Shown here: piece after piece, positions 1 to 51,453 of the stretch
Layout of the letters: each line of letters opens with the position of its first letter
How positions within the stretch are numbered: position 1 is the first letter of the stretch
Assembly (NCBI GenBank): GCA_008632985.1
Contig: QPGO01000035.1
Location: 607,899 to 659,351 of the forward strand
Length of the DNA stretch: 51,453 nucleotides
Source of the DNA: Psammoneis japonica
Taxonomy: Eukaryota
Direction of reading: 5' to 3'
Translations under genes and position numbers: made by a program
Notes under the pieces: generated by a model
What the model was told of the DNA's origin: nothing
Databases searched by the model: none
Seen by the model: only the letters and a program-made list of their open reading frames with translations

Positions 1-1698
1 CGCAGCCAGTCGTGATGATCCAGAGGAATCCCCTGCAGAAGTAGAAGTTGCTTTCATGTTGCTTTTGTATGACTTGTTTCGGATTTCAAAGAGGAGTGTC
101 GTCTTTTTGTGTTTGCGATTTGTGTTGTGCAATGCATGATCTGGGATCGCATCGGTCGATTTTTGGCGCGTGTGTGAGATTATGTGGTCTCCAGTACACT
201 TCTCTACGCATACGAGAGACTGTACTGAAGCGGACGTAAGAAAGAGCGAACCCAAGATAAAATGTAAAATATTAAATCTTGCATAATACTTTAGAGTATC
301 CGTTTGAAGAGTCCTAAGTAGGTTGTATGTGTGAGACATCTTCGGCAGCAGGCCGATGAGAATGACATCATTAGCGGGCGGCCGTGTTGTTGAGCTGTCA
401 TCGTGCGCGCGCGCAGTGCGAACACGGTTCGGAGGATGGATGGACGACAGAGAGCGCGAAAAGAGCAGAGCAGACGCGCAAGCAGCAAACCCTAAAACGA
501 TTCTCCCACAGCAAACAGCCTCGCATGCACACTGTGCAAAATCTTCAGCATCACAAGTTTGCTGATGATGTGCACATGGTGACCACCAACAAGGTTTTGT
601 CAGTCCACCGACAGTGTGACACAGACTGCACATGAACGATGCCAGACCTCTCCAGGTGGCCGAGCAGATCTCTCTGAGATCTGCCTCTCATTCTCTTCTG
701 CCAGCACTCATGTCATCACAGTCCCAGTGCTTGGGGAGTCTTTCAGACCTCCATCATCATTGACCTTCGGCATTCTGTCAGGTTGTGGCCTTGTGTTGTG
801 CCGCTGAACTCTGCACCACGCTTTCTGTTTTGATTCATTTGTTTTGTGAGCCGATTGAGCAAGCGCCTCATCACCTGTTCCCGAAACAGTTTTTTCCTTG
901 CTTTCCTGGCATTTTTCACAATTGTAGAAACACACCAGATTTCCACGTGTGCATGACCAAAATGCCACCACCAAGTCCAACCATGGCGTCTCCGAGCAGT
1001 GCAAACCCTCCTCCGACGTCAATTGCAGAGATCTGCTGTGAGTTCCAAGCACACAGTGCTGTGCCTCATCTCCACACATCCCTCAATGAGCTCCATGCAG
1101 ACACCAGATGTGATCTGGACCCATTTTTTGATGATTCAGAGCATGATGCTCAACTGAGGAAGGATTTTGTGGACCTGTTTCGAGATTGTCTCATCAACGA
1201 AGTGATCCCACCTTGAGCAGTTGTTCCTGCAGACATGCAATCCATCAAGATGATCCTTGATCAAGCTCAGCTTTGCATTGTGAACCCAACAAGGCCTCAA
1301 ATGAGTTGCCCAACCACTGAGAGAAAGAGGGACCACCAGTTCTGTCACCTGCTGCTGACCCACCTCTTTCTCTTGAGATGACCATGGACAGTGCAAGCTC
1401 TCTGGCATCTCCCAAGAAACCGGATGTTCATGCTCTGCCAGACAATGACCCAAGTCCACCATGTTCAGAGCAGGGGAGGGAAGAAACTGCCTCTCACAAT
1501 CCTGATCCGAAATCCTTGGAAAAGGGGAGGGAACCACCTTCTCATGGCAGTTCTGCTGCAGAATTTGATCTTCACTGACAGATTTGCTTCCAGAGGATGG
1601 TCTTGCCGCCATCAACTCTGTTGGGATCACTCCTGTCATGCCAACCATTGCCTTTGCTTCTGACATGGATCCTTTTGACTGCAAACCTGTTCAGGTGA

Positions 1699-2169
1699 AT
1701 GCCGCGTCATTTGCCCCCAATGAATGCTTTTGCTGACATTGCGTGCACAGGTGAGCATGAGCTTCTTCACAAGCACCAGGATTTCACACCGGAGATTCTG
1801 TGCCTGCTTGCTGTCAATCCTGTTTTAGGACCAGAAGCAATCCCTGTTGGATTCAGATGCCTCCATGTTTTGGCAGAGAACCCCAAGGCCACGTGGCGAT
1901 TCGCGCTCATTGTCATCCAAAGATTTGTTCCACCCTTGTTGATGAACGGTTGTTGCTTTGCACCAATGGCAAGCAATGAAAGGACTGCACCGTTGATTGT
2001 GTCCTCAAGTTGCATGGTTTGGGCACCTGCAAGTTTGTGGCATGCCATCAAGTGCACTGAAGTCAGGACATTGTCATTCACAGACAATTGGTCAATGGCA
2101 AGTGTTGCACTCACCCGCTTGTGCCTCCCACGTCTGACGACAGTCTTGACAAATCAATTGCGCAATTGA
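1699..2169 (+). pseudogene. Copia protease-region remnant (frameshifted)
   Basis: NAFADIACTGEHELLHKHQDF resembles the D-S/G-G-A-x-x-x-C-T-G...LLH-x-Y protease segment of Copia pol, with Y->H changes. It lies just upstream of the integrase. Confidence 0.55.
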
Positions 2170-2173
2170 AAGA

Positions 2174-3230
2174 GTGGATCCTTCCTTTGCAGATGAGTGT
2201 GAAGCGGCATCAGCATTCATGATTGAAACAAGTCATGTGTGCCAACACAACCTCCTCCATGAAGAATGCAAGATGATCCCACAAGCACACCAAGACATCC
2301 CTTTTGAGGAACATGCCAACAAGTTGATGCCTGTTCAGCCCCTCAAGGCTGACACTGATTTTCTTTTATGGCATCAACGACTTGGTCACCCAAGTGACCA
2401 TTGCTTGCATCATGCTCATGAACGTGCCGATGGTGTTCCAAAACTTGCCCATGGTGCCTCTCCATTGGATGCATGTCCTGCTTGCATCCATGCCAAACAG
2501 ACAAAGGAAGCCACTGGCCCACATTTTATGATGACTGTGACTGAACCCTGCCAAGGCCTTGCTGTTGACCTTTCTTTCTCTGGCATCCATTCCAAGAATG
2601 AAGAATGCTCCATTGACTGTGCAGGTTTGAATGGCGAAACTTGTTGGATCACTGTCTACGACCATGCTGCAAAACATCTCTGTGGCACCACTCATGTTTC
2701 CAAGGCCATCCCTTTGAATTGGCTTTGACGATTCCTGGAGGAACACTCACCAAAATGTCCAGATGAACATGTCTTTCTGGATCAAGGTGGCAAGTTCTGT
2801 TGCAATCCAGCAGTTTGGCAACTTTTTGAGGACAACTGTGTAATTTGTCCCACTGGAAAAATGCTTCAAACCAAAGTGGAACAGGAGAGAGGAGTCATTT
2901 GACCATCGCCAATGTCATCCAAGCAATGTTGACAGGTGCAAATTTGCCCCATCAAGTTTTGGCCTCATGCTTTTCACCACTGTTTGTGAATCAAGAATGC
3001 CGCTCCATCAAAGGGTCGAGTTGCAGCTCCAATTGCTCTTGCTGCGGGTGAGAAGGATGATTTTTCCACCTTGCACACGTTTGGTTGTTGTGTGCAGGCT
3101 CAAGCATCCAATCATTGGAAGGCAAAGTTCCACCCCAACTCTCGACACCACCAAGAACGTCCTTTGGTGTGATCCAGAGACATCTCGTGTCAAGACTGCC
3201 AAACACGTCCATTTTGATCAGGGGATGAAT
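2174..3230 (+). pseudogene. Copia GAG-pre-integrase/integrase remnant
   Basis: LLWHQRLGHPSD, CPACIHAKQ, QGLAVDLSFSG, GLNGETCWITVYDH, then FLDQGG after an in-frame TGA at ~2726. Several frameshifts follow. Confidence 0.85.
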
Positions 3231-4007
3231 GATTTGGGTCATGACTCTATTTCCCCAAATGTGATTCATTTGGAACGCACCCAGGCTGGTGATCCTGTCC
3301 CAGCTGAATCCAAGGAAACTGCTGTGGAACAGTTCCAGTTTGCTGGCAACCCCTTTGCTGAGACTGTCACCCACACGATGAAAGGACTGTTCCATGACTC
3401 TGCCTTTGGCCTGTCCCTGCATGCCGATGACCCATGTCAACGTGTCCATGTTTTGGACATTCAATGTGGCACCCCTGCTGCTTGCTTGTTCTCCTCCTTG
3501 AAGGCAACTCGCAACAAGACATTGGGTGCCTGCATCATCTCCATCAATGACCACCATGTTTTCACCACTGACAATGCTGTCAACAGATTGCAAGCCCTGC
3601 ATTGCTCAGGCAAGGCACATTGTTTTGAGACCAAGTTTGCTCCTGAACATTGTCTTGACTCCAAGGCTTTACAACATGCATTGGTTGAGCACAGTGTCTT
3701 TGCTCCTGCACCGGACCCTGATGAGGAACATGCACTGGATTTGACTCCAGCTGACACTCATGCAATTGTGGCAATTTGCTGCCCTGGCACTGACTTCTCT
3801 GGTTTTGATGACATTGAGGAACCCCCAACGATCCATGTTGATCATGACAATGGTGTTGTGAACCTGCATGCTGTCTCCTCTCATGTGATTGCCCCAGAAG
3901 AACAGACGTTGGGTGCTTTCACATGACACAGCCTTGAGAAGTTGCCTGCTTGGCCAGATTGGCATGCTGGTGAATTCCAGCAATTGGATTGATTCCATGA
4001 GATTGAC

Positions 4008-5305
4008 ATGTTTGGTGCACCCATCAAGCAACCAAAGGATGCTGTGGCACTGCGTCCCCACTGGCAGTGCAACCTCAAGAATGATGGAACACATTGTTCC
4101 TGGCAATGCTTTGATGGATCTTCTCATGCGGCTCCCATTGTTCTTCACCGTCTTTGCTCCACTCATTCATTTTGTGTTGAACAACCTGTTCAATGGATGT
4201 TTTTTGCCCTTGCTGCCACTTTGAGTTGTCAGACATGCAGTGGCAATGCAAGAGACACATGTGTGTGCTCCCTGGCACCTTCTCATCCCACACACGTTGC
4301 AACTGATGAAGCACACGTGACTTGGTGCAAGTCTAGATTTGGAGTTAAGTTGGGTCAGAGCACGGTTCTTCCAATGCAACATGCCCTCCAAGGACACCCA
4401 GAAGCCGGTGTGCTTTGGGAGAATCACATCAACAGCATTCTCTTTGATGTGAATCTTTTGTTCCACAACACTGCTCATGACAAGTGTGTCCACTCTGCTG
4501 CATTTGATGGACACAAGATTTTGCTGTTGCAACAAGTCAATGATTTTTTGATTGCATGCCCTGATGAAGCTGTTGCTCTCAAGAATTGTGACAAGATTGG
4601 CAAAGCTCTGCAACTCCCTTTGGAAGCCAGTCCTCCCTTCAAGCATCTTGGTCTTGTTGAGGACTTCAATGGTGTGGATGTTCACCAGTGTGATGACTCT
4701 GTTGGCATTGCCGTCCATGCTCACTTGGTGCTTGTCTCCCATGGATGGATTAAACCTGCAGCAGCTGAACCTGCTGCTGACTACAAGGCAACTCCTGCAC
4801 CCGTCGAGTCCATCCATGAACTCTGCACCACTGTTGGTCCTGTTGAGGGTGCCTCAAAGCATGCTGAATTGGAGGAAGCAGCTGGTTTTGGTTGTTGCAC
4901 TCTGCTTGGAGAATTGTTGCATGCACATGTTGTTTGCCGTTTAGATGCAGGTTACGTCATCACTGCCTTGTCCAAATTTTCTACTTGCCCTGTCATGTTT
5001 CATTGCAATGCCCTCAAGGGTGTTGCCAAGCACCTGCAACACACCAAGCATTGAGAACTCAACTGCAAGAAGCCCAGGTTGGACCCTGGTTTACCAAAAT
5101 GTCCGCATGAAAGATTGGCCGATGACCCCACTTTACCACCTTTTCCTGCTGCTGATTGTGAGCATCAACTCCTTGCTTTTCTGGATGCTGCATGTGAAAA
5201 TGACCTCCACAACTGCCTGTCCACTGTGGGACATGGTTGCATGCTGGCAGGTGCTGCTGTGTCATTTTGATGCAAGACACAGTCGGCTGCGGCTGCAAGT
5301 TCCAC
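4008..5305 (+). pseudogene. Copia reverse transcriptase plus N-terminal part of RNase H
   Basis: LRPHWQCNLKNDGT, ALQGHPEAG, HDKCVH (from HDxCxY), LQQVNDF, DFNGVDVHQ, TLLGELLHAHVVCRLDAGY. The RNase H remnant ends abruptly at ...AAAASST (~5305). Confidence 0.9.
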
Positions 5306-6660
5306 GTGCACTATGCTCGAAGAACGAGTGCAAACGAAAGTAGAACGAAGTTCGAAAAGTGAAAATTATGAGATTAAATTTTACTCTGTGATTTTTGGTT
5401 TCTCCGAATGAGTTCTCAATGGCCTAAAGCTTCTGTACTGCTTCTACAGACAAAAGGCCTTTCGGAGAATATATTCGTGACAACAGATTGTCCGGATACG
5501 ATTGCTATTGACACGTAAGATGTCAACATCGTCAATCGATCGTATTTGCAATTCTCGACATCCGATCAACTCTGTGTGATCGTTCTGTCCTTTGTACGCA
5601 TCCACGACTGTGGTACGATTGACATATAAATAATATATATAATCATAAATATGTATATAACAGTCGCATACTGCATTCGCCTCCCTAATTGCACATTAGA
5701 GTCATTTGTTAAGTGGATTATTCGACGGACATTGACAGTGTCAATAATGTCTCCACGTTCACTGTATTGTGCCATTAGCAATGACTGTTGTTGTTTTAGG
5801 CCAGCATACACAGGGCCGTTTCATTTTCCAAATGTCTTTCGAGAGTATCATGGTTTGTCTCATGTTCATTTGGACACACGGACCAATTGTCCTGCTGTTC
5901 TTTCATGGTATCGATTGTACATAGCATTTTGCCCAGTACTCGATGTACGCACTTAATTGGCGTTCACTTACTTACTTCTTGTGGATTTCGTGTAGTTTGG
6001 CGGGCTTTACTTTATATGCCATATTGCTCTGCTGCACTACCACGTTTCATAAGTAATAATTAACGATGGTCAAGGATATGACCATTTCGTCTTGATGATC
6101 AATCCTGTGATGGTTATGAATTCAATTATGGATTTTTTGTACTTCAACCATCTATCAGTTGGGTTTTAATCGTTATTTGGACGTTTCTTTTTGACATACC
6201 GGTGTTATTTTGTCATTCCGAAGGCACTGGTTTCGTGCACTAAATGTCCATTTTTCTTTTCTTTTCTTTTTCTAGATCTTTGGCACATCTCGTGTGTCGA
6301 CATGATGTATATTTTAATGTCTTGCCTCGTACATTGTACAATACAAAACCGTACGGGTGTTGTGAGATTGTCTTTTGCCAGTGTGAAGTGGATACGTATA
6401 ATGTATACCAATCTGTCACTGTTTTTTCCTAAATCGTCCTTTAAAAAGGCGATTTTATCCTTATGATGTGAGCATTTTTCGATCTCGCTCGCCTCCACGA
6501 AAAGTGTTCGTATGATATGTCGCGTCCGACAATTTGGAGGGAAATGTCTTTATCCCGTTTTAACGGTAGGACATTGTCGTAGGATTCAATTTTCTATAGT
6601 AAGTCGGCTGATCGCGTCTATCGCGACGATGTTCGCCTTGCCCTCGCTGTGTTTTAATTC
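5306..6660. other. AT-rich island with normal TpA content and no recognisable ORF
   Basis: TA dinucleotides are abundant (e.g. ATATAAATAATATATATAATC near 5624), unlike both flanks. The short ORFs do not resemble any family I recognise. Confidence 0.6.
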
Positions 6661-6679
6661 GGGACTGAACAACAAACGA

Positions 6680-9600
6680 GCAAGCAAACAAGTGGGAGCA
6701 ACTCAGCCACCTGAGAGGGGGTGGTGGTGTTGACAAGCAGTGCAAGAATGTTGTTTTCACTTTTGCTTTTGAAATGTGGGAAAGCTTTGCACTGCAAGCT
6801 AATTTTGTGTCCTCAACAGCTTGTTTCAACAACTTGCCTTGGCCCCCCACATGACACGATGCAGCATGTGTTCTTTTTTTCACATTGCAGCTCTCACACA
6901 ACAGCTTTCTCACTGCACTCAAGCAACCATGTGGCACCCATCAACTCATGGGACATCAGAGGGGGGAACAATTTGATTGGGGGGGCAATTGAAAAATGTG
7001 GGGGCCCGTCTCTCATTTTCCACACAGGTTTTGGGTTTGTTGCATTTGGTGTTCTGTCACATTTGATGGGGGCAGCCACACTGGCTTTGTTCATTTGCAA
7101 TGCAGGTCCTTCATTTAAAATGTGGGTCAATGACTTGGCCCCAATTTTTGCTGTTGCATTGACGATTTCATGCTGTTGCATTTTTCTTTCTCCCTTGATT
7201 TGCAGATCCGTTGTTTGCTCCCCCCCCCCCTCTCCTTGGTCGACTCTGTCCATGGTCATTTCCACATTTTTCCACTTCAGTTTAAATTGTCCTTGCCAAA
7301 TGTCAATTTAAACAGATGTCTGTTGCTGTGCATCTGATGTCTTCCTTGCTGTCTTCCTCCATCTGCATCTGATTGCCCTCTCCTTCTTGGTTGTCTTCCT
7401 TGCTGTCCATGCATTCCAAGAACTCTTTGGACCAAACTTCATTGTACACATCCACTGCCTTGCTCAATCTCTTCTCCTGTGTCTGTTTTCCTAACTCCCT
7501 GCACCTGGTCAGTCTGCCCTTGTCCCATCCATGACTCCTTTTTGCTGCTGAACCCTTCCCATTGCTGCATTTTGCCTCTGGAATGATCTTCTCGTTTTTT
7601 GCCACCTTCAACTCCTCCTTTGTCTTGCCATGCATGCATGTCCACTTGCCCCAATTGTTTTCCAAAACTCACAGGCCAAGTGCCTCATTGCTTGCCAATG
7701 CCAACTTGTTCAAGCAATGTCTTGGTTGATTTGAGCCAATGTTTCCACATGGTCTTTCCTGCCATGATGGGCAGGAAGTGGATGATGAAATGTGTCTGGG
7801 CCATCATGCAGTCCCTGCCCTCTTGCATTTCTTTCAGAGATGGCATCTTGGCTTTGTCTTCTGCTTGTGGGTTCTTCTTGTCATGATCTGGATGTGCCCA
7901 TGCATTTGCAACACATGGGGCAATGTGTGCCAGCAGTGCATTGTTTCACTGTCTTCGTGTCACCCAACCACTCACTGAAAAATTCTTTCTTAAGTTCCCC
8001 ACTTGTGTTGTTCCTCTTTCTTGTCATCTGCCTTTGCACCTCATCCTTGACATGTCCCAAATGTGCACTCTCTTTTCTTTGGGCATGTTGAGCTTGGATG
8101 GCACCATGTCTGCCACTCTTCCATCGCTGTCATTCAGGGCCTTGTCAATCAGAAACTTCCTGTGCTGTCTGAACAACATGTTCTTGCAGCAGTTCTCCAA
8201 CACAATCTTGTCTTGGTCATTCATTTTTTTGTTGCATTGCTTTTTCTTTCATCATTCACTCATCATGTTGTCTTGTTCTTCTGTTGATGATGATGTGACA
8301 GTCCCTCCCGTGATCACCGAACTGCCACTTTGTTGCACCACGGTTTCAACTGGTGCATTGTTCTGCACAATGTCTCTTCCCTGCGCCGTCCATGACAAGC
8401 CACAACAGTTGTCAGTTGAGTGCAACCGCCTTGCATTTCACTCATTTCAAACTTGCCTCATCCCTCTCCAGGCTTTGGTGTGGTCCAGTCCCTGCTCATT
8501 CAAGGTTTGTCATGGTGCATTTGTGCTCTTACACAAAAAAGTGACATTTCTTTAACGTGACCTGTTGAGAATCAAGTGGCAGCCTCTGCTGCTGTCCACT
8601 TGTGTGCCTGCCCACCCCACACTGGTTCCTGCACATTTTTTACGTCTGTGTTCCTTTTTTAAATTTTTGGCGTGCATTCCTGTTGGTCAAAAGTGTCAAA
8701 TAAAGTTGCAGCTTCACCCGGACTTCTGTTGCTGATGCACACTGATCCCATGTGTGTGTGATGCACTCCATCCCCTCAAACCGTCTGTGCCTCCATCCCA
8801 CTGACATCTGCACTGTTGTGGTGCATGATCAACCATGTTCTGCAGTGCACTGGAGTGCACACCTTACACACCACCTGCCCAGAGCAATGGCTGAGTTTCA
8901 TTCCATCCAATGAAAATTCTCTCTTCCTGTGGATTCCCTCACCAATGACAGCGTGTTCTTGTCCAGAATGTTGTGAAGCCACTCCATGCAACCATTCTCC
9001 AGAGGACCCCAGTCTGGGTTTGCCACTGCAAGGTGCAGCATGCATGCTGCATGATTGTCACCCAGAATCAACACCTTGGCACATTCATCCATGTCAAGCT
9101 TGTCTTGTTCACATGTGATGACATGCACATCTGGGTCCTCTTCTGACTTTTTTCCAACCAATTTTTGAAGCACATCCTGTGCACTTGATGGTTTGGCACA
9201 TCCTCACAATCAAGTGGCTCAATGCAGAGCTCATGGAGGGCAAGGCTGTCCAGGTGAAAATCCTTCCTCTCCATGTGTGGCACTTTGCCTCCTGTGGTCT
9301 CTTTGTTGCTTGGCAAGAACATCTCGAGAACCGCTTTCTTTGTTTCTTTTGATGATTTTGCAACAGATTTGAGCAGTGTCCTTTGTTGGCATTTTGCTGA
9401 TTTGTTCACGTCCAAGGGGCACTGGCCCTCCGCTCTCAGTTTTGCAATCTTCTCTTTGATTTCCTGGAGTTCCTTGTCTCTTGCCTCCTTGCCAACAGGG
9501 GCACATCGTGAGTGGAAAATCTGTTGCCACTCCTTTGACCAGCTGTTGGGATTGGCATCATCCGGGATGTCCCAGGTGTCGTCTGTGGCAAATGTTGCAT

Positions 9601-12130
9601 CCCATGTCTCTTGCGCCCAATGCAACACATTGGACGACACTGGGTTGTCCTCAACAATGGAGTTTCCTCTTCCACTGTTGAAGCCAAGTGCCAATTTTAA
9701 CAATGATTGTGCCAACAAGGTAAACAAGATGAAAATCATGCAGGTGGCAAGGGTCCAAATTTTGTCACTGTTGTAAAACTGCAGTGCATGCAGCCACAAA
9801 GCAGCAAGGCAGGGAGAGTGCCACTCCCCACACACAGAATGGGGAAGCAGTGGCAAGGAACAAAAGGGAGTGCAGTCTTGTCAACTCATCAACAGCATTG
9901 ATCATCAAAAGCAAATGCCTGAAGGGATTGAGGTTGCATCTCATCTTGACTGCATTGAAATTGAGTGTGCAATTGTCAATGTTACACCGTGAGCACATGA
10001 TCCAAACCAATGGATTTGTGAGAAGCCAGCAAAGAATTGCAAACTGACCAGACTGCCTCCACATGAGGCAAGTGGATGCTTTCAGCTGAAACCTGACAGC
10101 CATGTTTGTTGCAAGTGCACCCTGTGGTGGCAGTCCATTGGAGAACTCCATTGTCACCAAGGGTCCCTCAAGAAAGAGAAACAACACTTTTTTTGTTTTC
10201 TTGAGACTGTTGTGTTTGTCATGGTGACAGTCCAATGGGTTGGAAAGGTTGGTGTTGGCTGCATGCAGTGAAGGAACCCAGCAATCAGTGGCCACTTTGT
10301 TGCCTTTCTTGGCATTGATGTCCGCCGGGTCATTGTGATTAAACAACACTGCTCTGGGAGAAAACCATGGGACATCTTGCATTTGTTTGGTGCAGTCAGA
10401 AAGTTCAATGAACAATGGGACTGTCAACTGGGCAGACGTGACCAATGGATGTGCCACTGCAGGAGTTCTTCCTGCCTGTGCATTGACTGGAAGTGTTCCC
10501 ACATTCCTTGCACATGCCCAGTGACTGACGAGTGGTGCTGGCAGAGGAAGAAGAATCAGCAGGAGTGGTTTCGCCAGCTTTCTTTTACAAAGCCTTGAAA
10601 TCCAATCCATCAAGGATGGGGTGACCCTCATTGACAATGTGAAGGCTGTTGTCACGGTGATTCTTGTGCAGCAAGCAGACATCAAACAAGATGTTGCAAT
10701 TGCAACTGTTTTTCACAACAGATCTGCAAAGATCTGAGTGTGCCATCATGCAATGACAGTGTTTCTCATCAACACACACCAACAGCTGGCCTGACTCCTG
10801 TTGAGATTCGACAACACAAAGTGAACAAAAGCAATGTGCATCCAACACTTGTGGCTTGCCCAGCCAAGCTCACAGAGTGAAGACATTTTCTTCCAATGGG
10901 ATGGCTTGGGTTCTTTGACACCATGCACATGTTCTTGAGCCCTCTCCATTGAGTGGGCACAGACTGGGGGATGATTGATGGATTCAGAGAGGAGATGAGA
11001 GGAGTTTGCATGGAAGAATTGGTGAGTTCCGGCCCAAACGCAACTGGACAGTTCATTTCAGGATCTGCTGCACACAAACCATGCAATGAGGATGCTTGAG
11101 GAGGTGCTCATGCAGCGGTGGCTGCATTGGCAGACAAAGACACAGCTGGGACAAAGAAGACAGAAGATGGGGAAGATGAAGAAGAGAAACTGCTGAACAA
11201 TGGGGTGGCGCTGGGATGGACCGTGGAGAAGCCAGAGGAGCCATCAGCACAGCAAAAGCCACCAAAATCAACACCATCATGAATGCCTTCCATGGAGACA
11301 AGAGGGGATCCTTGCACAGCTGCACCCCCCACTGAAGGTGGGAGTCATGGGATGAACCCTGGCAGCACACTCTCTGGCACACATGCCCAGAAAGCAGGGT
11401 CCAGCAGCTGTGCCTCCAAAGTGAGGAGGGAGCATGGGATGCACCCTGACACAATCATCAAAGGGTGCATCAACAGACATCGCTGTTGCCCCCTGTAGAA
11501 AAGGGAGCCATGCAATGAACCCTGGCAGCGATGTCAGAACAGCCATCAAAAAACATGTGGCAACCTGCTGCACCCCCGCCGATGGTGGGGGGCATGGGAT
11601 GAACCCTGGCAGCAGGAGGGGTGTGTGTTGATGCAGGAATGCAGATGGACAATGACAGATCTTGAGATGGTGATTTTCTTGCCCGCTGTTGACTGAGTTC
11701 TGATGCTGCTTCTTTGACAGATGAGAGTGTTGGACTCCCCTCCATGGCTGATTTTGAACTGCCGGAAGGAGACAAATGATGACCATGGTGCAAAGAGGAG
11801 TGTGTGACAGTGCTGCTGTTGGTTTTTGGTGGCTAAACAGTGGTGATGCAACAAACAAAAAAACATGAGCAAAATGATGTTGGTCGCAGAGGCCGATCCA
11901 ACTGACAAAAATGAAAATTTTGGAGTGGACAAACTTGCATGTTGAACAAGTCATTAACACAATTGGGTGTGGAGATTAAAATTTTTGTCAACAAGGAAAA
12001 ACACCATGACTGTGGCAAAAAAAGAGGTGTTGTTGTGCGGCAAAAATCACAGCATCACCCAAACAGACCACTTGAACAATCAAGGGGGTTGTGTCTGTTT
12101 CCAGCAAAAAAGAGACAAATTAAATGAATG
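6680..12130 (-). mobile_element. Degraded repeat-derived region carrying several broken minus-strand ORFs of unidentified family
   Basis: Strong TpA and CpG depletion, as in the neighbouring TEs. Protein-like fragments include ENNWGKW...GWDKGRLTRCREL (7303-7665), IVLENCCKNMLFRQHRKF (8024-8224) and 8898-10848. No transposase motif recognised. Confidence 0.5.
11320..11614. repeat. Four imperfect direct repeats with core CATGGGATGAACCCTGGCAGC, spaced 76-87 bp
   Basis: Cores start at 11346, 11433, 11509 and 11593. Each is preceded by a C-rich/G-rich segment able to form a short stem. Confidence 0.8.
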
Positions 12131-12239
12131 AGGCATTGATTAAATTTAGCCGGGCTGAAGGGGTCATGCAGGTGCCACTGAAGTCAGGCAGGGTGGTGTG
12201 ACATCAACGCAAGCTGGTCAAATTAAATGCAGGTTGTGG

Positions 12240-15200
12240 CTCATTTAAGGAACAGAGACACAACAGATTGAGGCAGATCCTGCATTGAACCCACCTCTGA
12301 TGGACATTTTTGCACTAAAAAATGCTGCTGCAGCAGTGGGTGCAAAATGGAAATGACCTTGTGCTGTGGCATGCTTGCCTTTTTGTTTTCCACATCATCA
12401 TGCTGCTTGACCAGCAGCTCTTTCTCTGCACACTTGTGTTGCCACCAGATTGTCCTCCTGGTCCCACCCCAATGCTGCTTGCAATTGTGCACTAAGAATT
12501 GTGTTTGGGGTTGCTCTTGCATGCCAAAAATGCATCAACAAAGGAGCGCCTCAATCATGGCAGGAAGTGCAATCATCATTGCTGACAGCGGTCTTGTTTG
12601 ACACTCCACTGATTGCTGACATCAGTTCCTTGAGGCAGACTGGAGCATTTGCCTTTAAAAATGGCCTGGTTCTGCAGATGCCAGGGTTGTTCAAGCAACA
12701 ATGCTCCACATTCTGGGCCAGAGATCCATTTCACAACTGGAGAGAAGTTGCAAGTCTGCTTCACAAATGTGGTGCACAACCATGAGTGTTGTTGCCGGGC
12801 TCTTAAAAAGTCACAACATTGACAATGTTTTTCCAACAGTCAAAGGAGTGCCCCCAGCACAGAGTGCAATTTGGCAGATTCAAGTGAGTGCAAATTGAGG
12901 TTTTTGCTGAACCTCATTCAAGGATGTGCACTCAGGAGTGAGATCTCCATCAGTGATTTGTGATTGAGAATGGGAGTGCAACACACACATTGCCTGCTCC
13001 AGTGACCCAAGTGAAGACCTGAACAGATGGAAGCACCCAGATGTGGATTCTTTCCAAGGTTCAATTTTTCCTTCCAAGTTTTGTTCAGTTGAGAATGACA
13101 AGACCAAGACCAGAGATCACCTTTGAAGGTGTTGAACAAACAACAAAGTGGCCTCATCAAGGGCATGTGTGTCATGCTCTCTGTCCAAGATAAGATCTGC
13201 CATGGTGGTGTCACCTTTGTGTCCCAAGTCAACAGACAATGGGGGGTGGGGGACAGTTGGTGGCATCCCTTGTGCTTGCCCGAAGTGTTTCTGATTGCGT
13301 GGGTGGAGAGCCACGGCAACATCCTTAGAAGCATCAATGGTGATCCAATCCATGTGCTCTTTCAAGTGAATTGCCAGATTCCAAGAAACTTGAATGCTGT
13401 TGATGCCTGCACCTCATTGTGCTTTGCAACAAGCCACCCTTTGGAACAATTCAGTGGTTTCCTCTGCTTTGCAATGTTGTGAAGGATGGTGGCTTTCTTG
13501 CATGATGCTTTTGTTCCTTTGAGATCTAACTCTGCAATCTTGTCAGCCATTTTTTGTTTGCAATGCACAGTGCTCTCTGCTGTGACCTGCTCACATTCCT
13601 CCAAAGTCAATGGAGTCACAAAGAAGCCAGCGAGTTTAGAGAGTGTTTTTGAGGCATCTGAGCAACAGTGTGGTCCAAACGTGTGTGCATCATTGACAAA
13701 AAATGAGTGAGGGTGTAAACTCAGAGTGTGTCAAAGGTCAGCCAACTTGACAGACCGGTCAGGTTTGTGGTGCAAACAGCACTTTTTTGCAGCAGCTGAG
13801 GAAAATTGCAACAGGTCTCTGTCCAAGCATTTGGCCAACTCATGATCCGGGATGTCCAGCTCAAGAAGATGGGTTGATCTCTCTGACACTGTGCAGCTCT
13901 CCAGCACTGGGCCAATGACATTCAAGCAAGCTGTGACTTGTGGTTTGGAGGATGCTTGAACATCCTGAAAAGCTGCTCTGGGAAGGTCAACCATTGGGTC
14001 ACCAAACAGAAAGGCCTTGCATCCACCAAAGCCAGTGGCAGCCAAAGCACCAGGGGTGGCAAGAACACAGTCAAGTTGCTTGGAACCTCTGGTGCAGGTG
14101 GAAAAAGCTGCACCACCCATGAGGTGAAAGAGCACATGTGAAAGATTGCATTGTTGGGGGCAAGAGCAGACAAGGAGTCTGCATCTGTGGCAAAATTGGT
14201 GTTGTCCTGGCTCTTCCTTCAGCTTCATTGACTTGAGCTTGTTCACACCAAACAGAGAGCCAAAACAGCAGATAAGCACAACTTGGTCATGACCAACTTG
14301 AAAACCACAGGCCCATGTGTTGGACTGTTGATGTGCTTTTGCATGTCACCATGCAAGGCAGCTCCAATTGAATTGAGAAAAAACTTGGCTCTGACCACAA
14401 CAATTTCTGTTGATTGCACTGGTTGCCATTCACAAGCAATTCTTGCATGTGATCCTGAATCCCTTGCAGGTCCAATGGGCTGCAATCCATCACAAGATTC
14501 AACTCTTGAGGTGCCCAGTCATCACATCATTCATCTGGACATGGAATGCCAAGTCTGCACCACTCATGAGAAGATGCTTGCAAACAGAGTTGGCCCAACT
14601 GATGAGAGTCACCTTGTTGTTCTTGTTGGTGTTGATTTTTGACTCCAAACCCTTGGTGCAACAAGACATGATCATCATTGAATGACTCCAAAATGACGGT
14701 CATTGGCAGTGCAGACTGTGTGGCACAGCATTGATGTTGATGACTTTTGGACCACCAGTCCAAGCAATTGAAGAACAATCAACACAGTGGTTGTGCTTGA
14801 TTTGCCTCAAGAAGCCAAAGAGAAGCAACCTTGAGATCAACTTTCAGGCTCAATGCTGGAATTGTCTAATGTGTCATTCCCAAATGAGCCAGCTTCTGCA
14901 TTGCCAATGAGAGTGCCTCTTGATCCTGCTGAACAATCACTCATTTTGGAGGAAAATCAGAGGTTTTGCTTTGCATCAACTTGATGGACTCAATTCAAAG
15001 CAATGATGACACTTGAGCTCACAACCATGGAAATGAGCTAAAATGGAGCAGCACAACAAGCTGAAGCAACAACAACTGTCTTGAGCTCAAAAAGCACCAA
15101 CAGCTGCTGCTTTCAAAAAGCAATCCTGGTCCTCACAAATGTGAAAAATCCACAAGAAGTGAGAGAAGGATGGAGAAGGTCCCAAACGCACCCCCCAAAA

Positions 15201-15950
15201 AAGCCAGCTGGAAAAAAGACAGTTTTCCATGCCATGTCCATGAAAGAAATGAAGGATGGACAATGACCAAGATGAAGCTGGTCATGGAGGACCAAAAAGG
15301 ACCAAAATGACATGTCAGCAAACCTGATGGTCCATGAGTGGATGAGCAAGACCAAACCCTCACAAAATCTGATGGCAACATTGGCGTGCATCACAGATCA
15401 CAAACTCTCATCACTGGCAGAGGATGGCATTGTCACAGTGACCAAGGACATGGCAAAGGTGACGAGGCTGCTGGGAGGTGGCCTGTGTTGACTGACCTTT
15501 GCTGACCTGCACTCTGTGCTTGTTCATGCACATGATGAGTTTTTTGGCAATGTGCAAGGGAAAAAATCTGGCACTGAACTCTGGGCAGTGCAACAATCTT
15601 GCCAGGAATTGAGGCTGCTGTGACCCCACCTTGCAACAGCCGCAACTCTTCAGAGCAATCGACTCAGCAACACCACAAGACATGCAGCAGCAACCATGGG
15701 ATGCACAAAAGGATTAAAGTACAAGAGGAAGAGCAATCATTGAGTTTCCACCATGCCAGAAAAGGAAGCTGGGGCCGAGAAGCATTGAAAGAACAATGGG
15801 CGTGCAGAAGTGACAACGAAAGGACTGCAGAGGTTTCTGCGCTGCAAAATCCACCATCAAATGCAAGCAGCAGATGCTCTGACACATCACTGCAAATGGC
15901 AAGCATCAGCACAGAACAGAAAACAAAACAGCATGTTGTAGTAAAAGACA
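12240..15950 (-). mobile_element. Degenerate non-LTR retrotransposon (LINE; APE endonuclease plus partial RT), 3'-truncated
   Basis: Endonuclease: STCTRGSKQLDCVLATP (from TYxRGSxRIDY). Linker/RT: LHPRNQKHFGQAQGMPPTVP and GKIEPWKESTS...SGLHLGHW, then RT-start remnants down to ~12300. Assignment of 15000-15950 to this element is uncertain. Confidence 0.8.
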
Positions 15951-15990
15951 TCCCTGCCCATTAAGTGCAAAAGTTACAAGGTCCTCAAAC

Positions 15991-18900
15991 TCAGCGAAGA
16001 ATGTCCAAACCTCCCTCCTCGCGCGGAGATGTCCGAACAAATTCGATTTCTTTTTGCACCCATTCTAAAAGATCCCACTGTCTCTCTCCCATGTTCCATT
16101 TGAGTGACAAAAACAAAATGTCTTCAACATCATCTTCAACAAACCCTGCGAGAGATGGTTTCACCCTTTCTCCGTACAGGCGTTCAACTTGGGGAGCATT
16201 CACCTTGTCACGAGCAACTCTGGGAAATTCATCAACAAAGCATATTGCTGAGGTTAGCATCAGGGCAACCTCATGCGATTCCTTTGTGACATCTATGCCA
16301 AAGTTAGTCTGATGGACAGCAGTCAACGCAAAATCTTTCCAGTCAAAGCTGTGCTGTTCACCGCGACAAAAGAGCACTGCGGTCTGTCCTTCTTGTGTGT
16401 GGGATAGGTCCCGCACCACTACCAACTCCTTCACTTGTGGCAAAATTTCTCTCCATGTGCTTTCAATAACAGACGGGTCATACTCATCACCACCAAAATT
16501 GATTGATTTCCTGCTGCGTCCAGCTATGGTCAGCTTATTCTCGGTAAAAAGCCAACATCTCCAGTTTCATACCATCCCTCATCATCCAAAGGGGTATCGG
16601 TACCGCTGTTAAGATATTCGATCATCATTTGGCTTGATCGGAGAATAATGCTTCCTAGTGTGGCGTTCACTTCTTTTCGCGAATTCGTGCCGGGGTTTTC
16701 GTCGAGCGGCTCTACTCGTACTTCAACACCGTCACACAGAGTAAGAGCATCAGCCTCGGTAACATCGCGGCTTCCGATAAGGTGCGCTTCACTCGATCCA
16801 TAGGTTTCATATATCTTTACGTGTGTCCCGTCTTCGCGTGAAAAGGCAAGTATGGCTTCATCGATACATGCCGGTAGTAGCTTGGATCCAATAGTCAATA
16901 TTGTCCGCATTGACTGCAACGTTAGTGTCAGGTCTTCTGGATCCATATTGCTTACTGCGTCTACAACTTTGTCTAGTTGATGAGGAGACACAACTGCGGC
17001 TGTGGCATCATTTGCCAACAAATATTCAAGAAGCCCTTCTTTTTCGTCGTCTTCCTCCTCCTCCTCCTCATCTTCTTCTTCTTGGAACGACGAACGAAAA
17101 ATGGTATCAAAGATTGGCATCACGCACGCACCGAAAATCAAAGATGGAACATACACGTTGTCAAGACCCGCAGAGTCATCCATGCCGAGAGGACAGACTA
17201 TCTTTTCGCTAGGGTCGTGTGATAGTAACTTCTGGGAATTGGTAGCAGTGACAAATACAGCCTCATATGAGCTTGCAACAACCTTTGGCAACCCTGTCGA
17301 TCCAGACGTGAACGTCAGAATCGCTTCCTTGCTAAGAGGGAACGTCTTCGGTGTGTAAGGCAGTGCTGATAAATACGACTTCCAAGGAATGTCTTCTTCG
17401 ACCAGAATCATATTCGGTACACCTGGCACGAAGTCCAACGCCAAAACTACTCGAGTCGTGTTGTGACTATTCATGACAGATGAATAGCTCTCACTGGTCA
17501 AGCCATCGAGCACTATAACTGCGGGGTCAATAATCTCGACTACCTCGGGGAACCGGGGGTGCCACATCTGTCGTGCAACATTTGCATACGTGAAAGCATT
17601 CTTGAAACAGGCGAGCATGAGTACGTATACATCGTACTCGTATGTAGTTTCAGGGGTCACAGCGATCATCACTCTTCCATTTGACCTAGGTGGCATGTGA
17701 TGACGGATAATCGCAGCTGCACGGTCAGCGTCGGCGTGGAGCTGTGCGTGCGTTCGGACAGTATCTCTGTATTCCCCTGAGGACTTTCCAACAGATACCA
17801 TTGCGGGGGAAACTGCGAAGTTCTTGTCTGGTGGGCCGTCCAAAATTACAGACGCAGCGTGGATTAAGGCTTGATGTGAAGCTGAAGCGGCTTGATTCGG
17901 TGTAACATTCACTTTAGACGGTGTTCCCACGGATCCACCAATAATAACGTCTTGCTTCGTAATCAGGAACCGGACTACACGATTGCTCACTGAGACACCA
18001 CCGGGCTGGATCAAGACGTGCAAAAAACAGAGAAAAACAGGCAACCACATGATGCTGCGAGTCGAGAAGTTCTTAAATTCTCCCGTGTTGTTGGAGATCG
18101 CGGCTCTTTCGCTACCAATCTTTTTCGACTTTAACACATCCATGATACCTGGCTTGTTCTGGCAGTCGCTCCCATTTAAATCTTTTAGGGCTGTCCTTGC
18201 TACTTTCAAATTCACAGGCTCTGCCCCAATGCCAGCCATATGAAACCCAGGCCCCATTGCTATGATGATGACGCTGCGGCTTTCCTCAGTTAATTCGTTC
18301 CACGCTTCTGATGCCATTCGTAAGACTGTGCTTGACGCCAAGTTCCCGCCATCTCTGAGGCTAGAACGCATCCGAGCTATAGATTTTTGAGAAATATCAA
18401 CCGCGGTGTTCTTTTCCATAGCATCAACCATCTTGGATCCGCCTGGATGAATGACATGCGACACTGTGGTCATTGGTGCAGCCCCCATAGGAGACACAGA
18501 AGACCTCTCGCTTGTTTTGGCAGTAAGGTCCGCAGCAAATCCAGGCACGTGCTTCTCAACAACGTCACAGAGCTCTTTTGTAGTGACAAAGTGATATCCC
18601 ATTTGGTCGTAGTCAAAGTAGGAGACATGAGTCACGTGAGGGACACACTCTTGTTTTCCCGCAAGCACACGAAGCCCGCAAGCTCCTTCATTCCCATGGA
18701 CGGAGTGAATGCTATCTCTCACGGAATGTCCGCCCCGCATCACGCAAGCAGAGGCACAATCGCCGAATAGAGCAGAATTGAGGAACACACTCATACCTTG
18801 CTTGTGGGGCCGGAAACCAAGGGAGCAGAACTCCAAAGAGAGGATGAGTACGTTCTGAGTAGGGTTTCCCAGCAGCAAAGTTAATGCCATATCTAGGGCC

Positions 18901-20129
18901 ACCGCACTCGCAGCGCAACCCGCTTGTGTCACCATCGGCTTGCAGGTCTTCTTGAATGGCACAAGGTGCGTCAAGTAGTGATACAGATTTGGAAATGGAT
19001 ACGGCTGATGTGTTGACACAATCACGTAGTCAATATCTTCAGCCGTCAACGCGGCCTCTTCGAGAGCTTTGGCGATAAGCCCATCGTCACCACACAGCTC
19101 ACGCTGCGCAAGCTTGATGAATATATCGCGCTGCAACTGGGGAGTGATCTTCTGCGAAAGCTCTGGGAGGCCGTCAACAATAAGCTGATCACCTACTTTG
19201 AAAGGGGGGTTTTCCAAGGGGACAAGAAGAACGCCACTTTCAACAGAGGCGTGCTCGCCAGGCAGGACAAGCTCTTCGTTGTACTTTCCCGTAACTTTTT
19301 TCCAACTTTCATCGTGCGGAAGCACAGGAGGCTCAACTTTATTGTCGACCGATACGTTACCTACCGAAGGCTCGTTTTTTTCTGTACGGAACAAAAGTGG
19401 GTGCACTTGCGCATCCATTCCTACCTTGATGGCGTTTTCAACATGCGGTTTGTGCTGGTGTGTCGAAGAACTGCTTGGTGATTCCTTGGATCCTAGTTCT
19501 TTGATTTCCCGCGATGCGTCTAACGCGTCAAAGCTGTTTGATCTCCCCACCGGTTCGACGACTCCTTCATCACGGTCACCAGTTGTTGGTTGAACTACTG
19601 TGAATCCAACCCGACCAGTCAAGTTGATATCTTTTACGATGGCTTCCAACTTTCCCATCTCCCCCGAGTCTCCCAGCTCAAGTTCGACCAAGCTGATGCC
19701 GCCTGGTTCGCTAGTGAAGATGTTTGAACATTTCATGTAAAGCCCAAAGGCCGGACGCACAATGTGCCGCTTTTCAACTCCCATGGTATTGAAAATGATA
19801 TGAGACGCTTGCTTCAGTGCCCCCTCAGGGTCATTTTGATAGTTTCGGAGGATGTGTGGAAGCTTAGTTTGGATTGCCAGTGCAAAATCCTTGTTAGAAA
19901 CCACATGTTCCGGGAGCCAGACCGAGGGCTTGAACAAGACCGGGTCTTTCCAACAATCGTGTTCGTCAGACGCCTGCCTTGCGGCACTGTCTCTGTCGAA
20001 GTCTTCTGATTTAGAGCCGTGGTCGTGAGTCTCAGCCTCGGGTTTGAAGGTTTTTTCCTTGGTGGTTGACCGTCTGTTTTCCACTTGCGCTTCCGCCCCA
20101 AGGACGTCTTTCCCGAAAAGCTTCTTCAT
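15991..20129 (-). CDS. Type III polyketide synthase (RppA/THNS-like) fused to an AMP-binding acyl-CoA ligase domain; ~1379 aa if a 1-nt frameshift at 16546-16550 is corrected
   Basis: ATG at 20129 (MKKLFGK). PKS triad intact: Cys in TQAGCAAS (18915-18917), His in VIHPGG (18447-18449), Asn in GGNLASS (18342-18344). Also EFCSL, ALFGD and AMGPG. ANL motifs: TFTSGSTGLPK, YETYGSSEA, GWYETGDVG, then in the -1 frame IAGRSRKSINFGGDEYDPSVIE and FPRVARDKV. TpA, CpG and Tyr content are normal. Confidence 0.92.
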
Positions 20130-21044
20130 GGAAGGCGTGCGAGAGAATGGGAGAGTCCACGAGTTTGTGAAATGAGGTCGCGATAAAAGAAATCTCGATG
20201 GAACCTGCAGGGAGTAAATGGTGGTGCAGTTGCAGACAATGTGTGTGAGTGATCGACGCGCAAGTGGAACAAACCAAGGCTCTCCCTCGAGACACAAGAG
20301 AGAATATGTCTGATGTTTGCCTTGTTTGGTGACATACCAGTACTGGTTGCTTTGAGTGCACTGCTAAAACGAACGAATGAAATTTGGGAGAGGAAATAAT
20401 TTTCAACGCGTGAATCTCCGAGTGCTTCCCGCCAAAACGAAAACGCATCCAGCCATGTTGACGAGATGGCACAGCTTTCAGCTTTCATGCCATCCGGCCG
20501 TTATTAAATAAATAAATACTGTATCGAGAATAAAGGACCTCTATCTTTTAAGTGGAGAGGGCCCAACTGACTCTATAATACAGCACATACTGCATAAATG
20601 TACATTAGGTGCTGTGTTACTTACAGTAGGCCGCACTTGGGGAAACTTTCACACATACACTCTCTATGCAATTATATGTATTCGTGTTCGAATAAAATGA
20701 AAATTGGTGCGAAAATTTCACACATTTTTCGGCACGTGGCCTGATGATGCGTCAAAATTGGCTTTTGCTGACTCACAATAGAGTTGAAACACAATAATTT
20801 GATTGGCTGAAAATTTTTTTTGGAGGGACGCGGAGCGTCCCTGGAGGGACATTTGTCCCGCGGAGCGGGAGGGACGCGCGAAGCGCGCCCCCGAGGGACA
20901 GGGTGTCCCTCGGGTCCCTCGCAAATCGGCCGGAAATCGACGGGTTGAGCCGCCGACCAGACCGGTCACCCTACGACGGACGACAGACGGTCCGACCACC
21001 GCACTACCGCCGCTCGCTCGTTGCTGCTGTTGCACTACTATGGC

Positions 21045-21110
21045 CTCTAGCTAGCTAGAGTCTACCGTTTTCATTGCGATTGTTGCGATTCGTTGCGATT
21101 CGTTGCGATT
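21045..21110. repeat. 16-bp perfect palindrome CTCTAGCTAGCTAGAG followed by about four copies of TTGCGATT(CG)
   Basis: Read directly: palindrome at 21045-21060, tandem units at ~21074-21110. Confidence 0.85.
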
Positions 21111-21166
21111 GGACTTGCACGGCATACGCTGTCGGCATCATTTGTCCATAATGCCATCTCTCATCA

Positions 21167-22137
21167 ATGAAAAAGATGCTCCAACTGCACAGGCCCAGGA
21201 CGGGTTGGAAGTTGGAACCACCAGCAACCACTGCAGCAGGCACAATCTTCTGCTCGCATCACAACAATCCATACAAGAAGGACAAGTCCAGCGACGAGCC
21301 GAGCGACGAGGCAAAAGCGAGTGAGGTGGACCACGTCAATCGACTTGCCACTGAGCTTGAGGCCTCCTTTTTGGAAGATTCAAATGAGGATGAGGCAGAA
21401 GAGCGCGAAGACGAATCCATGATGCTCCAAGCATGATCAGAAATGCAAGACAAAGCAGACCAAACCGAAGATGGCTACAAGACGGCGGTCGCAGCATTTA
21501 ACGTTTTTGCCAAAAAAACAGGATGTCCACCAGTCCATCAGTTGGAACGAAAGCATCTGCGTGGAGAAACTCTCACTGTGCCGAACTGCAGCAAATTGAT
21601 GAGGCAATTCTGTGCTTTCTCAATGGAGCACAAGATTGAACGCGAAGGTGCTCGCAAGGGGACTCATTGGAAGCCCAAGTCGCAGGCACAATGTGATTCT
21701 GGTGTGCACATGGTGCTCAAGAAGAAGTTGGGGCATGGAGCACTTTACAAAAAATCCGAGCATGACGAACTCAACAAATCTCTAAAAGCAAGGGCCCGCG
21801 TGCGCTGTTTGCAAGTGAGGAGAAGGAGTGTCTCAATGGCAGCAATCGTCCTCAAGCAAAGGATGATGACAACTACATGGCTTGGTGGGACAGGGCTTGC
21901 AAGACATTGAAATCCGTGTCTCTCAAGCATGTTTTTAATTTGGTTGAGCAGCACAACAAAGCCGTGCCCTTGTGCAACAAGCTGGTTGATGAAAAGAAGG
22001 CAGCATCAACTCGCAGCTTCAAAGCCAGCACAAGTGAGGAGAGGAAGGTTGTTGATGGAAAATCCAAATTGGAAAACAAAGTGGGAGCTCTTGTTTCGGC
22101 ATTGGAAAAAACTGCAAACGATGATGAACAAGATTGA
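21167..22137 (+). pseudogene. Possible Crypton-like (tyrosine recombinase) remnant: N-terminal core-binding-like domain only, internally deleted
   Basis: TEDGYKTAVAAFNVF...LMRQFCAF...KGTHWKPKSQAQCDSGVHMVLKKK fits the T-x-x-x-Y-x-x-x-x-x-x-F...S-x-x-x-Y-x-S pattern of YR N-terminal domains, with Y->C. There is an in-frame TGA at 21434 and no catalytic domain. Confidence 0.4.
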
Positions 22138-22181
22138 GAAAGAGGGCAAGAGGGCGGCGGCTTAAAAACTCCAGTCACATT

Positions 22182-22421
22182 GACAGCAGATTAGCATGCT
22201 ATTTGCATCACCAGTGTTCATTGTAAGAGTCTCAAATTTAACAACCTAACATGCTCTATCATGCAACACCACTGGCAGTTTCGGATCGACGGCAGATTAG
22301 CTTGCTGTTTGCACCACTGGCATTCATTGTAGGAGTCTTAATTTTAACTACTACATCATATGCTCTATCACATGTCACACGACATACGATGGTGTGACAC
22401 TGCCAATAGTTTAGGATCGAC
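22182..22421. repeat. Two diverged tandem copies, ~106-bp period
   Basis: GACAGCAGATTAGCATGCT...TTCATTGTAAGAGTCT...ATGCTCTATC...GGATCGAC at 22182 recurs at 22288, with an insertion in copy 2. Confidence 0.85.
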
Positions 22422-23066
22422 CATTGGGAATCGAAATGCTGCACAACCTGCATCCTTCGTACACGCTTTCCCCAGTGCGCGCTTCTCCAAATTTGAAATT
22501 GCTGCATGGTTTCAAACAAAACAGAAATCCATAATTCACAATGACACACAATGGAATCAAAGTCATTGGATGTATTGTGCAATTTATGTTAAGAATGAAA
22601 TAAGCAACGGGAAAATCGGTGAAAGTATCATTGAGATATCACGCCGTAAAGTGGGACACCGGCGGCTCGCATCATTGTGCTGCTGCAGTTTGCTGCGTGC
22701 AAATTGACTTGGTGAAACTTTGTGAGGGTTTCGTGTCCCTTGGAAATTGTGCGTGTTGTGTGCGATTGATTATGTGTCTGTGTATGGCACTTGTATGCGT
22801 GTCGTGTCCCTCAGGAATTGGGTGTACTGTCCCTCTGAGTCGGTCTAACACAGAAAATACAGCGCATGGGAACTGAACAACGGTCCACACAGCTTGTTCA
22901 CTTCCTTGTTTTGCAAACTGTTTGTTGCGCAGAATTTCGCAATTAGAAAAACCTGGATAACAGTGCAGCATTGCAAAAACCAGTGATGCACAGCAAGTGG
23001 ACAGACTCCCAGCAACACTGAATTCACGTTCCCCATGATGACAACACTGTGCTGCCATCCAATGAA

Positions 23067-24286
23067 ATGGATGAGAAAGAAAGAACCAACTGTTCCTTGC
23101 AGTTGTTCCACAAACTGAGACTCCTCCTGTTGCTGTTTGCATTCTTTCTGGGTTGTCAAGGCATGATGACATCCTCACCTGTCATCTTTCCCCAGTCTCC
23201 ATCGGTCCAGGCAAAGAAAGAAAACAGCACTTCCACTCCCACTCGACTCTTGGTGGCCACCATTGTGGGAACCTCCAAGTTAGAAATGGCCCTGCACATT
23301 GAAGAATCCTGGCGGCAGTTCTTGGGTCCAAATGATGCACATTGGACTGTTTGCAATGTTGGTTGTTCCAACATCGCAGGCAGCTCCGTGGTCGAAATGG
23401 ATCCGGAACTGGTCCATTCCGTTCGTCCAAACTTTGAAGAAAAAAACTGGGGATGCCAATTGGCACAACTCAAGTTTTGTCATGCCTTGATTTCGCAAGT
23501 GCAAGAATTTGCAAAAGACAGCAAACTGTCTCAGTGGACATTTGTCAAAGATGACGACAACCATTTCCATGCCGATCGATTGATGCAATTGGCACAGAGG
23601 GAGTGGACTTTGCCAAGGAAAAAGCAAGTCTGGCAGGAGGGTGGCTTGGACAAAGCACAGAAAGACAACATCCACCGGGGGATCATCTCTGTGGCCCTCC
23701 CAAAGGCTGTGGTTGGCTCTCGGGAGGTGCCGGATGGTTGGTCAGTCAAGCCATGGCACTGGAGTTGGCCACCCACCTGCAAGACCAAGTTTTTGATTTT
23801 ATGCGACACAAACTGGAACAGTCCAAATGGGCCTTTCACTTTGACATGTGGCTTCCGGTTGTTGCCAATTGGGGTGGTGGGAAACTTTGCCATTCTCCTG
23901 CTTTGGTGCACTTGCAGCCGGGACAAACAACCTGTTTTGACCCGGGTGCGAATGCCACCTCCTTTGTTGCCCTGCACATGAAAGACTTTGTCAATGCACA
24001 TGGTGGCACAGAAGAGGCTTTGAGGAGGATTAAGACTGCATGCGGCTGCCCTTTGTGCCACCCATGGAATCATTGTGGGATTGGATGGCACAAACCAAAG
24101 GGCAAAATGCATCCGTCGAGCATTGTGGGACTTCTCAACAAAAAAGAAAAACAAACCTCCATTCAACATTTCTCCCCTGACTTTTTTCATTGGTTGGCAA
24201 AAAAATTAGATGCTCACTCTTTGTCCCAAATGTTGCATCATGACAAAGTGGTTGCTCTAAGAGCTGCATCCAGGAAAGAGTTTTGA
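23067..24286 (+). pseudogene. GT31 / Fringe-like (beta-1,3-galactosyltransferase-type) glycosyltransferase, frameshifted and hypermutated
   Basis: N-terminal TM helix (LRLLLLLFAFFLG), stem region, WTFVKDDDNH (W-x-x-x-x-DDD-x-Y motif with Y->H), then in the next frame WLSGGAGWLVS and HFDMWL. Frameshift near 23600. No Tyr remains in the two listed ORFs. Confidence 0.75.
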
Positions 24287-25077
24287 GGGAGGTGCAGACA
24301 ATGTGATCAGCCAAACAACACGTGCAAAAGCTGCCTGTGGCTCAGAATTGCCACAAGGAGTCCAGCCAGCTAGTTGGCAAAGGGATGCAGTGCACATGAA
24401 AGCCAAGTCAAAGGCAAGAACATTGGAAGATGATGTTGGCAGCTCTCAGTTCTCAATCTCTGTTGCTTGCAAAGTGAGAGCCCTGGCAGCCCAGCTGGAT
24501 TGAAATTTGAAACTGACGTCATTGGTGTCAAAAATCCAGTGCTTCATGACATTTGCTCGGTTGCCACAACAAGAGCACAAGAAAACCAACAAGACTGAGT
24601 GAGTTGCTGTCTGTCTTGCATGACCCTTTGTAAAGTGAAGCTGATGATTCTGATGACTCCCAGTGGCTTGTCAACCTTGTCACTTTGCCATCATCAGCTC
24701 TGGATGTGCAGCAATTGTTGTTTCTCAGTCAAGAGCAAAAAATGTTCAAACCTTGTGATGACCAGATGGACCCTGCAGACCAGCAGCGCTGTGCAGCTGA
24801 GGCTGAAAGTGTCATGATTCTCATGGTGACTACACTGCCAATGCCAAGGCCCTGGAAAATTCCAGCCAAACCCTTGTGTGCAGCTTAGAATTCCTTGCCG
24901 AGGCTGCCAATTCCCACTTTGGAAGACACGTGTTGCCACTTCCTTCCCACCACACTTGCCATGGCCGAAAATGATCCACAAGCAAAAAGGAGTCTCAAGG
25001 AGGCCAAATTTCCAGTTTTGCCTGAGGAAAAAAACCGGCAGACTGGCCAGCCAGCAGACACTCTGCTGGAGTGCTCA

Positions 25078-25297
25078 GAGCCAAGAGGGCAGGCCCAGCA
25101 CAAGGAGAGGATGCCTTGTGGGTGGCTGAGCTCTTGGAGGAGTCACCGTGCAACAGTGGCATGCAGTAGAAGGCAGGCAGACAGATGTGCGGACAACAAC
25201 GAGAGGCCACCCCAGTTTCCCTCATTGTGTTTGGCGGACTGCCAGTGATGATGGGATCAGCTGCGTCAACCCGATGTGGGCCAACAATGCTGAAAAT
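25078..25297 (+). repeat. Split direct repeat A1
   Basis: GAGCCAAGA...GGCCCAGCACAAGGAGAGGA...GGCTGAGCTCTTGGAGGAGTCAC...CCCCAGTTTCCCTCATTGT...GCTGAAAAT; matches 33439-33670. Confidence 0.9.
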
Positions 25298-25631
25298 GTT
25301 GCTTCTGCCGAGTGGCATGCCTTGCACAATTGCCCACAAGCTGCACATGGTGCCAGTTGATCCATGGATTGGCTTGACCATCTTCAGAGCCTGTGAAACC
25401 ATGATGAATCAGCCATCAACTTGAATCCGGTGATGTCCTGCAAGCCAAGTTGATTGTGCATGATGCCTGCATTGCTCTTGTTGCTTCTGAGTTGTTCTGT
25501 CAGAGTGCGAACAATGCAGTTTGGTGTTTTGTGTTGGCAGGTTGGGATTGCTCCCATTGCCACAAATGCCCCTTTGATCATGTTAGATCCAGATGGTTTT
25601 CTGCAAGCCAACTGATCAGGATTGAATTGTG

Positions 25632-25875
25632 ATCCACCTCGTTTTGTCTGATCTCACATCAGAGTGTGAGTGCATTGTCCATGCATCCCATTGCTTTCCA
25701 AGCATGTCAACCTTCCGTTGATTGGCTGCTCTGCATCTGCCTTCTTTTCTCTCAATTGTGCTGAATCCGGACAATCTCCACAAGCCGGTTAATCTGGATC
25801 ACTGCCCTGATCCACCTCGTTTCATCTGATTTCAACCTCAGAACATGAGCACATTGTCAATGCAGCCCAACATTG
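25632..25875. repeat. Internal diverged direct repeat (~60-bp core, 178-bp spacing) in the Ngaro 5' region
   Basis: GATCCACCTCGTTT..TCTGAT...CATTGTC.ATGCA.CCCA at 25632 and 25810. Confidence 0.75.
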
Positions 25876-26449
25876 TTCAGGTCCACTGCCCTGCAATTGT
25901 CAGGTTGCTCTAAAAATTGGCCTCTGTGCCATGATTCTCTCTCCTTCCTTCACCTGCCATTGCAGTCACCAGATCTCACATCCATCTCATGTGTGTTCAT
26001 GAACAGACTACATTCTGACCATTGCAATGGTTCCACATGAATCACTTTTGTGCTGTGACATGTTCTGAACACATTCTGTGTCAGAGTGTTCAAGCAAGGA
26101 TGCTCCCCCACAAACATCTCAACAAAACCACTGATGCACAAAATCTGACACAAATTTGTGCACGTCTTCAAACATGCCCCTCTGATCCAGGAATTTCTGC
26201 AAATGTTTGATTCCTGATGCACCTGGCAGATCATCTGCGCACCCCATGGTGTTTGCATGAAAAATCGTGACCACAACTTTTGGAGATTTCAAATCTCTTG
26301 GGACAGACCTTTGGCTTCCCTCCATTTTCTTTCTGTTGGTCAAAATTTCGACCTGCTCCACGTTGCTCTTGGTCTTGCAGTGCCTTGCAATTCTGATTCT
26401 GATTGTGTGAAGCAACTCCCTCTGAATTGCTCCGGTTTTCTGGCGCAAT

Positions 26450-28830
26450 TTGTGCAGCATTCTACACCAAACTTTCCATCCAAAAACTTCATTTCTCTCC
26501 CACAAAACTTTGGTTTTGCCTTTTTGCACTTACCTTTCAAGCCTTCTCTTTGTCTCCCATCCTGCCATGGCTGCCAACATCCTTGCTGCTGTTGAGCATG
26601 GCAAGAAAGCTTCTCCCATCAAGTGCTGTTCCCAGTTGGAAACACAGACTGAGTTTGCTCCTAAGCAGTCCAAGCTGGTCCTTCACTGTGACATCAACGG
26701 TGCTCTTGCCAACCATGTCTGCGGTCAATTTGATCAATTCTTGATGTTCTGCAAAGGCTGCATCATCCCTGTTCCTTTCATCAACAGTGGGAGCCAAGTC
26801 AAGTTCTTGTCAAACTCTTCTGATGCTGTCGGAGAAGTTGTCCCCATGTTGGGCACTCACCAATGTTTCCAAGGACACTTTGTGACTCCAACCCCAATCC
26901 CAACCCTTGTGCATTGTGCTGACATTGTTGTGTTCAACCTGCCTTGAGCTGAGACTCCTCCAGATGATGTCGAAGGTCCACTTCTCACGGACAGCAATCA
27001 AGATGCGGCACCTTTCAAATGTCTCCATTTCAGTGACCCCACTGCTCAGGATGATCAACCTGTCATTGCTGCTCTTCCGATGGCATTCCCTGCACCTCCA
27101 GGCTGTTCCCACCCATTGGATTTTATTCCTGGAGGAAACTGCCCTACAATGGCGGCCAATTTTCCTGCACTTGACATGTGGCAGAAAGGCATCACTCACA
27201 TCCAGCAGCATGATGCCAGCTGCTCTCTCAAGGAAGGCAGACCTCTTTTTGACCAAGCTGCGGATGGTCTCCAAGTTGTTGATGACTTTGTTGGTCTCAA
27301 CATCTGCAACTTCTGCAACAATGATTTTCAGGCAGTCGCACCTTTCTCAGACAACTGCCGTCATGTCCAAACTGCCATCAAGACATTTTTGGATGCAACC
27401 TGGCAGGTGCCAGGTGCCACAATTCCAGTGGGCCAATGGGCCAATCCCGGAAATGGTGCCCAAGCTCACGGAGCCACCACTCACACTCCCCTTGCTGTCC
27501 AAGTCAAGGCCCCTGAATCCAAGAAGAACAAGGACCTCAAGAAGAGGGCTGGTGACATTCATGCCCATTTTTTGCTCATGTTCAGTCACAAGGTAGTTGA
27601 ATCTGACACTGTTGCACTTCGAGAGCTCCAACAAGTTTTTGTTGAAGCCCTCCAAGAGTCTGGTGACACTGAATGGGCTCGCCTTGTCAACAAGATTGTT
27701 GCTGTGGCCATTGATGGTGTCAAGTCTGTGGACATCTTTGACCAAGCAGTGGCTCTTTGTCCTGCTTGCATCAACAAGGCTTTCACAGACGGAATCCATT
27801 GTTTCAAGTTTGTGGGTCAACCACTGAACACATCTGTCACTGCCTTTTTATCAAAGATCAACCTTCTGAACTTCCTCACCCCCCATGTGGACACCTCAGA
27901 ATGCATCAAGATTGCCAAGGAAGGTCAGGAGCACAGCAGCCATTCTGTGAATGCTGACTCAAAGACCACAACTGCTGAGTCAATCAAGAAGTCAACCCCA
28001 CACACTCATGGCCATGCTCAAGATTCCTTGGATGTTGTTGCAGCCTTGAGCAACTTCAGGCTTGCGTTCAGTGCTCTCATTGAGAATTTCGATGATGCTT
28101 TTGTCTGGCAACAGCCAAATTGTTGCTGTGCGGTTGCTTTTGGTGAGATTGGAAAGCAATGGATCACGAGTGATTGAAATTCTCACAAGATTGCCGCCAA
28201 TGTGCTCAATGACATTCAAACCATCATTTGCACCTTTGCTCAGCTTGGAAGCATCCCTCAGTGCCGCGAGGTGATTTGCACATCCCAAGATGTCAGTGTC
28301 AGGGCTCTGGATGTCTCTGAGCATCTCACAAACCAATCCATTCAGGATTTGGAGACCAACATTGGTCATGGTCCTCCCAGAACCTTTGGGAGCAAATGTG
28401 CACTCTGATGCCAGCTTGCCAAGAAATCCAACACTGCTCCTGCGACTGCCAAATGTGCACTGGACTCTCCTGCTTCAATCACGTCTCTGGCCAAGAAGCC
28501 AAAGTTGCCTCCAACTTTGACGGCAGACGAAATTGAAGTCTGCAAGAAGCTGGGAATGCTTGTTGTCTCTGGCAACCCTCGTCAGCCCCCTGTTGTCCCT
28601 GTTTTGGCAAAGAAGGGACCCGACTCCAACACCAAGGAATGTTTGTTTTCCTTCTTCTTGATTCGTGGGTTTGGCTGCAACCATTCCAAGTGCAAGAAGC
28701 CTCATGTGGCAAACTTGCGCAGCCTTCCGGAGTCAAAGCACAAGGAGTTGATTGACTTCGTTGAGAAGTCCAGTGCTCTTTCCTTTGCTGAAGGAAAGGG
28801 CCCCAGTGGTGCATCTTCTTTGTTTTGTCA
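26450..28830 (+). pseudogene. Ngaro ORF1 (gag-like) remnant with C-terminal Cys/His finger
   Basis: Collinear long frames 26567-26947, 27080-28177 and 28505-28830, ending in CLFSFFLIRGFGCNHSKCKKPH. Located upstream of the RT. Confidence 0.6.
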
Positions 28831-29139
28831 TCTGATGAACTGGGGCACTTGGTTTTTGATGTGCATCAGTGACTTGCATGTTTTGACATTAGTTTTCTTT
28901 GACCTTGCACCACCAGCAAAGATCATGGACTCCAGAGCTGCACACACAGGTGGCACACCCAATGCCTTTTCTTCTGCCAGTGCTGATGCATTCATGGAGG
29001 ATGACATCATCCTTCCTCTTGCGGTTGGCAATCTCAAAAATGCTTCTGCATCCCTGGGGCTGGCAGCTCAGGATGTCACTGATGCAGCTCCAGTTTTTGT
29101 CTGACAACGTTGAGGAGTTTTACCCTGTTTTACCCCCAA

Positions 29140-31680
29140 TGACAACATCAGGGCATTGTCCCGCCCCTGTTCCAACCATCAATGACTCTGTGAAAAAGGC
29201 TGAACGAAAAGCATTTGTTTGCAGCCATCTCTCTGACCATGTTCGGTCTCAGCTGGAAAATCCATTTGGCAAGGATTGCATTCATCAACTGTTTGCTTCA
29301 AAGGCCACTTTTTGCCATGTGTTGCTGCCAATTTGGAAGTCTGGTTTCTTGTCTTCTAGTGCCACTGGAGAGAGCTTGTCTGCATCCAAGGGATGTGTTG
29401 TGAACTGGGACGACCTGTGCTGCATGGCCCCAGATGTTTGGGTGTCTTTGTTGTCTCCTTCGGGATTGTCAACTTTAATTCCTTGAAGGGATGTCCTCAA
29501 GGCTGGGAAGAAGAAACGGAACCAAACAAAGACCGTGTCAACCAGACTGCAGCAGGGACATTGCACTTTGATGGCAACCTGGCATCATTGGTCAGATGGG
29601 TTGGCAGCCCGCAAGCCGGAGCACATCAGCATGTTCGTTAGATCATTTCCTTTTTGGAGGAAAAGGTGGACCCGCAGGTCATGCAAACTCTACAGTGCAT
29701 GTGTCTGGACAGGGTTCTGGCCCATTGCAATGGCCACAATGCTGAAGAGAACTTCCAGGCCCATTTTAATTGTGGGAATCATCCATCAGTTGATCTTGAC
29801 CTGGAGAAAATGCACAAGACACTGGTCAAGGACTCCAAGAGAGGCTTTGTCCTTGTTTTCGACAAGCAAATCATCCCCCACATCTTAAACTGCCACTTGT
29901 CTCCCCAGAGCCTGGTTGGCATCAACAAGTCATTCAAGAGCCCGCAAGCAGTGTCCGACAGTGCGTTCCAGCCCACTCCATCTTCCATGGCTGTCAACGA
30001 TTTTTTGTTGCTTGAATTCAAACCTTCCCATGGCAGTGCTGCCGTCAAGATGGACATTGTGTGCGGGATGCATGACACATGGATGATCTCTCATCCAACA
30101 GAAGACATCCACCCAGTGGATGATGATGCCATGGGGGTGCACAGGACAATGAAGCATCACCCGAACCTTGTGGCGATGCACACTTCTGTCCAGTGTGGGT
30201 GTGGTGTTGCTCAGACTGGCTGCAACTTTGGAGACACCCCCAACCCTCCCGACTGGGATGGGGGTTGGTCCCAGAGCCACCAGCAATTGGCCCAACATGC
30301 TTTCCACATTCTGAATGTCATCAAGATCATGCAGCCTTTTTGCCAGAATTTGAGTTCCCAGCTCCTCCTGTGGAGGATGACATCTCTTCATTTGCCCAAG
30401 CTCTGCCAGACACATTAAACCCTGGGGGTTTCCAGGGTGGCCTTTGCATCTCACCGACCTTCAAACACCATGTCATTGATGATTTGCATGTGGACGTCCA
30501 TGACATCCTGCTCTGGACAGTCTCTGCAAGTGTGCTTGCAATCCATGTTCTCCAAGGTTTTCCTTGCACAGAAGTGCCAAATGCTTTGAGCTTGGAGAAG
30601 CTCAACCTCCTCCTTTGCTGGATTTGCAAGCCACTTGGGAGGCTGCATGACACCAGGAGTTTGACTGTCAGCATGCCTGACTGCAAACATGACAAGCTTC
30701 TGGCTGTCCTTCAAGATTGGATGGGCAAGGTCAATTGCATTCTTGGGGAGGTGGCTTCTTTGTTGGGAACACTGGAGAACCACACCCAACACTTCCCTTG
30801 GGCTTGTTGCTGGTTTTTTCAACTTCAGAACAATCTTCGGGCAGATGTGATTGCCAGGCACCATGTTGCCCAGTGCGTGTTCGACAACTCTGGTCATCAT
30901 AACCAAATTTTGTTCCAACTTTCCCCAAAGCTCCTCTGCCGTCTAGAACCTCTTCTTGCTGAAGAAAAAGCCCAGCTTGTGTGCCATCTCCACATCAAAA
31001 TCACAGTTTCCATGTCACTTTGTTGGTCCTTGCAGTTTGTTTGACGATGCGTCGAGTCAACTCCCAACCCTTGGGAGGCCGAGATTGGAGCTGTCATCCT
31101 GCGTGATCCCCACTGTCAGGGGATTGGTGATGCCATCAGTCTTGGTGGTGGCGGATGCTGCCAAGAATTTCAATTTTGGTTTCTTGTGCTTTGGGGTCCT
31201 GAAATTCAAAGAGGGCTCCACCTGCGGTCGGACTCTCCGGGCTGTGTCTTGATGAACTCTCTGGAGTTCATCATTTCCATTTTGGTCCTGGCCAACATTG
31301 TTGCTTTTGTGGAGTCTGTTGATGAACCACCAGACCCTGAATTGGTCTCAGCTCTCTTCTCTTCCATGCCATCCTGGAGAACTTGGTGGTCAAGATGCGG
31401 ACCGACAATGTTGTCGGCAATGGGTGGCAAAATGGACATGTGATGAGCTCTCTCCAAGGCCAGCAACTGCTGCCAATTTGGTGTGCACTTTGCATTCGTG
31501 CTCACCTTGGCCTCAACTCTGGAGGCGTCCACTGGTCAGGCAACCAAATGCAACTGGCAGATGACATGTCTCAACTGTCTGACCCTCACTTGCCTCATTC
31601 TGTTCATGTTGCCCAGCTGTGTCAGAAATGTCCTTTCTGAGGACTTGGACCTTTTTTTCTCCCCAGTGAGAGCTGCTGCA
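29140..31680 (+). pseudogene. Ngaro reverse transcriptase / RNase H remnant
   Basis: EDIHPVDDDAMGVHRTMKHHPNLVAMH, FGDTPNPPDW, FKHHVIDDLHVD (RT). GDAISLGGGG...WFLVLW, MNSLEFII, RTDN, NQMQLADDMSQ (RNase H). Confidence 0.85.
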
Positions 31681-32863
31681 ACTGCTCTGCTCTCATCTGT
31701 TCTCCGAACTGCTGCCAGCCCCTGTGGAGACCCTGCAGTGCTTGGGACAGCTTGCACAAGATGCACCCACCATTTCAAATTCACCAAGGATGTGAAGTGG
31801 GATGTGGATGACCCGGAAATGCTTGTGGAGAAGCTCTTGGAGCATCATTGCCAACTGCAACTCACCATGCATGCCATGCATGTTGCAGAAGGGACTTCCA
31901 TTTTTTGTGAGAAACAAAAAGCCAACACCACATTTGCCTGTGCAAAGGATGTCATGTCATTCATCAAGTTGTTTGGACGCTGCCGCGACTGTTGGCATGA
32001 CCACTCTGTGGACACTGAGTTGAGAAAGTTGTTCCAAGACACAAAGAAGGAAATCCAGTGATGCAATGAAGCTCCTGAGTGTCGCAAAGGTTTTGGCTCC
32101 AAGATGCTCCAAGAATCTAAGGAGCAGGCTAACACTGTCTCTGCTTCCAACCCGGATGGGCTGCTCTGCGCCATTTCTGATTGGCACCAAGTGCGCCCAT
32201 TCTGTGGTGCCTGTCTCCAAGAGTGGGCACAGACAAAGAGCAGATCTGACCCAGCTCGTCCGGCAATTGATTCCCAAGGTGGCACCCAAACTTGGCATCT
32301 CAATGACATTGAGGTCAAAACTGACAACTGCCAATGCACCTGAGGGGCACCGACATCTTGTCAGTGCCCGTCTCTTTGATCTCCAAGATGTGGGTCATGT
32401 GGCTCACCCAAAAAAATGAGGACAACGGTGAGGAGAAACTTTTTACTCTGAACCTCCAGCAAGACAGGCTTGACTTGGTCAAACCAACACACCATGTCAT
32501 TGAGTGGTTTGTCTGCATCCATGGCACAAAGATGATGCCACTGCCCCTCTGTCCATTTACAAAAAAGCAGGTGACAAGGCAAAGCTGATCACCTCTGTGG
32601 AAATTGAGGATGACGTGCATGAAGTTGCCTCAAAAATCTGTCGCCTGGACCCTGTTGAGGATGCAGAAGCACTTTTGCACTGGTCAGCCCACTCTCTCCA
32701 TGTTGGAGATTGTGTGTTGCTCCACCAAATGAACCTTGGTGCACAGTCTGTCCAATGGCTGTTGCAATGGAGGATTTGTGGTTTGCCTCAGGAACTCTGC
32801 TCTCTTGGCAGACCACCAGTGCAGAGCTCTTGACTGCTCTGCAGCCATGCCCCACCTCTTGTA
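31680..32863 (+). pseudogene. Ngaro tyrosine recombinase remnant
   Basis: CGACLQEWAQ (catalytic Arg box, degenerate), WLTQKNEDNGE, and WSAHSLHVGDCVLLH...QWLLQWR (H-S-L-R-x-G box with R->H; LLRWxS box). Confidence 0.85.
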
Positions 32864-33216
32864 AGAAATTTTGAAAATTTCAAAATTTCTGTGACACCTC
32901 ATTTTGTGTGTGCCACATGTTGCATGTTTCATGTTCCTTTTTTCAAATTCGAACAAGTGCAATCTGGTTTGATTGTGTTGGTTTTCTCATGCTGTCACTT
33001 GCATCGGTTTTCACTGTGCCAATTTCTTTGAATGTTTTTTCTCCTGCACAGCACATTTCCCCATTTGGGGCCCATGCAATCCTGACCGTCCACCCTCTTG
33101 AGGGTGCTGACCTTCAGTTTAAATCCTGTTTTTTCTTTTTTTCTGGCTGGCCATGTTGCCTCTGATGACATGGGTGCATGCGCTCCACTTCATGCAATGC
33201 GTCAGCAGCCACATGG

Positions 33217-33336
33217 TCTGTTCACACAGTGTTGGGGAACAAAATGGATGGAACTAGATCTGCAGATTTGCTCCCTGTTTTCCAGCTGCTGTCCAGCAGC
33301 ACCACACGAATGCACATGCTCCACACATTGGACACA
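33217..33336 (+). repeat. Split direct repeat B1
   Basis: TCTGTTCAC.CAGTGTTGGGGAACAAAATGGA...CAGCAGCACCACACGAATG...GGACACA; matches 33689-33809. Confidence 0.9.
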
Positions 33337-33438
33337 TTCATGCGTTGATTGTTGCATCCATTTGGCGGCTTGCGCGCTGTGTCATGTCATCGGGGTTGCA
33401 GCTGAGCCAAGGCAGTGGCAAGGAATCTGCAATTCTTG

Positions 33439-33670
33439 GAGCCAAGACGGTGGGCCCAGCACAAGGAGAGGACACCTTTTGGGCGGCTGAGCTCTTGGAG
33501 GAGTCACTGCGCGACAGCAGCACCCTGCAGAAGGCAGACAGATGGACAACGATGAGAGGCCGCGGGCGGGCCACGCGCCCCAGTTTCCCTCATTGTTTTT
33601 GGCGGACTGCCAGCAACGATGGGATCAGTTGCATCCACCCGATGCGGTGTGGGCCGACAACGCTGAAAAT
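33439..33670 (+). repeat. Split direct repeat A2
   Basis: Direct copy of 25078-25297. Confidence 0.9.
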
Positions 33671-33688
33671 TCCCACCCAACCCAGACC

Positions 33689-33809
33689 TCTGTTCACTCA
33701 GTGTTGGGGAACAAAATGGACCGAACTGGATCTGTGGATTTGTTCCCTGTTTTCTAGCTGCTGTCTCAGCAGCACCACACGAATGTGTGTGCTCCATGCA
33801 CTGGACACA
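33689..33809 (+). repeat. Split direct repeat B2
   Basis: Direct copy of 33217-33336. Confidence 0.9.
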
Positions 33810-34109
33810 CAACACCGGCTGTCCAGCAGTTCCTCCCAGCCAGACAGAAGAAGAAGAGAAAAGGAAAAGGAAGGAAAAAATGAACATTGATGAAGGTTTG
33901 AAAGGGTGCGCTGCAGCACCGCAGTGCGTGCAGCAGTGAAGACGGACGTAGACAGGTGCAGACGCGCTGCGTCCTGATGCGTCAGGCACGTGGAATTTGG
34001 TGCGAAGTGTCGTGCGTTTGCGTGCGCAGAAGGATGTGGATCGCCAACGGCTGGAATAAAGCAGCACACCGCACAGCAGTCAGTGCAGCTCTGTCATAAC
34101 GGCGCTAGA

Positions 34110-35582
34110 ATGGCGGAGGACAACATCGTTGCGTCTGGCAAAGCAGAGGATGTAGCAGCTCCGGAAGTCATGGCAGAACTCACGGGCGCCGAAGGCGTGG
34201 CGGCAGCTGCCATGACTGCACTTGGCGCCGAGGGAAGTGCCGAGGGTGTGTCCGTCGAGTCCGAACGCGCAAGGATGTTGGAGAAGCCGGCGCAGCCCCA
34301 AACTGAAAAGAGGGAGAAAGCCATGCCGCCAGAGCCAACCTTTCAAATTTGTGGTTGGAATGAAGCACAGCAGCTGGGTTGCACCGCCGAGCAGCTCCCC
34401 AAGGCCGGTTGCAAGATCGAGTTGGTGGGTGATCAGGCCACCTTTGTGAAACCGGAGGTCCTGCCTTTTTGCAGCGGCAAAAGCGAGGAGGCAGCCAAGC
34501 CCGCGGCCAAAGTGGTCGTGAAAGCAACGGCGGAAGAGGAAGAAGAAGGAAAGCAATTTCCGGACCCCAACGATCCGTCATTCGACTTGTGGGACTGGGT
34601 GTTGCGGCACAAAAAATCCGACAATTTCCAGGAGTCCATGTGCCTGATGAAGGATGCGCCGAATGATCCCGACCTCTGGTTCCCCGCGCTGGGAGAACTG
34701 GGGTGCATCAGGAGCGACCCTGAAGCCGTCGCGAATGCTCACGGCGAACACTGCAAGTGGGTGTGGAGGGGCCGCACGGAAGTCGGCGAGAGGGGCATCC
34801 CAGACTCGACGCCGAAGAGCAACAAAGTGTTCAAGACCGCCGTCGAGGCTTTCGAAGCGGGGTGGTCGCTCGCACTGGTCTACCTCGTGAAGAGAGTAAG
34901 TGCAGAAGTGTGCACATTTGGATGAGGCGCCATGTCACTTCAACCTGCATTGTTTTGCCTCAAAAAGTCCGTTCGCTGTGCAGGCCCCAAGGAGGTGGAG
35001 GTGGGCGAGCCACGTGTGTCGCAACGGAGGGGCGCAGGCATTGGTTTTTTTGCTTTGCGCCAGTTCCAGAAAGGCAGCACGGTTGGAATCTACGTGGGCC
35101 CCAGGGTGCCCGGTACGACGAGGAGCCATTCGTGGCATGACCACGACAGCAAGTTTGGAGAAGACCACAGCGTGTGCTGCTCCACCATCCGTGACAGCGA
35201 GGGCCACTGCGTCACAGTGGAGCCAAAACCGCTTGATTTTAGCGGTCCAGGGAACAAGAATTCCCATCCACTCTACCTCGGAATGCACTGCGTGAACGAT
35301 GCCACCGAGTCGTTCAAGGACAAGAAGAAGATCAAGGCAAGCCAACACGCAGACAACAACTGCGAGTTCTGCAACGACGGGTGCTTGGTGGTCACGAAGC
35401 GAATCATGCCCGGGGAGGAATTTCTCTCCAGACACAACTTGGACGAATCGGAGAAGAAGAAGAAGAAGAGGAAGGCGACGTCGGGTGCCATGAATCGGAA
35501 GAAGAAATCGTGTCTACTCCCCAAGTTGGGGGGGAGAAGCTCTGCGTCTGGCAAAACGTTTGCCGTGCAGTGTGCTCTGTAA
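34110..35582 (+). CDS. SET-domain protein (two exons 34110-34895 and 34968-35582), TpA-mutated and probably inactivated
   Basis: Removing a 72-nt GTAAGT...AAAG intron (34896-34967) joins YLVKR|SVR in frame. SET motifs: GAGIGFFALRQFQKGSTVGIYVG, YLGMHCVND, NCEF.NDG.LVVTKRIMPGEEFLSRHN, where the terminal Tyr position is now His. A basic NLS-like tail follows. Confidence 0.8.
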
Positions 35583-35680
35583 ATTAGTGGCACAGTGTGT
35601 TGGTGTTTTTCAGCGAAACTGTGGCATTAGTTGGAAAGGCGCAGCCCCAGTTGTGGTTCGAAAAATGGGAACGAGGAAGA

Positions 35681-35808
35681 ACAGAAAGTCAGCAAATTTG
35701 CGCAAATCTGGCAAATTGGCAGGCACCTGCACAGTCGCCTGAGTACAGAAAGTCAGCAAATTTACGCAAATTTAGCAAGTTATTTTTGCACTGTCACAGT
35801 CGCCTGAG
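35681..35808. repeat. Two tandem ~64-bp copies between the convergent SET and TET/JBP-like genes
   Basis: ACAGAAAGTCAGCAAATTT(G/A)CGCAAAT...CACAGTCGCCTGAG at 35681 and 35745. Confidence 0.9.
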
Positions 35809-37227
35809 AATGGTCTCTTCCTCTAGAGAAAGGGGGATTGAATTGTTGTTCTTGCCCACCACAGCACTCTTCAGGTGGAGAGACACGCAGAAGAACTCGT
35901 CGTTTGAGTTTGTCCTGCTGGAGATGCAGTGGCACTTGGTGGGGTTAAAAATGATGACATCACCAAGCCGGAGTGCAACGGAGATGCCTTCGGCAGGGAA
36001 GCAGAAGTGTGCCACAATCCCGTCATTCATGGTGTGGCTGCCGGACGGAGAGACTCCCACCACGGTGACCACTGACAGGAAGAAGTCCTGGTCCCTGTGG
36101 GCGTTGAGGAAGACATTGCGCCCAGCCGCCAGAGAGGAGAAAATGCCATCTGACTGCACCAGGGATTTCCAGTTGTGAAACTTTTTGACACGAGCGATGC
36201 CCTTGAGGATGGCACAGTCCACGTGCTCATTGACAAGGTGCTCCATGCGTGAAAGAAGTCTGGCGAGGTGGTGAGTGTGTTGGTCGGCCATGCCAGGCTG
36301 CTTGCAAGAAATTCGAGCGTCTCTCGTGGCAGCCAGGCCAATCATGGAACACTTGCTCCTGTCCGTCTCCATGAAGGTAACGCGTTGTTTGCTGCGCACG
36401 GTGGACTGGGTGGTGCAGCATTCTAGTGCTTCGAGCGCTCGGCACTGAGCAACTAGTTCTGCTGGGTTGGGGGAGCTGAACACCACAGCAGAACGCGGCA
36501 GCAGGGTGCAGGTGTTGTCGCAGCGGCAACCGTCCAAGCCAAAGAAAGGCTTCAGATCGAGCACAGGGTCACAGACGACCAGAGGAGCCAATTCGGCAAA
36601 GTCAATGTCAGCAAGACAAGGTGGTGCAGGCTGAGTGTAGTCGCCGTTGTAAACTAGAGTGCGGTCAGCTACACAGTGCATGGAGAGACTCTCAGTGGCG
36701 CACGGTGCAAGTGGAACGAGGTGAGCAATCTTGGATGTTTTCCCACTGGCGCGGCTGCGGATTCGCCTGCGGCTGCGGTGGGCCTTGCGAAGTGGCGGTT
36801 GAGCCCTCAACACGTTCTCGTGCATCCTGGTGTGCATTGACGATGCGGTGTTCGCAGAGAACGTGTGTGCGAACTTGCTGGCAAATGTTCCGCTGCTTGA
36901 CACTGTCACTGTCGTCTCAACAGTGCCCAAAGCAGAACTCTGTCGACAGGGACCGGCGGACTCCAGGGGAGTGGGGTCAAAACCCAATCGAGAGATGTGT
37001 CTGCTTTCCATTGCCTCAAGAGCACCCAAAGCAAAACTCTGTTGACAGGGACCAGCGGACTCCAGGGGAGTGGGGTCGAAACCCAATCGCGAGAAGTGTT
37101 TGCTTGTTGTCGGGCTGCGAGCTGCACGTCCCAAACCCCCACACTGTCGAGACCGGCTGCAACTCAATCGCGACAAGTGCTTGTCGTTGGTGGGACGACG
37201 CAGCGAGGCACGAGGTGGTTGCGACAT
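35794..37227 (-). CDS. 2-oxoglutarate/Fe(II) dioxygenase, TET/JBP-like; TpA-mutated
   Basis: C-terminal DSBH pattern: IFSSLAAGRNVFLNAHRDQDF (HxD at 36091-36099), HFCFPAEGISVALRLGDVIIFNPTKCHCISSR (distal His at 35929-35931), CVSLHLKS. The start codon is uncertain. Confidence 0.75.
   Translation of the reverse strand: MSQPPRASLRRPTNDKHLSRLSCSRSRQCGGLGRAARSPTTSKHFSRLGFDPTPLESAGPCQQSFALGALEAMESRHISRLGFDPTPLESAGPCRQSSALGTVETTVTVSSSGTFASKFAHTFSANTASSMHTRMHENVLRAQPPLRKAHRSRRRIRSRASGKTSKIAHLVPLAPCATESLSMHCVADRTLVYNGDYTQPAPPCLADIDFAELAPLVVCDPVLDLKPFFGLDGCRCDNTCTLLPRSAVVFSSPNPAELVAQCRALEALECCTTQSTVRSKQRVTFMETDRSKCSMIGLAATRDARISCKQPGMADQHTHHLARLLSRMEHLVNEHVDCAILKGIARVKKFHNWKSLVQSDGIFSSLAAGRNVFLNAHRDQDFFLSVVTVVGVSPSGSHTMNDGIVAHFCFPAEGISVALRLGDVIIFNPTKCHCISSRTNSNDEFFCVSLHLKSAVVGKNNNSIPLSLEEETILRRL
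36926..37183. repeat. 99-bp (33-aa) tandem duplication plus a partial third copy in the dioxygenase N-terminus
   Basis: SRLGFDPTPLESAGPC(Q/R)QS occurs twice (units at 36926 and 37025); KHLSRL is a partial copy. Confidence 0.9.
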
Positions 37228-37674
37228 GGTGTGTCTCAATTTGAAATGTGTTTCAAAACATGATGACGGAAGTGTTGTCGCATTGTTTTTGTCTCCGCGG
37301 AGGGAGGATCATCCCACGGCAATCTCAGCGCGAGTTCTCGCGTAGAAGTGCGTCACGTGCCGTGCCAGCTCGTGCATTTGAATTACACGGACACACAAGT
37401 GCGGCAACGATGAGAAGCAGGCCGAGATTCAAAACAAATTTTGTCGCCCAAAGGCGTCTTGTCATTTCAACGTGTCTGCGTGTCTGTTTAAAATGACTTC
37501 ACGCGTTGCTCCATGCGCAGGTAGAGGTGGCACGCCGCATTTGAAAATTTCGCGCGCACAGAGGGCGCGACGGCAATTTTACGCATTCTGCACACGTCAC
37601 AGTTTGGCTTGGAAACGCGACATCTGGTCGAACCCGCTGCAAGCAAGGTTGATGTTGCCACAAGGTTGGGTGCG

Positions 37675-38544
37675 ATGAACCATCGTCACAGAAGTGTTGG
37701 GGAGTTTTGTCTTCAAACGGCTCCAGACTCCGCGTTCCAGAGCAGGCATGTCTCCGGAGACGGAAGCGGATCTTCACACGGCGGTGAAGTTGGCTTCGCT
37801 TTGAGCAGCGAAGTGTTTTTGAACGAATGCCTTCTTGGCGTGAATCACACCTGCGACACATCTGTCGACATGGGCGGGGGAGTTGCCGGACCCAGCATCG
37901 GGCTCAAGTTACTTCGTCGCCGTTGCACCATGGTGAGCATCAAGGCCGACCACGATCGTCACCAAGAGGCTGTACGTTGGGCTCATTGTGCTGGCCTTTG
38001 CTCGAACGGCGGGTTAGAGTTGATCAACAAGTCATTCTTGGACGAGAGGCTGGCTCCTTTGTGGAAAAAGAAAGGACTCAAGGTGTTCTTCAACAACTGC
38101 AACTCCCGCATGGTCGACGACAAGAACACACAGCAGAAGGCAGAGGCGATGCTTTCGAAGTTGTGTCGTGCTGGGACCGTGGTGGTGGCGCTAGATCCGC
38201 TGTTCACGTCGCACGCGGGAGAGTGGATGTGCGAGTCCTTCACGGCGGATTGCCATGATGGCGACTTTTTGTGGCACAGCGGAGACGTGAAACATCTCGT
38301 CTTCCACAAGTGCACCAAGAAAGAGGAGACTTCTCAGTCAACCAGCCAGCACATGCGACGTCCCACTCCGACACACTTGGAACGGAAGTGTTTGCCCGTC
38401 GCGAAACAGCCAATTTTACTTAAGAACTCAACTGAACTGTTTTTTTACTGTCGCTGCACTGGACGTCACACGCTAGTTACTCTACTCAATTCGCCATTGC
38501 TTCACGGTGACGACAAGTTGTCGTCGGAGATGGTGCACACTTGA
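37675..38544 (+). CDS. Class I SAM-dependent methyltransferase, DOT1 (H3K79 MTase)-like; TpA-mutated
   Basis: Ordered motifs match DOT1's YGE / VDLGSGVG / GxE / GDFL / FVNNF / GxxIVSxxP: SHGGEV, SVDMGGGVAG, VSIKAD, KSFLD, VFFNNCN, AGTVVVALDPLF. The C-terminus may be read-through after stop-codon loss. Confidence 0.65.
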   Translation: MNHRHRSVGEFCLQTAPDSAFQSRHVSGDGSGSSHGGEVGFALSSEVFLNECLLGVNHTCDTSVDMGGGVAGPSIGLKLLRRRCTMVSIKADHDRHQEAVRWAHCAGLCSNGGLELINKSFLDERLAPLWKKKGLKVFFNNCNSRMVDDKNTQQKAEAMLSKLCRAGTVVVALDPLFTSHAGEWMCESFTADCHDGDFLWHSGDVKHLVFHKCTKKEETSQSTSQHMRRPTPTHLERKCLPVAKQPILLKNSTELFFYCRCTGRHTLVTLLNSPLLHGDDKLSSEMVHT

Positions 38545-38630
38545 AGAGACAGAGGAAAGCTGAGTTGCAATCGACACTTAGTTTGCTGAACATTTGCAAA
38601 TTTACACTGTACCGGCAAAAAAAAAACAAC

Positions 38631-39503
38631 TCAGTCTTCGTCGCTGTCCTGAAGCACCAAGTCGTCATCGACGTTCAGGTCAACTTCGCAGTTGAGCTCG
38701 ACATCATCGTTGGCCTCTTCTCCAGCTTCTTCCACCGGAGCTCCAATGAGACGACAGAGTTCCACAGGCAACGACCCCTCGTAGAAGCAACTGTGAAGTG
38801 AGTTCTTGTTTTGGGCACACCAACCGATGTGAAACTGACCACCTTCCTTCTGAAGCTCGGCAAGCGCCGCCTCGTTGCCGATCACTTCGGACCAAACAGC
38901 ATCCTTCATCCAGAAGAAGTCGTCTTCAATGAAGACCTCGGTGTTGTTCTCAGGGTCATCGTTGAGCTGCTTCGCAATGTGCTTCCCGAGGCCGCGCACT
39001 TTAGCATCGGTTGGGACTTCTTCGAGGAAGATGAAGAAGAGATGCACGGCGCAGTTCTTGGCGTTCGTCTGCAACTCGCCTTCGTGAACCCACCTGCCAG
39101 CGCAAGGGTGGAATCCGACTTGAACCACCCACGGAGTCCTGCTGCGAAGGTTGTCAAACAGAACCTTCTCCAACCAAACATTGGCCAAAAGGGGATTCTT
39201 GGCTTGGAGACGAAAAACGACGCCTTTCTTGCGGCCGACAGTGACGGTGGCGCAGCACAGGAGGGCGTCCTCATCGGAATGGCTGCCATCGTCAGAACCG
39301 GCGGATTTGGAAAGCTTGAACCCGTGCTTGGCAAGGCGGTCTTCCGGTTTAAGGTCGTCGTCGGTCAAGCCGTTGGTCTTGCGGGGCGGACTTAGTTTCT
39401 TCAACAGAGCATCAGAAAACTTCGTCTTTGCCTTCTTCTGTTTGGTTTCAGCGACTTTGGCTTTCGCAGCTGGGGAGGTCGTTGTGTTTCTTTTGCGTGC
39501 CAT
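38631..39503 (-). CDS. Hypothetical protein (290 aa; basic N-terminal tail, globular core, acidic C-terminus)
   Basis: Uninterrupted, protein-like frame from MARKRNTT to LQDSDED*. No family recognised. Confidence 0.7.
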   Translation of the reverse strand: MARKRNTTTSPAAKAKVAETKQKKAKTKFSDALLKKLSPPRKTNGLTDDDLKPEDRLAKHGFKLSKSAGSDDGSHSDEDALLCCATVTVGRKKGVVFRLQAKNPLLANVWLEKVLFDNLRSRTPWVVQVGFHPCAGRWVHEGELQTNAKNCAVHLFFIFLEEVPTDAKVRGLGKHIAKQLNDDPENNTEVFIEDDFFWMKDAVWSEVIGNEAALAELQKEGGQFHIGWCAQNKNSLHSCFYEGSLPVELCRLIGAPVEEAGEEANDDVELNCEVDLNVDDDLVLQDSDED

Positions 39504-40046
39504 CAAATCAGTTGGAGAGAAATTGTGGGAACAAAAAGTGCGATCGTTCAGAAGTGCCAAGAAAGACCCAGCAGAGCTGCGTGCATCATGCCAAGGAGAA
39601 CTGGCAACATCAGCAACTAGATCCAAACACGTCGAACTGCAACAAGGCAACCTTCCAGGTGTCAGCACTTGCAAGTGGTGCATGGATTCAATTTGAACAA
39701 AACAGGTGCAAGGATCGGAGCACGCAAAGTCACACTGAGTTCACTGAAAATGCGTAAAATCACATGCAATTCCGTCCATGCTTCGTGTGTGTTTCAGCCG
39801 TCACTGCCGCGCGGCCATCGCGCATGAAATCTAGTCGCCAAACGGTCGACGCCATCGCTGTCACCACTGCACCGGCAGTTAGCTAAGGTGGGCCCATCAC
39901 CCATTTGGAGGATTCGCGCGCACTTTGGAAACACGAATGACGTCAATCGTGTTGCCATTGCCACATGACCAACTCAACTGCCCCGCCACTTGTTAAAGCG
40001 TGATTCTGCGGAATTTACGTAAAGCTGCGCCCACCACCAAGATTGC

Positions 40047-40150
40047 CGAAACAACTTGAACAAGATCCGAATCTTGCCCCATGGAATGTTCAGAGCAGAT
40101 GGTCGAAACAACTTGAACAAGATCCAAATCTCATCCCATGGGATGTTCAA
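40047..40150. repeat. 57-bp tandem duplication
   Basis: CGAAACAACTTGAACAAGATCC.AATCT...CCCATGG.ATGTTCA at 40047 and 40104 (KQLEQDPNLxPWxVQ twice). Confidence 0.9.
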
Positions 40151-40304
40151 CGTCGACGAAACTAAGCAGGACATCGCACGTCTGGCACGAAGAAGGACGT
40201 GGGAGGAACGCACACGTCACTCTTCCGTCGAGGTGAAAGAGGCACACTTTCGTCTCACTTTTTTGTGACAGAACCTTTGTGCAAAGGGAAACGAAAAGCA
40301 TCCA

Positions 40305-40631
40305 NNNNNNNNNNNNNNNNNNNNNNNNNNNNNNNNNNNNNNNNNNNNNNNNNNNNNNNNNNNNNNNNNNNNNNNNNNNNNNNNNNNNNNNNNNNNNNNN
40401 NNNNNNNNNNNNNNNNNNNNNNNNNNNNNNNNNNNNNNNNNNNNNNNNNNNNNNNNNNNNNNNNNNNNNNNNNNNNNNNNNNNNNNNNNNNNNNNNNNNN
40501 NNNNNNNNNNNNNNNNNNNNNNNNNNNNNNNNNNNNNNNNNNNNNNNNNNNNNNNNNNNNNNNNNNNNNNNNNNNNNNNNNNNNNNNNNNNNNNNNNNNN
40601 NNNNNNNNNNNNNNNNNNNNNNNNNNNNNNN
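40305..40631. other. Assembly gap
   Basis: Run of N. Confidence 1.
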
Positions 40632-40960
40632 GCAGCTCTCACAGAGACCTGATCGCACAGGTTGTGAGAACACGACACAATGCTGCGGTGATCGGGTGGC
40701 ACCGACGCAGTTCGTCAAGCAACTGATTGACTCGGCTGCGGTGACTGGACAGCGCCAGTCGCAGTGCTCACAGCGACCTGATTGCACAGGCTGTGAGAAG
40801 ACGACACAGTGCTGCGGTGAACGGATGGCACCGATGCGGTTCGTTGATCAACTGGACAGAACCACTGCGGTGACTGGACGACACCAGTCGCAGTGCTGCA
40901 GGTGGTGAGAAAACACACATCACTGTGGTGATTGGATGGCACCGATCGCAGCTTCATGGT
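40632..40960. repeat. 129-bp tandem repeat array (two full copies plus a partial one) abutting the gap
   Basis: CTCACAG.GACCTGAT.GCACAGG.TGTGAGAA.ACGACACA.TGCTGCGGTGA at 40638 and 40767; partial copy ~40905-40955. Confidence 0.9.
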
Positions 40961-41039
40961 GATCGCACTGAAAAAACAACCATTTTTGCTGAGTGGCTTC
41001 TTGAAATTTGTTGAGTTAAAGTGTCAGCTTAAATTAAAA

Positions 41040-44000
41040 ATGGACGAGGCCAACTCCCGTGTTTGCAACGCAATCAACAGAAAGTTTGAGATGCTTTGTC
41101 TACATGGAGATGGAGAATTTAGACCACACGCATGTTTGGTCTGTGATGTTCTGCTGAAACCTAGAGAAGTTTGCTGCTTGCCGCTCAAAACATTGGAATC
41201 AGCAAGAAACTTGCTCACCCCTTCAGACTGGAACAGCGCATCTGATCGTCTCAAGTCCTGCTGCACTGTAGAGCATGAAGATGCTGATTGGATCAAAGAC
41301 CTGCCACTTTCTCCCCACGCCCAATGCGCAGTGCAGGAAGACAGACGATGCGTCGACGGATTCACTTGCTGCAGCGAATGTCAAAGAAGCCTGGGAAGAG
41401 CCGTCATGCCAATGTGCGCAACAGCGAACAACTGCTGTTTCGGTGCCCCGCCGCATGAACTGTTGTCTCTAACCGAAGCCAGAATTGGCAATGCTCACAC
41501 CAGTGAAAACATGCGGACACTGCTTCAGCCACCTTGGCGGCAAACAGAAGAAGCTTCAGGGAAGTCTGACGTGCTACAAAGTCAAGATACAAAGCATCGT
41601 AAGAACTGTTGTGCACTTCGACGCACTGAATTTACATCAGAATGTGATTGCACTGATGACTGGAAAGATGACTCCGGAGCAAAGACAACTTGCGTGTTCA
41701 AAGAACAGAATTAGGACGCACTGCATGCCAAGGGCGATGGAATGGCTGTTGCACCACAACCAAGAGTGGGTGCACCAACAGACAAATCTAGACGAAGTCA
41801 GGCGTAATCTGCGGAATCCCGCACTTGTCGACAGCACCAGCAAAGAAGAAGGAGAAAATGCGAGTGTTGAGACCTCAGAGTCATTTCACATTTGCTTTCC
41901 TGATGGAACCATGTCTCCTGCGACCGGTGGTCAGCGCAACCTGGACTGCTTCAAAGATCTTGCACGAAGCTGCTGCCAACGGATTTGATTTAGAGGTGCA
42001 AGCACAGTTGTCTAAAGAATCTGCGAGTGATTTCAAAGGCAACAACTTCATTGACGCGTGTCTGCTGCAGTTTCCTTTTGGCAGAGGAGGAATCAATGAG
42101 ACGAGAATGAAGAAAGACGGAAGTCTTGCAGACAGCACCAACCTTGCACACTGTGCCGACCACCACGGATTTCCCAGCCTCACTTCCACGAGCAGCTCTT
42201 CGTGTTAACATGCTGCAACTTGACAATGAAGCAAAGGATGCTGCAGAGCGCAGGGTGGAAAGTCAGGGACAAGAATCAGGCTGCACAGTTTGCAAACGAA
42301 CTGACAGTGGACGATGTGGACAGAGCTGTTTGTGATCGCAACTTGGGCGAGAGAAGAGATTGTGGACTCGGGCACCACTTTTTGCGTGCACTCGACGTTG
42401 CATCTGCGTCTCTGCCACACAGNNNNNNNNNNNNNNNNNNNNNNNNNNNNNNNNNNNNNNNNNNNNNNNNNNNNNNNNNNNNNNNNNNNNNNNNNNNNNN
42501 NNNNNNNNNNNNNNNNNNNNNNNNNNNNNNNNNNNNNNNNNNNNNNNNNNNNNNNNNNNNNNNNNNNNNNNNNNNNNNNNNNNNNNNNNNNNNNNNNNNN
42601 NNNNNNNNNNNNNNNNNNNNNNNNNNNNNNNNNNNNNNNNNNNNNNNNNNNNNNNNNNNNNNNNNNNNNNNNNNNNNNNNNNNNNNNNNNNNNNNNNNNN
42701 NNNNNNNNNNNNNNNNNNNNNNNNNNNNNNNNNNNNNNNNNNNNNNNNNNNNNNNNNNNNNNNNNNNNNNNNNNNNNNNNNNNNNNNNNNNNNNNNNNNN
42801 NNNNNNNNNNNNNNNNNNNNNNNNNNNNNNNNNNNNNNNNNNNNNNNNNNNNNNNNNNNNNNNNNNNNNNNNNNNNNNNNNNNNNNNNNNNNNNNNNCTC
42901 ACAACAGTTCAGAAGATCTGCAGCACGGAATTAATCTGCAGCGAGGACTTCAGCACTAACGCGTTGCGTGAAGCATTCGATCATGACTGCACAGTGCCAA
43001 AAATGTGTCGCACCTCTCCAAAAGCAGCAGACGACCAACAGCTAAGAAACCTGAGGCACAAAGACGGCCAGCAGTCGAAGAACGGAATGTTTGCTTGTTG
43101 TCGTCACTGCACCAAGTGCTGGACAAACGTCGAGTTTGTAGAAAGCTTTTTACAGTCACGGCACCGTGCACCTGGCCTGACTCGCCATCCAGACAACCAT
43201 GCAAAGCGACCAAAAGCAATGTGTGCACAACACCAGCGAAGTGGTCCGCAAGGGACAACAGAGGCATGTGTGCCGGACGCAGCTTACAACCATCACATGC
43301 ACGTTACGAAGTCGTGTTTTCCCAAATGCGCAGAGTTGCGTAAAATGCGCAAAAAAACCCCACACGAGGAACTGGACGTGCTGTCAAGGAAACGGAAACG
43401 AGAGGAGCTCAAACTGGGTGACTGCCATCACAGGCAACCAGCTGCTTCGTGTCCAAATAATTTGGCAAGGAACGCAGATGACACTCAGATAAAGTGGTTC
43501 AGCTGGGATGGAACTTTTGCGTATCGGCACGTGAAGGAAGTTGTTCCGAAGAGGAGAAAGTGTGATGCTTTTCAAAACGTGTCGTGCCCTGCAATGAGCA
43601 GATCAAAACTGACATGCAACACAAACATTGCTTTGTTGATGCCTGGACCGTCTGCTCAATGCACGATTGAGCACATCCTAAAAGACACCCAGAAAGATGA
43701 CACTGCATCGTACGATGAAGTGCTTCGAACTACAAACAGGACAGCGACGGAATTGCGGAAACACGCATCTGATGCATCGGAAGCAATCAGATGTCTCACA
43801 TGGGGTGCTCACTCGCACAACAAGACGAACATCATTGGACCACCACTTGCGTCTTACACAACAAGGAATGGAAGCCATTTCATCGAATCTCATTTGACCG
43901 CATGGTGCCCCTTGAAAGACATTGTCAGCACACTAGAAAGAGACGAAGTGTCTGCGACTGTAGCCCATTTTGGCGACACACCGTTCTTCCAATGCCAGGC

Positions 44001-46687
44001 CTTGCACCACCTGTGTCGTCCAACAGCACTGGAGAATCTCAGTCCATTTGCGTTTTTCAGTGAATGCGAAGTTCTTCGCAACACAAGGAAAAACGAACAC
44101 GGCATGATGATGTTCGACAACAGAGCGCACAGGCACCCGTCTTGCAATTCAACGAAGAATGAGTTTCTTCAAGGTGTCAGACAGCGACAGCAACCGCGAT
44201 TGTCAAAAGCACTTCAGTGTGATTTTCCTGATGCAGCCAAGTTTGGCAGTTGCCTTGTGGATCCGCAGCAACCAACAACACTGGACAAAGAATTGTGCTG
44301 CAAGTTGGCATTGGCCTTGTTTGCGCCTTGCAGAACAATGACGGAACTCAAACCAATGACCCACACATGCCTGCGTGAATTCCAACTCTCCGCAGCAGCC
44401 GGTGTCATTGCAGAGGAAAACTTGAACTTCTTGCAGAACCTGCAGGATGCCAAGTCCAACTGCCTTCGTCTCAAAAGTGCATCTGACGATCTGCAAAGAA
44501 AGACGGAGCAATTTAGACCTGCTGACGTTGCGTTTGACTGTTGCGAAAGTGACGAGGAAGAAGGTCTTTCAGGCGCCGTTCAGGGTCAACTGCTGGATGC
44601 ACTCTTGGAAGAAATGGCAGAGCAGCCAGAAGACGATGACATTGGGTTGAGCGACCAAGCAGTTGTTCCTGCGCATTTGAGCGGCAAACGTGCAAGACAG
44701 AAAGGTTCACACATGGGTGGTTGCAAATGCTTGGCAGACATGCACACTGACCCACCAAACGAGGAAAGCCAGGTCAATGAACGACAACTTTTTGAGAATC
44801 TAGAGGGCGGCGATGACACCGACGAGGAAGACCAGAATGAAGGAGTGCAACAACACATCCACAGCAGACCACTGTCAAGAGACGACATTGTTCGAGTGAC
44901 ACTGACTAGAACGCAAAGAACAAGAAGGTCGTTTGAGGACATGACAGGTTTGGAAGAACACGTCGATGTACGTCAAGCAAACGGATCTGCAGCAAGTGTC
45001 GTAGACTGGGCTAGGAAAGCAAGACTGGACAGGCAACAGCAGCGTGCCTTTGAAATTCTAGCAGGAACCTTTGTGCTCACTTGCTGCCAAGACGCTCTTC
45101 AAGACGAGACGTCACGCAATGGACTCAACAGGAGAAATGGCAGACACGAATTCGCAACAAACCTTCGCCGATTGAAGAAACTCGTGGAAGTGCAAAGACG
45201 CAGAACGTTGCAACTTGTGTGTTTTTTACATGGTGCAGGTGGAAGTGGCAAATCAACCACAATGGACCTCGTCGTGGAATGCGGAAGAGAGCATTGCTCG
45301 CTTGTTGAGCAGCCGTTCACAACAAGCACAATCAGAGTGACTGCACTGACCGGAGTGGCTGCGACTGTTCTCAAAGGGGACACAATCCACCGAGTTGCAT
45401 GCCTCATGAGAAGAAAGCAAACAACCGAAGAGCAAATTGAAGCATGGTCAGACACGAGACTTTTGGTGGCAGACGAGATTTCTTTTGCAAGCAAGAGAGA
45501 ACTAGAAAAACTCCATGAGAATTTGACAGTGTTGAAGAGCGAATTGAGCAAGCCGTGCGGTGGCATGAACATTGTTTTCGCAGGTGACCTCAGGCAACTA
45601 GAACCAGTCGGAAAAGGAGTGAAACCACTGTGCAAAGATGCGTGTCCCGAGTTTCACGAGTGGATCAACTGCCACATGGAACTTCGTGGTGTGCACAGGT
45701 TTAAAGACGATCCATCATGGGGAAAACTGCTCAAGAGATTCCGCACTGGTGAGATTGCAGTTGACGATGTGGAGCACATCAACGAACGAGCAGTTCAGAA
45801 TGAAGATGATCTGCCCAGTGACCTCCGCTGTGCTGCGCACGCAAATAAGGACAGAGATGCAATTGACACTGGCCCATTCGAAAAAAGAGCAAAAACACTG
45901 CATAGAAGAGATGGAGACGTCCTTGACTCAATGTTGATTTTCAGTGACGACTTGCAGGTGCAGAATGGCACGAGACTCTGCCAACCATTTCCGGTTTGCA
46001 ACAGCTTCTGGAACAACTGTGGTGAAGGAGACGTTGTCATGCAATCAGGAAGAATGGATCCAGTCTTACGAATTTACAGAAGATGCAGAGTCATGACACC
46101 TTTCAACGAAAATGCAGCAAACGGTCAAGCAAACGGAACGCAAGCCACTGTTGACAAGGTCGTTCTCAAACCAGGACAGGAACCAAGACTGGTGACTTTA
46201 GACAACAACATTGGCATTCCTGCTGCTTGCCAGTCAGGTAGACCACGTTGCATTGGAACACTGCAACAAAAGCATCGACCCCGCGAAGTTTTTAGTTGAG
46301 CCAAAAACAAATGCTTTCAGGGCTTGCATCGCCAAGCCCAGCCCAATTTTAGAAGAAGGCGACAAACAAAGGCACACTTTCCAACTGAAGGCAACCCAGC
46401 TGCCGTTTGTCATCAACAATGCCACTGCAGGGCACAAACTGCAAGGGAGTGGAGTCCCGCAGTTGTTTGTACACTCTTGGAGCTACACTCAGAATTGGGT
46501 GCATGTTGTGCTCTCCAGAGTAAAGACCAGAGAAGGGCTGTTCATGCGAAAGCCACTGAGCAAGGACCTGCGAAAATGCAAGGTCCCAGAAGGCTACGAA
46601 GCCTTGATGAGACTCATGAAGGAGAGAAGCGCCACGCATTTTTCTCAGCAACAGCACGCAGAAACAATGTGTGCGCAAACAGATTAG
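41040..46687 (+). mobile_element. Helitron Rep/PIF1-helicase polyprotein, frameshifted and hypermutated
   Basis: N-terminal CxxC motifs and MPMCATANN..GAPPHELLSLTEA; LLQFPFGRGG; Rep-region HHMHVTKSCF, CNTNI, QCTIEHILK. PIF1 motifs: GAGGSGKST, ALTGVAATVLKGDTIH, ADEISF, GGMNIVFAGDLRQLEPV, HRFKDD, ANGT, TAGHKLQG, VVLSRV. Frameshifts near 41480, 41960, 42170 and 46230. Confidence 0.92.
42423..42897. other. Assembly gap (probably hides the Rep HUH motif)
   Basis: Run of N inside the Rep region. Confidence 1.
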
Positions 46688-46881
46688 GATGCTCAACCAC
46701 TGTGCAACTGTTTGGCGACCCCAACCGTAAAAATGCGGAAATTTCGTAAAATAAAATGTTTCGATTAGATCAGCACATTGCGCAGAAATCTACACATGCG
46801 TCACACAACGTCGAATGGATTTTAACCAACAAACCAAGAAACGCGAACGCAACCGTCACAGAAAAGCAGCAATGAGAAAAC

Positions 46882-47281
46882 ATGGATTTGCAACAACAAA
46901 CAAAGAAGGCAGACGAGCCAAAGAAAACTGGTGAGGACAAGAAAAAGGTGCAGACACGTGCGGAACTTCTTCAGTCATTGATGAATGAGGAAGACGAAGA
47001 GGAGATTACCTTGGAAGAAGCAAGAGCGGCGTTTGACCTTGCTTCGGGAAATTTTGATGTCACTTCTGCACTTGTGCAAGACAACACGACAGTGGACAGT
47101 CATCATGTGGAAACAACGGTCGCCCAAGGATGATTCAACCATGGAGGAGCTAAAGGCAGCATGTGCAGCGGCGATTCCACAGCGGTCGGGGAGATTTTTC
47201 ACCGAGGAGGAGATGGCGGAGCAGGAGAAGGAGCAAGCAAAGTCCCTTCAGAAGAAGCATGGCCAGAAAGAATGGAATTGA
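46882..47281 (+). pseudogene. Small acidic ORF fragment(s) downstream of the helicase
   Basis: MDLQQQTKK...TVAQG* followed by MEELKAACAAAIPQRSGRFFTEEE...; TpA-depleted. No family recognised. Confidence 0.4.
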
Positions 47282-47580
47282 GCAAATTGCAAATGACATT
47301 TGGCAAAGACAACCGCATCAATGCGCAAAATGCACACACATGGACTTTCACTTGAGCCGCCGCGGATTGAGTGTGGCCACAATGGAGGACCAACTGTTTG
47401 GCAAAGAAACTGCAACAATGCGTAAATTTCGCACATTTCCACACTCACTTAATCCAACGCAGCTTGCCTTGGACAACATCAACATGCACAACTGGACAAC
47501 ATCAANACAGCCTCATGAAACCTCACAGAAGACAGAATGGTCAGAAGCAAAACAACCAGCACCACGCTCTAACGCATGTT

Positions 47581-47624
47581 GGTCATGTCGCGTGGGTCGC
47601 GCAAAAGTGCGCACCGAAATGACC
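47581..47624. other. GC-rich hairpin, candidate Helitron 3' subterminal hairpin
   Basis: GGTCGCGCA-AAAG-TGCGCACC (47595-47615) is nested in GGTCAT...ATGACC. It sits where TpA depletion stops (TAATTAATT at ~47636). Confidence 0.5.
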
Positions 47625-47894
47625 GTCATGTGTTGTAATTAATTCGAACGCCCGGCGCAAAATGCAGCAAAATGATTGGTGCAGGCAATCGTCATGGCTC
47701 TATTTTCTGACAGTAGCGAGGGCGGCAATCCAAAATCTTTCGGTTTCAGACTTCGATCTAGAGAGTTCCACCTAAAAAAGAGGAGGAACCAATTTGTTTC
47801 CCGCCATATCACGCGCAAGTGGATGATGATTCGCGCGGAGCCTCACATCTCTCCACCCTCGCTCAGCCGCGCAAAGCCAGAAAATCAAACAACC

Positions 47895-48470
47895 ATGGCC
47901 ACTTGCGTTTGTAGTTTGAGCGGCGAGACGGGTTCTTCCGTATCAGGGGTGTTGAAACTTGTACAGTCAAGTGAAGATGCACCCACCACCATTGAAGGCG
48001 AGCTTCGAGGCTTGACACCGGGAAAGCACGGCATTACAGTCAATGTGTACGGCGACCTTTCTCAAGGCGCTACTACATGCGGAGAGATTTTCAACCCATT
48101 TGGTGAGAATTATATTGCGGTCTGTGCGAATCGTGCTTGTCTTCATCATTGTGTCGTAGCTTATGATCCTTTTGTGTTTTGTTTCTGAACAGGCAAATCA
48201 CACGGATCACCACAAGACGATCCGAGCAATCGCATGGTGGGTGATTTGGGAAACATTGACGCTGGATCGGATGGAAAGTGTGCCGTGTCGTTGTCGGATT
48301 CACTCGTGAAATTGTTGGGGCCCCATTCCGTCATTGGAAGGTCGATTGTCGTGTATACTTCTGCGGATGATGGTGGACGTGGCGGCCAACCGTCGTCACT
48401 TACAACCGGCAACACTGGAACACGAGTAGCTGCCGGTGTGATTGGAATTGCCGCAGCTGCGGCGCCATGA
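47895..48470 (+). CDS. Cu/Zn superoxide dismutase-fold protein lacking most metal ligands (exons 47895-48102 and 48193-48470; 161 aa)
   Basis: The 90-nt GTGAGA...AACAG intron restores FNPF-GKSHGSP...RMVGDLGNI. Also GLTPGKHG, LLGPHSVIGRSIVV, TTGNTGTRVAAGVIG. Dinucleotide content is normal. Confidence 0.92.
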
Positions 48471-48599
48471 GGTGGGAGAAACGATTGTTTAAATAAGGAT
48501 CAACATGGTAGACTTGAAAGGGTTTTGTCTGACATTATGGCTACTGTCCTGAAGCAGATTAGAATAAGGAGTACTTTTTAGCGAGTGAGAATGGCCACC

Positions 48600-50960
48600 A
48601 ACGGTCTGATTTATAAATCGTCAAGAACCCGGCCGCCAAAGCTCTGCATCCAACATCAAATGTTGGATTCTTTTGCACTGATGTGAGCAGGTAGTTTTGA
48701 AACTTTCAGTACTCGCGTCGCATTGTTCAACGCCTTACTCTTAGGTCCTACACCAGCACTTTCACAGTACATCAGCCCGAGGCCTTCCTCGCCTAGATTC
48801 TTCATAGAGGTGGCGTTTCAAACAACGGGCTTGTTTGGGCTCGTCTAGAAAAAAAATCGAGAGGCACTGTCCATACAATTCTTTCTCCCCTCCGCAAGGA
48901 AATTCCCCCCAAAGGATTCGCCTATTCTTCTTCTTGTTGGTTCTCGTTTTAACGCAGAGCGGCGGCGTCTCCATTGTTGACAGCGCTAAAGTGAGCAAAC
49001 TGGTTCGCGGGAGGAACGTAGTCTTCTCGATGCCCACCTTATATTGCTGTCCGCATACTTAGACTGGCATCCACATACAAAGGTTTCGGGCAGGCTTGAA
49101 ACTGTGGATTGAATCGTTTCGAGCGGCACAAAACGTGCACGCGGCATCTCCAGCTAAAGATAAAGGTGCGAATGGAGTCACCAAGATTCTTGAGAGAGTC
49201 GGCATTCACCGCAGTGTCCCCGTCAAGACTGCTGATTGCCAGAATTCCCCATGTGGCATTGACCTCCGTCATTCTCAAGGAAAAACACGAAAGTCCCGTT
49301 ACTTTGTCAGTAAAGGAATCAAACCGATCAATAAATTTAAAGCCCACCTAAATGTACGGTGTCCATTCCCTCGTGGGCAATTTTTTCATTGCTTATCAAA
49401 ACCAGTCCCACTTCGGGTTTAAATGTCTTGTATTGTTCGGTCCATCTGTTATGAAAGCGAGTGCCGCCACCCTCACGTTGATAGAAGCATGAGACGAATC
49501 CCCGCGTTCGCAAATGGGAGATTTTTCTCAAGATCTGCGAAAACAGACAACATTCGATTGATTTACAGCAGCAGTGATGAAAATGCATGCTCACGTAAAG
49601 GCAATCGAAAGCAAAAGATGAAGAAAAGGATCTACCTGGCAGGAGATTCTCGACATCTTTTTGGGCGAGAAAAAGAAATGCCTCAGGCTTGCGCCACCTC
49701 TAGAGTGGACAAATGCGCTCATTCCGCCCCTGCGAAAGGATCTTTCCCGTATGAACGTCAATTCTCTTCCTTCGCAACAGAGGGAGCCACAGGTGTCCAC
49801 GGCAGTGGAGGCACATTCGATGCGAATAAAGTAAGGCAGAGTGCATCAAGATCCGTTCTAACCGAGAGCCAATGATGGTAGCCTCCCCAATAGCTTCATT
49901 CTCGTCTCCCGGAAATTCAATGTTGGAAAAGCCTTCTCTATTAGCTACCATTGACCATGTGCCATCGAAGGAGAGAATCCAGGGAGCCCTAAAAGACTAG
50001 TCCTCTCATCTTTTGCGGTTGGCTAGAGGCAAGAACACCAAACACATTCGGGTTGAGGAGCTGTTCCGTAGTCTTGCGAGAAAGTGGACCACTGGCATGT
50101 GGTACGACTTTGAACTTATCTATACTGAACCAAATCGACGCTACTGCGGTCTCTAGAATAGGAGACAATGTCAAAGGGACACTGCCGTTTGTGCGTGGCA
50201 CGCCGGTCCGGCACAATAAGAGGCCCGTGTGGAATCTTGATTCGTGCGATCGCCAAGGATCTACCGGTAGCCAATACTGTCTCTGTATCCGACGCTGAAG
50301 CTTTTCTTACTAAAACCAGCTAAGACCTTTGCAAGATTGTTAATTCTGAAAACAATATCTGTCCGAAGCCATGGTACCTACACCAAGCTTCAGCATCGCA
50401 AGAAGTCCCTGCTGTTTGATTCGCCTGCCGATAGAGAGTCAGGTTGTAGGATCCAGGATAGAATTTCAGATCATCTGAGAGACAAAGGGCCCGTACGTTA
50501 GACGATACAAAAGCCCGTCAAATCATTCACCAAAGTGTAGCGCACAGGCACAGCAAAACAAGAAAACAGGAAAGACATTCCAAGTTGCTGTTTAAAGTAC
50601 GCATGCAAAAAGGTCCTAAGCTTTTCACTCCGACAAGAGTCATCCTTTTCTATGGGGCTTTCAAAACTCAACGTTCAACTGTATGAAACAAACGCCAAGC
50701 AGAAATCGGCCCGTTCTATGCAACGAGATAAGCTGTAAAAGGTTGAACTCACCGCCATCTTCAGGATGAGCGCCTGTACTCGGTACCGGTAGACACTGAA
50801 CACTGCGTTAGAACCACTTTGCTTGCTCGGATTCCGAATAGTGAGTGACCGTGGCATGTATATTGGCTATGGAGATGTCGTCGCGTCGGTTGATAACATG
50901 GCATTGCCAATGCCCGAAAGCAGGAGCAGACAACGGCAGGACGGGCATCGCCGACATCAT
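48600..50960 (-). pseudogene. Probable decayed host-type gene of unknown family
   Basis: A series of protein-like minus-strand fragments is broken by stops and frameshifts (e.g. SESEQAKWF*RSVQCLPVPSTGAHPEDGGEFNLLQL; DDLKFYPGSYNLTLYRQ; GFSNIEFPGDENEAIGEATII; GFKFIDRFDSFTDKVTG). TpA is not depleted. Confidence 0.3.
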
Positions 50961-51063
50961 GTTGAAGACTTGCGATCTACGGATCGGCACGAAAAACGAA
51001 AAAATCAAAATCAATATAAACATATATTCAACATCGTAGAAACTTTATGCTGACGAACTTCCC

Positions 51064-51084
51064 TCCGACGTCCGACGTCCGACG
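51064..51084. repeat. (TCCGACG)3 short tandem repeat
   Basis: Read directly. Confidence 0.9.
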
Positions 51085-51453
51085 ATCCTTTTTGCCCTCA
51101 TCGCTCATCGCAGTTGCTAAGCATATGCCATATCATATAGGTAGCCAGAGTGTGTTAACCATGTCTTTACTTGCCACGTTATTGATTGTCCCATGACATC
51201 ATTAAGCTTGGTGACAACAGATGCAGTAGTGGTTGTAACGCATTCACCACTGCATAGGCTCCAACGAAGCAGGCACATGCCTTTGAATTTGGAAAACGGA
51301 AAATTACAGTGAATGAGCCGAGCTTTCAAAGTGCTCTGCTATTATCGAAACTGCGTGGGGTGGTTTGTTTATTCGAGGGAAATGACAAATTCATGGACGG
51401 TTGTTTGACGATGCTGATACTAACAACAATGGATCCATTAGCTTAAATGAGAC

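Follow-up and report, generated by a model that had tools for sequence, protein, structure and literature searches.

Mobile-element relics in the window, as we call the whole 51,453-nucleotide stretch of Psammoneis japonica DNA that was analysed, have very probably lost nearly all of their TpA dinucleotides through locally addressed hypermutation, by the same process as in Bigelowiella natans. The process is already known: the only earlier report that we found is a 2026 preprint, in which Mettrop et al. describe how integrated viral DNA of B. natans undergoes TpA→TpG/CpA hypermutation de novo (bioRxiv 10.64898/2026.01.13.699255). A first-pass annotation of this DNA knew of no established mechanism, though it allowed for prior reports. 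Its core claim, a TpA-specific T:A→C:G process that acts in place on unrelated mobile classes and spares host genes, held in every test run. The evidence from the window is a footprint throughout, and mutation has been seen live only in B. natans. What is new here is the saturation of Copia-like, Ngaro-like and Helitron relics, single-copy ones included, a preference for 5′-TAY-3′ around the target adenine, and the same loss of tyrosine in public Helitron proteins.

TpA content of relics and host sequences

The observed/expected ratio (o/e) of TA was 0.23 over the whole window, with CA at 1.54 and TG at 1.59. As had been proposed, segments derived from transposable elements (TEs) were depleted, with TA o/e values of 0.05–0.18 versus 0.49–0.74 in host-like blocks. 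Specifically, TA and CG o/e were 0.05 and 0.26 in 501–5250 (CA/TG 1.70/1.92), 0.07 and 0.14 in 6751–16000 (1.78/1.83), 0.06 and 0.24 in 23001–33300 (1.65/1.75), 0.17 and 0.89 in 33301–40304 (GC 0.55), and 0.18 and 0.76 in 40632–47600. TA o/e in the spared blocks was 0.62 (1–500), 0.74 (5251–6750), 0.49 (16001–23000) and 0.58 (47601–end). These spared blocks hold 499 TA among 12,849 dinucleotides, compared with 103 among 24,297 in the older blocks of 501–33300 (Fisher p = 1e-133) and 129 among 13,400 in 33301–47600 (p = 4e-57). The depletion edges, at ~500, ~5300, ~6660, 15.9–16.2 kb, ~22960 and ~47.6 kb, were sharp to ~100 bp and matched the segment boundaries drawn earlier. Counted on both strands, TAA plus TAG versus TGA amounted to 22 versus 262 in 501–5250 and 205 versus 283 in 16001–23000; the scarcity of TAA and TAG in depleted blocks thus accounts for the dense open reading frame (ORF) track, again as suggested.

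Table 1. Features of the window
Feature	Position	Strand	Remarks
Copia-like relic	501–5300	+	Saturated for TpA and CpG loss; gag_pre-integrs above Pfam cut-off
Spared AT-rich island	5301–6660	.	Flanked by two saturated blocks; TA o/e 0.74, CG 1.19, GC 0.41
Unclassified degraded block	6700–16000	-	Saturated for TpA and CpG loss; annotated earlier as LINE
Host ORF, AMP-binding and type III polyketide synthase (PKS) domains	16533–20363	-	Spared; Pfam
Mid-copy repeat	20972–22960	.	Window copy only partly TpA-depleted
Saturated block upstream of Ngaro-like element	22961–25073	+	0–2 TA per 250 bp; annotated earlier as GT31 cargo
Ngaro/DIRS-like element	25074–33810	+	Split direct repeats, order A1...B1-A2-B2
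Split direct repeats of Ngaro-like element	A1 25074–25297; B1 33217–33337; A2 33435–33670; B2 33689–33810
High-copy element	33811–40304	.	TpA-depleted, CpG intact; annotated earlier as Helitron cargo
Helitron relic	40632–47600	+	Dead Rep/helicase; TpA-depleted, CpG near normal
DUF6570 of Helitron relic	41473–41985	+
Rep-helicase ORF of Helitron relic	42901–46296	+	PIF1 54.6 bits
Host Cu/Zn-SOD-like gene	47895–48467	+	Spared; one GT-AG intron, ~48103–48191

Single-copy genes did not share the depletion, the PKS and SOD-like genes having both kept their TpA. The PKS ORF (AMP-binding 68.5 bits, Chal_sti_synt_N 37.1, Chal_sti_synt_C 32.5) carries 36 TA per kb and 2.3% Tyr, and the adjoining contig has a depth of 60, that of single-copy DNA; the SOD-like gene (Sod_Cu 42.8 and 72.8 bits in its two exons) carries 26 TA per kb. 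In the AT-rich island, for which a Pfam search gave no match, TA spacing shifts within ~100 bp at either edge.

All six peptide motifs listed by the first-pass annotation were found at the implied places, but its assignment of the segments to four TE orders stood only in part. Copia and Helitron were confirmed by sequence and Ngaro was supported only by its split-repeat layout, while the LINE was not confirmed. Within the Copia-like relic, gag_pre-integrs reached 36.2 bits (cut-off 28.4; 2150–2725) and RVT_2 21.2 bits, under its cut-off of 31.6 (3993–5051); a search for a pair of long terminal repeats, also after purine/pyrimidine recoding, found none. The TCTRGSKQLDC motif of the supposed LINE lies at 14067–14099 on the minus strand, and no Pfam, PDB or homology match supported a LINE in 6751–16000. 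Nor did the GT31 label of 23022–23978 find a match in Pfam (even at E 10), PDB or homology searches; the DDDNH motif lies at 23550–23564, and the block 22961–25073 has a depth of 57.8, equal to single copy. Coding domains of the Ngaro-like element were sought in the same three ways with no match. The SET domain assigned to 33811–40304 was a weak match below threshold (E 0.006), and a Pfam search of the remaining long ORFs there gave no match.

CpG decay and element families

Strong depletion of CpG (o/e 0.14–0.26), absent from the first-pass annotation, was found only within 501–33300, that is, in three of the five depleted blocks. Relative to the spared blocks, 33301–47505 had lost 29.2 TA per kb and gained 3.3 CG and 26.5 CA+TG per kb, showing that lost TpA turns up as CpA plus TpG where CpG is intact; in the three older blocks TA+CG fell by 75.6 per kb and CA+TG rose by 66.0. 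Since CpG is normal or near-normal in 33301–47600, yet TA o/e is 0.17–0.18, the CpG decay is a second layer, separable from the loss of TpA. The earlier statement that CpG decay offers no explanation is therefore right for TpA, although CpG decay does accompany the loss in three of five blocks. Decay of 5-methylcytosine likewise leaves an excess of TpG and CpA, but it is unable to remove TpA and is absent from 33301–47600. Decay of this cytosine-methylation type (CpG→TpG/CpA) has struck only the older, now single-copy blocks of 501–33300.

The split repeat pairs were 76.7% and 86.8% identical in nucleotides and 91.1% and 97.5% after purine/pyrimidine recoding, 40 of the 50 differing positions being transitions. 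Between them, nine CA↔TG doublets occurred in 338 bp (simulated mean 1.0, maximum 5 in 5000 runs). By our own calculation CpG loss alone predicts ~8 in the A pair, with a pooled estimate of 5.3, and the doublets cannot be assigned to ancestral TA.

Copy number was judged from contig depth at a likeness of at least 90%, single-copy contigs having a depth of ~58–60. The depletion had been described as repeat-restricted, which is not borne out: 23001–33300 stands at single-copy depth, and the main target in B. natans is single-copy as well. The segment 20972–22972 is repeated 13–21 times (summed depth 766–1235), and neither this nor its partial depletion had been remarked upon; TA o/e in its two 1-kb windows is 0.26 and 0.45. 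Of the 19 differences listed for this segment, among 40 of the 247 window-versus-contig differences, 10 pair TA in the family contig with CA or TG in the window and one shows the reverse. Here mutation appears to be in progress. Summed depth over 33811–40304 was 1609–4098, or 27–70 times single copy. At this copy number and likeness, the 20 kb compared showed no more than 236 variable places, fewer than expected from independent TpA loss in each copy; as a rough inference, part of this family's depletion may thus be older than its amplification.

Tyrosine loss in the Helitron and the base 3′ of the target

The Helitron ORF had 111 homologues (best, 44% identity), the majority with Helitron_like_N, PIF1 and DUF6570. 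It was aligned with 51 homologues of at least 1000 aa from the top 60, among the 150 best of 4350 found. The catalytic Tyr pair, Tyr in 50 of the 51, is Cys254/His258 in the window, so that the Rep protein cannot work. Of the 17 Tyr-conserved columns, 9 hold Cys in the window, 3 His, 3 Tyr and 2 Phe. Cys or His thus replaces Tyr at 12 of 17, both catalytic residues among them, whereas 264 of 325 other conserved columns are kept (Fisher p = 8e-8). There were 75 differences at conserved columns, 56 of them explicable by one base change, including 17 A>G after T, 5 T>C before A and 3 A>G or T>C elsewhere. Indeed, TpA is the context of 22 of these 25 A>G/T>C changes, the predicted enrichment, and A>G follows T in 17 of 18 cases versus 33% expected (p = 9e-8). 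Outside the N gap of 42100–46299 we counted 5 Tyr in 1240 residues, exactly the number of about five given before. Relatives are poor in neither Tyr nor TpA: Tyr makes up 0.4% of the window Helitron and a median of 3.3% in 235 relatives.

In public data, contig L001, with a TA o/e of 0.83, encodes a relative 88% identical to the Tyr-poor protein P0231. From L001 to P0231, 36 of 52 single-step differences were TA→CA/TG (T>C 19, A>G 17), and change had affected 36 of 98 testable TpA half-sites but 7 of 406 A/T sites elsewhere (p = 7e-22). The same pair indicates that a pyrimidine 3′ of the target adenine is preferred, with 27 of 56 TAY half-sites changed versus 9 of 42 TAR (p = 0.011). The 3′ neighbours T and C were preferred over A and G, and G was least favoured. 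Surviving TpA hardly ever had a 5′ A or a 3′ T: after strand-symmetrising, a 5′ A preceded 10 of 206 in the older blocks versus 292 of 998 in the spared blocks, and ATAT occurred 0 and 94 times, respectively. Tyr→Cys outnumbered Tyr→His by 9 to 3 at the Tyr-conserved Helitron columns. The preference was absent from the 10 changes from family TA to window CA/TG in the mid-copy repeat (5 Y, 5 R), and 33301–47505 showed no ACA/TGT enrichment over the spared blocks (ratio 1.02).

Known systems and candidate effectors

A>G or T>C changes, each of them at TpA, made up 230 of 231 mutations in two viral regions of B. natans; the TpA mutation rate in viral DNA was ~1000-fold over background, activity was seen in only 11 of 15 lines, mutations arose in place in clonal lines, and the genome holds 124 TpA-depleted clusters (bioRxiv 10.64898/2026.01.13.699255). 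Under the cluster thresholds of that preprint, consecutive qualifying 1-kb windows form three runs here, 4, 9 and 11 windows long, and a fourth of 3 (43001–46000) in the Helitron. The two cases share the TpA context, the A:T→G:C direction on both strands, the restriction to foreign DNA with host genes spared, and the long-term footprint of TpA depletion with CpA/TpG enrichment in clustered 1-kb windows; depleted coding sequences in B. natans are enriched in reverse-transcriptase and DDE domains. The live targets there, one NCLDV and one virophage insert, are unsaturated (Rho_TpA 0.45; TpA 3.3% of dinucleotides), unlike the Copia-like, Ngaro-like and Helitron relics near saturation here (o/e 0.05–0.18). 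None of the terms trinucleotide, CpG, Helitron, retrotransposon and flanking occurs in the main text of the preprint, to which the TAY preference and a separable layer of CpG decay thus add. Fungal RIP also inactivates mobile DNA in place by point mutation, with dinucleotide-specific transitions on both strands and a sharp contrast to genes nearby. It differs in converting C:G to T:A, mostly at CpA, which makes TpA and lowers GC, whereas the process here removes TpA and raises GC; RIP further depends on duplication and the sexual phase, in contrast to the single-copy main target in B. natans.

We propose that elements which settled here would have lost nearly all TpA by T:A transitions on either strand (TA→CA or TA→TG), under a locally addressed hypermutation that ended within ~100 bp of host sequence. 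Judging by the identity of the signature, the process would be that caught live in B. natans. Its effector would be an enzyme acting on DNA at 5′-TA-3′ with a preference for a 3′ pyrimidine, and the cue guiding it to silenced foreign DNA would track element borders with no regional spread. The window itself points to no particular effector; a DNA adenine deaminase, turning A into hypoxanthine that is read as G, is tentatively rated the likeliest. Strand-symmetric data are in principle unable to tell deamination of adenine from modification of thymine. If a TET/JBP-type dioxygenase or the like turned the thymines of TpA in silenced DNA into 5-hydroxymethyluracil (5hmU) or a derivative, mispairing with G would change T to C, read as A→G on the opposite strand. 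All results would fit this equally, 'A then Y' being 'T after R' on the opposite strand. The footprint shows strand symmetry, with CA raised as well as TG and with T>C and A>G in balance between L001 and P0231 (19 and 17). In dinoflagellates, the T of TpA is the preferred site of replacement by 5hmU, which is enriched on repeats. Nevertheless, we consider this unlikely, as 5hmU:A pairs are generally weakly mutagenic and no such enzyme or modification was found documented for the organism in the literature examined. A 504-aa ORF (35797–37308) with HxD...H spacing, noted by eye, had no Pfam or PDB match, did not fold and itself lies within the mutated relic.

Deaminases of the ADAR and tRNA-A34 types prefer a 5′ U or T, and ADAR favours a 3′ G, the opposite of the order found here. 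Conceivably, element transcripts were hyperedited from A to I by an ADAR- or ADAT-like enzyme and the changes fixed via reverse transcription and re-insertion; several blocks are retroelements, and a U 5′ of the edited A is discussed for ADAR in the preprint (bioRxiv 10.64898/2026.01.13.699255). This idea is largely refuted. ADAR and APOBEC3 do resemble the present case in their deaminase-style, context-specific hypermutation of selfish elements, but their edits, made on RNA or single-stranded cDNA, enter the genome only via retrotransposition, and the product of APOBEC is C→T rather than A→G. The targets in the window include a DNA transposon and equally depleted non-coding split repeats, which were hit in place with the two strands struck about equally; the window copy of 20972–22972 carries derived changes relative to its own family, and in clonal B. 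natans lines single-copy DNA acquires the mutations in situ. It is just as improbable that the elements came from a TpA-avoiding background, with active copies equally poor in TpA and Tyr. That reading also predicts block edges at element edges and could draw on the possibly early depletion of the 33.8–40.3 kb family. It is contradicted for the Helitron by the one-step products Cys and His at 12 of 17 conserved Tyr columns, the catalytic pair included, by relatives with 2.5–4.6% Tyr and by the TpA-normal DNA relative of P0231, and for the mid-copy repeat by a family contig that has retained TA at sites reading CA or TG in the window. Finally, TpA-specific damage or error-prone repair or replication might have struck silenced DNA without a targeting enzyme, which we hold to be rather improbable. 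The CpG decay of the older blocks suggests methylated, silenced chromatin, and activity in 11 of 15 B. natans lines could reflect epigenetic state. However, the near-complete confinement to one dinucleotide, the ~1000-fold rate in B. natans, the additional 3′ base preference and the sparing of a 1.4-kb island amid two saturated blocks look like enzyme specificity and element-level addressing.

Loss of TpA from the mobile DNA of the window

The first-pass annotation had proposed a TpA-specific process that turns TpA into CpA or TpG in segments derived from mobile elements and spares the host genes. Dinucleotide counts backed this interpretation, and the underlying observation proved to be real and very strong. 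The observed/expected ratio (o/e) of TA was 0.05-0.07 in the blocks 501-5250, 6751-16000 and 23001-33300 (referred to below as the older blocks, which are depleted of CpG as well) and 0.17-0.18 in 33301-40304 and 40632-47600, whereas it amounted to 0.49-0.74 in the intervening spared blocks. Expressed as counts, the depleted DNA held 103 TA among 24,297 and 129 among 13,400 dinucleotides, against 499 among 12,849 in the spared blocks (Fisher p = 1e-133 and 4e-57, respectively). CA and TG were in excess, at 1.65-1.92 in the first three depleted blocks and at 1.34-1.67 in the last two. Relative to the spared blocks, TpA was lower by 29.2/kb and CpA+TpG higher by 26.5/kb in 33301-47505, where CpG is intact; in the older blocks, TpA+CpG was lower by 75.6/kb and CpA+TpG higher by 66.0/kb.

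Elements, genes and other features of the window (window coordinates)
Feature	Position	Strand	Details
Copia-type relic	501-5300		gag-pre-integrase over the Pfam threshold, RVT_2 under it
AMP-binding/type III PKS fusion	16533-20363	-	intron-less frame of 1277 codons; AMP-binding part acyl-activating
Ngaro/DIRS-like element	25074-33810		split direct repeats A1...B1-A2-B2
Helitron relic	40632-47600		PIF1 54.6 bits, DUF6570 22.8 bits
Cu/Zn-SOD-like gene	47895-48467	+	one GT-AG intron of ~89 bp, 48103-48191
AT-rich island			1.4 kb, spared

The density of TA shifted within ~100 bp at ~500, 5300, 6660, 15.9-16.2 kb, 22960 and 47.6 kb, and these measured borders are the ones that had been claimed. Furthermore, the PKS ORF and the SOD-like gene retained 36 and 26 TA per kb, compared with 5-10 in the Copia and Helitron ORFs, so that the host genes are indeed spared up to sharp edges. 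In the depleted blocks TAA and TAG were almost gone and TGA was still there; because of this, long ORFs crowd all six frames, which bears out the earlier explanation of the dense ORF track. All six peptide motifs listed at first reading, as well as a count of five Tyr, were exact. These data show that a transition process at TpA works in place, on both strands, in mobile DNA only, with sharp borders and close to saturation. The spared island, lying amid two saturated blocks, suggests that addressing is per element rather than per region, unless the island was inserted later.

Tyrosine loss in Helitron proteins and the context of the changes

The Helitron ORF was compared with the 51 homologues of at least 1000 aa among the top 60 hits, of 150 listed and 4350 found. 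Its Tyr content was 0.4%, as against 2.5-4.6% in the relatives. At 17 columns with conserved Tyr it read Cys nine times, His three times, Tyr three times and Phe twice; conserved Cys (12/12), His (11/11) and Trp (8/8) were all retained. The catalytic Tyr pair, present in 50 of the 51 homologues, reads Cys and His, which makes this a dead copy. There were 75 differences at conserved columns, and with 19 that need at least two base changes set aside, 56 single-step changes were analysed. A>G or T>C accounted for 25 of them, namely 17 A>G after T, five T>C before A and three elsewhere, which places 22 of the 25 on TpA. Considered by themselves, 17 of 18 A>G changes followed a T, where 33% was expected (p = 9e-8). 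The remaining single-step changes comprised ~8.3 C>T/G>A, seven of them CpG-type, and 22.7 transversions, which probably represent family divergence.

A Tyr content of at most 1.2% was found in 9 of 235 retrieved Helitron proteins, and several of these Tyr-poor proteins carried His or Cys in place of Tyr at conserved columns (15/15 in P0071 and 7/9 in P0199). The carriers of this footprint, P0071, P0199, P0113, P0231, P0079 and P0217, were predicted from environmental assemblies, and six control relatives retain 14-20 Tyr. Compared with its Tyr-normal relative P0155 (65% identity), P0199 displayed Tyr to His at a ratio of 9:0 and Tyr to Cys at 5:0. A locus search with the single protein P0231 as query yielded one locus, the metagenome contig L001 (1-1827, TA o/e 0.83), which encodes an 88%-identical relative of P0231. 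With L001 assumed to be the unmutated reference, A>G or T>C made up 43 of 52 single-step differences, and 36 of the 52 (36 of the 43) turned TA into CA or TG. Changes had struck 36 of 98 testable TpA half-sites, compared with 7 of 406 other A/T sites (p = 7e-22). Since proteins of the P0071, P0199 and P0231 type share the footprint, the process, or a similar one, left traces outside the assembly of the window.

The TpA that survived in the older blocks differed in context from those in the spared blocks. In strand-symmetrised counts, 10 of 206 survivors had a 5′ A (equivalent to a 3′ T), as opposed to 292 of 998 in spared DNA; ATAT occurred 0 and 94 times, respectively, and TTAA and CTAG survived best. 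Because of this survivor bias, read on the adenine strand, TAT and TAC were struck harder than TAG and TAA, that is, an adenine in TpA was hit harder when a pyrimidine followed (TAY) than when a purine followed (TAR). The nine Tyr to Cys against three Tyr to His changes in the window Helitron fit such a preference. Likewise, 27 of 56 TAY half-sites but 9 of 42 TAR half-sites had changed from L001 to P0231 (p = 0.011), and TAG was the least changed context (2/13). Counter to it, ten events in the repeat at 20972-22972 split 5:5. The enrichment of ACA/TGT expected from editing at TAT was absent in 33301-47505, with a ratio of 1.02 relative to the spared blocks, although these represent the original composition of a GC-richer element poorly. 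Taken together, a preference for TAY is probable.

CpG decay, copy number and the origin of the footprint

Methylation-dependent CpG deamination, in which CpG loss is balanced by an excess of TpG and CpA, was recognisable in 501-33300 and not in 33301-47600: the o/e of CG was 0.14-0.26 in the former only and 0.76-0.89 in the latter. Among 15 listed differences between the window and the 33.8-40.3 kb family, nine paired CA or TG of the window with CG of the family and two paired it with TA; the four further positions made up two CA/TG doublets. Because of its confinement to 501-33300 and these family differences, CpG decay is separable from TpA loss. It is a second layer only, leaves the TpA loss unaccounted for, and appears to be slower or otherwise addressed.

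Between the copies of the split direct repeats, 40 of 50 differing positions were transitions, and identities of 76.7% and 86.8% became 91.1% and 97.5% on recoding into purines and pyrimidines. Positions reading CA in one copy and TG in the other formed nine doublets in 338 bp, where simulation gave a mean of 1.0 and a maximum of 5 in 5000 runs. Such doublets are produced when an ancestral dinucleotide, be it TpA or CpG, is struck on different strands. In the B pair, four doublets with no one-sided CpG loss and one shared CpG point to TpA, at very small numbers, and three direct differences of TA against CA or TG between copies also favour TpA. For the A pair, ancestral TpA was rejected as the source of the doublets, since CpG decay there (two CpG shared by the copies, 12 gone from a single copy) leads to ~8 expected doublets against 5 seen. 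The repeats thus record in-place decay of YpR, TpA and CpG taken together, after the copies had diverged.

Copy number was estimated from the depth of contigs from a publicly available sequencing run of this organism, in which single-copy DNA has a depth of ~58-60. The block 23001-33000 was single-copy at a likeness of at least 90%, while 33.6-40.3 kb reached a summed depth of 1609-4098 (27-70 copies). A summed depth of 766-1235 (13-21 copies) was found for 20972-22972, which lies inside a block with otherwise normal TpA, gave no Pfam match and is itself partly depleted (TpA o/e 0.26 and 0.45). Among the 19 differences listed between this repeat and its family contig (the listing covered 40 of 247 difference rows overall), the family had TA where the window has CA or TG at 10, with the reverse at 1, and 10 of 14 transitions fell on TpA. 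Judged by these sequences, the repeat is one caught early in the process of TpA loss. As unique old relics are the most saturated and this repeat of 13-21 copies is only partly depleted, the footprint does not follow present copy number. Of the earlier proposal, the targeting of mobile DNA stood, and the restriction to repeats found no support, given the saturated single-copy block 23001-33000. In the saturated block 22853-32845, run contigs of single-copy depth were ~0.3-1.1% different from the window (e.g. 24 letters in 2292 bp), and 99% of sampled 31-letter words of the PKS gene (16530-20363) recurred in that run. Divergence between assembly and run thus seems to be faster in the hypermutated block than in the PKS gene. 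Three of the seven differences listed for this block were CpG-type and one was TpA-type.

Fungal RIP, which changes C:G to T:A in duplicated DNA and thereby raises TpA and lowers GC, runs in the other direction: the TpA o/e of the depleted blocks was 0.05-0.18, and their GC content was 0.47-0.55 against 0.41-0.48 in the spared blocks. ADAR editing favours a 3′ G. RNA hyperediting by an ADAR-like enzyme, fixed by retrotransposition, would need an RNA intermediate and a single edited strand, and is at odds with the effect on a Helitron and on non-coding repeats, and on both strands; TAG as the least changed context between L001 and P0231 is the opposite of the favoured 3′ G, and ADAR-like specificity is disfavoured because 3′ G ranks low. 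We infer that an enzyme recognising 5′-TA-3′ on DNA would act on mobile elements, and the simplest reading would be deamination of adenine to hypoxanthine. Its 5′ T would match the U33-A34 context in which tRNA adenosine deaminases act, as is also argued in a preprint (Mettrop et al., bioRxiv 10.64898/2026.01.13.699255). Modification of the thymine instead, a possible alternative on sequence grounds, would leave the same strand-symmetric footprint. The enzyme would be a natural DNA adenine or thymine editor with a defined motif.

In a full-text literature search, the TpA signature was found to be reported only in the same preprint, on Bigelowiella natans; the hypermutation process as such is thus already known, in print in 2026. 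According to the main text, 231 of 302 new point mutations in mutation-accumulation lines fell in one NCLDV and one virophage insert, and of these 231, 230 changed A to G or T to C, in each case on TpA. The rate was ~6e-7 (range ~1e-7 to 1e-6 per site per generation), a thousand-fold over background, with activity in only 11 of 15 lines (bioRxiv 10.64898/2026.01.13.699255). The B. natans genome is described as having 324 CDS poor in TpA, among which reverse-transcriptase and DDE domains are over-represented, and 124 clusters of 1-kb windows low in TpA and high in CpA+TpG; the long-term footprint is called hard to tie to annotated foreign genes, an ADAT2-like DNA adenine deaminase is proposed as the effector, and ADAT2/ADAT3 homologues are named (bioRxiv 10.64898/2026.01.13.699255). 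As far as that description goes, both cases are dominated by A>G/T>C, turn TpA into TpG/CpA, and affect foreign or mobile DNA only, with host genes spared. With the CA and TG ratios averaged, perhaps slightly unlike the preprint's formula, our DNA passes its cluster thresholds in three long runs, of 4, 9 and 11 consecutive 1-kb windows, and in a fourth run of 3. The PKS CDS (TpA 0.036, CpA+TpG 0.148) is weakly compatible with the B. natans CDS means (0.041 and 0.137). The words trinucleotide, CpG, Helitron, retrotransposon and flanking are absent from the main text of the preprint (bioRxiv 10.64898/2026.01.13.699255). To this the window adds targets and a picture of the end state, along with a context preference and a second layer of mutation.

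As an end state, the window presents unrelated classes of mobile elements that have lost their TpA, whose catalytic tyrosines are dead and which border sharply on host genes. Its TpA layer can be separated from CpG decay, and any candidate enzyme must reproduce the probable preference for a 3′ pyrimidine. Inactivating A:T to G:C hypermutation at a single dinucleotide forms the mirror image of both fungal RIP and APOBEC editing. Tentatively, and with some doubt on our part, this might amount to a dedicated, element-addressed DNA-editing defence in which a nuclear 5′-TAY-3′ enzyme, guided to individual mobile elements with borders sharp to ~100 bp, causes near-complete TpA loss even in single-copy relics, and which extends beyond one laboratory strain, since environmental Helitron proteins share the Tyr to His/Cys footprint and one has a TpA-normal relative. 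If this were true, and the lineage is other than B. natans, it would be a second lineage with an A:T to G:C counterpart of RIP.

Annotation of the elements and genes

TpA-stripped relics are missed by profile searches because Tyr, Ile and TAA/TAG are rewritten, and they flood six-frame ORF maps, so that genome annotation needs a TpA-aware step. For the Copia block, no LTRs were found, also after purine/pyrimidine recoding. The Helitron relic contains a Rep (HUH/Tyr) together with a PIF1-type helicase, and 111 homologues were retrieved, most with Helitron_like_N, PIF1 and DUF6570 (best identity 44%). A Pput_2613-like deaminase match in its N-terminal ORF (E 0.034, 14.4 bits at a cut-off of 25) was taken as chance.

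The Ngaro assignment held for the repeats, whose A1...B1-A2-B2 arrangement we take to be the layout defining Ngaro/DIRS elements, and not for the coding domains: no reverse transcriptase or tyrosine recombinase was matched in Pfam (E up to 10) or by homology search. The ORF at 30127-31041 had no homologue among proteins of 535-2000 aa. Near the 5′ end of the element lies an internal tandem duplication of ~165 bp (25569-25912), 89.8% identical after recoding and 80.6% over only 62 bp in plain letters. Removal of transitions by recoding is thus a useful repeat finder in TpA-hypermutated DNA.

The LINE label for 6700-16000 found no backing in Pfam (E <= 10, on the ORFs tested) or in the PDB, and heavy mutation may mask endonuclease and reverse-transcriptase domains there. 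Neither did the GT31 label in Pfam (E up to 10) or the PDB. Five long ORFs without Pfam matches occupy 33811-40304, in which a weak SET match (E 0.006) was seen and in which 36926-37105 holds a 99-bp tandem duplication. By eye, the minus-strand ORF at 35797-37308 has the spacing HxD...H, and it had no Pfam or PDB match; an AlphaFold fold of 35797-36480(-), made with no alignment, was discarded at a mean pLDDT of 33.

In the SOD-like gene, several of the usual metal-binding His positions read otherwise by eye (e.g. GITVNVYGD and RMVGDLGN), measured against what we take to be the canonical Cu/Zn-SOD motif, so that the protein is perhaps not an active dismutase. For the PKS ORF, a word-indexed search among proteins 702-2235 aa long gave no relatives. 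Immediately upstream of this frame lies a very TpA-dense, AT-rich stretch (20502-20693, with 25 TA in the bin 20501-20750), which is adjoined by a 10-bp tandem repeat at 21070-21110.

Follow-up and report, generated by a model that had tools for sequence, protein, structure and literature searches.

Type III polyketide synthases (PKSs) are textbook stand-alone polyketide enzymes, and the only well-known natural fusion of one is, to our knowledge, Steely of Dictyostelium. A gene on the minus strand of the window, i.e., the 51,453-nucleotide stretch of Psammoneis japonica DNA analysed here, raises the question of whether a microalga joins such an enzyme, within one natural polypeptide, to an acid-activating ANL (AMP-binding) enzyme, and whether the two halves work together. 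A first-pass annotation had described 15991-20129 as one gene in which a Cys-His-Asn type III PKS precedes an ANL domain. These positions are exactly those of the ATG and the stop, all of the peptide strings that it quoted are present in the translation of the minus-strand frame, and the domain architecture is confirmed by Pfam, alignments, and read-derived contigs.

The accompanying claim of a single reading frame is not strictly true of the window as assembled, in which the gene is split between two frames. From the ATG at 20129, the minus-strand frame runs open through 1199 codons to 16530, and the last 185 ANL codons (16548-15994, stop at 15993-15991) sit in a different frame. The break falls in a T5 homopolymer (16546..16550, minus strand) that is one base short: a sixth T is present in the Logan contigs of two DNA runs, X1 and X2 (at depths of 60 and 78), and the contig of either run also crosses the PKS–ANL junction in a single piece, one contig being 8,038 nt long. 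X1, X2, and X3 are three DNA runs of one sample, which may be the source of the window; the PKS–ANL stretch was not found in the contigs of X3, and those of X1 and X2 show 2-3 further base differences relative to the window. Because contigs from both read sets restore the missing T, the true ORF has 1379 codons plus a stop (15991..20129, minus strand), and in this form the claim stands. An ANL relative, P0002, is gapless across the break, with its residues 32-480 matching the first frame and its residues 479-640 the second. The open frame is not a product of chance, because the other frames are full of stops (e.g., 9 and 14 within the insertion and 10 and 3 within the linker, both described below). 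PKS and then ANL lie in one uninterrupted gene, for which an intron is not required.

All features of the gene lie on the minus strand. The PKS half starts with a hydrophilic extension (residues 1-59; 19953..20129), which has coding-type codon statistics and no family match, followed by the first segment of the type III PKS fold (residues 60-127; 19749..19952), aligning to residues 12-64 of the Streptomyces coelicolor THNS and 8-71 of the relative P0003. The PKS core (residues 321-640; 18210..19169) is supported by Pfam, alignments, AF2, and Foldseek. Pfam matches Chal_sti_synt_N at residues 317-464 (37.3 bits, cut-off 27) and Chal_sti_synt_C at residues 492-633 (32.7 bits, cut-off 27). The core contains the catalytic residues Cys405 (18915-18917), His561 (18447-18449), and Asn596 (18342-18344), as well as the Phe of LFGD (18765-18767). 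In a 25-sequence alignment, Cys405 and His561 occupy invariant columns and Asn596 a column that is at least 90% conserved, and all three also align to THNS motifs. The AF2 model of the core has pLDDT values above 90 in most blocks, and a thiolase-type alpha-beta-alpha-beta-alpha fold is supported by Foldseek (1.2e-22 to PKS11) and by a TM score of 0.87 normalised to THNS. Foldseek matches the core to PKS11, THNS, CylI, and ArsC, of which PKS11, CylI, and ArsC are long-chain alkylpyrone and alkylresorcinol synthases.

The PKS had initially been likened to RppA/THNS rather than to plant CHS. The resemblance itself is borne out, the top PDB sequence match being THNS (1u0m; 2.3e-21, 78.5 bits), in line with the TM score above. 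However, membership in RppA is not supported: the identity is ~30%, the best NCBIfam model is DpgA with 60.6 bits vs. a cut-off of 425, and no RppA model is among the best 25 of 37 NCBIfam matches. With no specific model and a tree that groups it with protist enzymes, the PKS does not appear assignable to RppA/THNS. A naphthol product would, moreover, be unlikely to need an acid-activating partner.

In that tree, the PKS falls, with 36-43% identity, among stand-alone protist enzymes derived from transcripts that form a well-separated clade (P0003, P0152-P0171, L001, and L002, including one MMETSP and one EukProt transcript). The clade has SH-aLRT support of 100, the window PKS is apart from the bacterial-type rows, and within the clade it branches deep, on a long branch (0.99). 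Motifs such as SLGFRPHK-GMS and HPGG-(A/S)-(R/K)-M are common to the window PKS and its relatives; when 185,579 prokaryote species were scanned with the clade motifs, the outcome was one weak match with 27% identity. The possible bacterial origin that had been suggested is tenable only as an old event, given the support for the protist clade and the single prokaryote match; a recent transfer is not supported. No product assignment for this clade was found in the literature searched.

The PKS domain departs from the stand-alone ~40 kDa format in that it lies inside a 1379-residue chain and carries, in its N-domain, a lineage-specific in-frame insertion of 582 nt, i.e., 194 codons (19170..19751). 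The insertion is missing from 24/24 aligned relatives and is predicted to be mostly disordered. Its GC contents at codon positions 1, 2, and 3 (0.61, 0.37, and 0.49) are similar to those of the conserved domains; in frame, the codon log-likelihood is − 4.025 for the insertion and − 4.115 for the linker, vs. − 4.27 to − 4.40 for out-of-frame models, and codon statistics are coding-like across the whole gene. An intron was considered for this segment, as in-frame GT...AG pairs exist at 19760..19161 and 19756..19163. This reading was rejected with high confidence, because both pairs delete a conserved Arg-Pro after the first PKS segment, their 5′ sites are weak, and the segment has full coding statistics. 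Neither the insertion nor the hydrophobic linker had been mentioned in the first-pass annotation.

The ANL half comprises a large domain (residues 749-1193; 16551..17885), recognised by Pfam and by motifs, and a small C-terminal domain with tail (185 codons; 15994..16548) in the second frame of the assembly. Pfam matches AMP-binding at residues 788-1173 with 68.8 bits (cut-off 29.9), covering profile positions 18-384 of 384, and matches no family on the 187-residue C-terminal piece. The ANL core motifs are a T-S-G-S-T-G-x-P-K P-loop, Y-G-x-x-E, T-G-D, a hinge G-R, and a C-terminal catalytic Lys, and all of them are found here: the P-loop FTSGSTGLPK (residues 940-949; 17283-17312), YGSSEAH with the core YGSSE (residues 1110-1116; 16782-16802), YETGDVG with the core TGD (residues 1187-1193; 16551-16571), and, in the second-frame piece, GRSRKSINF and the Lys in FPRVARDKV. 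This C-terminal piece shows 40% identity to residues 479-640 of P0002, whose residues 442-540 align across the hinge to a solved adenylation domain. A poly-Glu/Asp stretch in the large domain (17043-17081) is not in P0002. The large domain alone gave 0 matches in the PDB at E ≤ 0.001, and the best NCBIfam scores of the ANL half, to adenylation domain, MenE, and fatty-acid ligase models, are all far under the cut-offs. It shows no close relationship to FAALs, the best FAAL match of P0002 being 3pbk at 2e-5, and an AF2 model of the linker plus ANL half, built from a 6-row alignment, is unusable (mean pLDDT 43). Its sequence marks the ANL half as a member of a rare lineage, very divergent and with the core motifs intact.

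Among the best 150 matches in 1.84 billion representatives, none covers both halves: 145 are PKS-only and 5 ANL-only, and since ANL relatives are so much rarer than PKS relatives, partnership of the two families is not obligate. The four longest PKS-only matches (P0018, P0020, P0140, and P0096; 477-618 aa) are without an AMP-binding domain, the longest match overall, P0002 (660 aa), has AMP-binding only, and L001 and L002 are each a complete PKS ORF that stands alone, bounded by stops at both ends. A JGI metagenome scan with the ANL alignment produced 287 pattern matches and 0 relatives. A word-based search for proteins of near length with residues 60-1199 returned no matches; it also missed P0002, which is in the length range, and is thus uninformative. 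The rarity claimed for the fusion is upheld, as no second protein with both domains was found in the 1.84 billion representatives, the word searches, two contig scans, or the literature. The explanation that we favour, and that we consider on balance probable as a whole, is that the locus is one real nuclear gene from a eukaryotic microalga, a gene that would have arisen by fusion of two genes that are separate in all detectable relatives, and that both ancestral proteins probably had terminal hydrophobic segments. No repeats that might account for the fusion were found around the gene.

These terminal segments bear on how the two halves are connected. The PKS core is followed by a hydrophilic linker (residues 641-692; 18054..18209), in frame, stop-free, and with coding-type codon statistics, and then by a hydrophobic stretch (residues 693-707; 18009..18053) with a Kyte-Doolittle mean of 2.46 over 15 residues, which is the sole strong hydrophobic peak outside the folded domains. 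The stand-alone ANL relatives among the best 150 matches have a Met and a signal-peptide-like N-terminus aligned on this stretch (5/5), and four of the five pass the hydropathy threshold. A terminal hydrophobic segment is also present in 7/20 protist-clade PKS relatives scanned, and the stand-alone PKSs P0003, P0167, P0169, P0171, L001, and L002 have a tail-anchor-like C-terminal segment.

As to function, the favoured explanation, again somewhat more credible to us than not, is a 1379-residue fusion of two enzymes, PKS then ANL, that primes itself on an activated acid; its coupling, substrate, and product we infer as follows. The protein would be membrane-tethered. The ANL half would activate a carboxylic acid, probably fatty or otherwise lipophilic, with ATP and hand it over as a thioester, most simply a CoA ester in view of the missing carrier domain: Pfam matches only CHS-type, FabH-type, and AMP-binding families in the whole protein and finds neither a carrier domain nor the upstream type I FAS/PKS domains (KS, AT, ACP) of the Steely type. 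The PKS half would take this thioester as a starter and extend it with malonyl-CoA, and cyclisation would yield a lipid of the alkyl-pyrone or alkyl-resorcinol type. A lipophilic substrate is weakly suggested by the terminal hydrophobic segments (7/20) together with the alkylpyrone/alkylresorcinol synthase folds. The order PKS then ANL would fit equally an ANL enzyme acting on the polyketide product.

At odds with simple channeling is the signal-peptide-like character of the linker. Since the N-termini of the ANL relatives resemble cleavable signal peptides, an internal copy would put ANL and PKS on opposite sides of a membrane, excluding direct hand-over. The stretch would then act as an internal signal-anchor or cleavable signal peptide in a polyprotein-like arrangement, with the PKS cytosolic and tail-anchored and the ANL enzyme in the secretory lumen; the fusion would reproduce the placement of both stand-alone ancestors and would provide only co-expression and co-location, with no transfer of a starter. 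We regard this rival as unlikely, although it is the one that survives best: the 5/5 ANL N-termini, the tail-anchor-like ends of the PKSs, and the position of the lone hydrophobic peak all speak for it, whereas the stretch has only ~15 hydrophobic residues, including Pro and His, and is short for a membrane span, and a lumenal ATP- and thiol-dependent ANL enzyme would, from established knowledge, be without obvious co-substrates. Put more boldly, and only tentatively, the gene would encode either a membrane-bound activate-and-condense enzyme of a marine microalga, the first natural one, whose highly divergent adenylating half primes the PKS fused to it to make a lipophilic pyrone or resorcinol, or an equally unprecedented two-enzyme polyprotein, in which one hydrophobic segment is both the tail anchor of the PKS and the signal peptide of the ANL enzyme, with the steps on opposite membrane faces.

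The linker also bears on whether the locus yields two products, an internal promoter or alternative splicing giving an ANL mRNA from Met694 and perhaps a PKS mRNA of its own; the continuous frame would in that case be incidental or only partly in use. As in the stand-alone relatives, the hydrophobic stretch opens with this Met, and a stop-free linker of ~65 codons would occur by chance in ~4% of cases (an estimate from a stop frequency of ~0.047 per codon). However, the linker has coding statistics in frame, its sequence is confirmed by read-derived contigs, and the PKS is followed by no in-frame stop, so that a PKS-only mRNA would be without a stop codon; we consider two products improbable.

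We find it similarly hard to believe that the fusion is young, unexpressed, or decaying, with the frameshift as a real null allele in a transposon-rich stretch. The frameshift is indeed present in the assembly, and the 2-3 further differences between the read contigs and the window might represent a second haplotype. The surroundings, too, have few recognisable genes plus transposon remnants: a fragment of a copia-type RT and an ORF for a PIF1-like helicase lie nearby, and 23/25 long ORFs are without a Pfam match. (Rfam and tRNA scans of the window revealed no RNA genes.) Yet more than 4.1 kb is open once one base is restored, the intact form is present at full depth in the contigs of both read sets, the catalytic residues and motifs are intact, and codon statistics are coding-like throughout. 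Finally, an assembly chimera or bacterial contaminant, for which the homopolymer error alone speaks as a sign of imperfect assembly, is highly improbable, as the junction is crossed by an unbroken contig in each of two independent re-assemblies, both halves have eukaryote-type sequences as their nearest relatives (transcript contigs including MMETSP and EukProt entries; signal peptides), the prokaryote scan found nothing close, and the neighbours are eukaryotic transposon remnants.

While sharing features with several known systems, the fusion preferred here differs from each of them. The bacterial type III PKSs (S. coelicolor THNS, 1u0m; M. tuberculosis PKS11, 4jao/4jap; cyanobacterial CylI; Azotobacter ArsC) are its best sequence and fold matches and have the same thiolase-type fold and Cys-His-Asn triad; however, at ~17-30% identity they are stand-alone enzymes of ~350 residues, to which the window protein adds the 194-residue insertion, the N-terminal extension, and the fused ANL. 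The protist-clade PKSs, with 380-480 residues and their own stop codon, have neither the insertion (0/24) nor an ANL domain. Like Steely, the window protein combines a supplier of starter acyl groups and a type III PKS in one natural polypeptide, but the type III domain of Steely is C-terminal and fed by an ACP-bearing FAS, whereas here the PKS is N-terminal and paired with an adenylating enzyme, no carrier domain being present. Steely, a type I FAS plus type III PKS, is called unique in the abstract of one report (PMC9489281). For the cylindrocyclophane pathway, another describes CylA with CylI, a FAAL/FACL-primed type III PKS system (PMC11837247). An ANL enzyme there activates a fatty acid that is eventually cyclised by a type III PKS, but through separate enzymes with an ACP and type I modules in between. 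An ANL ligase and a type III PKS also share one chain in the engineered 4CL::STS (PDB 3tsy), which is matched in PDB sequence searches by both the PKS half and P0002; it differs in being man-made, with the ligase first, and in consisting of plant enzymes with known phenylpropanoid substrates. Such ligase–PKS fusions have reportedly been engineered to raise flux.

A natural PKS–ANL fusion, if true, would mean that evolution reached the engineers' solution. It would offer a compact single-gene route from free acid to polyketide for heterologous use, and would tie a very divergent, otherwise unassignable ANL lineage to a pathway. It also draws notice to the protist clade of putatively membrane-anchored type III PKSs. 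For one homologue of that clade, P0162, a lead in the ESM Atlas pointed only to large bacterial (Actinomycetota) type III PKS clusters.

The gene runs on the minus strand from an ATG at 20129, and its first frame stays open for 1199 codons before it meets a stop at 16530. All three Pfam domains lie in this piece, i.e., Chal_sti_synt_N at residues 317–464 (37.3 bits, cut-off 27), Chal_sti_synt_C at residues 492–633 (32.7 bits, cut-off 27) and AMP-binding at residues 788–1173 (68.8 bits, cut-off 29.9). Every peptide string quoted in the first-pass annotation was found in the translation of this frame. Its claim that a single frame carries both the PKS and the ANL adenylating half holds for both domain sets, whereas the C-terminal 185 codons of the ANL half lie, as assembled, in a second frame (16548 to a stop at 15993–15991, minus strand). 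The two frames meet at a five-T run (16546–16550, minus strand). Logan contigs of two DNA read sets, X1 and X2, were compared with positions 15900–20400; both sets come from one sample, possibly the one from which the window derives, so the contigs count as a separate assembly rather than as a second organism. One additional base was present in the five-T run in both an X1 contig (depth 60) and an X2 contig (depth 78), and in each read set a single contig spanned the whole PKS–ANL junction. With six T, the join reads Gly-Phe-Phe-Thr-Glu-Asn-Lys and the ORF has 1379 codons (4137 nt). Of the stand-alone ANL relative P0002, the residues up to 480 match the first frame and those from 479 onwards the second (39–40% identity), and since this alignment runs on across both frames, no sequence is lost at the join. 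The frameshift in the window results from a misassembly or, at the very least, does not represent the majority sequence; a frameshifted second allele alongside the intact form is possible, because minority variants get lost from contigs. The contigs also differ from the window at 19495 (Leu212Arg, within the 194-codon insertion described below, X1 and X2), 19515 (silent, X1 and X2) and 16989 (silent, X2 alone), and these differences stem from polishing errors or else from a second haplotype.

The fusion of these two known enzyme families is real and so far unparalleled. Its supposed rarity was borne out, as no protein with both halves was found in the exhaustive search, in the JGI metagenome scans or in the literature, the libraries being without the window's own protein and perhaps thin in annotated eukaryote genomes; the fusion gene is alone of its kind among detectable relatives. 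The exhaustive search ran phmmer with the 1199-residue piece on 1.84 billion cluster representatives and returned 951 matches at E ≤ 0.001. The best 150 of these comprised 145 with the PKS half only and 5 with the ANL half only (P0002, P0009, P0016, P0065 and P0106). The longest among the listed matches is P0002 (660 aa, AMP-binding only), and PKS domains only are carried by P0018 (618 aa), P0140 (529 aa), P0020 (519 aa) and P0096 (477 aa). The JGI scan returned no ANL relatives and four PKS loci (1.2–1.6 kb), among which L001 and L002 hold stop-bounded, complete stand-alone PKS ORFs and L003 is a fragment. In L004 (338–1570), a protist-clade PKS lacks a stop and enters an ankyrin-like extension that is open at the contig end (Ank_3 20.4 bits, under the cut-off; the contig is metagenome transcript-like). 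The protist type III PKS clade may contain other fusions. Full-text literature searches brought up no natural type III PKS–ANL fusion, and the abstract of PMC9489281 calls Steely unique.

In the PDB sequence search, S. coelicolor THNS (1u0m, 2.3e-21) is the top solved relative of the PKS half; M. tuberculosis PKS11 comes next, and plant CHS-type enzymes rank below. The THNS alignment falls into two parts (residues 65–127 to THNS 12–64 and residues 350–629 to THNS 90–345). Cys405 and His561 are invariant in a 25-row alignment, in which Asn596 is kept in at least 90% of the rows. The AF2 model built from this alignment has pLDDT above 90 over most of the PKS core, and its Foldseek leaders are PKS11 (1.2e-22), THNS (TM 0.87, target-normalised), CylI and ArsC. 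Given the triad, the PDB matches and the predicted fold, this half is a type III PKS of bacterial type for which catalysis is plausible. The proposed likeness to RppA thus finds support in the leading THNS match, whereas membership does not follow, since the leading NCBIfam model is DpgA at 60.6 bits, far under its cut-off of 425; this half is not demonstrably an RppA.

A word-based search limited to shorter proteins found 44 PKS relatives. The best 29 of them (36–43% identity, 148–478 residues, contigs of 0.9–6.3 kb) include one MMETSP and one EukProt transcript name marked complete. Beyond these, identity is at most 29% and the contigs are long and bacterial-type; some of these relatives are named alkylresorcinol or alkylpyrone synthase, and one is from Deinococcus. 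A quick maximum-likelihood tree was built from 78 rows, namely the window sequence, 20 protist-type rows and 57 others from the exhaustive phmmer search (rows kept at 320–480 residues) and the word-based search. The tree groups the window PKS and every one of the 20 protist-type rows into one clade (SH-aLRT 100, stem length 1.17), the taxonomic make-up of which we infer, because the label was given by similarity and eukaryote source names stand on two rows only. Within this clade it branches deeply (terminal branch 0.99). A prokaryote scan for three clade motifs, covering one genome each of 185,579 species, gave a single weak match (27% over 100 residues), so the suggested bacterial origin is unsupported as a recent transfer. 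It is possible that the whole clade is of old bacterial origin, as passages of PMC7284882 and PMC8133574 propose for other stramenopile type III PKSs. In diatoms, homologues of type III PKSs are reported from several transcriptomes and one genome (passages of PMC7284882 and PMC8329260).

Judged by similarity searches, the ANL half is an outlier within its superfamily. Its large domain by itself gave nothing at E ≤ 0.001 in the PDB sequence search, and a near-length word search with residues 740–1000 returned P0002 as the single match. Full-length P0002 has an adenylation domain as its best PDB match (1.9e-8), followed by McyG, oxalate-CoA ligases and 4CL. The ANL half carries the P-loop, YGSSE, TGD, the GR hinge and a C-terminal Lys, and the presence of all these motifs makes adenylation plausible; homology points to no particular class of substrate.

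All five ANL relatives start with Met and then a hydrophobic, signal-peptide-like segment (over the hydropathy threshold in four), which aligns to residues 693–707 of the fusion. This stretch begins with Ile-Met and is the sole strong hydrophobic peak outside the domains. The linker reads as coding (codon score −4.115 in frame vs. −4.30 and −4.36 out of frame). Among 20 protist-clade PKS relatives scanned, a tail-anchor-like C-terminal stretch occurs in four and a hydrophobic start in three; with L001 and L002 added, hydrophobic C-termini are seen in P0003, P0167, P0169, P0171, L001 and L002, and hydrophobic N-termini in P0152, P0159 and P0161. As type III PKSs are usually soluble, anchor-like ends in many members suggest that the clade may be membrane-bound. 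The simplest history would be that the gene of a membrane-anchored PKS became fused by read-through to that of a signal-bearing ANL enzyme lying downstream.

We consider the fused architecture highly probable, the gene being continuous and intact and both of its halves catalytically plausible. Self-priming coupling, in which the PKS half would take as starter the thioester of a carboxylic acid activated by the ANL half, is a more tentative proposal, somewhat short of an even chance. If segment 693–707 still engages the translocon, the halves would lie across the membrane from each other or be cleaved apart, which argues against simple starter channeling. For self-priming coupling, the product had been given as a naphthol, resorcinol or pyrone. 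The recurrence of membrane anchors in the PKS clade, a fold close to the long-chain alkylpyrone/alkylresorcinol synthases PKS11, CylI and ArsC, and the absence of a carrier domain suggest that the acid is lipophilic and that the product is a pyrone or resorcinol lipid rather than a naphthol. THNS-type enzymes use malonyl-CoA as starter and would need no ligase. An expression and activity test of the fusion is worthwhile.

An insertion of 582 nt, or 194 codons (19170–19751, minus strand), separates the first PKS segment from the core and has no counterpart in any of the 24 aligned relatives. It is open in its frame, the remaining two forward frames having 9 and 14 stops. Under a codon model trained on conserved domains only, it scores −4.025 per codon in frame vs. 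−4.40 and −4.27 under the out-of-frame models, and its GC1/2/3 of 0.61/0.37/0.49 has the same pattern as the coding domains. AF2 predicts a short hairpin-plus-helix (pLDDT 60–69), with ~130 residues below 50. We read the insertion as a putative coding, largely disordered, lineage-specific loop; it may instead be removed by splicing, for which in-frame GT...AG pairs are present, although their use would cost conserved residues.

The surroundings fit a eukaryote. Recognisable genes are few across the 51 kb, with 23 of the 25 ORFs that reach 200 codons lacking a Pfam match, and tRNA and Rfam scans of the whole window gave no matches. A sub-threshold match to the copia-type reverse transcriptase family RVT_2 (21.2 bits, cut-off 31.6) at 3993–5051 (plus strand) is probably a decayed retrotransposon. 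A 1399-codon ORF at 42100–46296 (plus strand), with a PIF1-like helicase/AAA_30 match at residues 1038–1228, may belong to a mobile element, of Helitron type or another; over its initial ~850 nt all six frames are open, which suggests low-complexity sequence. Composition changes sharply, GC being 0.56 at 34000–38000, 0.38–0.42 at 40000–44000 and ~0.48 elsewhere in the window. Two tandem repeats, at 40040–40149 and 40638–40897, have periods of 57 and 129 nt.

Follow-up and report, generated by a model that had tools for sequence, protein, structure and literature searches.

TpA depletion with CpG retention in a Helitron copy bearing a TET/JBP-like gene, beside repeats that lack both dinucleotides

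Why does one transposable element in a stretch of Psammoneis japonica DNA lack TpA and keep CpG, beside repeats that have lost both? The window, i.e. the whole stretch of 51,453 nucleotides analysed here, had been described in an earlier note with two options: TpA mutation acts faster or earlier and the element, a Helitron, is younger, or the element, which encodes a TET/JBP-like enzyme, escaped CpG methylation. Of these, the younger Helitron fits all tests run and TET-mediated CpG escape is unsupported. The features concerned, with the evidence on which they are placed, are the following.

1324..5384, plus strand: Copia-type retrotransposon remnant (Pfam gag_pre-integrs and RVT_2, tblastn map)
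7500..16400, unstranded: unclassified block, TpA o/e 0.07, CpG o/e 0.17 (composition)
16530..20363, minus strand: host-like type III polyketide synthase fused to an AMP-binding enzyme, ORF of 1,255 aa (baseline)
22500..33300, unstranded: unclassified block, TpA o/e 0.08, CpG o/e 0.26 (composition), earlier labelled "Ngaro"
33500..47800, plus strand: TET-carrying Helitron copy, ~14 kb (composition, contig depth)
34926..35579, plus strand: SET-like ORF of 218 aa (sub-threshold Pfam match, unconfirmed)
35797..37308, minus strand: ORF of 504 aa with a TET/JBP-like 2OG-Fe(II) dioxygenase (Atlas lead, relatives, AlphaFold2, Foldseek)
36916..37105, unstranded: two 99-bp tandem units within the N-terminal part of the TET-like ORF
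40950..46711, plus strand: RepHel (Rep + PIF1 helicase) pseudogene (Pfam, tblastn map)
47676..48400, plus strand: host Cu/Zn superoxide dismutase gene (baseline on the right)

Dinucleotides were compared with a host baseline of two host-gene blocks (7,636 dinucleotides) and with the three other TpA-poor blocks (1.5-5.3, 7.5-16.4 and 22.5-33.3 kb), hereafter the old blocks. TpA makes up 130 of the 13,324 dinucleotides in 33,500-47,630 (0.98%; N gaps at 40,305-40,631 and 42,423-42,897 left out), 289/7,636 in the host genes (3.78%; Fisher p=3e-42) and 118/23,500 in the old blocks together (0.50%). CpG, at 758/13,324 (5.69%), does not differ from the host genes (426/7,636, 5.58%; p=0.76), whereas the old blocks hold 308/23,500 (1.31%; p=3e-122); TpA loss is thus uncoupled from CpG loss, as had been claimed. 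In terms of o/e, TpA and CpG stand at 0.17 and 0.90 in 33.5-40.3 kb, at 0.18 and 0.77 in 40.6-47.6 kb, at 0.06-0.08 and 0.17-0.26 in the old blocks and at 0.56-0.58 and 0.92-0.98 in the host blocks, the polyketide synthase/AMP-binding gene being normal (0.56 and 0.92). These values agree with the earlier description of 33.9-47.6 kb as TpA-poor and CpG-rich and of Copia, 6.7-16 kb and "Ngaro" as lacking both; the example sequence quoted for the former is present at 34,500-34,533, with one letter wrong. A scan of 500-bp windows (99 evaluated; TpA-poor, o/e <0.35; CpG-poor, o/e <0.5) found 77 to be TpA-poor, and across these the CpG o/e histogram is bimodal, with 48 below 0.5 and 29 at 0.5 or more. 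Twenty-five of these 29 are all the windows evaluated within 33,501-47,500. CpG loss is nested in TpA loss, since none of the 22 windows with normal TpA is CpG-poor. The left CpG switch lies at ~33.4-33.5 kb and TpA is back to normal at ~47.63 kb.

Among the neighbours, the Copia label was confirmed by the two Pfam families listed; the remnant, which has lost both TpA and CpG, corresponds to positions 124-1320 of a polyprotein of 1,429 aa and is interrupted by 10 in-frame stops and 3 frame changes. In 7,500-16,400 Pfam gave no family, and the name Ngaro was not upheld for 22.5-33.3 kb, which gave no Pfam family at E 0.01 and no Atlas lead. The superoxide dismutase gene has a 90 nt GT..AG intron (48,102-48,191), and a contig of run X2 shows it spliced out.

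The Helitron ends can be placed roughly, at 33.5-33.9 kb on the left and 47.63-47.8 kb on the right; a search for Helitron termini in the element found none. Summed contig depth in run X1, which is not copy number, goes from 85-380 (just 85-109 in 31.5-32.8 kb) to 1,800-4,800 over 33.5-48.1 kb and to 48-77 beyond, and 3,619 contig pieces of that run were placed on the stretch at 90-100% identity. These public contigs suggest a family of many copies that are 90-100% similar. RepHel, with Pfam matches to PIF1 (E 2.1e-14) and DUF6570 (E 1.3e-4), has 206 relatives, the closest at 47% identity; tblastn matches it to residues 9-478 and 667-1849 of a 1,849 aa relative (P0003), with 2-3 frame changes, the middle of the Rep part being hidden by an N gap. 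The 218 aa ORF matches Pfam SET at E 0.006 (17.4 bits; cut-off 22.4) and has no sequence relative in PDB. The 99-bp tandem units carry ~10 differences, 3 of them CpG vs TpG/CpA. That the element keeps long ORFs is correct inasmuch as six reach at least 200 aa, the longest 504 aa, against a mean of 1.9 such ORFs and a median longest of 242 aa in random sequences matched to the dinucleotide composition of 33.5-40.3 kb, but they are partly a product of stop loss: TAA and TAG are gone, and CGA has not given rise to new TGA stops.

Both dinucleotide losses are true mutations. Cys or His occupies 12/18 conserved Tyr columns of the Helitron RepHel and 24/27 of Copia, while leave-one-out homologs (n=40 and 42) reach maximum Cys/His fractions of 0.07 and 0.10. 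Tyr content in the window's three transposable element proteins is 0.3-0.7%; 389 database relatives have medians of 3.3-3.7%, and none of them falls below 0.9%. Strands are affected alike (Copia, 13 Tyr->Cys vs 11 Tyr->His), and ATA/TAT is the preferred context of TpA loss. The Arg->Gln/Trp/His/Cys changes reported for Copia were recovered at 27/40 conserved Arg columns, stops included, as against 5/29 CpG-type changes in the Helitron (Fisher p=6e-5), the latter still above the control median of 0.02 (p=0.0016).

Among run X1 pieces 166/192 changed places are transitions; places differing at 10% or more number 194 over 20 kb, of which 40 were displayed. Of the 22 best-supported differences in the element, 13 have CpG in all other copies and TpG or CpA here; these are 13 of the 14 such events outside the TpA type (p=1e-5 even with a threefold base bias). 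CpG is hence hypermutable in this copy, not exempt. Three of the 22 are clear private TpA losses and four are TG/CA alternatives, so much of the TpA loss may be common to the copies and older than their spread.

Age was approached through the residues that lie out of reach of both processes (W, F, C, H and Q), which are retained at 69/75 sites in the Helitron (control median 0.90) and, somewhat less fully, at 81/96 in Copia (control median 0.93), without a significant difference between the two (p=0.16). Frame-change counts are similar (2-3 in ~5.3 kb of RepHel, 3 in ~3.6 kb of Copia), and these age proxies are weak. A two-rate fit gave decays of 1.65 for Tyr and 0.16 for Arg in the Helitron and 1.68 for Arg in Copia, i.e. 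a Helitron/Copia age ratio of ~0.10. No single rate ratio accommodates both elements (10.3 vs 1.9), unless TpA in old elements sits at a floor with new TpA still arising. For Bigelowiella natans the accessible preprint text gives 211 mutations, 6,169 TpA and 3,132 generations (bioRxiv 10.64898/2026.01.13.699255), from which our own arithmetic yields ~1.1e-5 per TpA per generation, well in excess of what ordinary CpG decay would reach.

The explanation we favour, and consider fairly probable, is fast TpA editing combined with slow CpG decay on a younger Helitron family. Two separate mutational processes of very different speed would act in this genome on DNA that is foreign or repeated. The first would convert TpA to TpG or CpA, i.e. 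A->G on either strand, ATA/TAT first and near to completion; it would act on DNA, because the Helitron, a DNA transposon, is affected, and its enzyme may be an adenine deaminase, as proposed for B. natans in the accessible text of bioRxiv 10.64898/2026.01.13.699255. The second would convert CpG to TpG or CpA, symmetrically, in all sequence contexts and much more slowly, most likely by 5-methylcytosine deamination in presumably methylated repeats. The element at 33.5-47.8 kb would be one member of a younger TET-carrying Helitron family with many copies; from this member the first process would have taken ~60-80% of TpA, killing the RepHel and TET-like genes via Tyr->Cys/His and erasing TAA/TAG stops, the second having just begun (~15% of conserved Arg codons changed). 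Copia and the two unclassified blocks would have been exposed ~10x longer by the Arg measure and so have lost both dinucleotides. The proposal that TpA mutation is faster or earlier and the Helitron younger agrees with the nesting, the many similar copies, the immune residues at control level and the high B. natans rate. Class-specific targeting is possible, the blocks at 7.5-16.4 and 22.5-33.3 kb being unclassified. If this explanation is right, a Helitron beside older remnants places two repeat-directed mutation processes in time order.

The enzyme itself bears on the other option. Its TET/JBP-like domain forms the C-terminal 290 residues of the 504 aa ORF (35,797-36,666) and has 967 relatives at E<=0.001; Pfam Tet_JBP gave 0 matches for the window ORF and weak matches in 3/69 relatives. 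The AlphaFold2 model (pLDDT 93.2) has CcTet, CMD1, NgTet1 and TET2 as its best Foldseek matches, and the HxD...H metal-binding residues are intact (invariant H190/D194/D236/H246), so that fold and residues back the claim of an encoded TET/JBP-like enzyme. A metagenome contig (L001) with RepHel and then a TET-like gene is an independent example of the pairing and, as an unedited relative, a baseline (o/e TpA 0.40-0.60, CpG 0.67-1.0). In this copy, 3/3 conserved Tyr of the TET-like ORF have become His or Cys and 5/5 conserved Arg are unchanged (CpG-type change 0/5); the ORF is probably dead. It is nonetheless conceivable, if in our view unlikely, that such a dioxygenase strips or modifies 5mC on Helitron copies, perhaps aided by the SET-like protein, or that host methylation skips the class, and CpG retention would then be uninformative on age. 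A real gene with intact metal-binding residues leaves room for a past protective role, the recurrent pairing, the host-like CpG frequency and the age proxies that fail to separate Helitron from Copia fit as well, and fungal TET-carrying DNA transposons including Helitrons are, in the accessible part of PMC12730594, proposed to evade methylation-based silencing. Such protection is at odds with the 13/22 private CpG losses, the 5/29 changed Arg and the probable death of the ORF; there is no sign of an active Helitron copy, and age by itself accounts for the pattern. TET-mediated escape is unnecessary, with a partial or past effect possible.

We give an equally low probability to inherited TpA poverty. 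On this view a single master copy would have suffered most of the loss, trans-mobilisation or segmental duplication would then have multiplied it, leaving its copies TpA-poor by descent, and the CpG contrast would reflect one lineage's history and not two rates in place. The few TpA-type private differences (3 clear and 4 ambiguous of 22) favour this view, as do the 194 differing places, which would be fewer than expected if a few hundred TpA had been edited separately in each of dozens of copies; with 40 displayed, however, these do not fix the shared-edit count. Moreover, a RepHel with 12/18 conserved Tyr replaced cannot self-mobilise, the four TG-vs-CA alternatives between copies are the outcome expected when the same TpA is edited independently, and B. 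natans editing works in place on single-copy integrated DNA according to the accessible text of bioRxiv 10.64898/2026.01.13.699255. It is very improbable that a retrotransposon life-cycle process (e.g. cytosine editing of cDNA), to which a DNA transposon was never exposed, caused CpG loss in the old blocks: the sole classified CpG-poor element is indeed a Copia retrotransposon, but its Arg changes are strand-symmetric (14 G->A, Arg->His/Gln, vs 13 C->T, Arg->Cys/Trp/stop), which fits double-stranded DNA in place and not one cDNA strand, depletion is even over the four trinucleotide contexts (0.20-0.35 of host level), and the Helitron copy likewise carries CpG-type changes.

Fast TpA editing with slow CpG decay can be set beside known systems. 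RIP of Neurospora and relatives changes C to T at CpA and creates TpA; the likeness is that repeats are hypermutated by transitions at the DNA level and transposons are killed where they sit, the difference that here A->G destroys TpA. Methylated transposons lose CpG through 5-methylcytosine deamination, and the CpG->TpG/CpA loss found here is likewise symmetric, context-independent and confined to repeats, whose methylation we infer. ADAR-type A-to-I hyperediting of repeat RNA changes A to G with 5' U/T preferred, whereas here a DNA transposon is affected, on both strands and near saturation. The B. natans preprint discusses ADAR-type hyperediting and cites RIP in its Discussion; unlike those of RIP, its targets include single-copy DNA, as its accessible text states (bioRxiv 10.64898/2026.01.13.699255).

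Fungal TET/JBP-encoding DNA transposons include Helitron1 and Helitron2 families (PMC12730594), and as far as the accessible part of that paper goes they share with our element a TET/JBP-fold dioxygenase as passenger gene of a Helitron. On the other hand, our TET-like family is too divergent for the Pfam Tet_JBP model and the Helitron copy has been inactivated by TpA editing; for the Copia beside it, the relatives that bear a name are diatom and not fungal.

The TpA signature of the window matches the TpA-specific hypermutation of integrated viral DNA followed in B. natans mutation-accumulation lines (Mettrop et al., bioRxiv 10.64898/2026.01.13.699255, 2026). In the accessible text of that preprint, changes are exclusively TpA->TpG/CpA and limited to foreign or repeat DNA with host genes spared, reverse transcriptase and DDE domains are over-represented in TpA-poor clusters across the genome, and low-TpA predicted genes agree with the erased stops described here. 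The same text has no mention of CpG, Helitron, TET, trinucleotide, flanking or context; in the window, by comparison, TpA loss can be contrasted with CpG loss, the targets include a Helitron family and ATA/TAT is preferred.

The region from 33.5 to 47.6 kb, described in the earlier note as without TpA yet CpG-rich, does have this composition. TpA makes up 130/13,324 dinucleotides here; host genes have 289/7,636 (p = 3e-42), and the old blocks, those poor in both dinucleotides, 118/23,500. CpG was counted at 758/13,324, close to the host genes (426/7,636, p = 0.76) and far from the old blocks (308/23,500, p = 3e-122). The pattern is genuine, and its statistical significance is high. A CpG-rich example quoted from this region was located at 34,500-34,533, although one letter of the quotation was wrong.

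Dinucleotide composition of the blocks compared (o/e, observed over expected)
1.5-5.3, 7.5-16.4 and 22.5-33.3 kb, old blocks: TpA o/e 0.06-0.08, CpG o/e 0.17-0.26, TpG and CpA 1.6-1.9
33.5-40.3 kb: TpA o/e 0.17, CpG o/e 0.90
40.6-47.6 kb: TpA o/e 0.18, CpG o/e 0.77
16.5-20.4 kb, host block: type III polyketide synthase (PKS)/AMP-binding fusion
from 47.65 kb, host block: Cu/Zn SOD region
the two host-gene blocks: TpA o/e 0.56-0.58, CpG o/e 0.92-0.98

Among the 99 evaluated windows of 500 bp, 77 were TpA-poor, 48 of these being CpG-poor as well and 29 not, and none of the 22 with normal TpA was CpG-poor. As many as 25 of the 29 make up all evaluated windows within 33,501-47,500. This nesting of CpG loss within TpA loss agrees with a TpA-first order. 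TpG/CpA o/e reaches 1.3-1.9 in TpA-poor DNA with TpA o/e 0.06-0.18, and all TpA-poor stretches longer than 1.5 kb are transposon-like or unclassified DNA, none matching host genes. Positions 1-1,400 of the window are intermediate (TpA o/e 0.24, CpG o/e 0.62) and may be the Copia edge or an element of intermediate age. ApT is low too in 33,500-47,630 (o/e 0.68-0.75 vs 0.9-1.0 elsewhere), probably as a by-product of ATA->ACA and TAT->TGT changes.

The element filling this region, a Helitron, carries the following open frames.

Features of the Helitron
40,950-46,711, + strand: RepHel gene, aligned to residues 9-478 and 667-1849 of a 1,849 aa relative
35,797-37,308, strand opposite to RepHel and upstream of it: TET-like ORF, 504 aa, the last 290 residues being the family domain
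34,926-35,579: SET-like ORF, below threshold and a candidate only

The RepHel gene contains 2-3 frame changes, and an N gap spans its missing middle. It matches PIF1 at E 2.1e-14, and the 1,849 aa relative bears PF14214, PF05970 and PF20209; the gene is a fusion of a Rep domain with a PIF1-type helicase, the middle of Rep, where the catalytic Tyr and the HUH motif would be expected, lying within the N gap. Helitron termini have the form 5'-TC ... hairpin-CTRR-3' and are inserted between A and T. The 3' hairpin or terminus was searched for in 46.7-47.75 kb with no convincing candidate, and the element ends were placed by contig depth and composition alone.

That the Helitron encodes a TET/JBP-like enzyme, as proposed in the earlier note, is borne out by structure prediction. 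The domain was modelled by AlphaFold2 with a mean pLDDT of 93.2, and the Foldseek matches, listed to rank 25, were all CcTet, CMD1, NgTet1 or TET2 (best E 7e-7, TM about 0.5). It has 967 family representatives at E<=0.001; H190, D194, D236 and H246 are invariant over 69 sequences and D192 is conserved in at least 90%. Pfam PF12851 (Tet_JBP) gave no match to the window ORF and weak matches in 3/69 relatives (best E 0.0023), and a PDB sequence search with the ORF gave no match. The ORF is thus predicted to adopt a TET/JBP-like fold, a double-stranded beta-helix with an HxD...H site, without being a Pfam-certified member. PDB sequence searches also returned nothing for 34,926-35,579, 37,525-38,541 and 38,634-39,740.

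A three-sequence alignment scan of metagenomes yielded one locus from 140 pattern matches, contig L001, the only metagenome locus recovered with the TET-like family. It contains a RepHel ORF (2,081-7,511) and after it, on the same strand, a TET-like gene (8,177-10,087), and its composition is ordinary (TpA o/e 0.40-0.60, CpG o/e 0.67-1.0). Since both genes occur on L001 the pairing recurs, and the contig serves as an unedited baseline. Its TET-like protein has 626 aa with a repetitive N-terminal extension.

To determine the direction of mutation, the translated Helitron was aligned with 40 database homologs and the translated Copia with 42; a column was scored if at least 70% of the homologs agreed there, and every homolog was left out once to act as a control. 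Conserved Tyr had become Cys or His at 12/18 positions in the Helitron and 24/27 in Copia (controls: median 0.00, maximum 0.07 and 0.10). Such changes are TAY->TGY or TAY->CAY, exactly the TpA type. Conserved Arg had become His, Cys, Gln, Trp or stop at 5/29 and 27/40 positions (p = 6e-5 between elements), with control medians of 0.02 for the Helitron and 0.00 for Copia and maxima of 0.15 and 0.06. The TET-like ORF by itself has His or Cys at 3/3 conserved Tyr and retains 5/5 conserved Arg. Tyr accounts for 0.3-0.7% of residues in the three window proteins, whereas their families have medians of 3.3-3.7% and all 389 relatives have at least 0.9%. In Copia the changes are strand-symmetric for both TpA (Tyr->Cys 13, Tyr->His 11) and CpG (Arg G->A 14, Arg C->T 13), which points to changes made directly in double-stranded DNA in place, and away from an RNA or cDNA intermediate. 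All CpG trinucleotide contexts in the old blocks stand at 0.20-0.35 of host level, and the symmetric CpG->TpG/CpA change in repeats expected of 5mC deamination is present. Judged from these alignments, both dinucleotide losses are mutations of clear direction.

The TpA that survive are unevenly distributed over sequence contexts (context tables vs host: p = 5e-16 for the Helitron and p = 6e-11 for the old blocks). Relative to host frequency, ATA/TAT is left at 0.03 in the Helitron and 0.05 in the old blocks, GTA/TAC at 0.27 and 0.10, CTA/TAG at 0.42 and 0.14, and TAA/TTA at 0.37 and 0.26. Against the unedited L001 the Helitron retains ATA/TAT at 0.06 and the other contexts at 0.36-0.52. The near-loss of ATA/TAT means that the process favours TpA with a 5' A, equivalent to a 3' T, and hints at a target motif longer than the dinucleotide. 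As to which strand of a TpA is edited, no rule emerged from the Tyr codons of the Helitron (8 Cys, 4 His).

Contigs of X1, a public sequencing run, were aligned over 31.5-51.5 kb, giving 3,619 pieces: 1,143 at 99% identity or above, 1,283 at 95-99% and 1,193 at 90-95%. Summed depth, which is not a copy number, is 1,800-4,800 over 33.5 to about 47.8 kb, 48-77 over the right-hand host genes and 85-109 at 31.5-32.8 kb. These contigs suggest that the Helitron family has many copies that have diverged little. The edges of high depth match those of the CpG-rich, TpA-poor composition to within a few hundred bases, hence the mutational regime is the element's own and not that of its chromosomal neighbourhood. 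At the left edge, direct repeats are found at 33,217-33,336 and 33,689-33,809 (87% identity), and one X1 contig jumps over 33,261-33,736; a further pair, 25,078-25,297 and 33,439-33,670 (77% identity), is common to an older block and this edge. Copies differ here mainly by TG/CA/CG alternatives. On the right, TpA is back at about 47,630, X1 depth stays high until about 47.8 kb and a 2-base deletion variant at 47,774 occurs in about half of the X1 depth; what lies between 47,630 and 47,800 may be the element's true end or a second, abutting repeat.

Differences between the X1 contigs and the window are transitions at 166/192 changed places. Of the 194 places that differ, 40 were listed; at each of these 40 every aligned contig departs from the window, and inside the element they form 22 events.

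Private differences of the window copy inside the element
13 events: CpG in other copies, TpG/CpA in the window
1 event: CpG in the window, TpG in other copies
3 events: TpA in other copies, TG/CA in the window
4 events: TG in the window vs CA in others, or the opposite
1 event: transversion

CpG accounts for 13/14 of the non-TpA-type events though it makes up 11.6% of bases (p = 8e-12; p = 1e-5 with a threefold bias allowed), and this excess indicates CpG hypermutability at work on the window copy. Between two 99-bp tandem units within the TET-like ORF, 3 of about 10 differences are of the CpG type.

Long ORFs, which the earlier note had taken as retained, have to be read against composition. 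Stop triplets on both strands number 76 per kb in the right host block vs 43-51 per kb in the element, nearly all TGA, and random sequences of equal dinucleotide content readily yield ORFs of 200-350 aa. Just two frames, RepHel with 1,133 aa outside the N gap and the TET-like one with 504 aa, are longer than in all 200 simulations. Both frames carry Tyr->Cys/His changes at conserved sites, so open frames are not to be equated with live genes, and annotators should be aware that dead, TA-poor transposons still have long open frames.

The Copia label is correct (1,324-5,384), the nearest named relatives being diatom elements at about 50% identity, whereas Ngaro for 22.5-33.3 kb found no support from Pfam or Atlas. 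For 7.5-16.4 and 22.5-33.3 kb, Pfam was applied to stop-free ORFs of at least 100 aa and, with the E limit relaxed to 1, to the 22 longest ORFs; neither run identified a credible family, and an Atlas search with a 409 aa ORF from these blocks gave no lead (best score 0.86). An intron-less ORF of 1,255 aa at 16,530-20,363 (- strand) combines type III PKS (chalcone/stilbene synthase domains) with an AMP-binding enzyme, an unusual architecture of host-like composition. In a second public run, X2, a contig joins 48,101 to 48,192, by which a 90 nt GT..AG intron (48,102-48,191) of the Cu/Zn SOD gene is spliced out; X2, labelled 'DNA?', therefore probably holds transcripts. Almost no X2 contigs cover the Helitron.

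With CpG loss nested inside TpA loss, the first option of the earlier note, faster or earlier TpA mutation and a younger Helitron, provides the best explanation: two independent repeat-directed mutation processes of unequal speed probably acted on elements of unequal age, a reading we hold with moderate confidence. Control-corrected decay is 1.65 for Tyr (TpA) and 0.16 for Arg (CpG) in the Helitron, and 3.18 and 1.68 in Copia. If CpG decay, which as 5mC deamination would act on repeats, is taken as the slower clock, the Helitron copy would be about a tenth as old as Copia, where TpA would be at a floor and replenished by ordinary C->T changes that make new TpA. Residues immune to both processes are kept at 69/75 in the Helitron (control level) and 81/96 in Copia (slightly lower), a trend in the direction predicted by the age model that is not significant (p = 0.16). 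A weak point of this model is that frame-change counts are alike in both elements; another is that part of the TpA loss may be common to the copies, as the listed differences cover 40 of 194. Copia breaks off near residue 1320 of 1429, and self-BLAST of the window gave four repeat pairs, none flanking Copia, which leaves it without an LTR pair for dating. In such genomes TpA and CpG together would form a two-speed clock for repeat dating.

Escape from CpG methylation through the TET-like enzyme, an idea put forward for fungal transposons in PMC12730594, is not needed to account for the pattern, with which it is still compatible; the 13 private CpG losses count against full escape, as CpG hypermutability acts on this very copy. 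Whether TET enzymes carried by transposons shield the elements that bear them could be tested cleanly on this window. We consider improbable a counter-defence through the Helitron-borne TET/JBP-like enzyme, possibly with the SET-like ORF, by which active copies would strip methyl marks and delay one host mutator, the mark being one that could be 5mC at CpG or an N6-methyladenine intermediate at TpA (CcTet, the nearest solved relative, acts on 6mA too); if true, the TpA/CpG uncoupling would record a transposon-host arms race and not age alone.

Fungal RIP changes C->T at CpA so that TpA is gained; unlike it, the window loses TpA and gains CpA. The TpA process is already known from one 2026 preprint (bioRxiv 10.64898/2026.01.13.699255), in the main text of which CpG, Helitron, TET, trinucleotide, flanking and context do not occur. 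According to that text, 231/302 nuclear point mutations in mutation-accumulation lines of Bigelowiella natans fell in integrated giant-virus and virophage regions and were there nearly all A->G/T->C, such transitions being all on TpA; genome-wide there are 124 TpA-poor clusters and 324 predicted genes low in TpA, with reverse transcriptase and DDE domains over-represented, and the authors suggest that the enzyme is an ADAT2-like deaminase. For some lines, de novo rates are given as about 1e-7 to 1e-6 per site and generation; the preprint's numbers work out to about 1.1e-5 per TpA and generation, which corresponds to a half-life of about 63,000 generations and is far faster than any ordinary CpG decay. 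TET-carrying Helitrons are known from fungi (PMC12730594). Literature searches found neither methylation data for chlorarachniophytes nor a publication setting TpA loss against CpG loss. The window resembles B. natans in that A->G/T->C is restricted to TpA, TpA loss goes with TpG and CpA gain, and foreign or repeat DNA is targeted and host genes are spared (host TpA o/e 0.56-0.58). New are the ordering of the TpA process before CpG decay, the ATA/TAT preference and a TET-Helitron target outside the described fungal cases; to the known system the window adds transposon families struck by TpA hypermutation, in which ATA/TAT is lost first and a slower CpG decay comes after.

Follow-up and report, generated by a model that had tools for sequence, protein, structure and literature searches.

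A decayed, high-copy Helitron in Psammoneis japonica with a TET/JBP-like dioxygenase gene and three further compact genes that it probably carried

TET/JBP-encoding Helitrons are known from fungi, where Helitron1 and Helitron2 were described together with other TET-bearing DNA transposons, and the role proposed there for the transposon TET is to counter 5mC-based silencing (Kojima 2025, PMC12730594). In oomycetes, a proto-Helentron of Phytophthora infestans encodes a SET-domain protein, with a SET match at E 3.4e-24 (Thomas et al. 2014, PMC4067079), and SET is also found on HarbingerS/MuDR elements of Phytophthora, as cited in PMC12730594. More recently, a TpA to TpG/CpA hypermutation of foreign DNA was reported in Bigelowiella natans (Mettrop et al. 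2026, bioRxiv 10.64898/2026.01.13.699255).

Here we describe a locus of Psammoneis japonica that touches on all three of these systems. The window, meaning the whole stretch of 51,453 nucleotides that was analysed, contains four alternating-strand ORFs (34.1-39.7 kb), called the cassette in what follows, and then a Helitron RepHel gene (41.0-46.7 kb), which is the arrangement that the original prediction had proposed (Table 1). The dinucleotide profile of the block (CpG o/e 0.63-1.09 and TpA o/e 0.07-0.30 over ~33.7-47.5 kb) is uniformly TpA-poor and CpG-rich and unlike either flank, given that the repeats upstream have CpG o/e of 0.1-0.4 and TpA o/e of 0.0-0.1, and the host genes of the same window have CpG o/e of ~0.9 and TpA o/e of 0.4-0.7; the compositional state claimed to be shared by cassette and Helitron is thus a real one. 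Depth was taken as the summed contig depth of one public run (X1), which is not a copy number: it amounts to 49-96 (mean ~64) in the single-copy flank (48342-50999), 1825-4131 (mean ~3330) in the cassette (34335-40337), and 3440-5191 (mean ~4340, excluding the bin with the N run) in the Helitron part, that is, ~50-70x the single-copy flank for the block. This depth steps up within 33001-34334, is still high in the tail at 47774, steps down within 47675-48341, and runs without a break across 39.7-41 kb, the interval singled out in advance as the place where a separate Helitron would begin. Uniform composition and high depth together support the view, also predicted, that the block behaves as a single repeated unit of ~14 kb. 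The contig pieces of X1 that match it number 4020, at 80-100% identity, and differ from copy to copy mostly by transitions; the multiple copies expected of a Helitron are therefore seen as depth, and not as dispersed insertions. Cassette depth is ~23% below that of the Helitron part, from which some family members may lack the cassette. One low-depth contig connects 47723 to 37481, an arrangement without explanation. Near the depth and composition boundaries, neither terminal repeats nor a convincing candidate for the Helitron termini (5'-TC, 3' hairpin with CTRR) was found, so we can only infer, and not show, that the cassette with all four of its genes lies within the termini.

Table 1. Features of the repeated block, in positions of the window
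Feature	Position	Strand	Evidence or remark
Whole repeated block	33700..47850 (approximate limits)	.	TpA-poor, CpG-rich, high-copy
SET-like gene	34110..35582	+	Pfam SET E 0.006, sub-threshold
SET-like gene, N-terminal part	34110-34895	+	no known domain
Probable SET domain	~35037-35423	+	Pfam SET
TET/JBP-like 2OG/Fe(II) dioxygenase gene	35794..37230	-	homologues, AF2 model, structural matches
Small conserved protein (predicted as class I MTase / DOT1-like)	37675..38544	+	one homologue
Acidic ORF (350 aa from ATG, acidic C-terminus)	38631..39683	-	length vs shuffles, periodicity
Spacer, cassette to RepHel	39741..40931 (~1.2 kb)	.	short tandem repeats, N run 40305-40631
Helitron RepHel pseudogene	41034..46687	+	Pfam, PDB PIF1 matches, L012 colinearity
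DUF6570 in RepHel	~41482-41800	+	Pfam E 1.3e-4
PIF1 helicase in RepHel	~45217-45696	+	Pfam E 1.5e-14
3' tail of block	46688..47850	+	small ORFs of no known family; ends just upstream of Cu/Zn SOD gene

The proposed reading of the downstream gene as a Helitron RepHel is supported. Besides its Pfam domains, its helicase matches PIF1 structures in the PDB at E 3.9e-9, and by tblastn it is colinear over aa 37-1857 (E 1.6e-112) with the intact metagenomic RepHel of locus L012, a protein of 1885 aa with DUF6570 (4.5e-22), Helitron_like_N (2.2e-13), and PIF1 (1.7e-18). The Rep (Helitron_like_N) region of the window gene lies mostly under the N run 42423-42897, where its HUH domain is hidden, and the Helitron_like_N of L012 sits at the matching place. 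The gene is damaged by five in-frame stops at 41989-42099 and by frame changes near 41489 and 46200, and other copies among the X1 contigs have +2 and +4 nt at 41960-42163.

The TET-Helitron linkage recurs beyond this genome. Relatives of the TET-like gene lie beside an intact Helitron RepHel in 8 of the 80 TET-bearing metagenome loci surveyed, beside Plavaka-like transposases in 31, and beside MULE-like transposases in 4. These eight Helitron-linked loci make up only ~4 distinct families, four of the loci being ~99% identical, and five (L006, L011, L012, L015, and L021) show the arrangement of the window, with the TET gene head-to-head upstream of RepHel. A quick tree places the window TET inside a 25-row clade (SH-aLRT 100) containing all eight Helitron-linked TETs, and the row nearest to it is the Helitron-linked L001. 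Relatives of the SET-like, "MTase", and acidic ORFs were found at none of the 80 loci, the eight Helitron-linked ones included, and the membership of these three genes in the element must therefore be judged from this genome alone.

The "2OG-Fe dioxygenase" of the original prediction is supported as TET/JBP-like by its modelled fold and its metal-binding residues. With phmmer, 735 homologues were obtained at E<=1e-3 (best 4.2e-67), and the AF2 model built on a 50-row alignment reached pLDDT 91.4 and pTM 0.90. The best Foldseek matches of this model are CcTet (4.7e-8), CMD1, TET2, and NgTET1 (E 5e-8 to 2e-6), and in VIA, ranks 1-16 are all TET-family (Z 18.1-13.7), with TET2 at 18.1 (263 residues aligned, rmsd 4.0), CMD1 at 15.9, CcTet at 14.6, and NgTET1 at 14.1, followed by ALKBH1, FTO, and AlkB at Z <=11.3. 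The predicted protein would share with human TET2, Chlamydomonas CMD1, Coprinopsis CcTet, and Naegleria NgTET1 the double-stranded beta-helix core with TET-type elaborations (219-265 residues, Z 14-18) and also the HxD...H residues, but at 10-12% identity and without a Cys-rich or CXXC domain. Among the 50 aligned sequences, H218 and H274 of this iron triad are invariant and D220 near-invariant, all three being kept in the window copy, and D222 is invariant as well; two near-invariant Tyr of the family have become Cys and His in the window. The catalytic domain occupies ~35794-36750, and the N-terminal half is of low complexity, with a 99-nt tandem repeat at 36916-37105. Pfam Tet_JBP (PF12851) did not match the window ORF and, among the 50 aligned sequences (counting that of the window), gave two weak matches (best E 0.0023), and a profile search of PDB sequences with the family gave no TET match. 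Tet_JBP clusters do occur among the Atlas neighbours of the homologue P0005, and the nearest Atlas clusters are recorded as eukaryotic, most commonly Bacillariophyta.

The SET call is a weak one: Pfam SET (PF00856) matches over model positions 1-100 of 105, at E 0.006 and with 17.4 bits against a cut-off of 22.4, in a copy whose Tyr depletion lowers profile scores. The ORF has no PDB sequence match, its GC3 is 0.70-0.73, and its in-frame TGA (34923-34925) falls within a candidate 72-nt GT..AG intron (34896-34967); we suggest its SET identity tentatively. The third gene has a sole homologue, P0151 (244 aa, 53% identity, E 1.5e-70), whose alignment stops at ~38406; a Gly-rich stretch is kept between the two, the window shows His or Cys at 6 of the 9 positions where P0151 has Tyr, and a profile search with this family gave no member besides P0151. 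No Pfam family at all, DOT1 and the Methyltransf families included, matched the window ORF at E<=0.1 or the intact P0151 at E<=1, and a PDB sequence search with both gave no match, so the DOT1-like or class I methyltransferase label is not supported so far. The acidic ORF has no match in Pfam, the PDB, viral contigs, or the 80 TET-bearing loci. Overlapping antisense ORFs of 150-250 aa are numerous in the cassette.

The ORFs of the block contain 0.3-0.9% Tyr and 4-5% Cys, with His likewise in excess, vs. 2.3% Tyr and 1.7% Cys in the host PKS, and Tyr to His or Cys replacements are seen both against P0151 and against the TET consensus. In repeats, CpA and TpG o/e are 1.3-2.0 and TpA o/e is 0.0-0.3, vs. 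0.4-0.7 in host genes; this TpA loss with CpA/TpG excess, confined to repeats, is what TpA hypermutation leaves, its direction here being unpolarised by a DNA outgroup. With its low Tyr and with the stops and frameshifts of RepHel, the window copy is a dead, pseudogenised relic, and the "anti-silencing toolkit" proposed for it would therefore belong to its ancestral copies.

We consider that the block (~33.7-47.8 kb) is probably a degenerate, TpA-hypermutated member of an autonomous, high-copy Helitron family carrying the TET-like gene and the three compact genes. A less likely reading, which still has to be taken seriously, is that two repeats adjoin here, with the cassette (all of it, or SET-like, "MTase", and acidic genes) being a unit of its own, mobile or segmentally duplicated, that abuts a TET-bearing or plain Helitron, or that the composite multiplied through a secondary amplification instead of Helitron transposition. 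Cassette and RepHel do differ in GC3 (0.66-0.73 vs. 0.49) and in GC (0.55 for the block vs. 0.49), which suggests a different origin, but their TpA/CpG state is identical throughout. A repeat-rich 1.2-kb spacer separates them and the cassette has the lower depth mentioned above, yet depth is similar and unbroken over 39.7-41 kb. The missing termini, the contig joining 47723 to 37481, and the lack of the accessory genes at the eight Helitron-linked environmental loci would also fit two repeats, whereas independent environmental Helitrons have TET head-to-head upstream of RepHel, and the window TET groups with theirs.

It is improbable that the N-terminal part of the SET-like gene and the acidic ORF are non-genes whose frames were opened by TAA/TAG loss through TpA mutation, even though neither has a homologue or family and many antisense ORFs overlap the cassette. 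Over both strands of 33900-39800 there are 32 TAA, 36 TAG, and 183 TGA, the first two each being 5-6x rarer than TGA, so that spurious ORFs are long in this region, and in 200 dinucleotide shuffles the longest ORF averaged 232 aa and reached at most 445 aa. However, the observed ORFs, at 504, 369, 339, and 315 aa, are all longer than the 95th percentiles of the shuffles (303, 242, 217, and 201), ranks 2-4 also exceed the maxima over all shuffles (275, 238, and 231), and both suspected ORFs are longer than every rank-matched shuffle, the acidic ORF surpassing the second-longest ORF of each one. Periodicity is coding-like in all four ORFs (GC3 0.66-0.73, GC2 0.37-0.46), and GC3, GC2, and purine-at-position-1 periodicity in the two suspected ORFs agree with the validated TET and "MTase" genes.

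A reading of the four ORFs as domesticated chromatin genes of the host that merely lie beside a Helitron insertion is very unlikely, since, compact, intron-poor, periodic, and CpG-undepleted like host genes as they are, they stand at ~50x single-copy depth, their TpA o/e (0.08-0.26) and Tyr (0.3-0.9%) are unlike those of the host PKS and SOD, and near-invariant Tyr are gone from TET and "MTase".

If the block is one Helitron, as we prefer, its family would bear a TET/JBP dioxygenase gene upstream of RepHel, like related environmental Helitrons, with a probable SET-domain protein, the small conserved protein, and the acidic protein as extra cargo in this lineage. In intact ancestors, the TET-like enzyme could have oxidised 5-methylcytosine in the DNA of the element itself and would thereby have opposed methylation-based silencing, in the way proposed for the fungal transposon-borne TET, and chromatin may have been the target of the accessory genes. 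The host would have inactivated the family by a TpA-targeted T/A to C/G hypermutation that turned Tyr codons into His or Cys codons and erased TAA/TAG stops; long ORFs would persist in this dead copy precisely because these stops were removed.

The combination had been put forward as new on a Helitron. Given that fungal Helitrons with TET (PMC12730594) and a proto-Helentron with SET (PMC4067079) have already been published, the carriage of either one is not new, and only the combination looks undescribed; in the literature we found no description of a Helitron combining TET, SET, and further genes in a non-fungal protist. Like the fungal elements, as described in PMC12730594, ours would be an autonomous Helitron with a TET/JBP-like dioxygenase gene beside RepHel, from a dioxygenase family also found with Plavaka-type transposases (31 of the 80 loci here). 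It differs from them in not being caught by Pfam Tet_JBP, in its nearest Atlas clusters, which are not fungal, in its probable cargo of three further genes, and in an inactivation signature of TpA to CpA/TpG instead of fungal RIP. With the P. infestans proto-Helentron, as presented in PMC4067079, it would share a rolling-circle element with Rep/Helicase, a probable SET gene, and hypothetical ORFs, but its SET match is far weaker (E 0.006 vs. 3.4e-24), it has a TET-like gene, and no endonuclease domain was seen in it. The Results of the B. natans preprint (10.64898/2026.01.13.699255) deal with viral insertions and RT/DDE-type CDS, and no mention of Helitrons was found there; that system and the window have in common a TpA depletion with CpA and TpG excess only in repeats or foreign DNA, and copies that differ mainly by transitions.

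The reading best supported for the repeated block between about 33.7 and 47.8 kb is that it belongs to a Helitron family which was once autonomous and which carries, beside a TET-like gene, accessory genes specific to its lineage. Its four long cassette ORFs, at 34.1-39.7 kb, alternate in strand and are followed by the Helitron transposase gene, RepHel (see the table). Stop codons on both strands of 33900-39800 amount to 32 TAA, 36 TAG and 183 TGA, and in dinucleotide-preserving shuffles (n = 200) the longest ORF averages 232 aa. The longest ORFs observed, of 504, 369, 339 and 315 aa, exceed the shuffle 95th percentiles of 303, 242, 217 and 201, and those ranked second to fourth also exceed the maxima across all 200 shuffles. 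Coding periodicity was found in all four cassette ORFs (GC3 0.66-0.73, GC2 0.37-0.46, purine-rich first positions), and because of this periodicity, together with lengths above the shuffles, we consider the four frames to be real or once-real genes.

Positions of the features discussed (window coordinates, except for the F-box ORFs, which are in the coordinates of their loci)
Feature	Position	Strand	Remarks
SET-like ORF	34110-35582	+	open frame
TET/JBP-like dioxygenase ORF (predicted)	35794-37230	-	open frame
Tandem repeat in N-terminal half of TET-like protein	36916-37105	-	33 aa, 99-nt period, 89% identical
'MT' ORF	37675-38544	+	open frame
Unknown ORF	38631-39683	-	open frame
Spacer between cassette and RepHel			1.2 kb; short tandem repeats and N run 40305-40631
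RepHel reading frame	~41034-46687	+	long frame after spacer
Host polyketide synthase (PKS) ORF	16530-20363	-	1277 aa; type III PKS (Chal_sti_synt_N/C) with C-terminal AMP-binding adenylation domain
Cu/Zn superoxide dismutase (SOD) gene	47895-48188, 48101-48192		starts just past block
Direct repeats	25066-25279 / 33427-33647		8.36 kb apart, 81-89% identical
RVT_2 match	3993-5054		weak
F-box ORF, L012	10067-11248	-
F-box ORF, L006	5741-6814
F-box ORF, L011	6554-7627
F-box ORF, L015	4852-5925

The dioxygenase gave no match in Pfam, by phmmer against PDB sequences or in a word-index homology search. An exhaustive phmmer search returned 735 proteins at E<=1e-3 and 435 at E<=1e-10, the best at 4.2e-67 with 44% identity. 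In an alignment of 50 rows, made of the window domain and 49 of the 150 listed phmmer matches, H218, D222 and H274 are invariant and D220 is near-invariant, giving an HxD...H arrangement; two of the 50 rows (window sequence counted) touch Pfam Tet_JBP, at best with E 0.0023, and the alignment profile found one spurious low-complexity match in the PDB and nothing else. AF2 with this alignment reached a pLDDT of 91.4 and a pTM of 0.90, against a pLDDT of 32 from the single sequence. The best Foldseek matches in the PDB were CcTet, CMD1, TET2 and NgTET1 (E 4.7e-8 to about 2e-6), and after structural re-alignment (VIA) ranks 1-16 were all TET-family (TET2 with Z 18.1, 263 aligned and rmsd 4.0; CMD1 15.9; CcTet 14.6; NgTET1 14.1), followed after a gap by ALKBH1, FTO and AlkB at <=11.3. 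The Atlas neighbours of one homologue, P0005, were eukaryotic clusters and Tet_JBP clusters, with Bacillariophyta the commonest among the few having a record. The original prediction of a TET/JBP-like product is therefore supported by the modelled fold and the putative metal-binding residues, and not by the Pfam profile. Copies in X1, a public sequencing run, vary around the tandem repeat of this protein, with joints at 37142/37227 and 37659/37012.

The downstream frame had been taken for a Helitron gene, and this was upheld by a PIF1 match and by colinearity with an intact relative. Pfam PIF1 was found at E 1.5e-14, with DUF6570 below threshold (E 1.3e-4), and the match to structures of PIF1 helicases has E 3.9e-9. 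The metagenome locus L012 bears an intact 1885-aa ORF with DUF6570, Helitron_like_N and PIF1, whose residues 37-1857 are colinear with window 41034-46567 (E 1.6e-112). The N run at 42423-42897 corresponds exactly to L012 residues 505-666 and covers most of the Rep/HUH domain; HUH and two-Tyr motifs proposed downstream of this run were rejected, since the colinearity puts the Rep domain upstream, under the run. In the window copy the frame is broken by five in-frame stops at 41989-42099 and shifts near 41489 and 46200; at 41960-42163, +2 and +4 nt are seen in some other copies in X1. Judged by its sequence, the frame is a Helitron RepHel pseudogene.

Is the TET-like gene a part of this Helitron? 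A metagenome scan with a 12-row TET alignment yielded 243 relatives, from which 80 loci were kept, and their neighbours were classed by tblastn with 16 neighbour proteins (E<=1e-5) and by Pfam. Among these 80 loci, many of them only 1-4 kb long, a Helitron RepHel lies beside the TET-like gene in eight (L001, L002, L004, L006, L011, L012, L015, L021), a MULE-like transposase in four (L029, L064, L065, L075), four unnamed protein families in 20 and no detected partner in 17, while a Plavaka-like transposase accounts for 31 (L022, L026-L028, L035-L047, L050-L057, L060-L063, L071-L074, L080), counting L022, which also bears one unnamed family. In the aquatic metagenome contigs the TET-like gene and its Plavaka or MULE partner are usually convergent and a few tens of bases apart. 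The eight Helitron-linked loci come down to about four families of elements, since L006, L011, L012 and L015 share about 99% identity. In these four and in L021 the TET gene stands head-to-head upstream of RepHel, the same as in the window, and in L001 it is downstream on the same strand. A quick IQ-TREE run on the 80 loci plus the window, with all rows kept and the careful search unfinished, put the window TET in a 25-row clade (SH-aLRT 100) holding all eight Helitron-linked TETs; the row closest to the window TET is one of these eight, L001, with 42% identity, and the window branch is long. Mainly because the linkage recurs, in 8/80 loci, and because depth and composition are continuous across the block, we take the TET gene to belong to the Helitron, in agreement with the original prediction. 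The L012-type loci also have an F-box ORF just past TET (Pfam F-box E 8.7e-5 to 2.5e-4), which could be further host-interfering cargo.

The depth evidence comes from X1, a set of Logan contigs of one sample, perhaps the one from which the window derives, whose pieces were matched at >=80% identity over 31.0-51.0 kb (n = 4020: 1147 at >=99%, 1283 at 95-99%, 1196 at 90-95% and 394 below 90%). The right flank, which is single-copy, has a summed depth of 49-96, and the stretch at 31-33 kb one of 209-257; depth climbs within 33001-34334, runs at 1825-4131 over the cassette bins (mean about 3330) and 3440-5191 over the Helitron bins (mean about 4340, N-run bin excluded), and drops within 47675-48341. 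The cassette is thus about 23% below the Helitron part, in a measure that is not copy number and supports only high repetition and a similar abundance of both halves. The whole block is highly repeated, with its two halves similarly abundant. Copy differences are mostly transitions, at 151-183 places per transition type vs 14-24 per transversion type. The rival reading, two adjacent units, finds some room in GC3, which is 0.66-0.73 in the cassette genes vs 0.49 in RepHel and 0.51 in the host PKS: a common GC3 fits one shared origin of the cassette, distinct from that of RepHel, and the gap could reflect captured genes or favour two units. A break in X1 summed depth was sought at 39.7-41 kb, between the halves, and none was found.

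At the block edges we found no convincing 3' hairpin with CTRR and no terminal repeat, and a candidate terminal repeat shared by both edges, inverted or direct, was rejected, since it amounted to chance matches of 10 nt only. One X1 contig joins 47723, in the 3' tail, to 37481, between TET and 'MT', with one extra base. It was rejected as a head-to-tail Helitron junction, having no TC or CTRR ends on either side and a depth of 32, below the single-copy value of about 55, and may stem from a rearranged or a nested copy or from a chimeric assembly. A 472-bp tandem duplication (33217-33336 and 33689-33809) occupies the left edge, the same step recurring in one X1 contig. The direct repeats spaced by 8.36 kb could be the LTRs of an element that has been heavily mutated and ends at this edge. 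On the other side, a 90-nt stretch of the SOD gene with GT..AG ends is missing from one contig of a second run, X2, which confirms this intron and makes X2 probably a cDNA run. Over the cassette, X2 gave a single contig of 360 nt (88% identity to 34200-34507), which is too little to indicate expression.

As to the accessory genes, a SET domain is probably present in the first ORF. The Pfam SET match supports this part of the original prediction in covering nearly the whole model (positions 1-100 of 105), and falls short of it in score (17.4 bits vs a cut-off of 22.4, E 0.006). The sole in-frame TGA sits inside a candidate GT..AG intron of 72 nt, the removal of which preserves the frame. Phmmer against PDB sequences returned nothing relevant for this ORF, and Pfam at E<=1 nothing meaningful for its N-terminal part. 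The 'MT' ORF, previously called a class I, DOT1-like methyltransferase, has one relative, the 244-aa P0151 (53% identity, E 1.5e-70, normal Tyr content), which was also the sole return of a profile search; neither protein matched a Pfam family or a PDB sequence. On this conservation, the 'MT' ORF is a member of a real protein family. A Gly-rich stretch common to both is compatible with a SAM-binding loop, and serves as a lead only. The unknown ORF had no match in Pfam (E<=1), PDB sequences, viral contigs or the 80 TET loci. The SET, 'MT' and unknown genes were found in none of these loci and in no viral contigs, and no meaningful Pfam match at E<=1 came up for the ORFs of the block tail or for several ORFs beside TET in the loci.

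The TpA-poor, CpG-rich state that had been ascribed to the block was borne out, with its coordinates, by dinucleotide odds ratios: from ~33.7 to ~47.5 kb CpG o/e is 0.63-1.09 and TpA o/e 0.07-0.30, against 0.1-0.4 and 0.0-0.1 in the upstream repeats (2-16 kb, 24-33.5 kb), and about 0.9 and 0.4-0.7 in host regions (the PKS/AMP-binding fusion at 16.5-20.4 kb, and beyond 48 kb). Tyr makes up 0.3-0.9% of the block ORFs (1.2% in a short C-terminal RepHel fragment) vs 2.3% of the host PKS, and Cys mostly 4-5% vs 1.7%. Six of the nine Tyr of P0151 are replaced by His or Cys in the 'MT' ORF, as are two near-invariant Tyr of the dioxygenase relatives, which is the expected product of TAY->CAY/TGY changes. 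Every repeat in the window (2000-16000, 24000-33500, 33700-47500) has TpA o/e of 0.0-0.3 and CpA/TpG of 1.3-2.0; CpG is also depleted in the older ones, and not in the Helitron block. This TpA depletion with CpA/TpG excess matches the TpA->CpA/TpG signature reported on foreign DNA in Bigelowiella natans (bioRxiv 10.64898/2026.01.13.699255).

Two host defence footprints are decoupled in the block, with strong TpA hypermutation and no CpG decay. The Helitron family is heavily mutated at TpA with CpG still at about 0.9, and the neighbouring repeats have lost most CpG. Starting from host-gene values (TpA about 0.6, CpG about 0.95), TpA loss in the older repeats comes to about 2.5 log units and CpG loss to about 1.3; for the block, with about 1.3 log units of TpA loss, proportional decay predicts a CpG of about 0.5, and 0.75-0.9 is observed. 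This retention is compatible with an anti-silencing role: a Helitron-borne TET-like enzyme would remove or alter the 5mC of the element and so evade silencing, by analogy with the proposal made for fungal TET+ transposons in PMC12730594. Episodic hypermutation or a young age of the family would explain it equally well. A far broader account holds that a Helitron of a non-fungal marine protist built a counter-silencing module (a TET-like 5mC oxidase plus SET and DOT1-like methyltransferases), that it worked, that the host in the end shut the family down through an orthogonal, TpA-directed adenine-type hypermutation, and that TET-like cargo is common on Helitron, Plavaka and MULE elements of diatom-like plankton. 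The module is held to have worked because CpG o/e is about 0.9 vs 0.1-0.4 in neighbouring repeats at comparable or about two-fold greater TpA decay. We consider this account as a whole unlikely; if true, it would extend the fungal TET-transposon pattern across eukaryotes. For the Helitron family with its TET-like gene, the decoupled footprints make the interplay of methylation-based and mutation-based genome defence testable within one family.

Earlier papers already describe TET/JBP on fungal Helitrons (PMC12730594) and a SET gene carried by a proto-Helentron of Phytophthora (PMC4067079); SET on other oomycete transposons is cited in PMC12730594. As far as the literature searches show, transposon-borne TET/JBP genes are documented in fungi; in full-text searches, which extend to neither Repbase Reports nor subscription journals, we found no description of this gene combination or of non-fungal TET+ Helitrons. 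If the accessory gene identities and element membership are confirmed, the SET-like gene and its companions would give this Helitron the richest "epigenetic cargo" so far reported for any rolling-circle element. The TET-transposon association now extends to a eukaryote outside the fungi and to many contigs from aquatic metagenomes, with partners of Helitron, Plavaka-like and MULE-like type, and its recurrence with several transposon types suggests that transposons use it as a general strategy against silencing through cytosine methylation. The Plavaka- and MULE-linked TET-like loci look like the fungal pattern of "heterogeneous TET+ transposons", here outside fungi.
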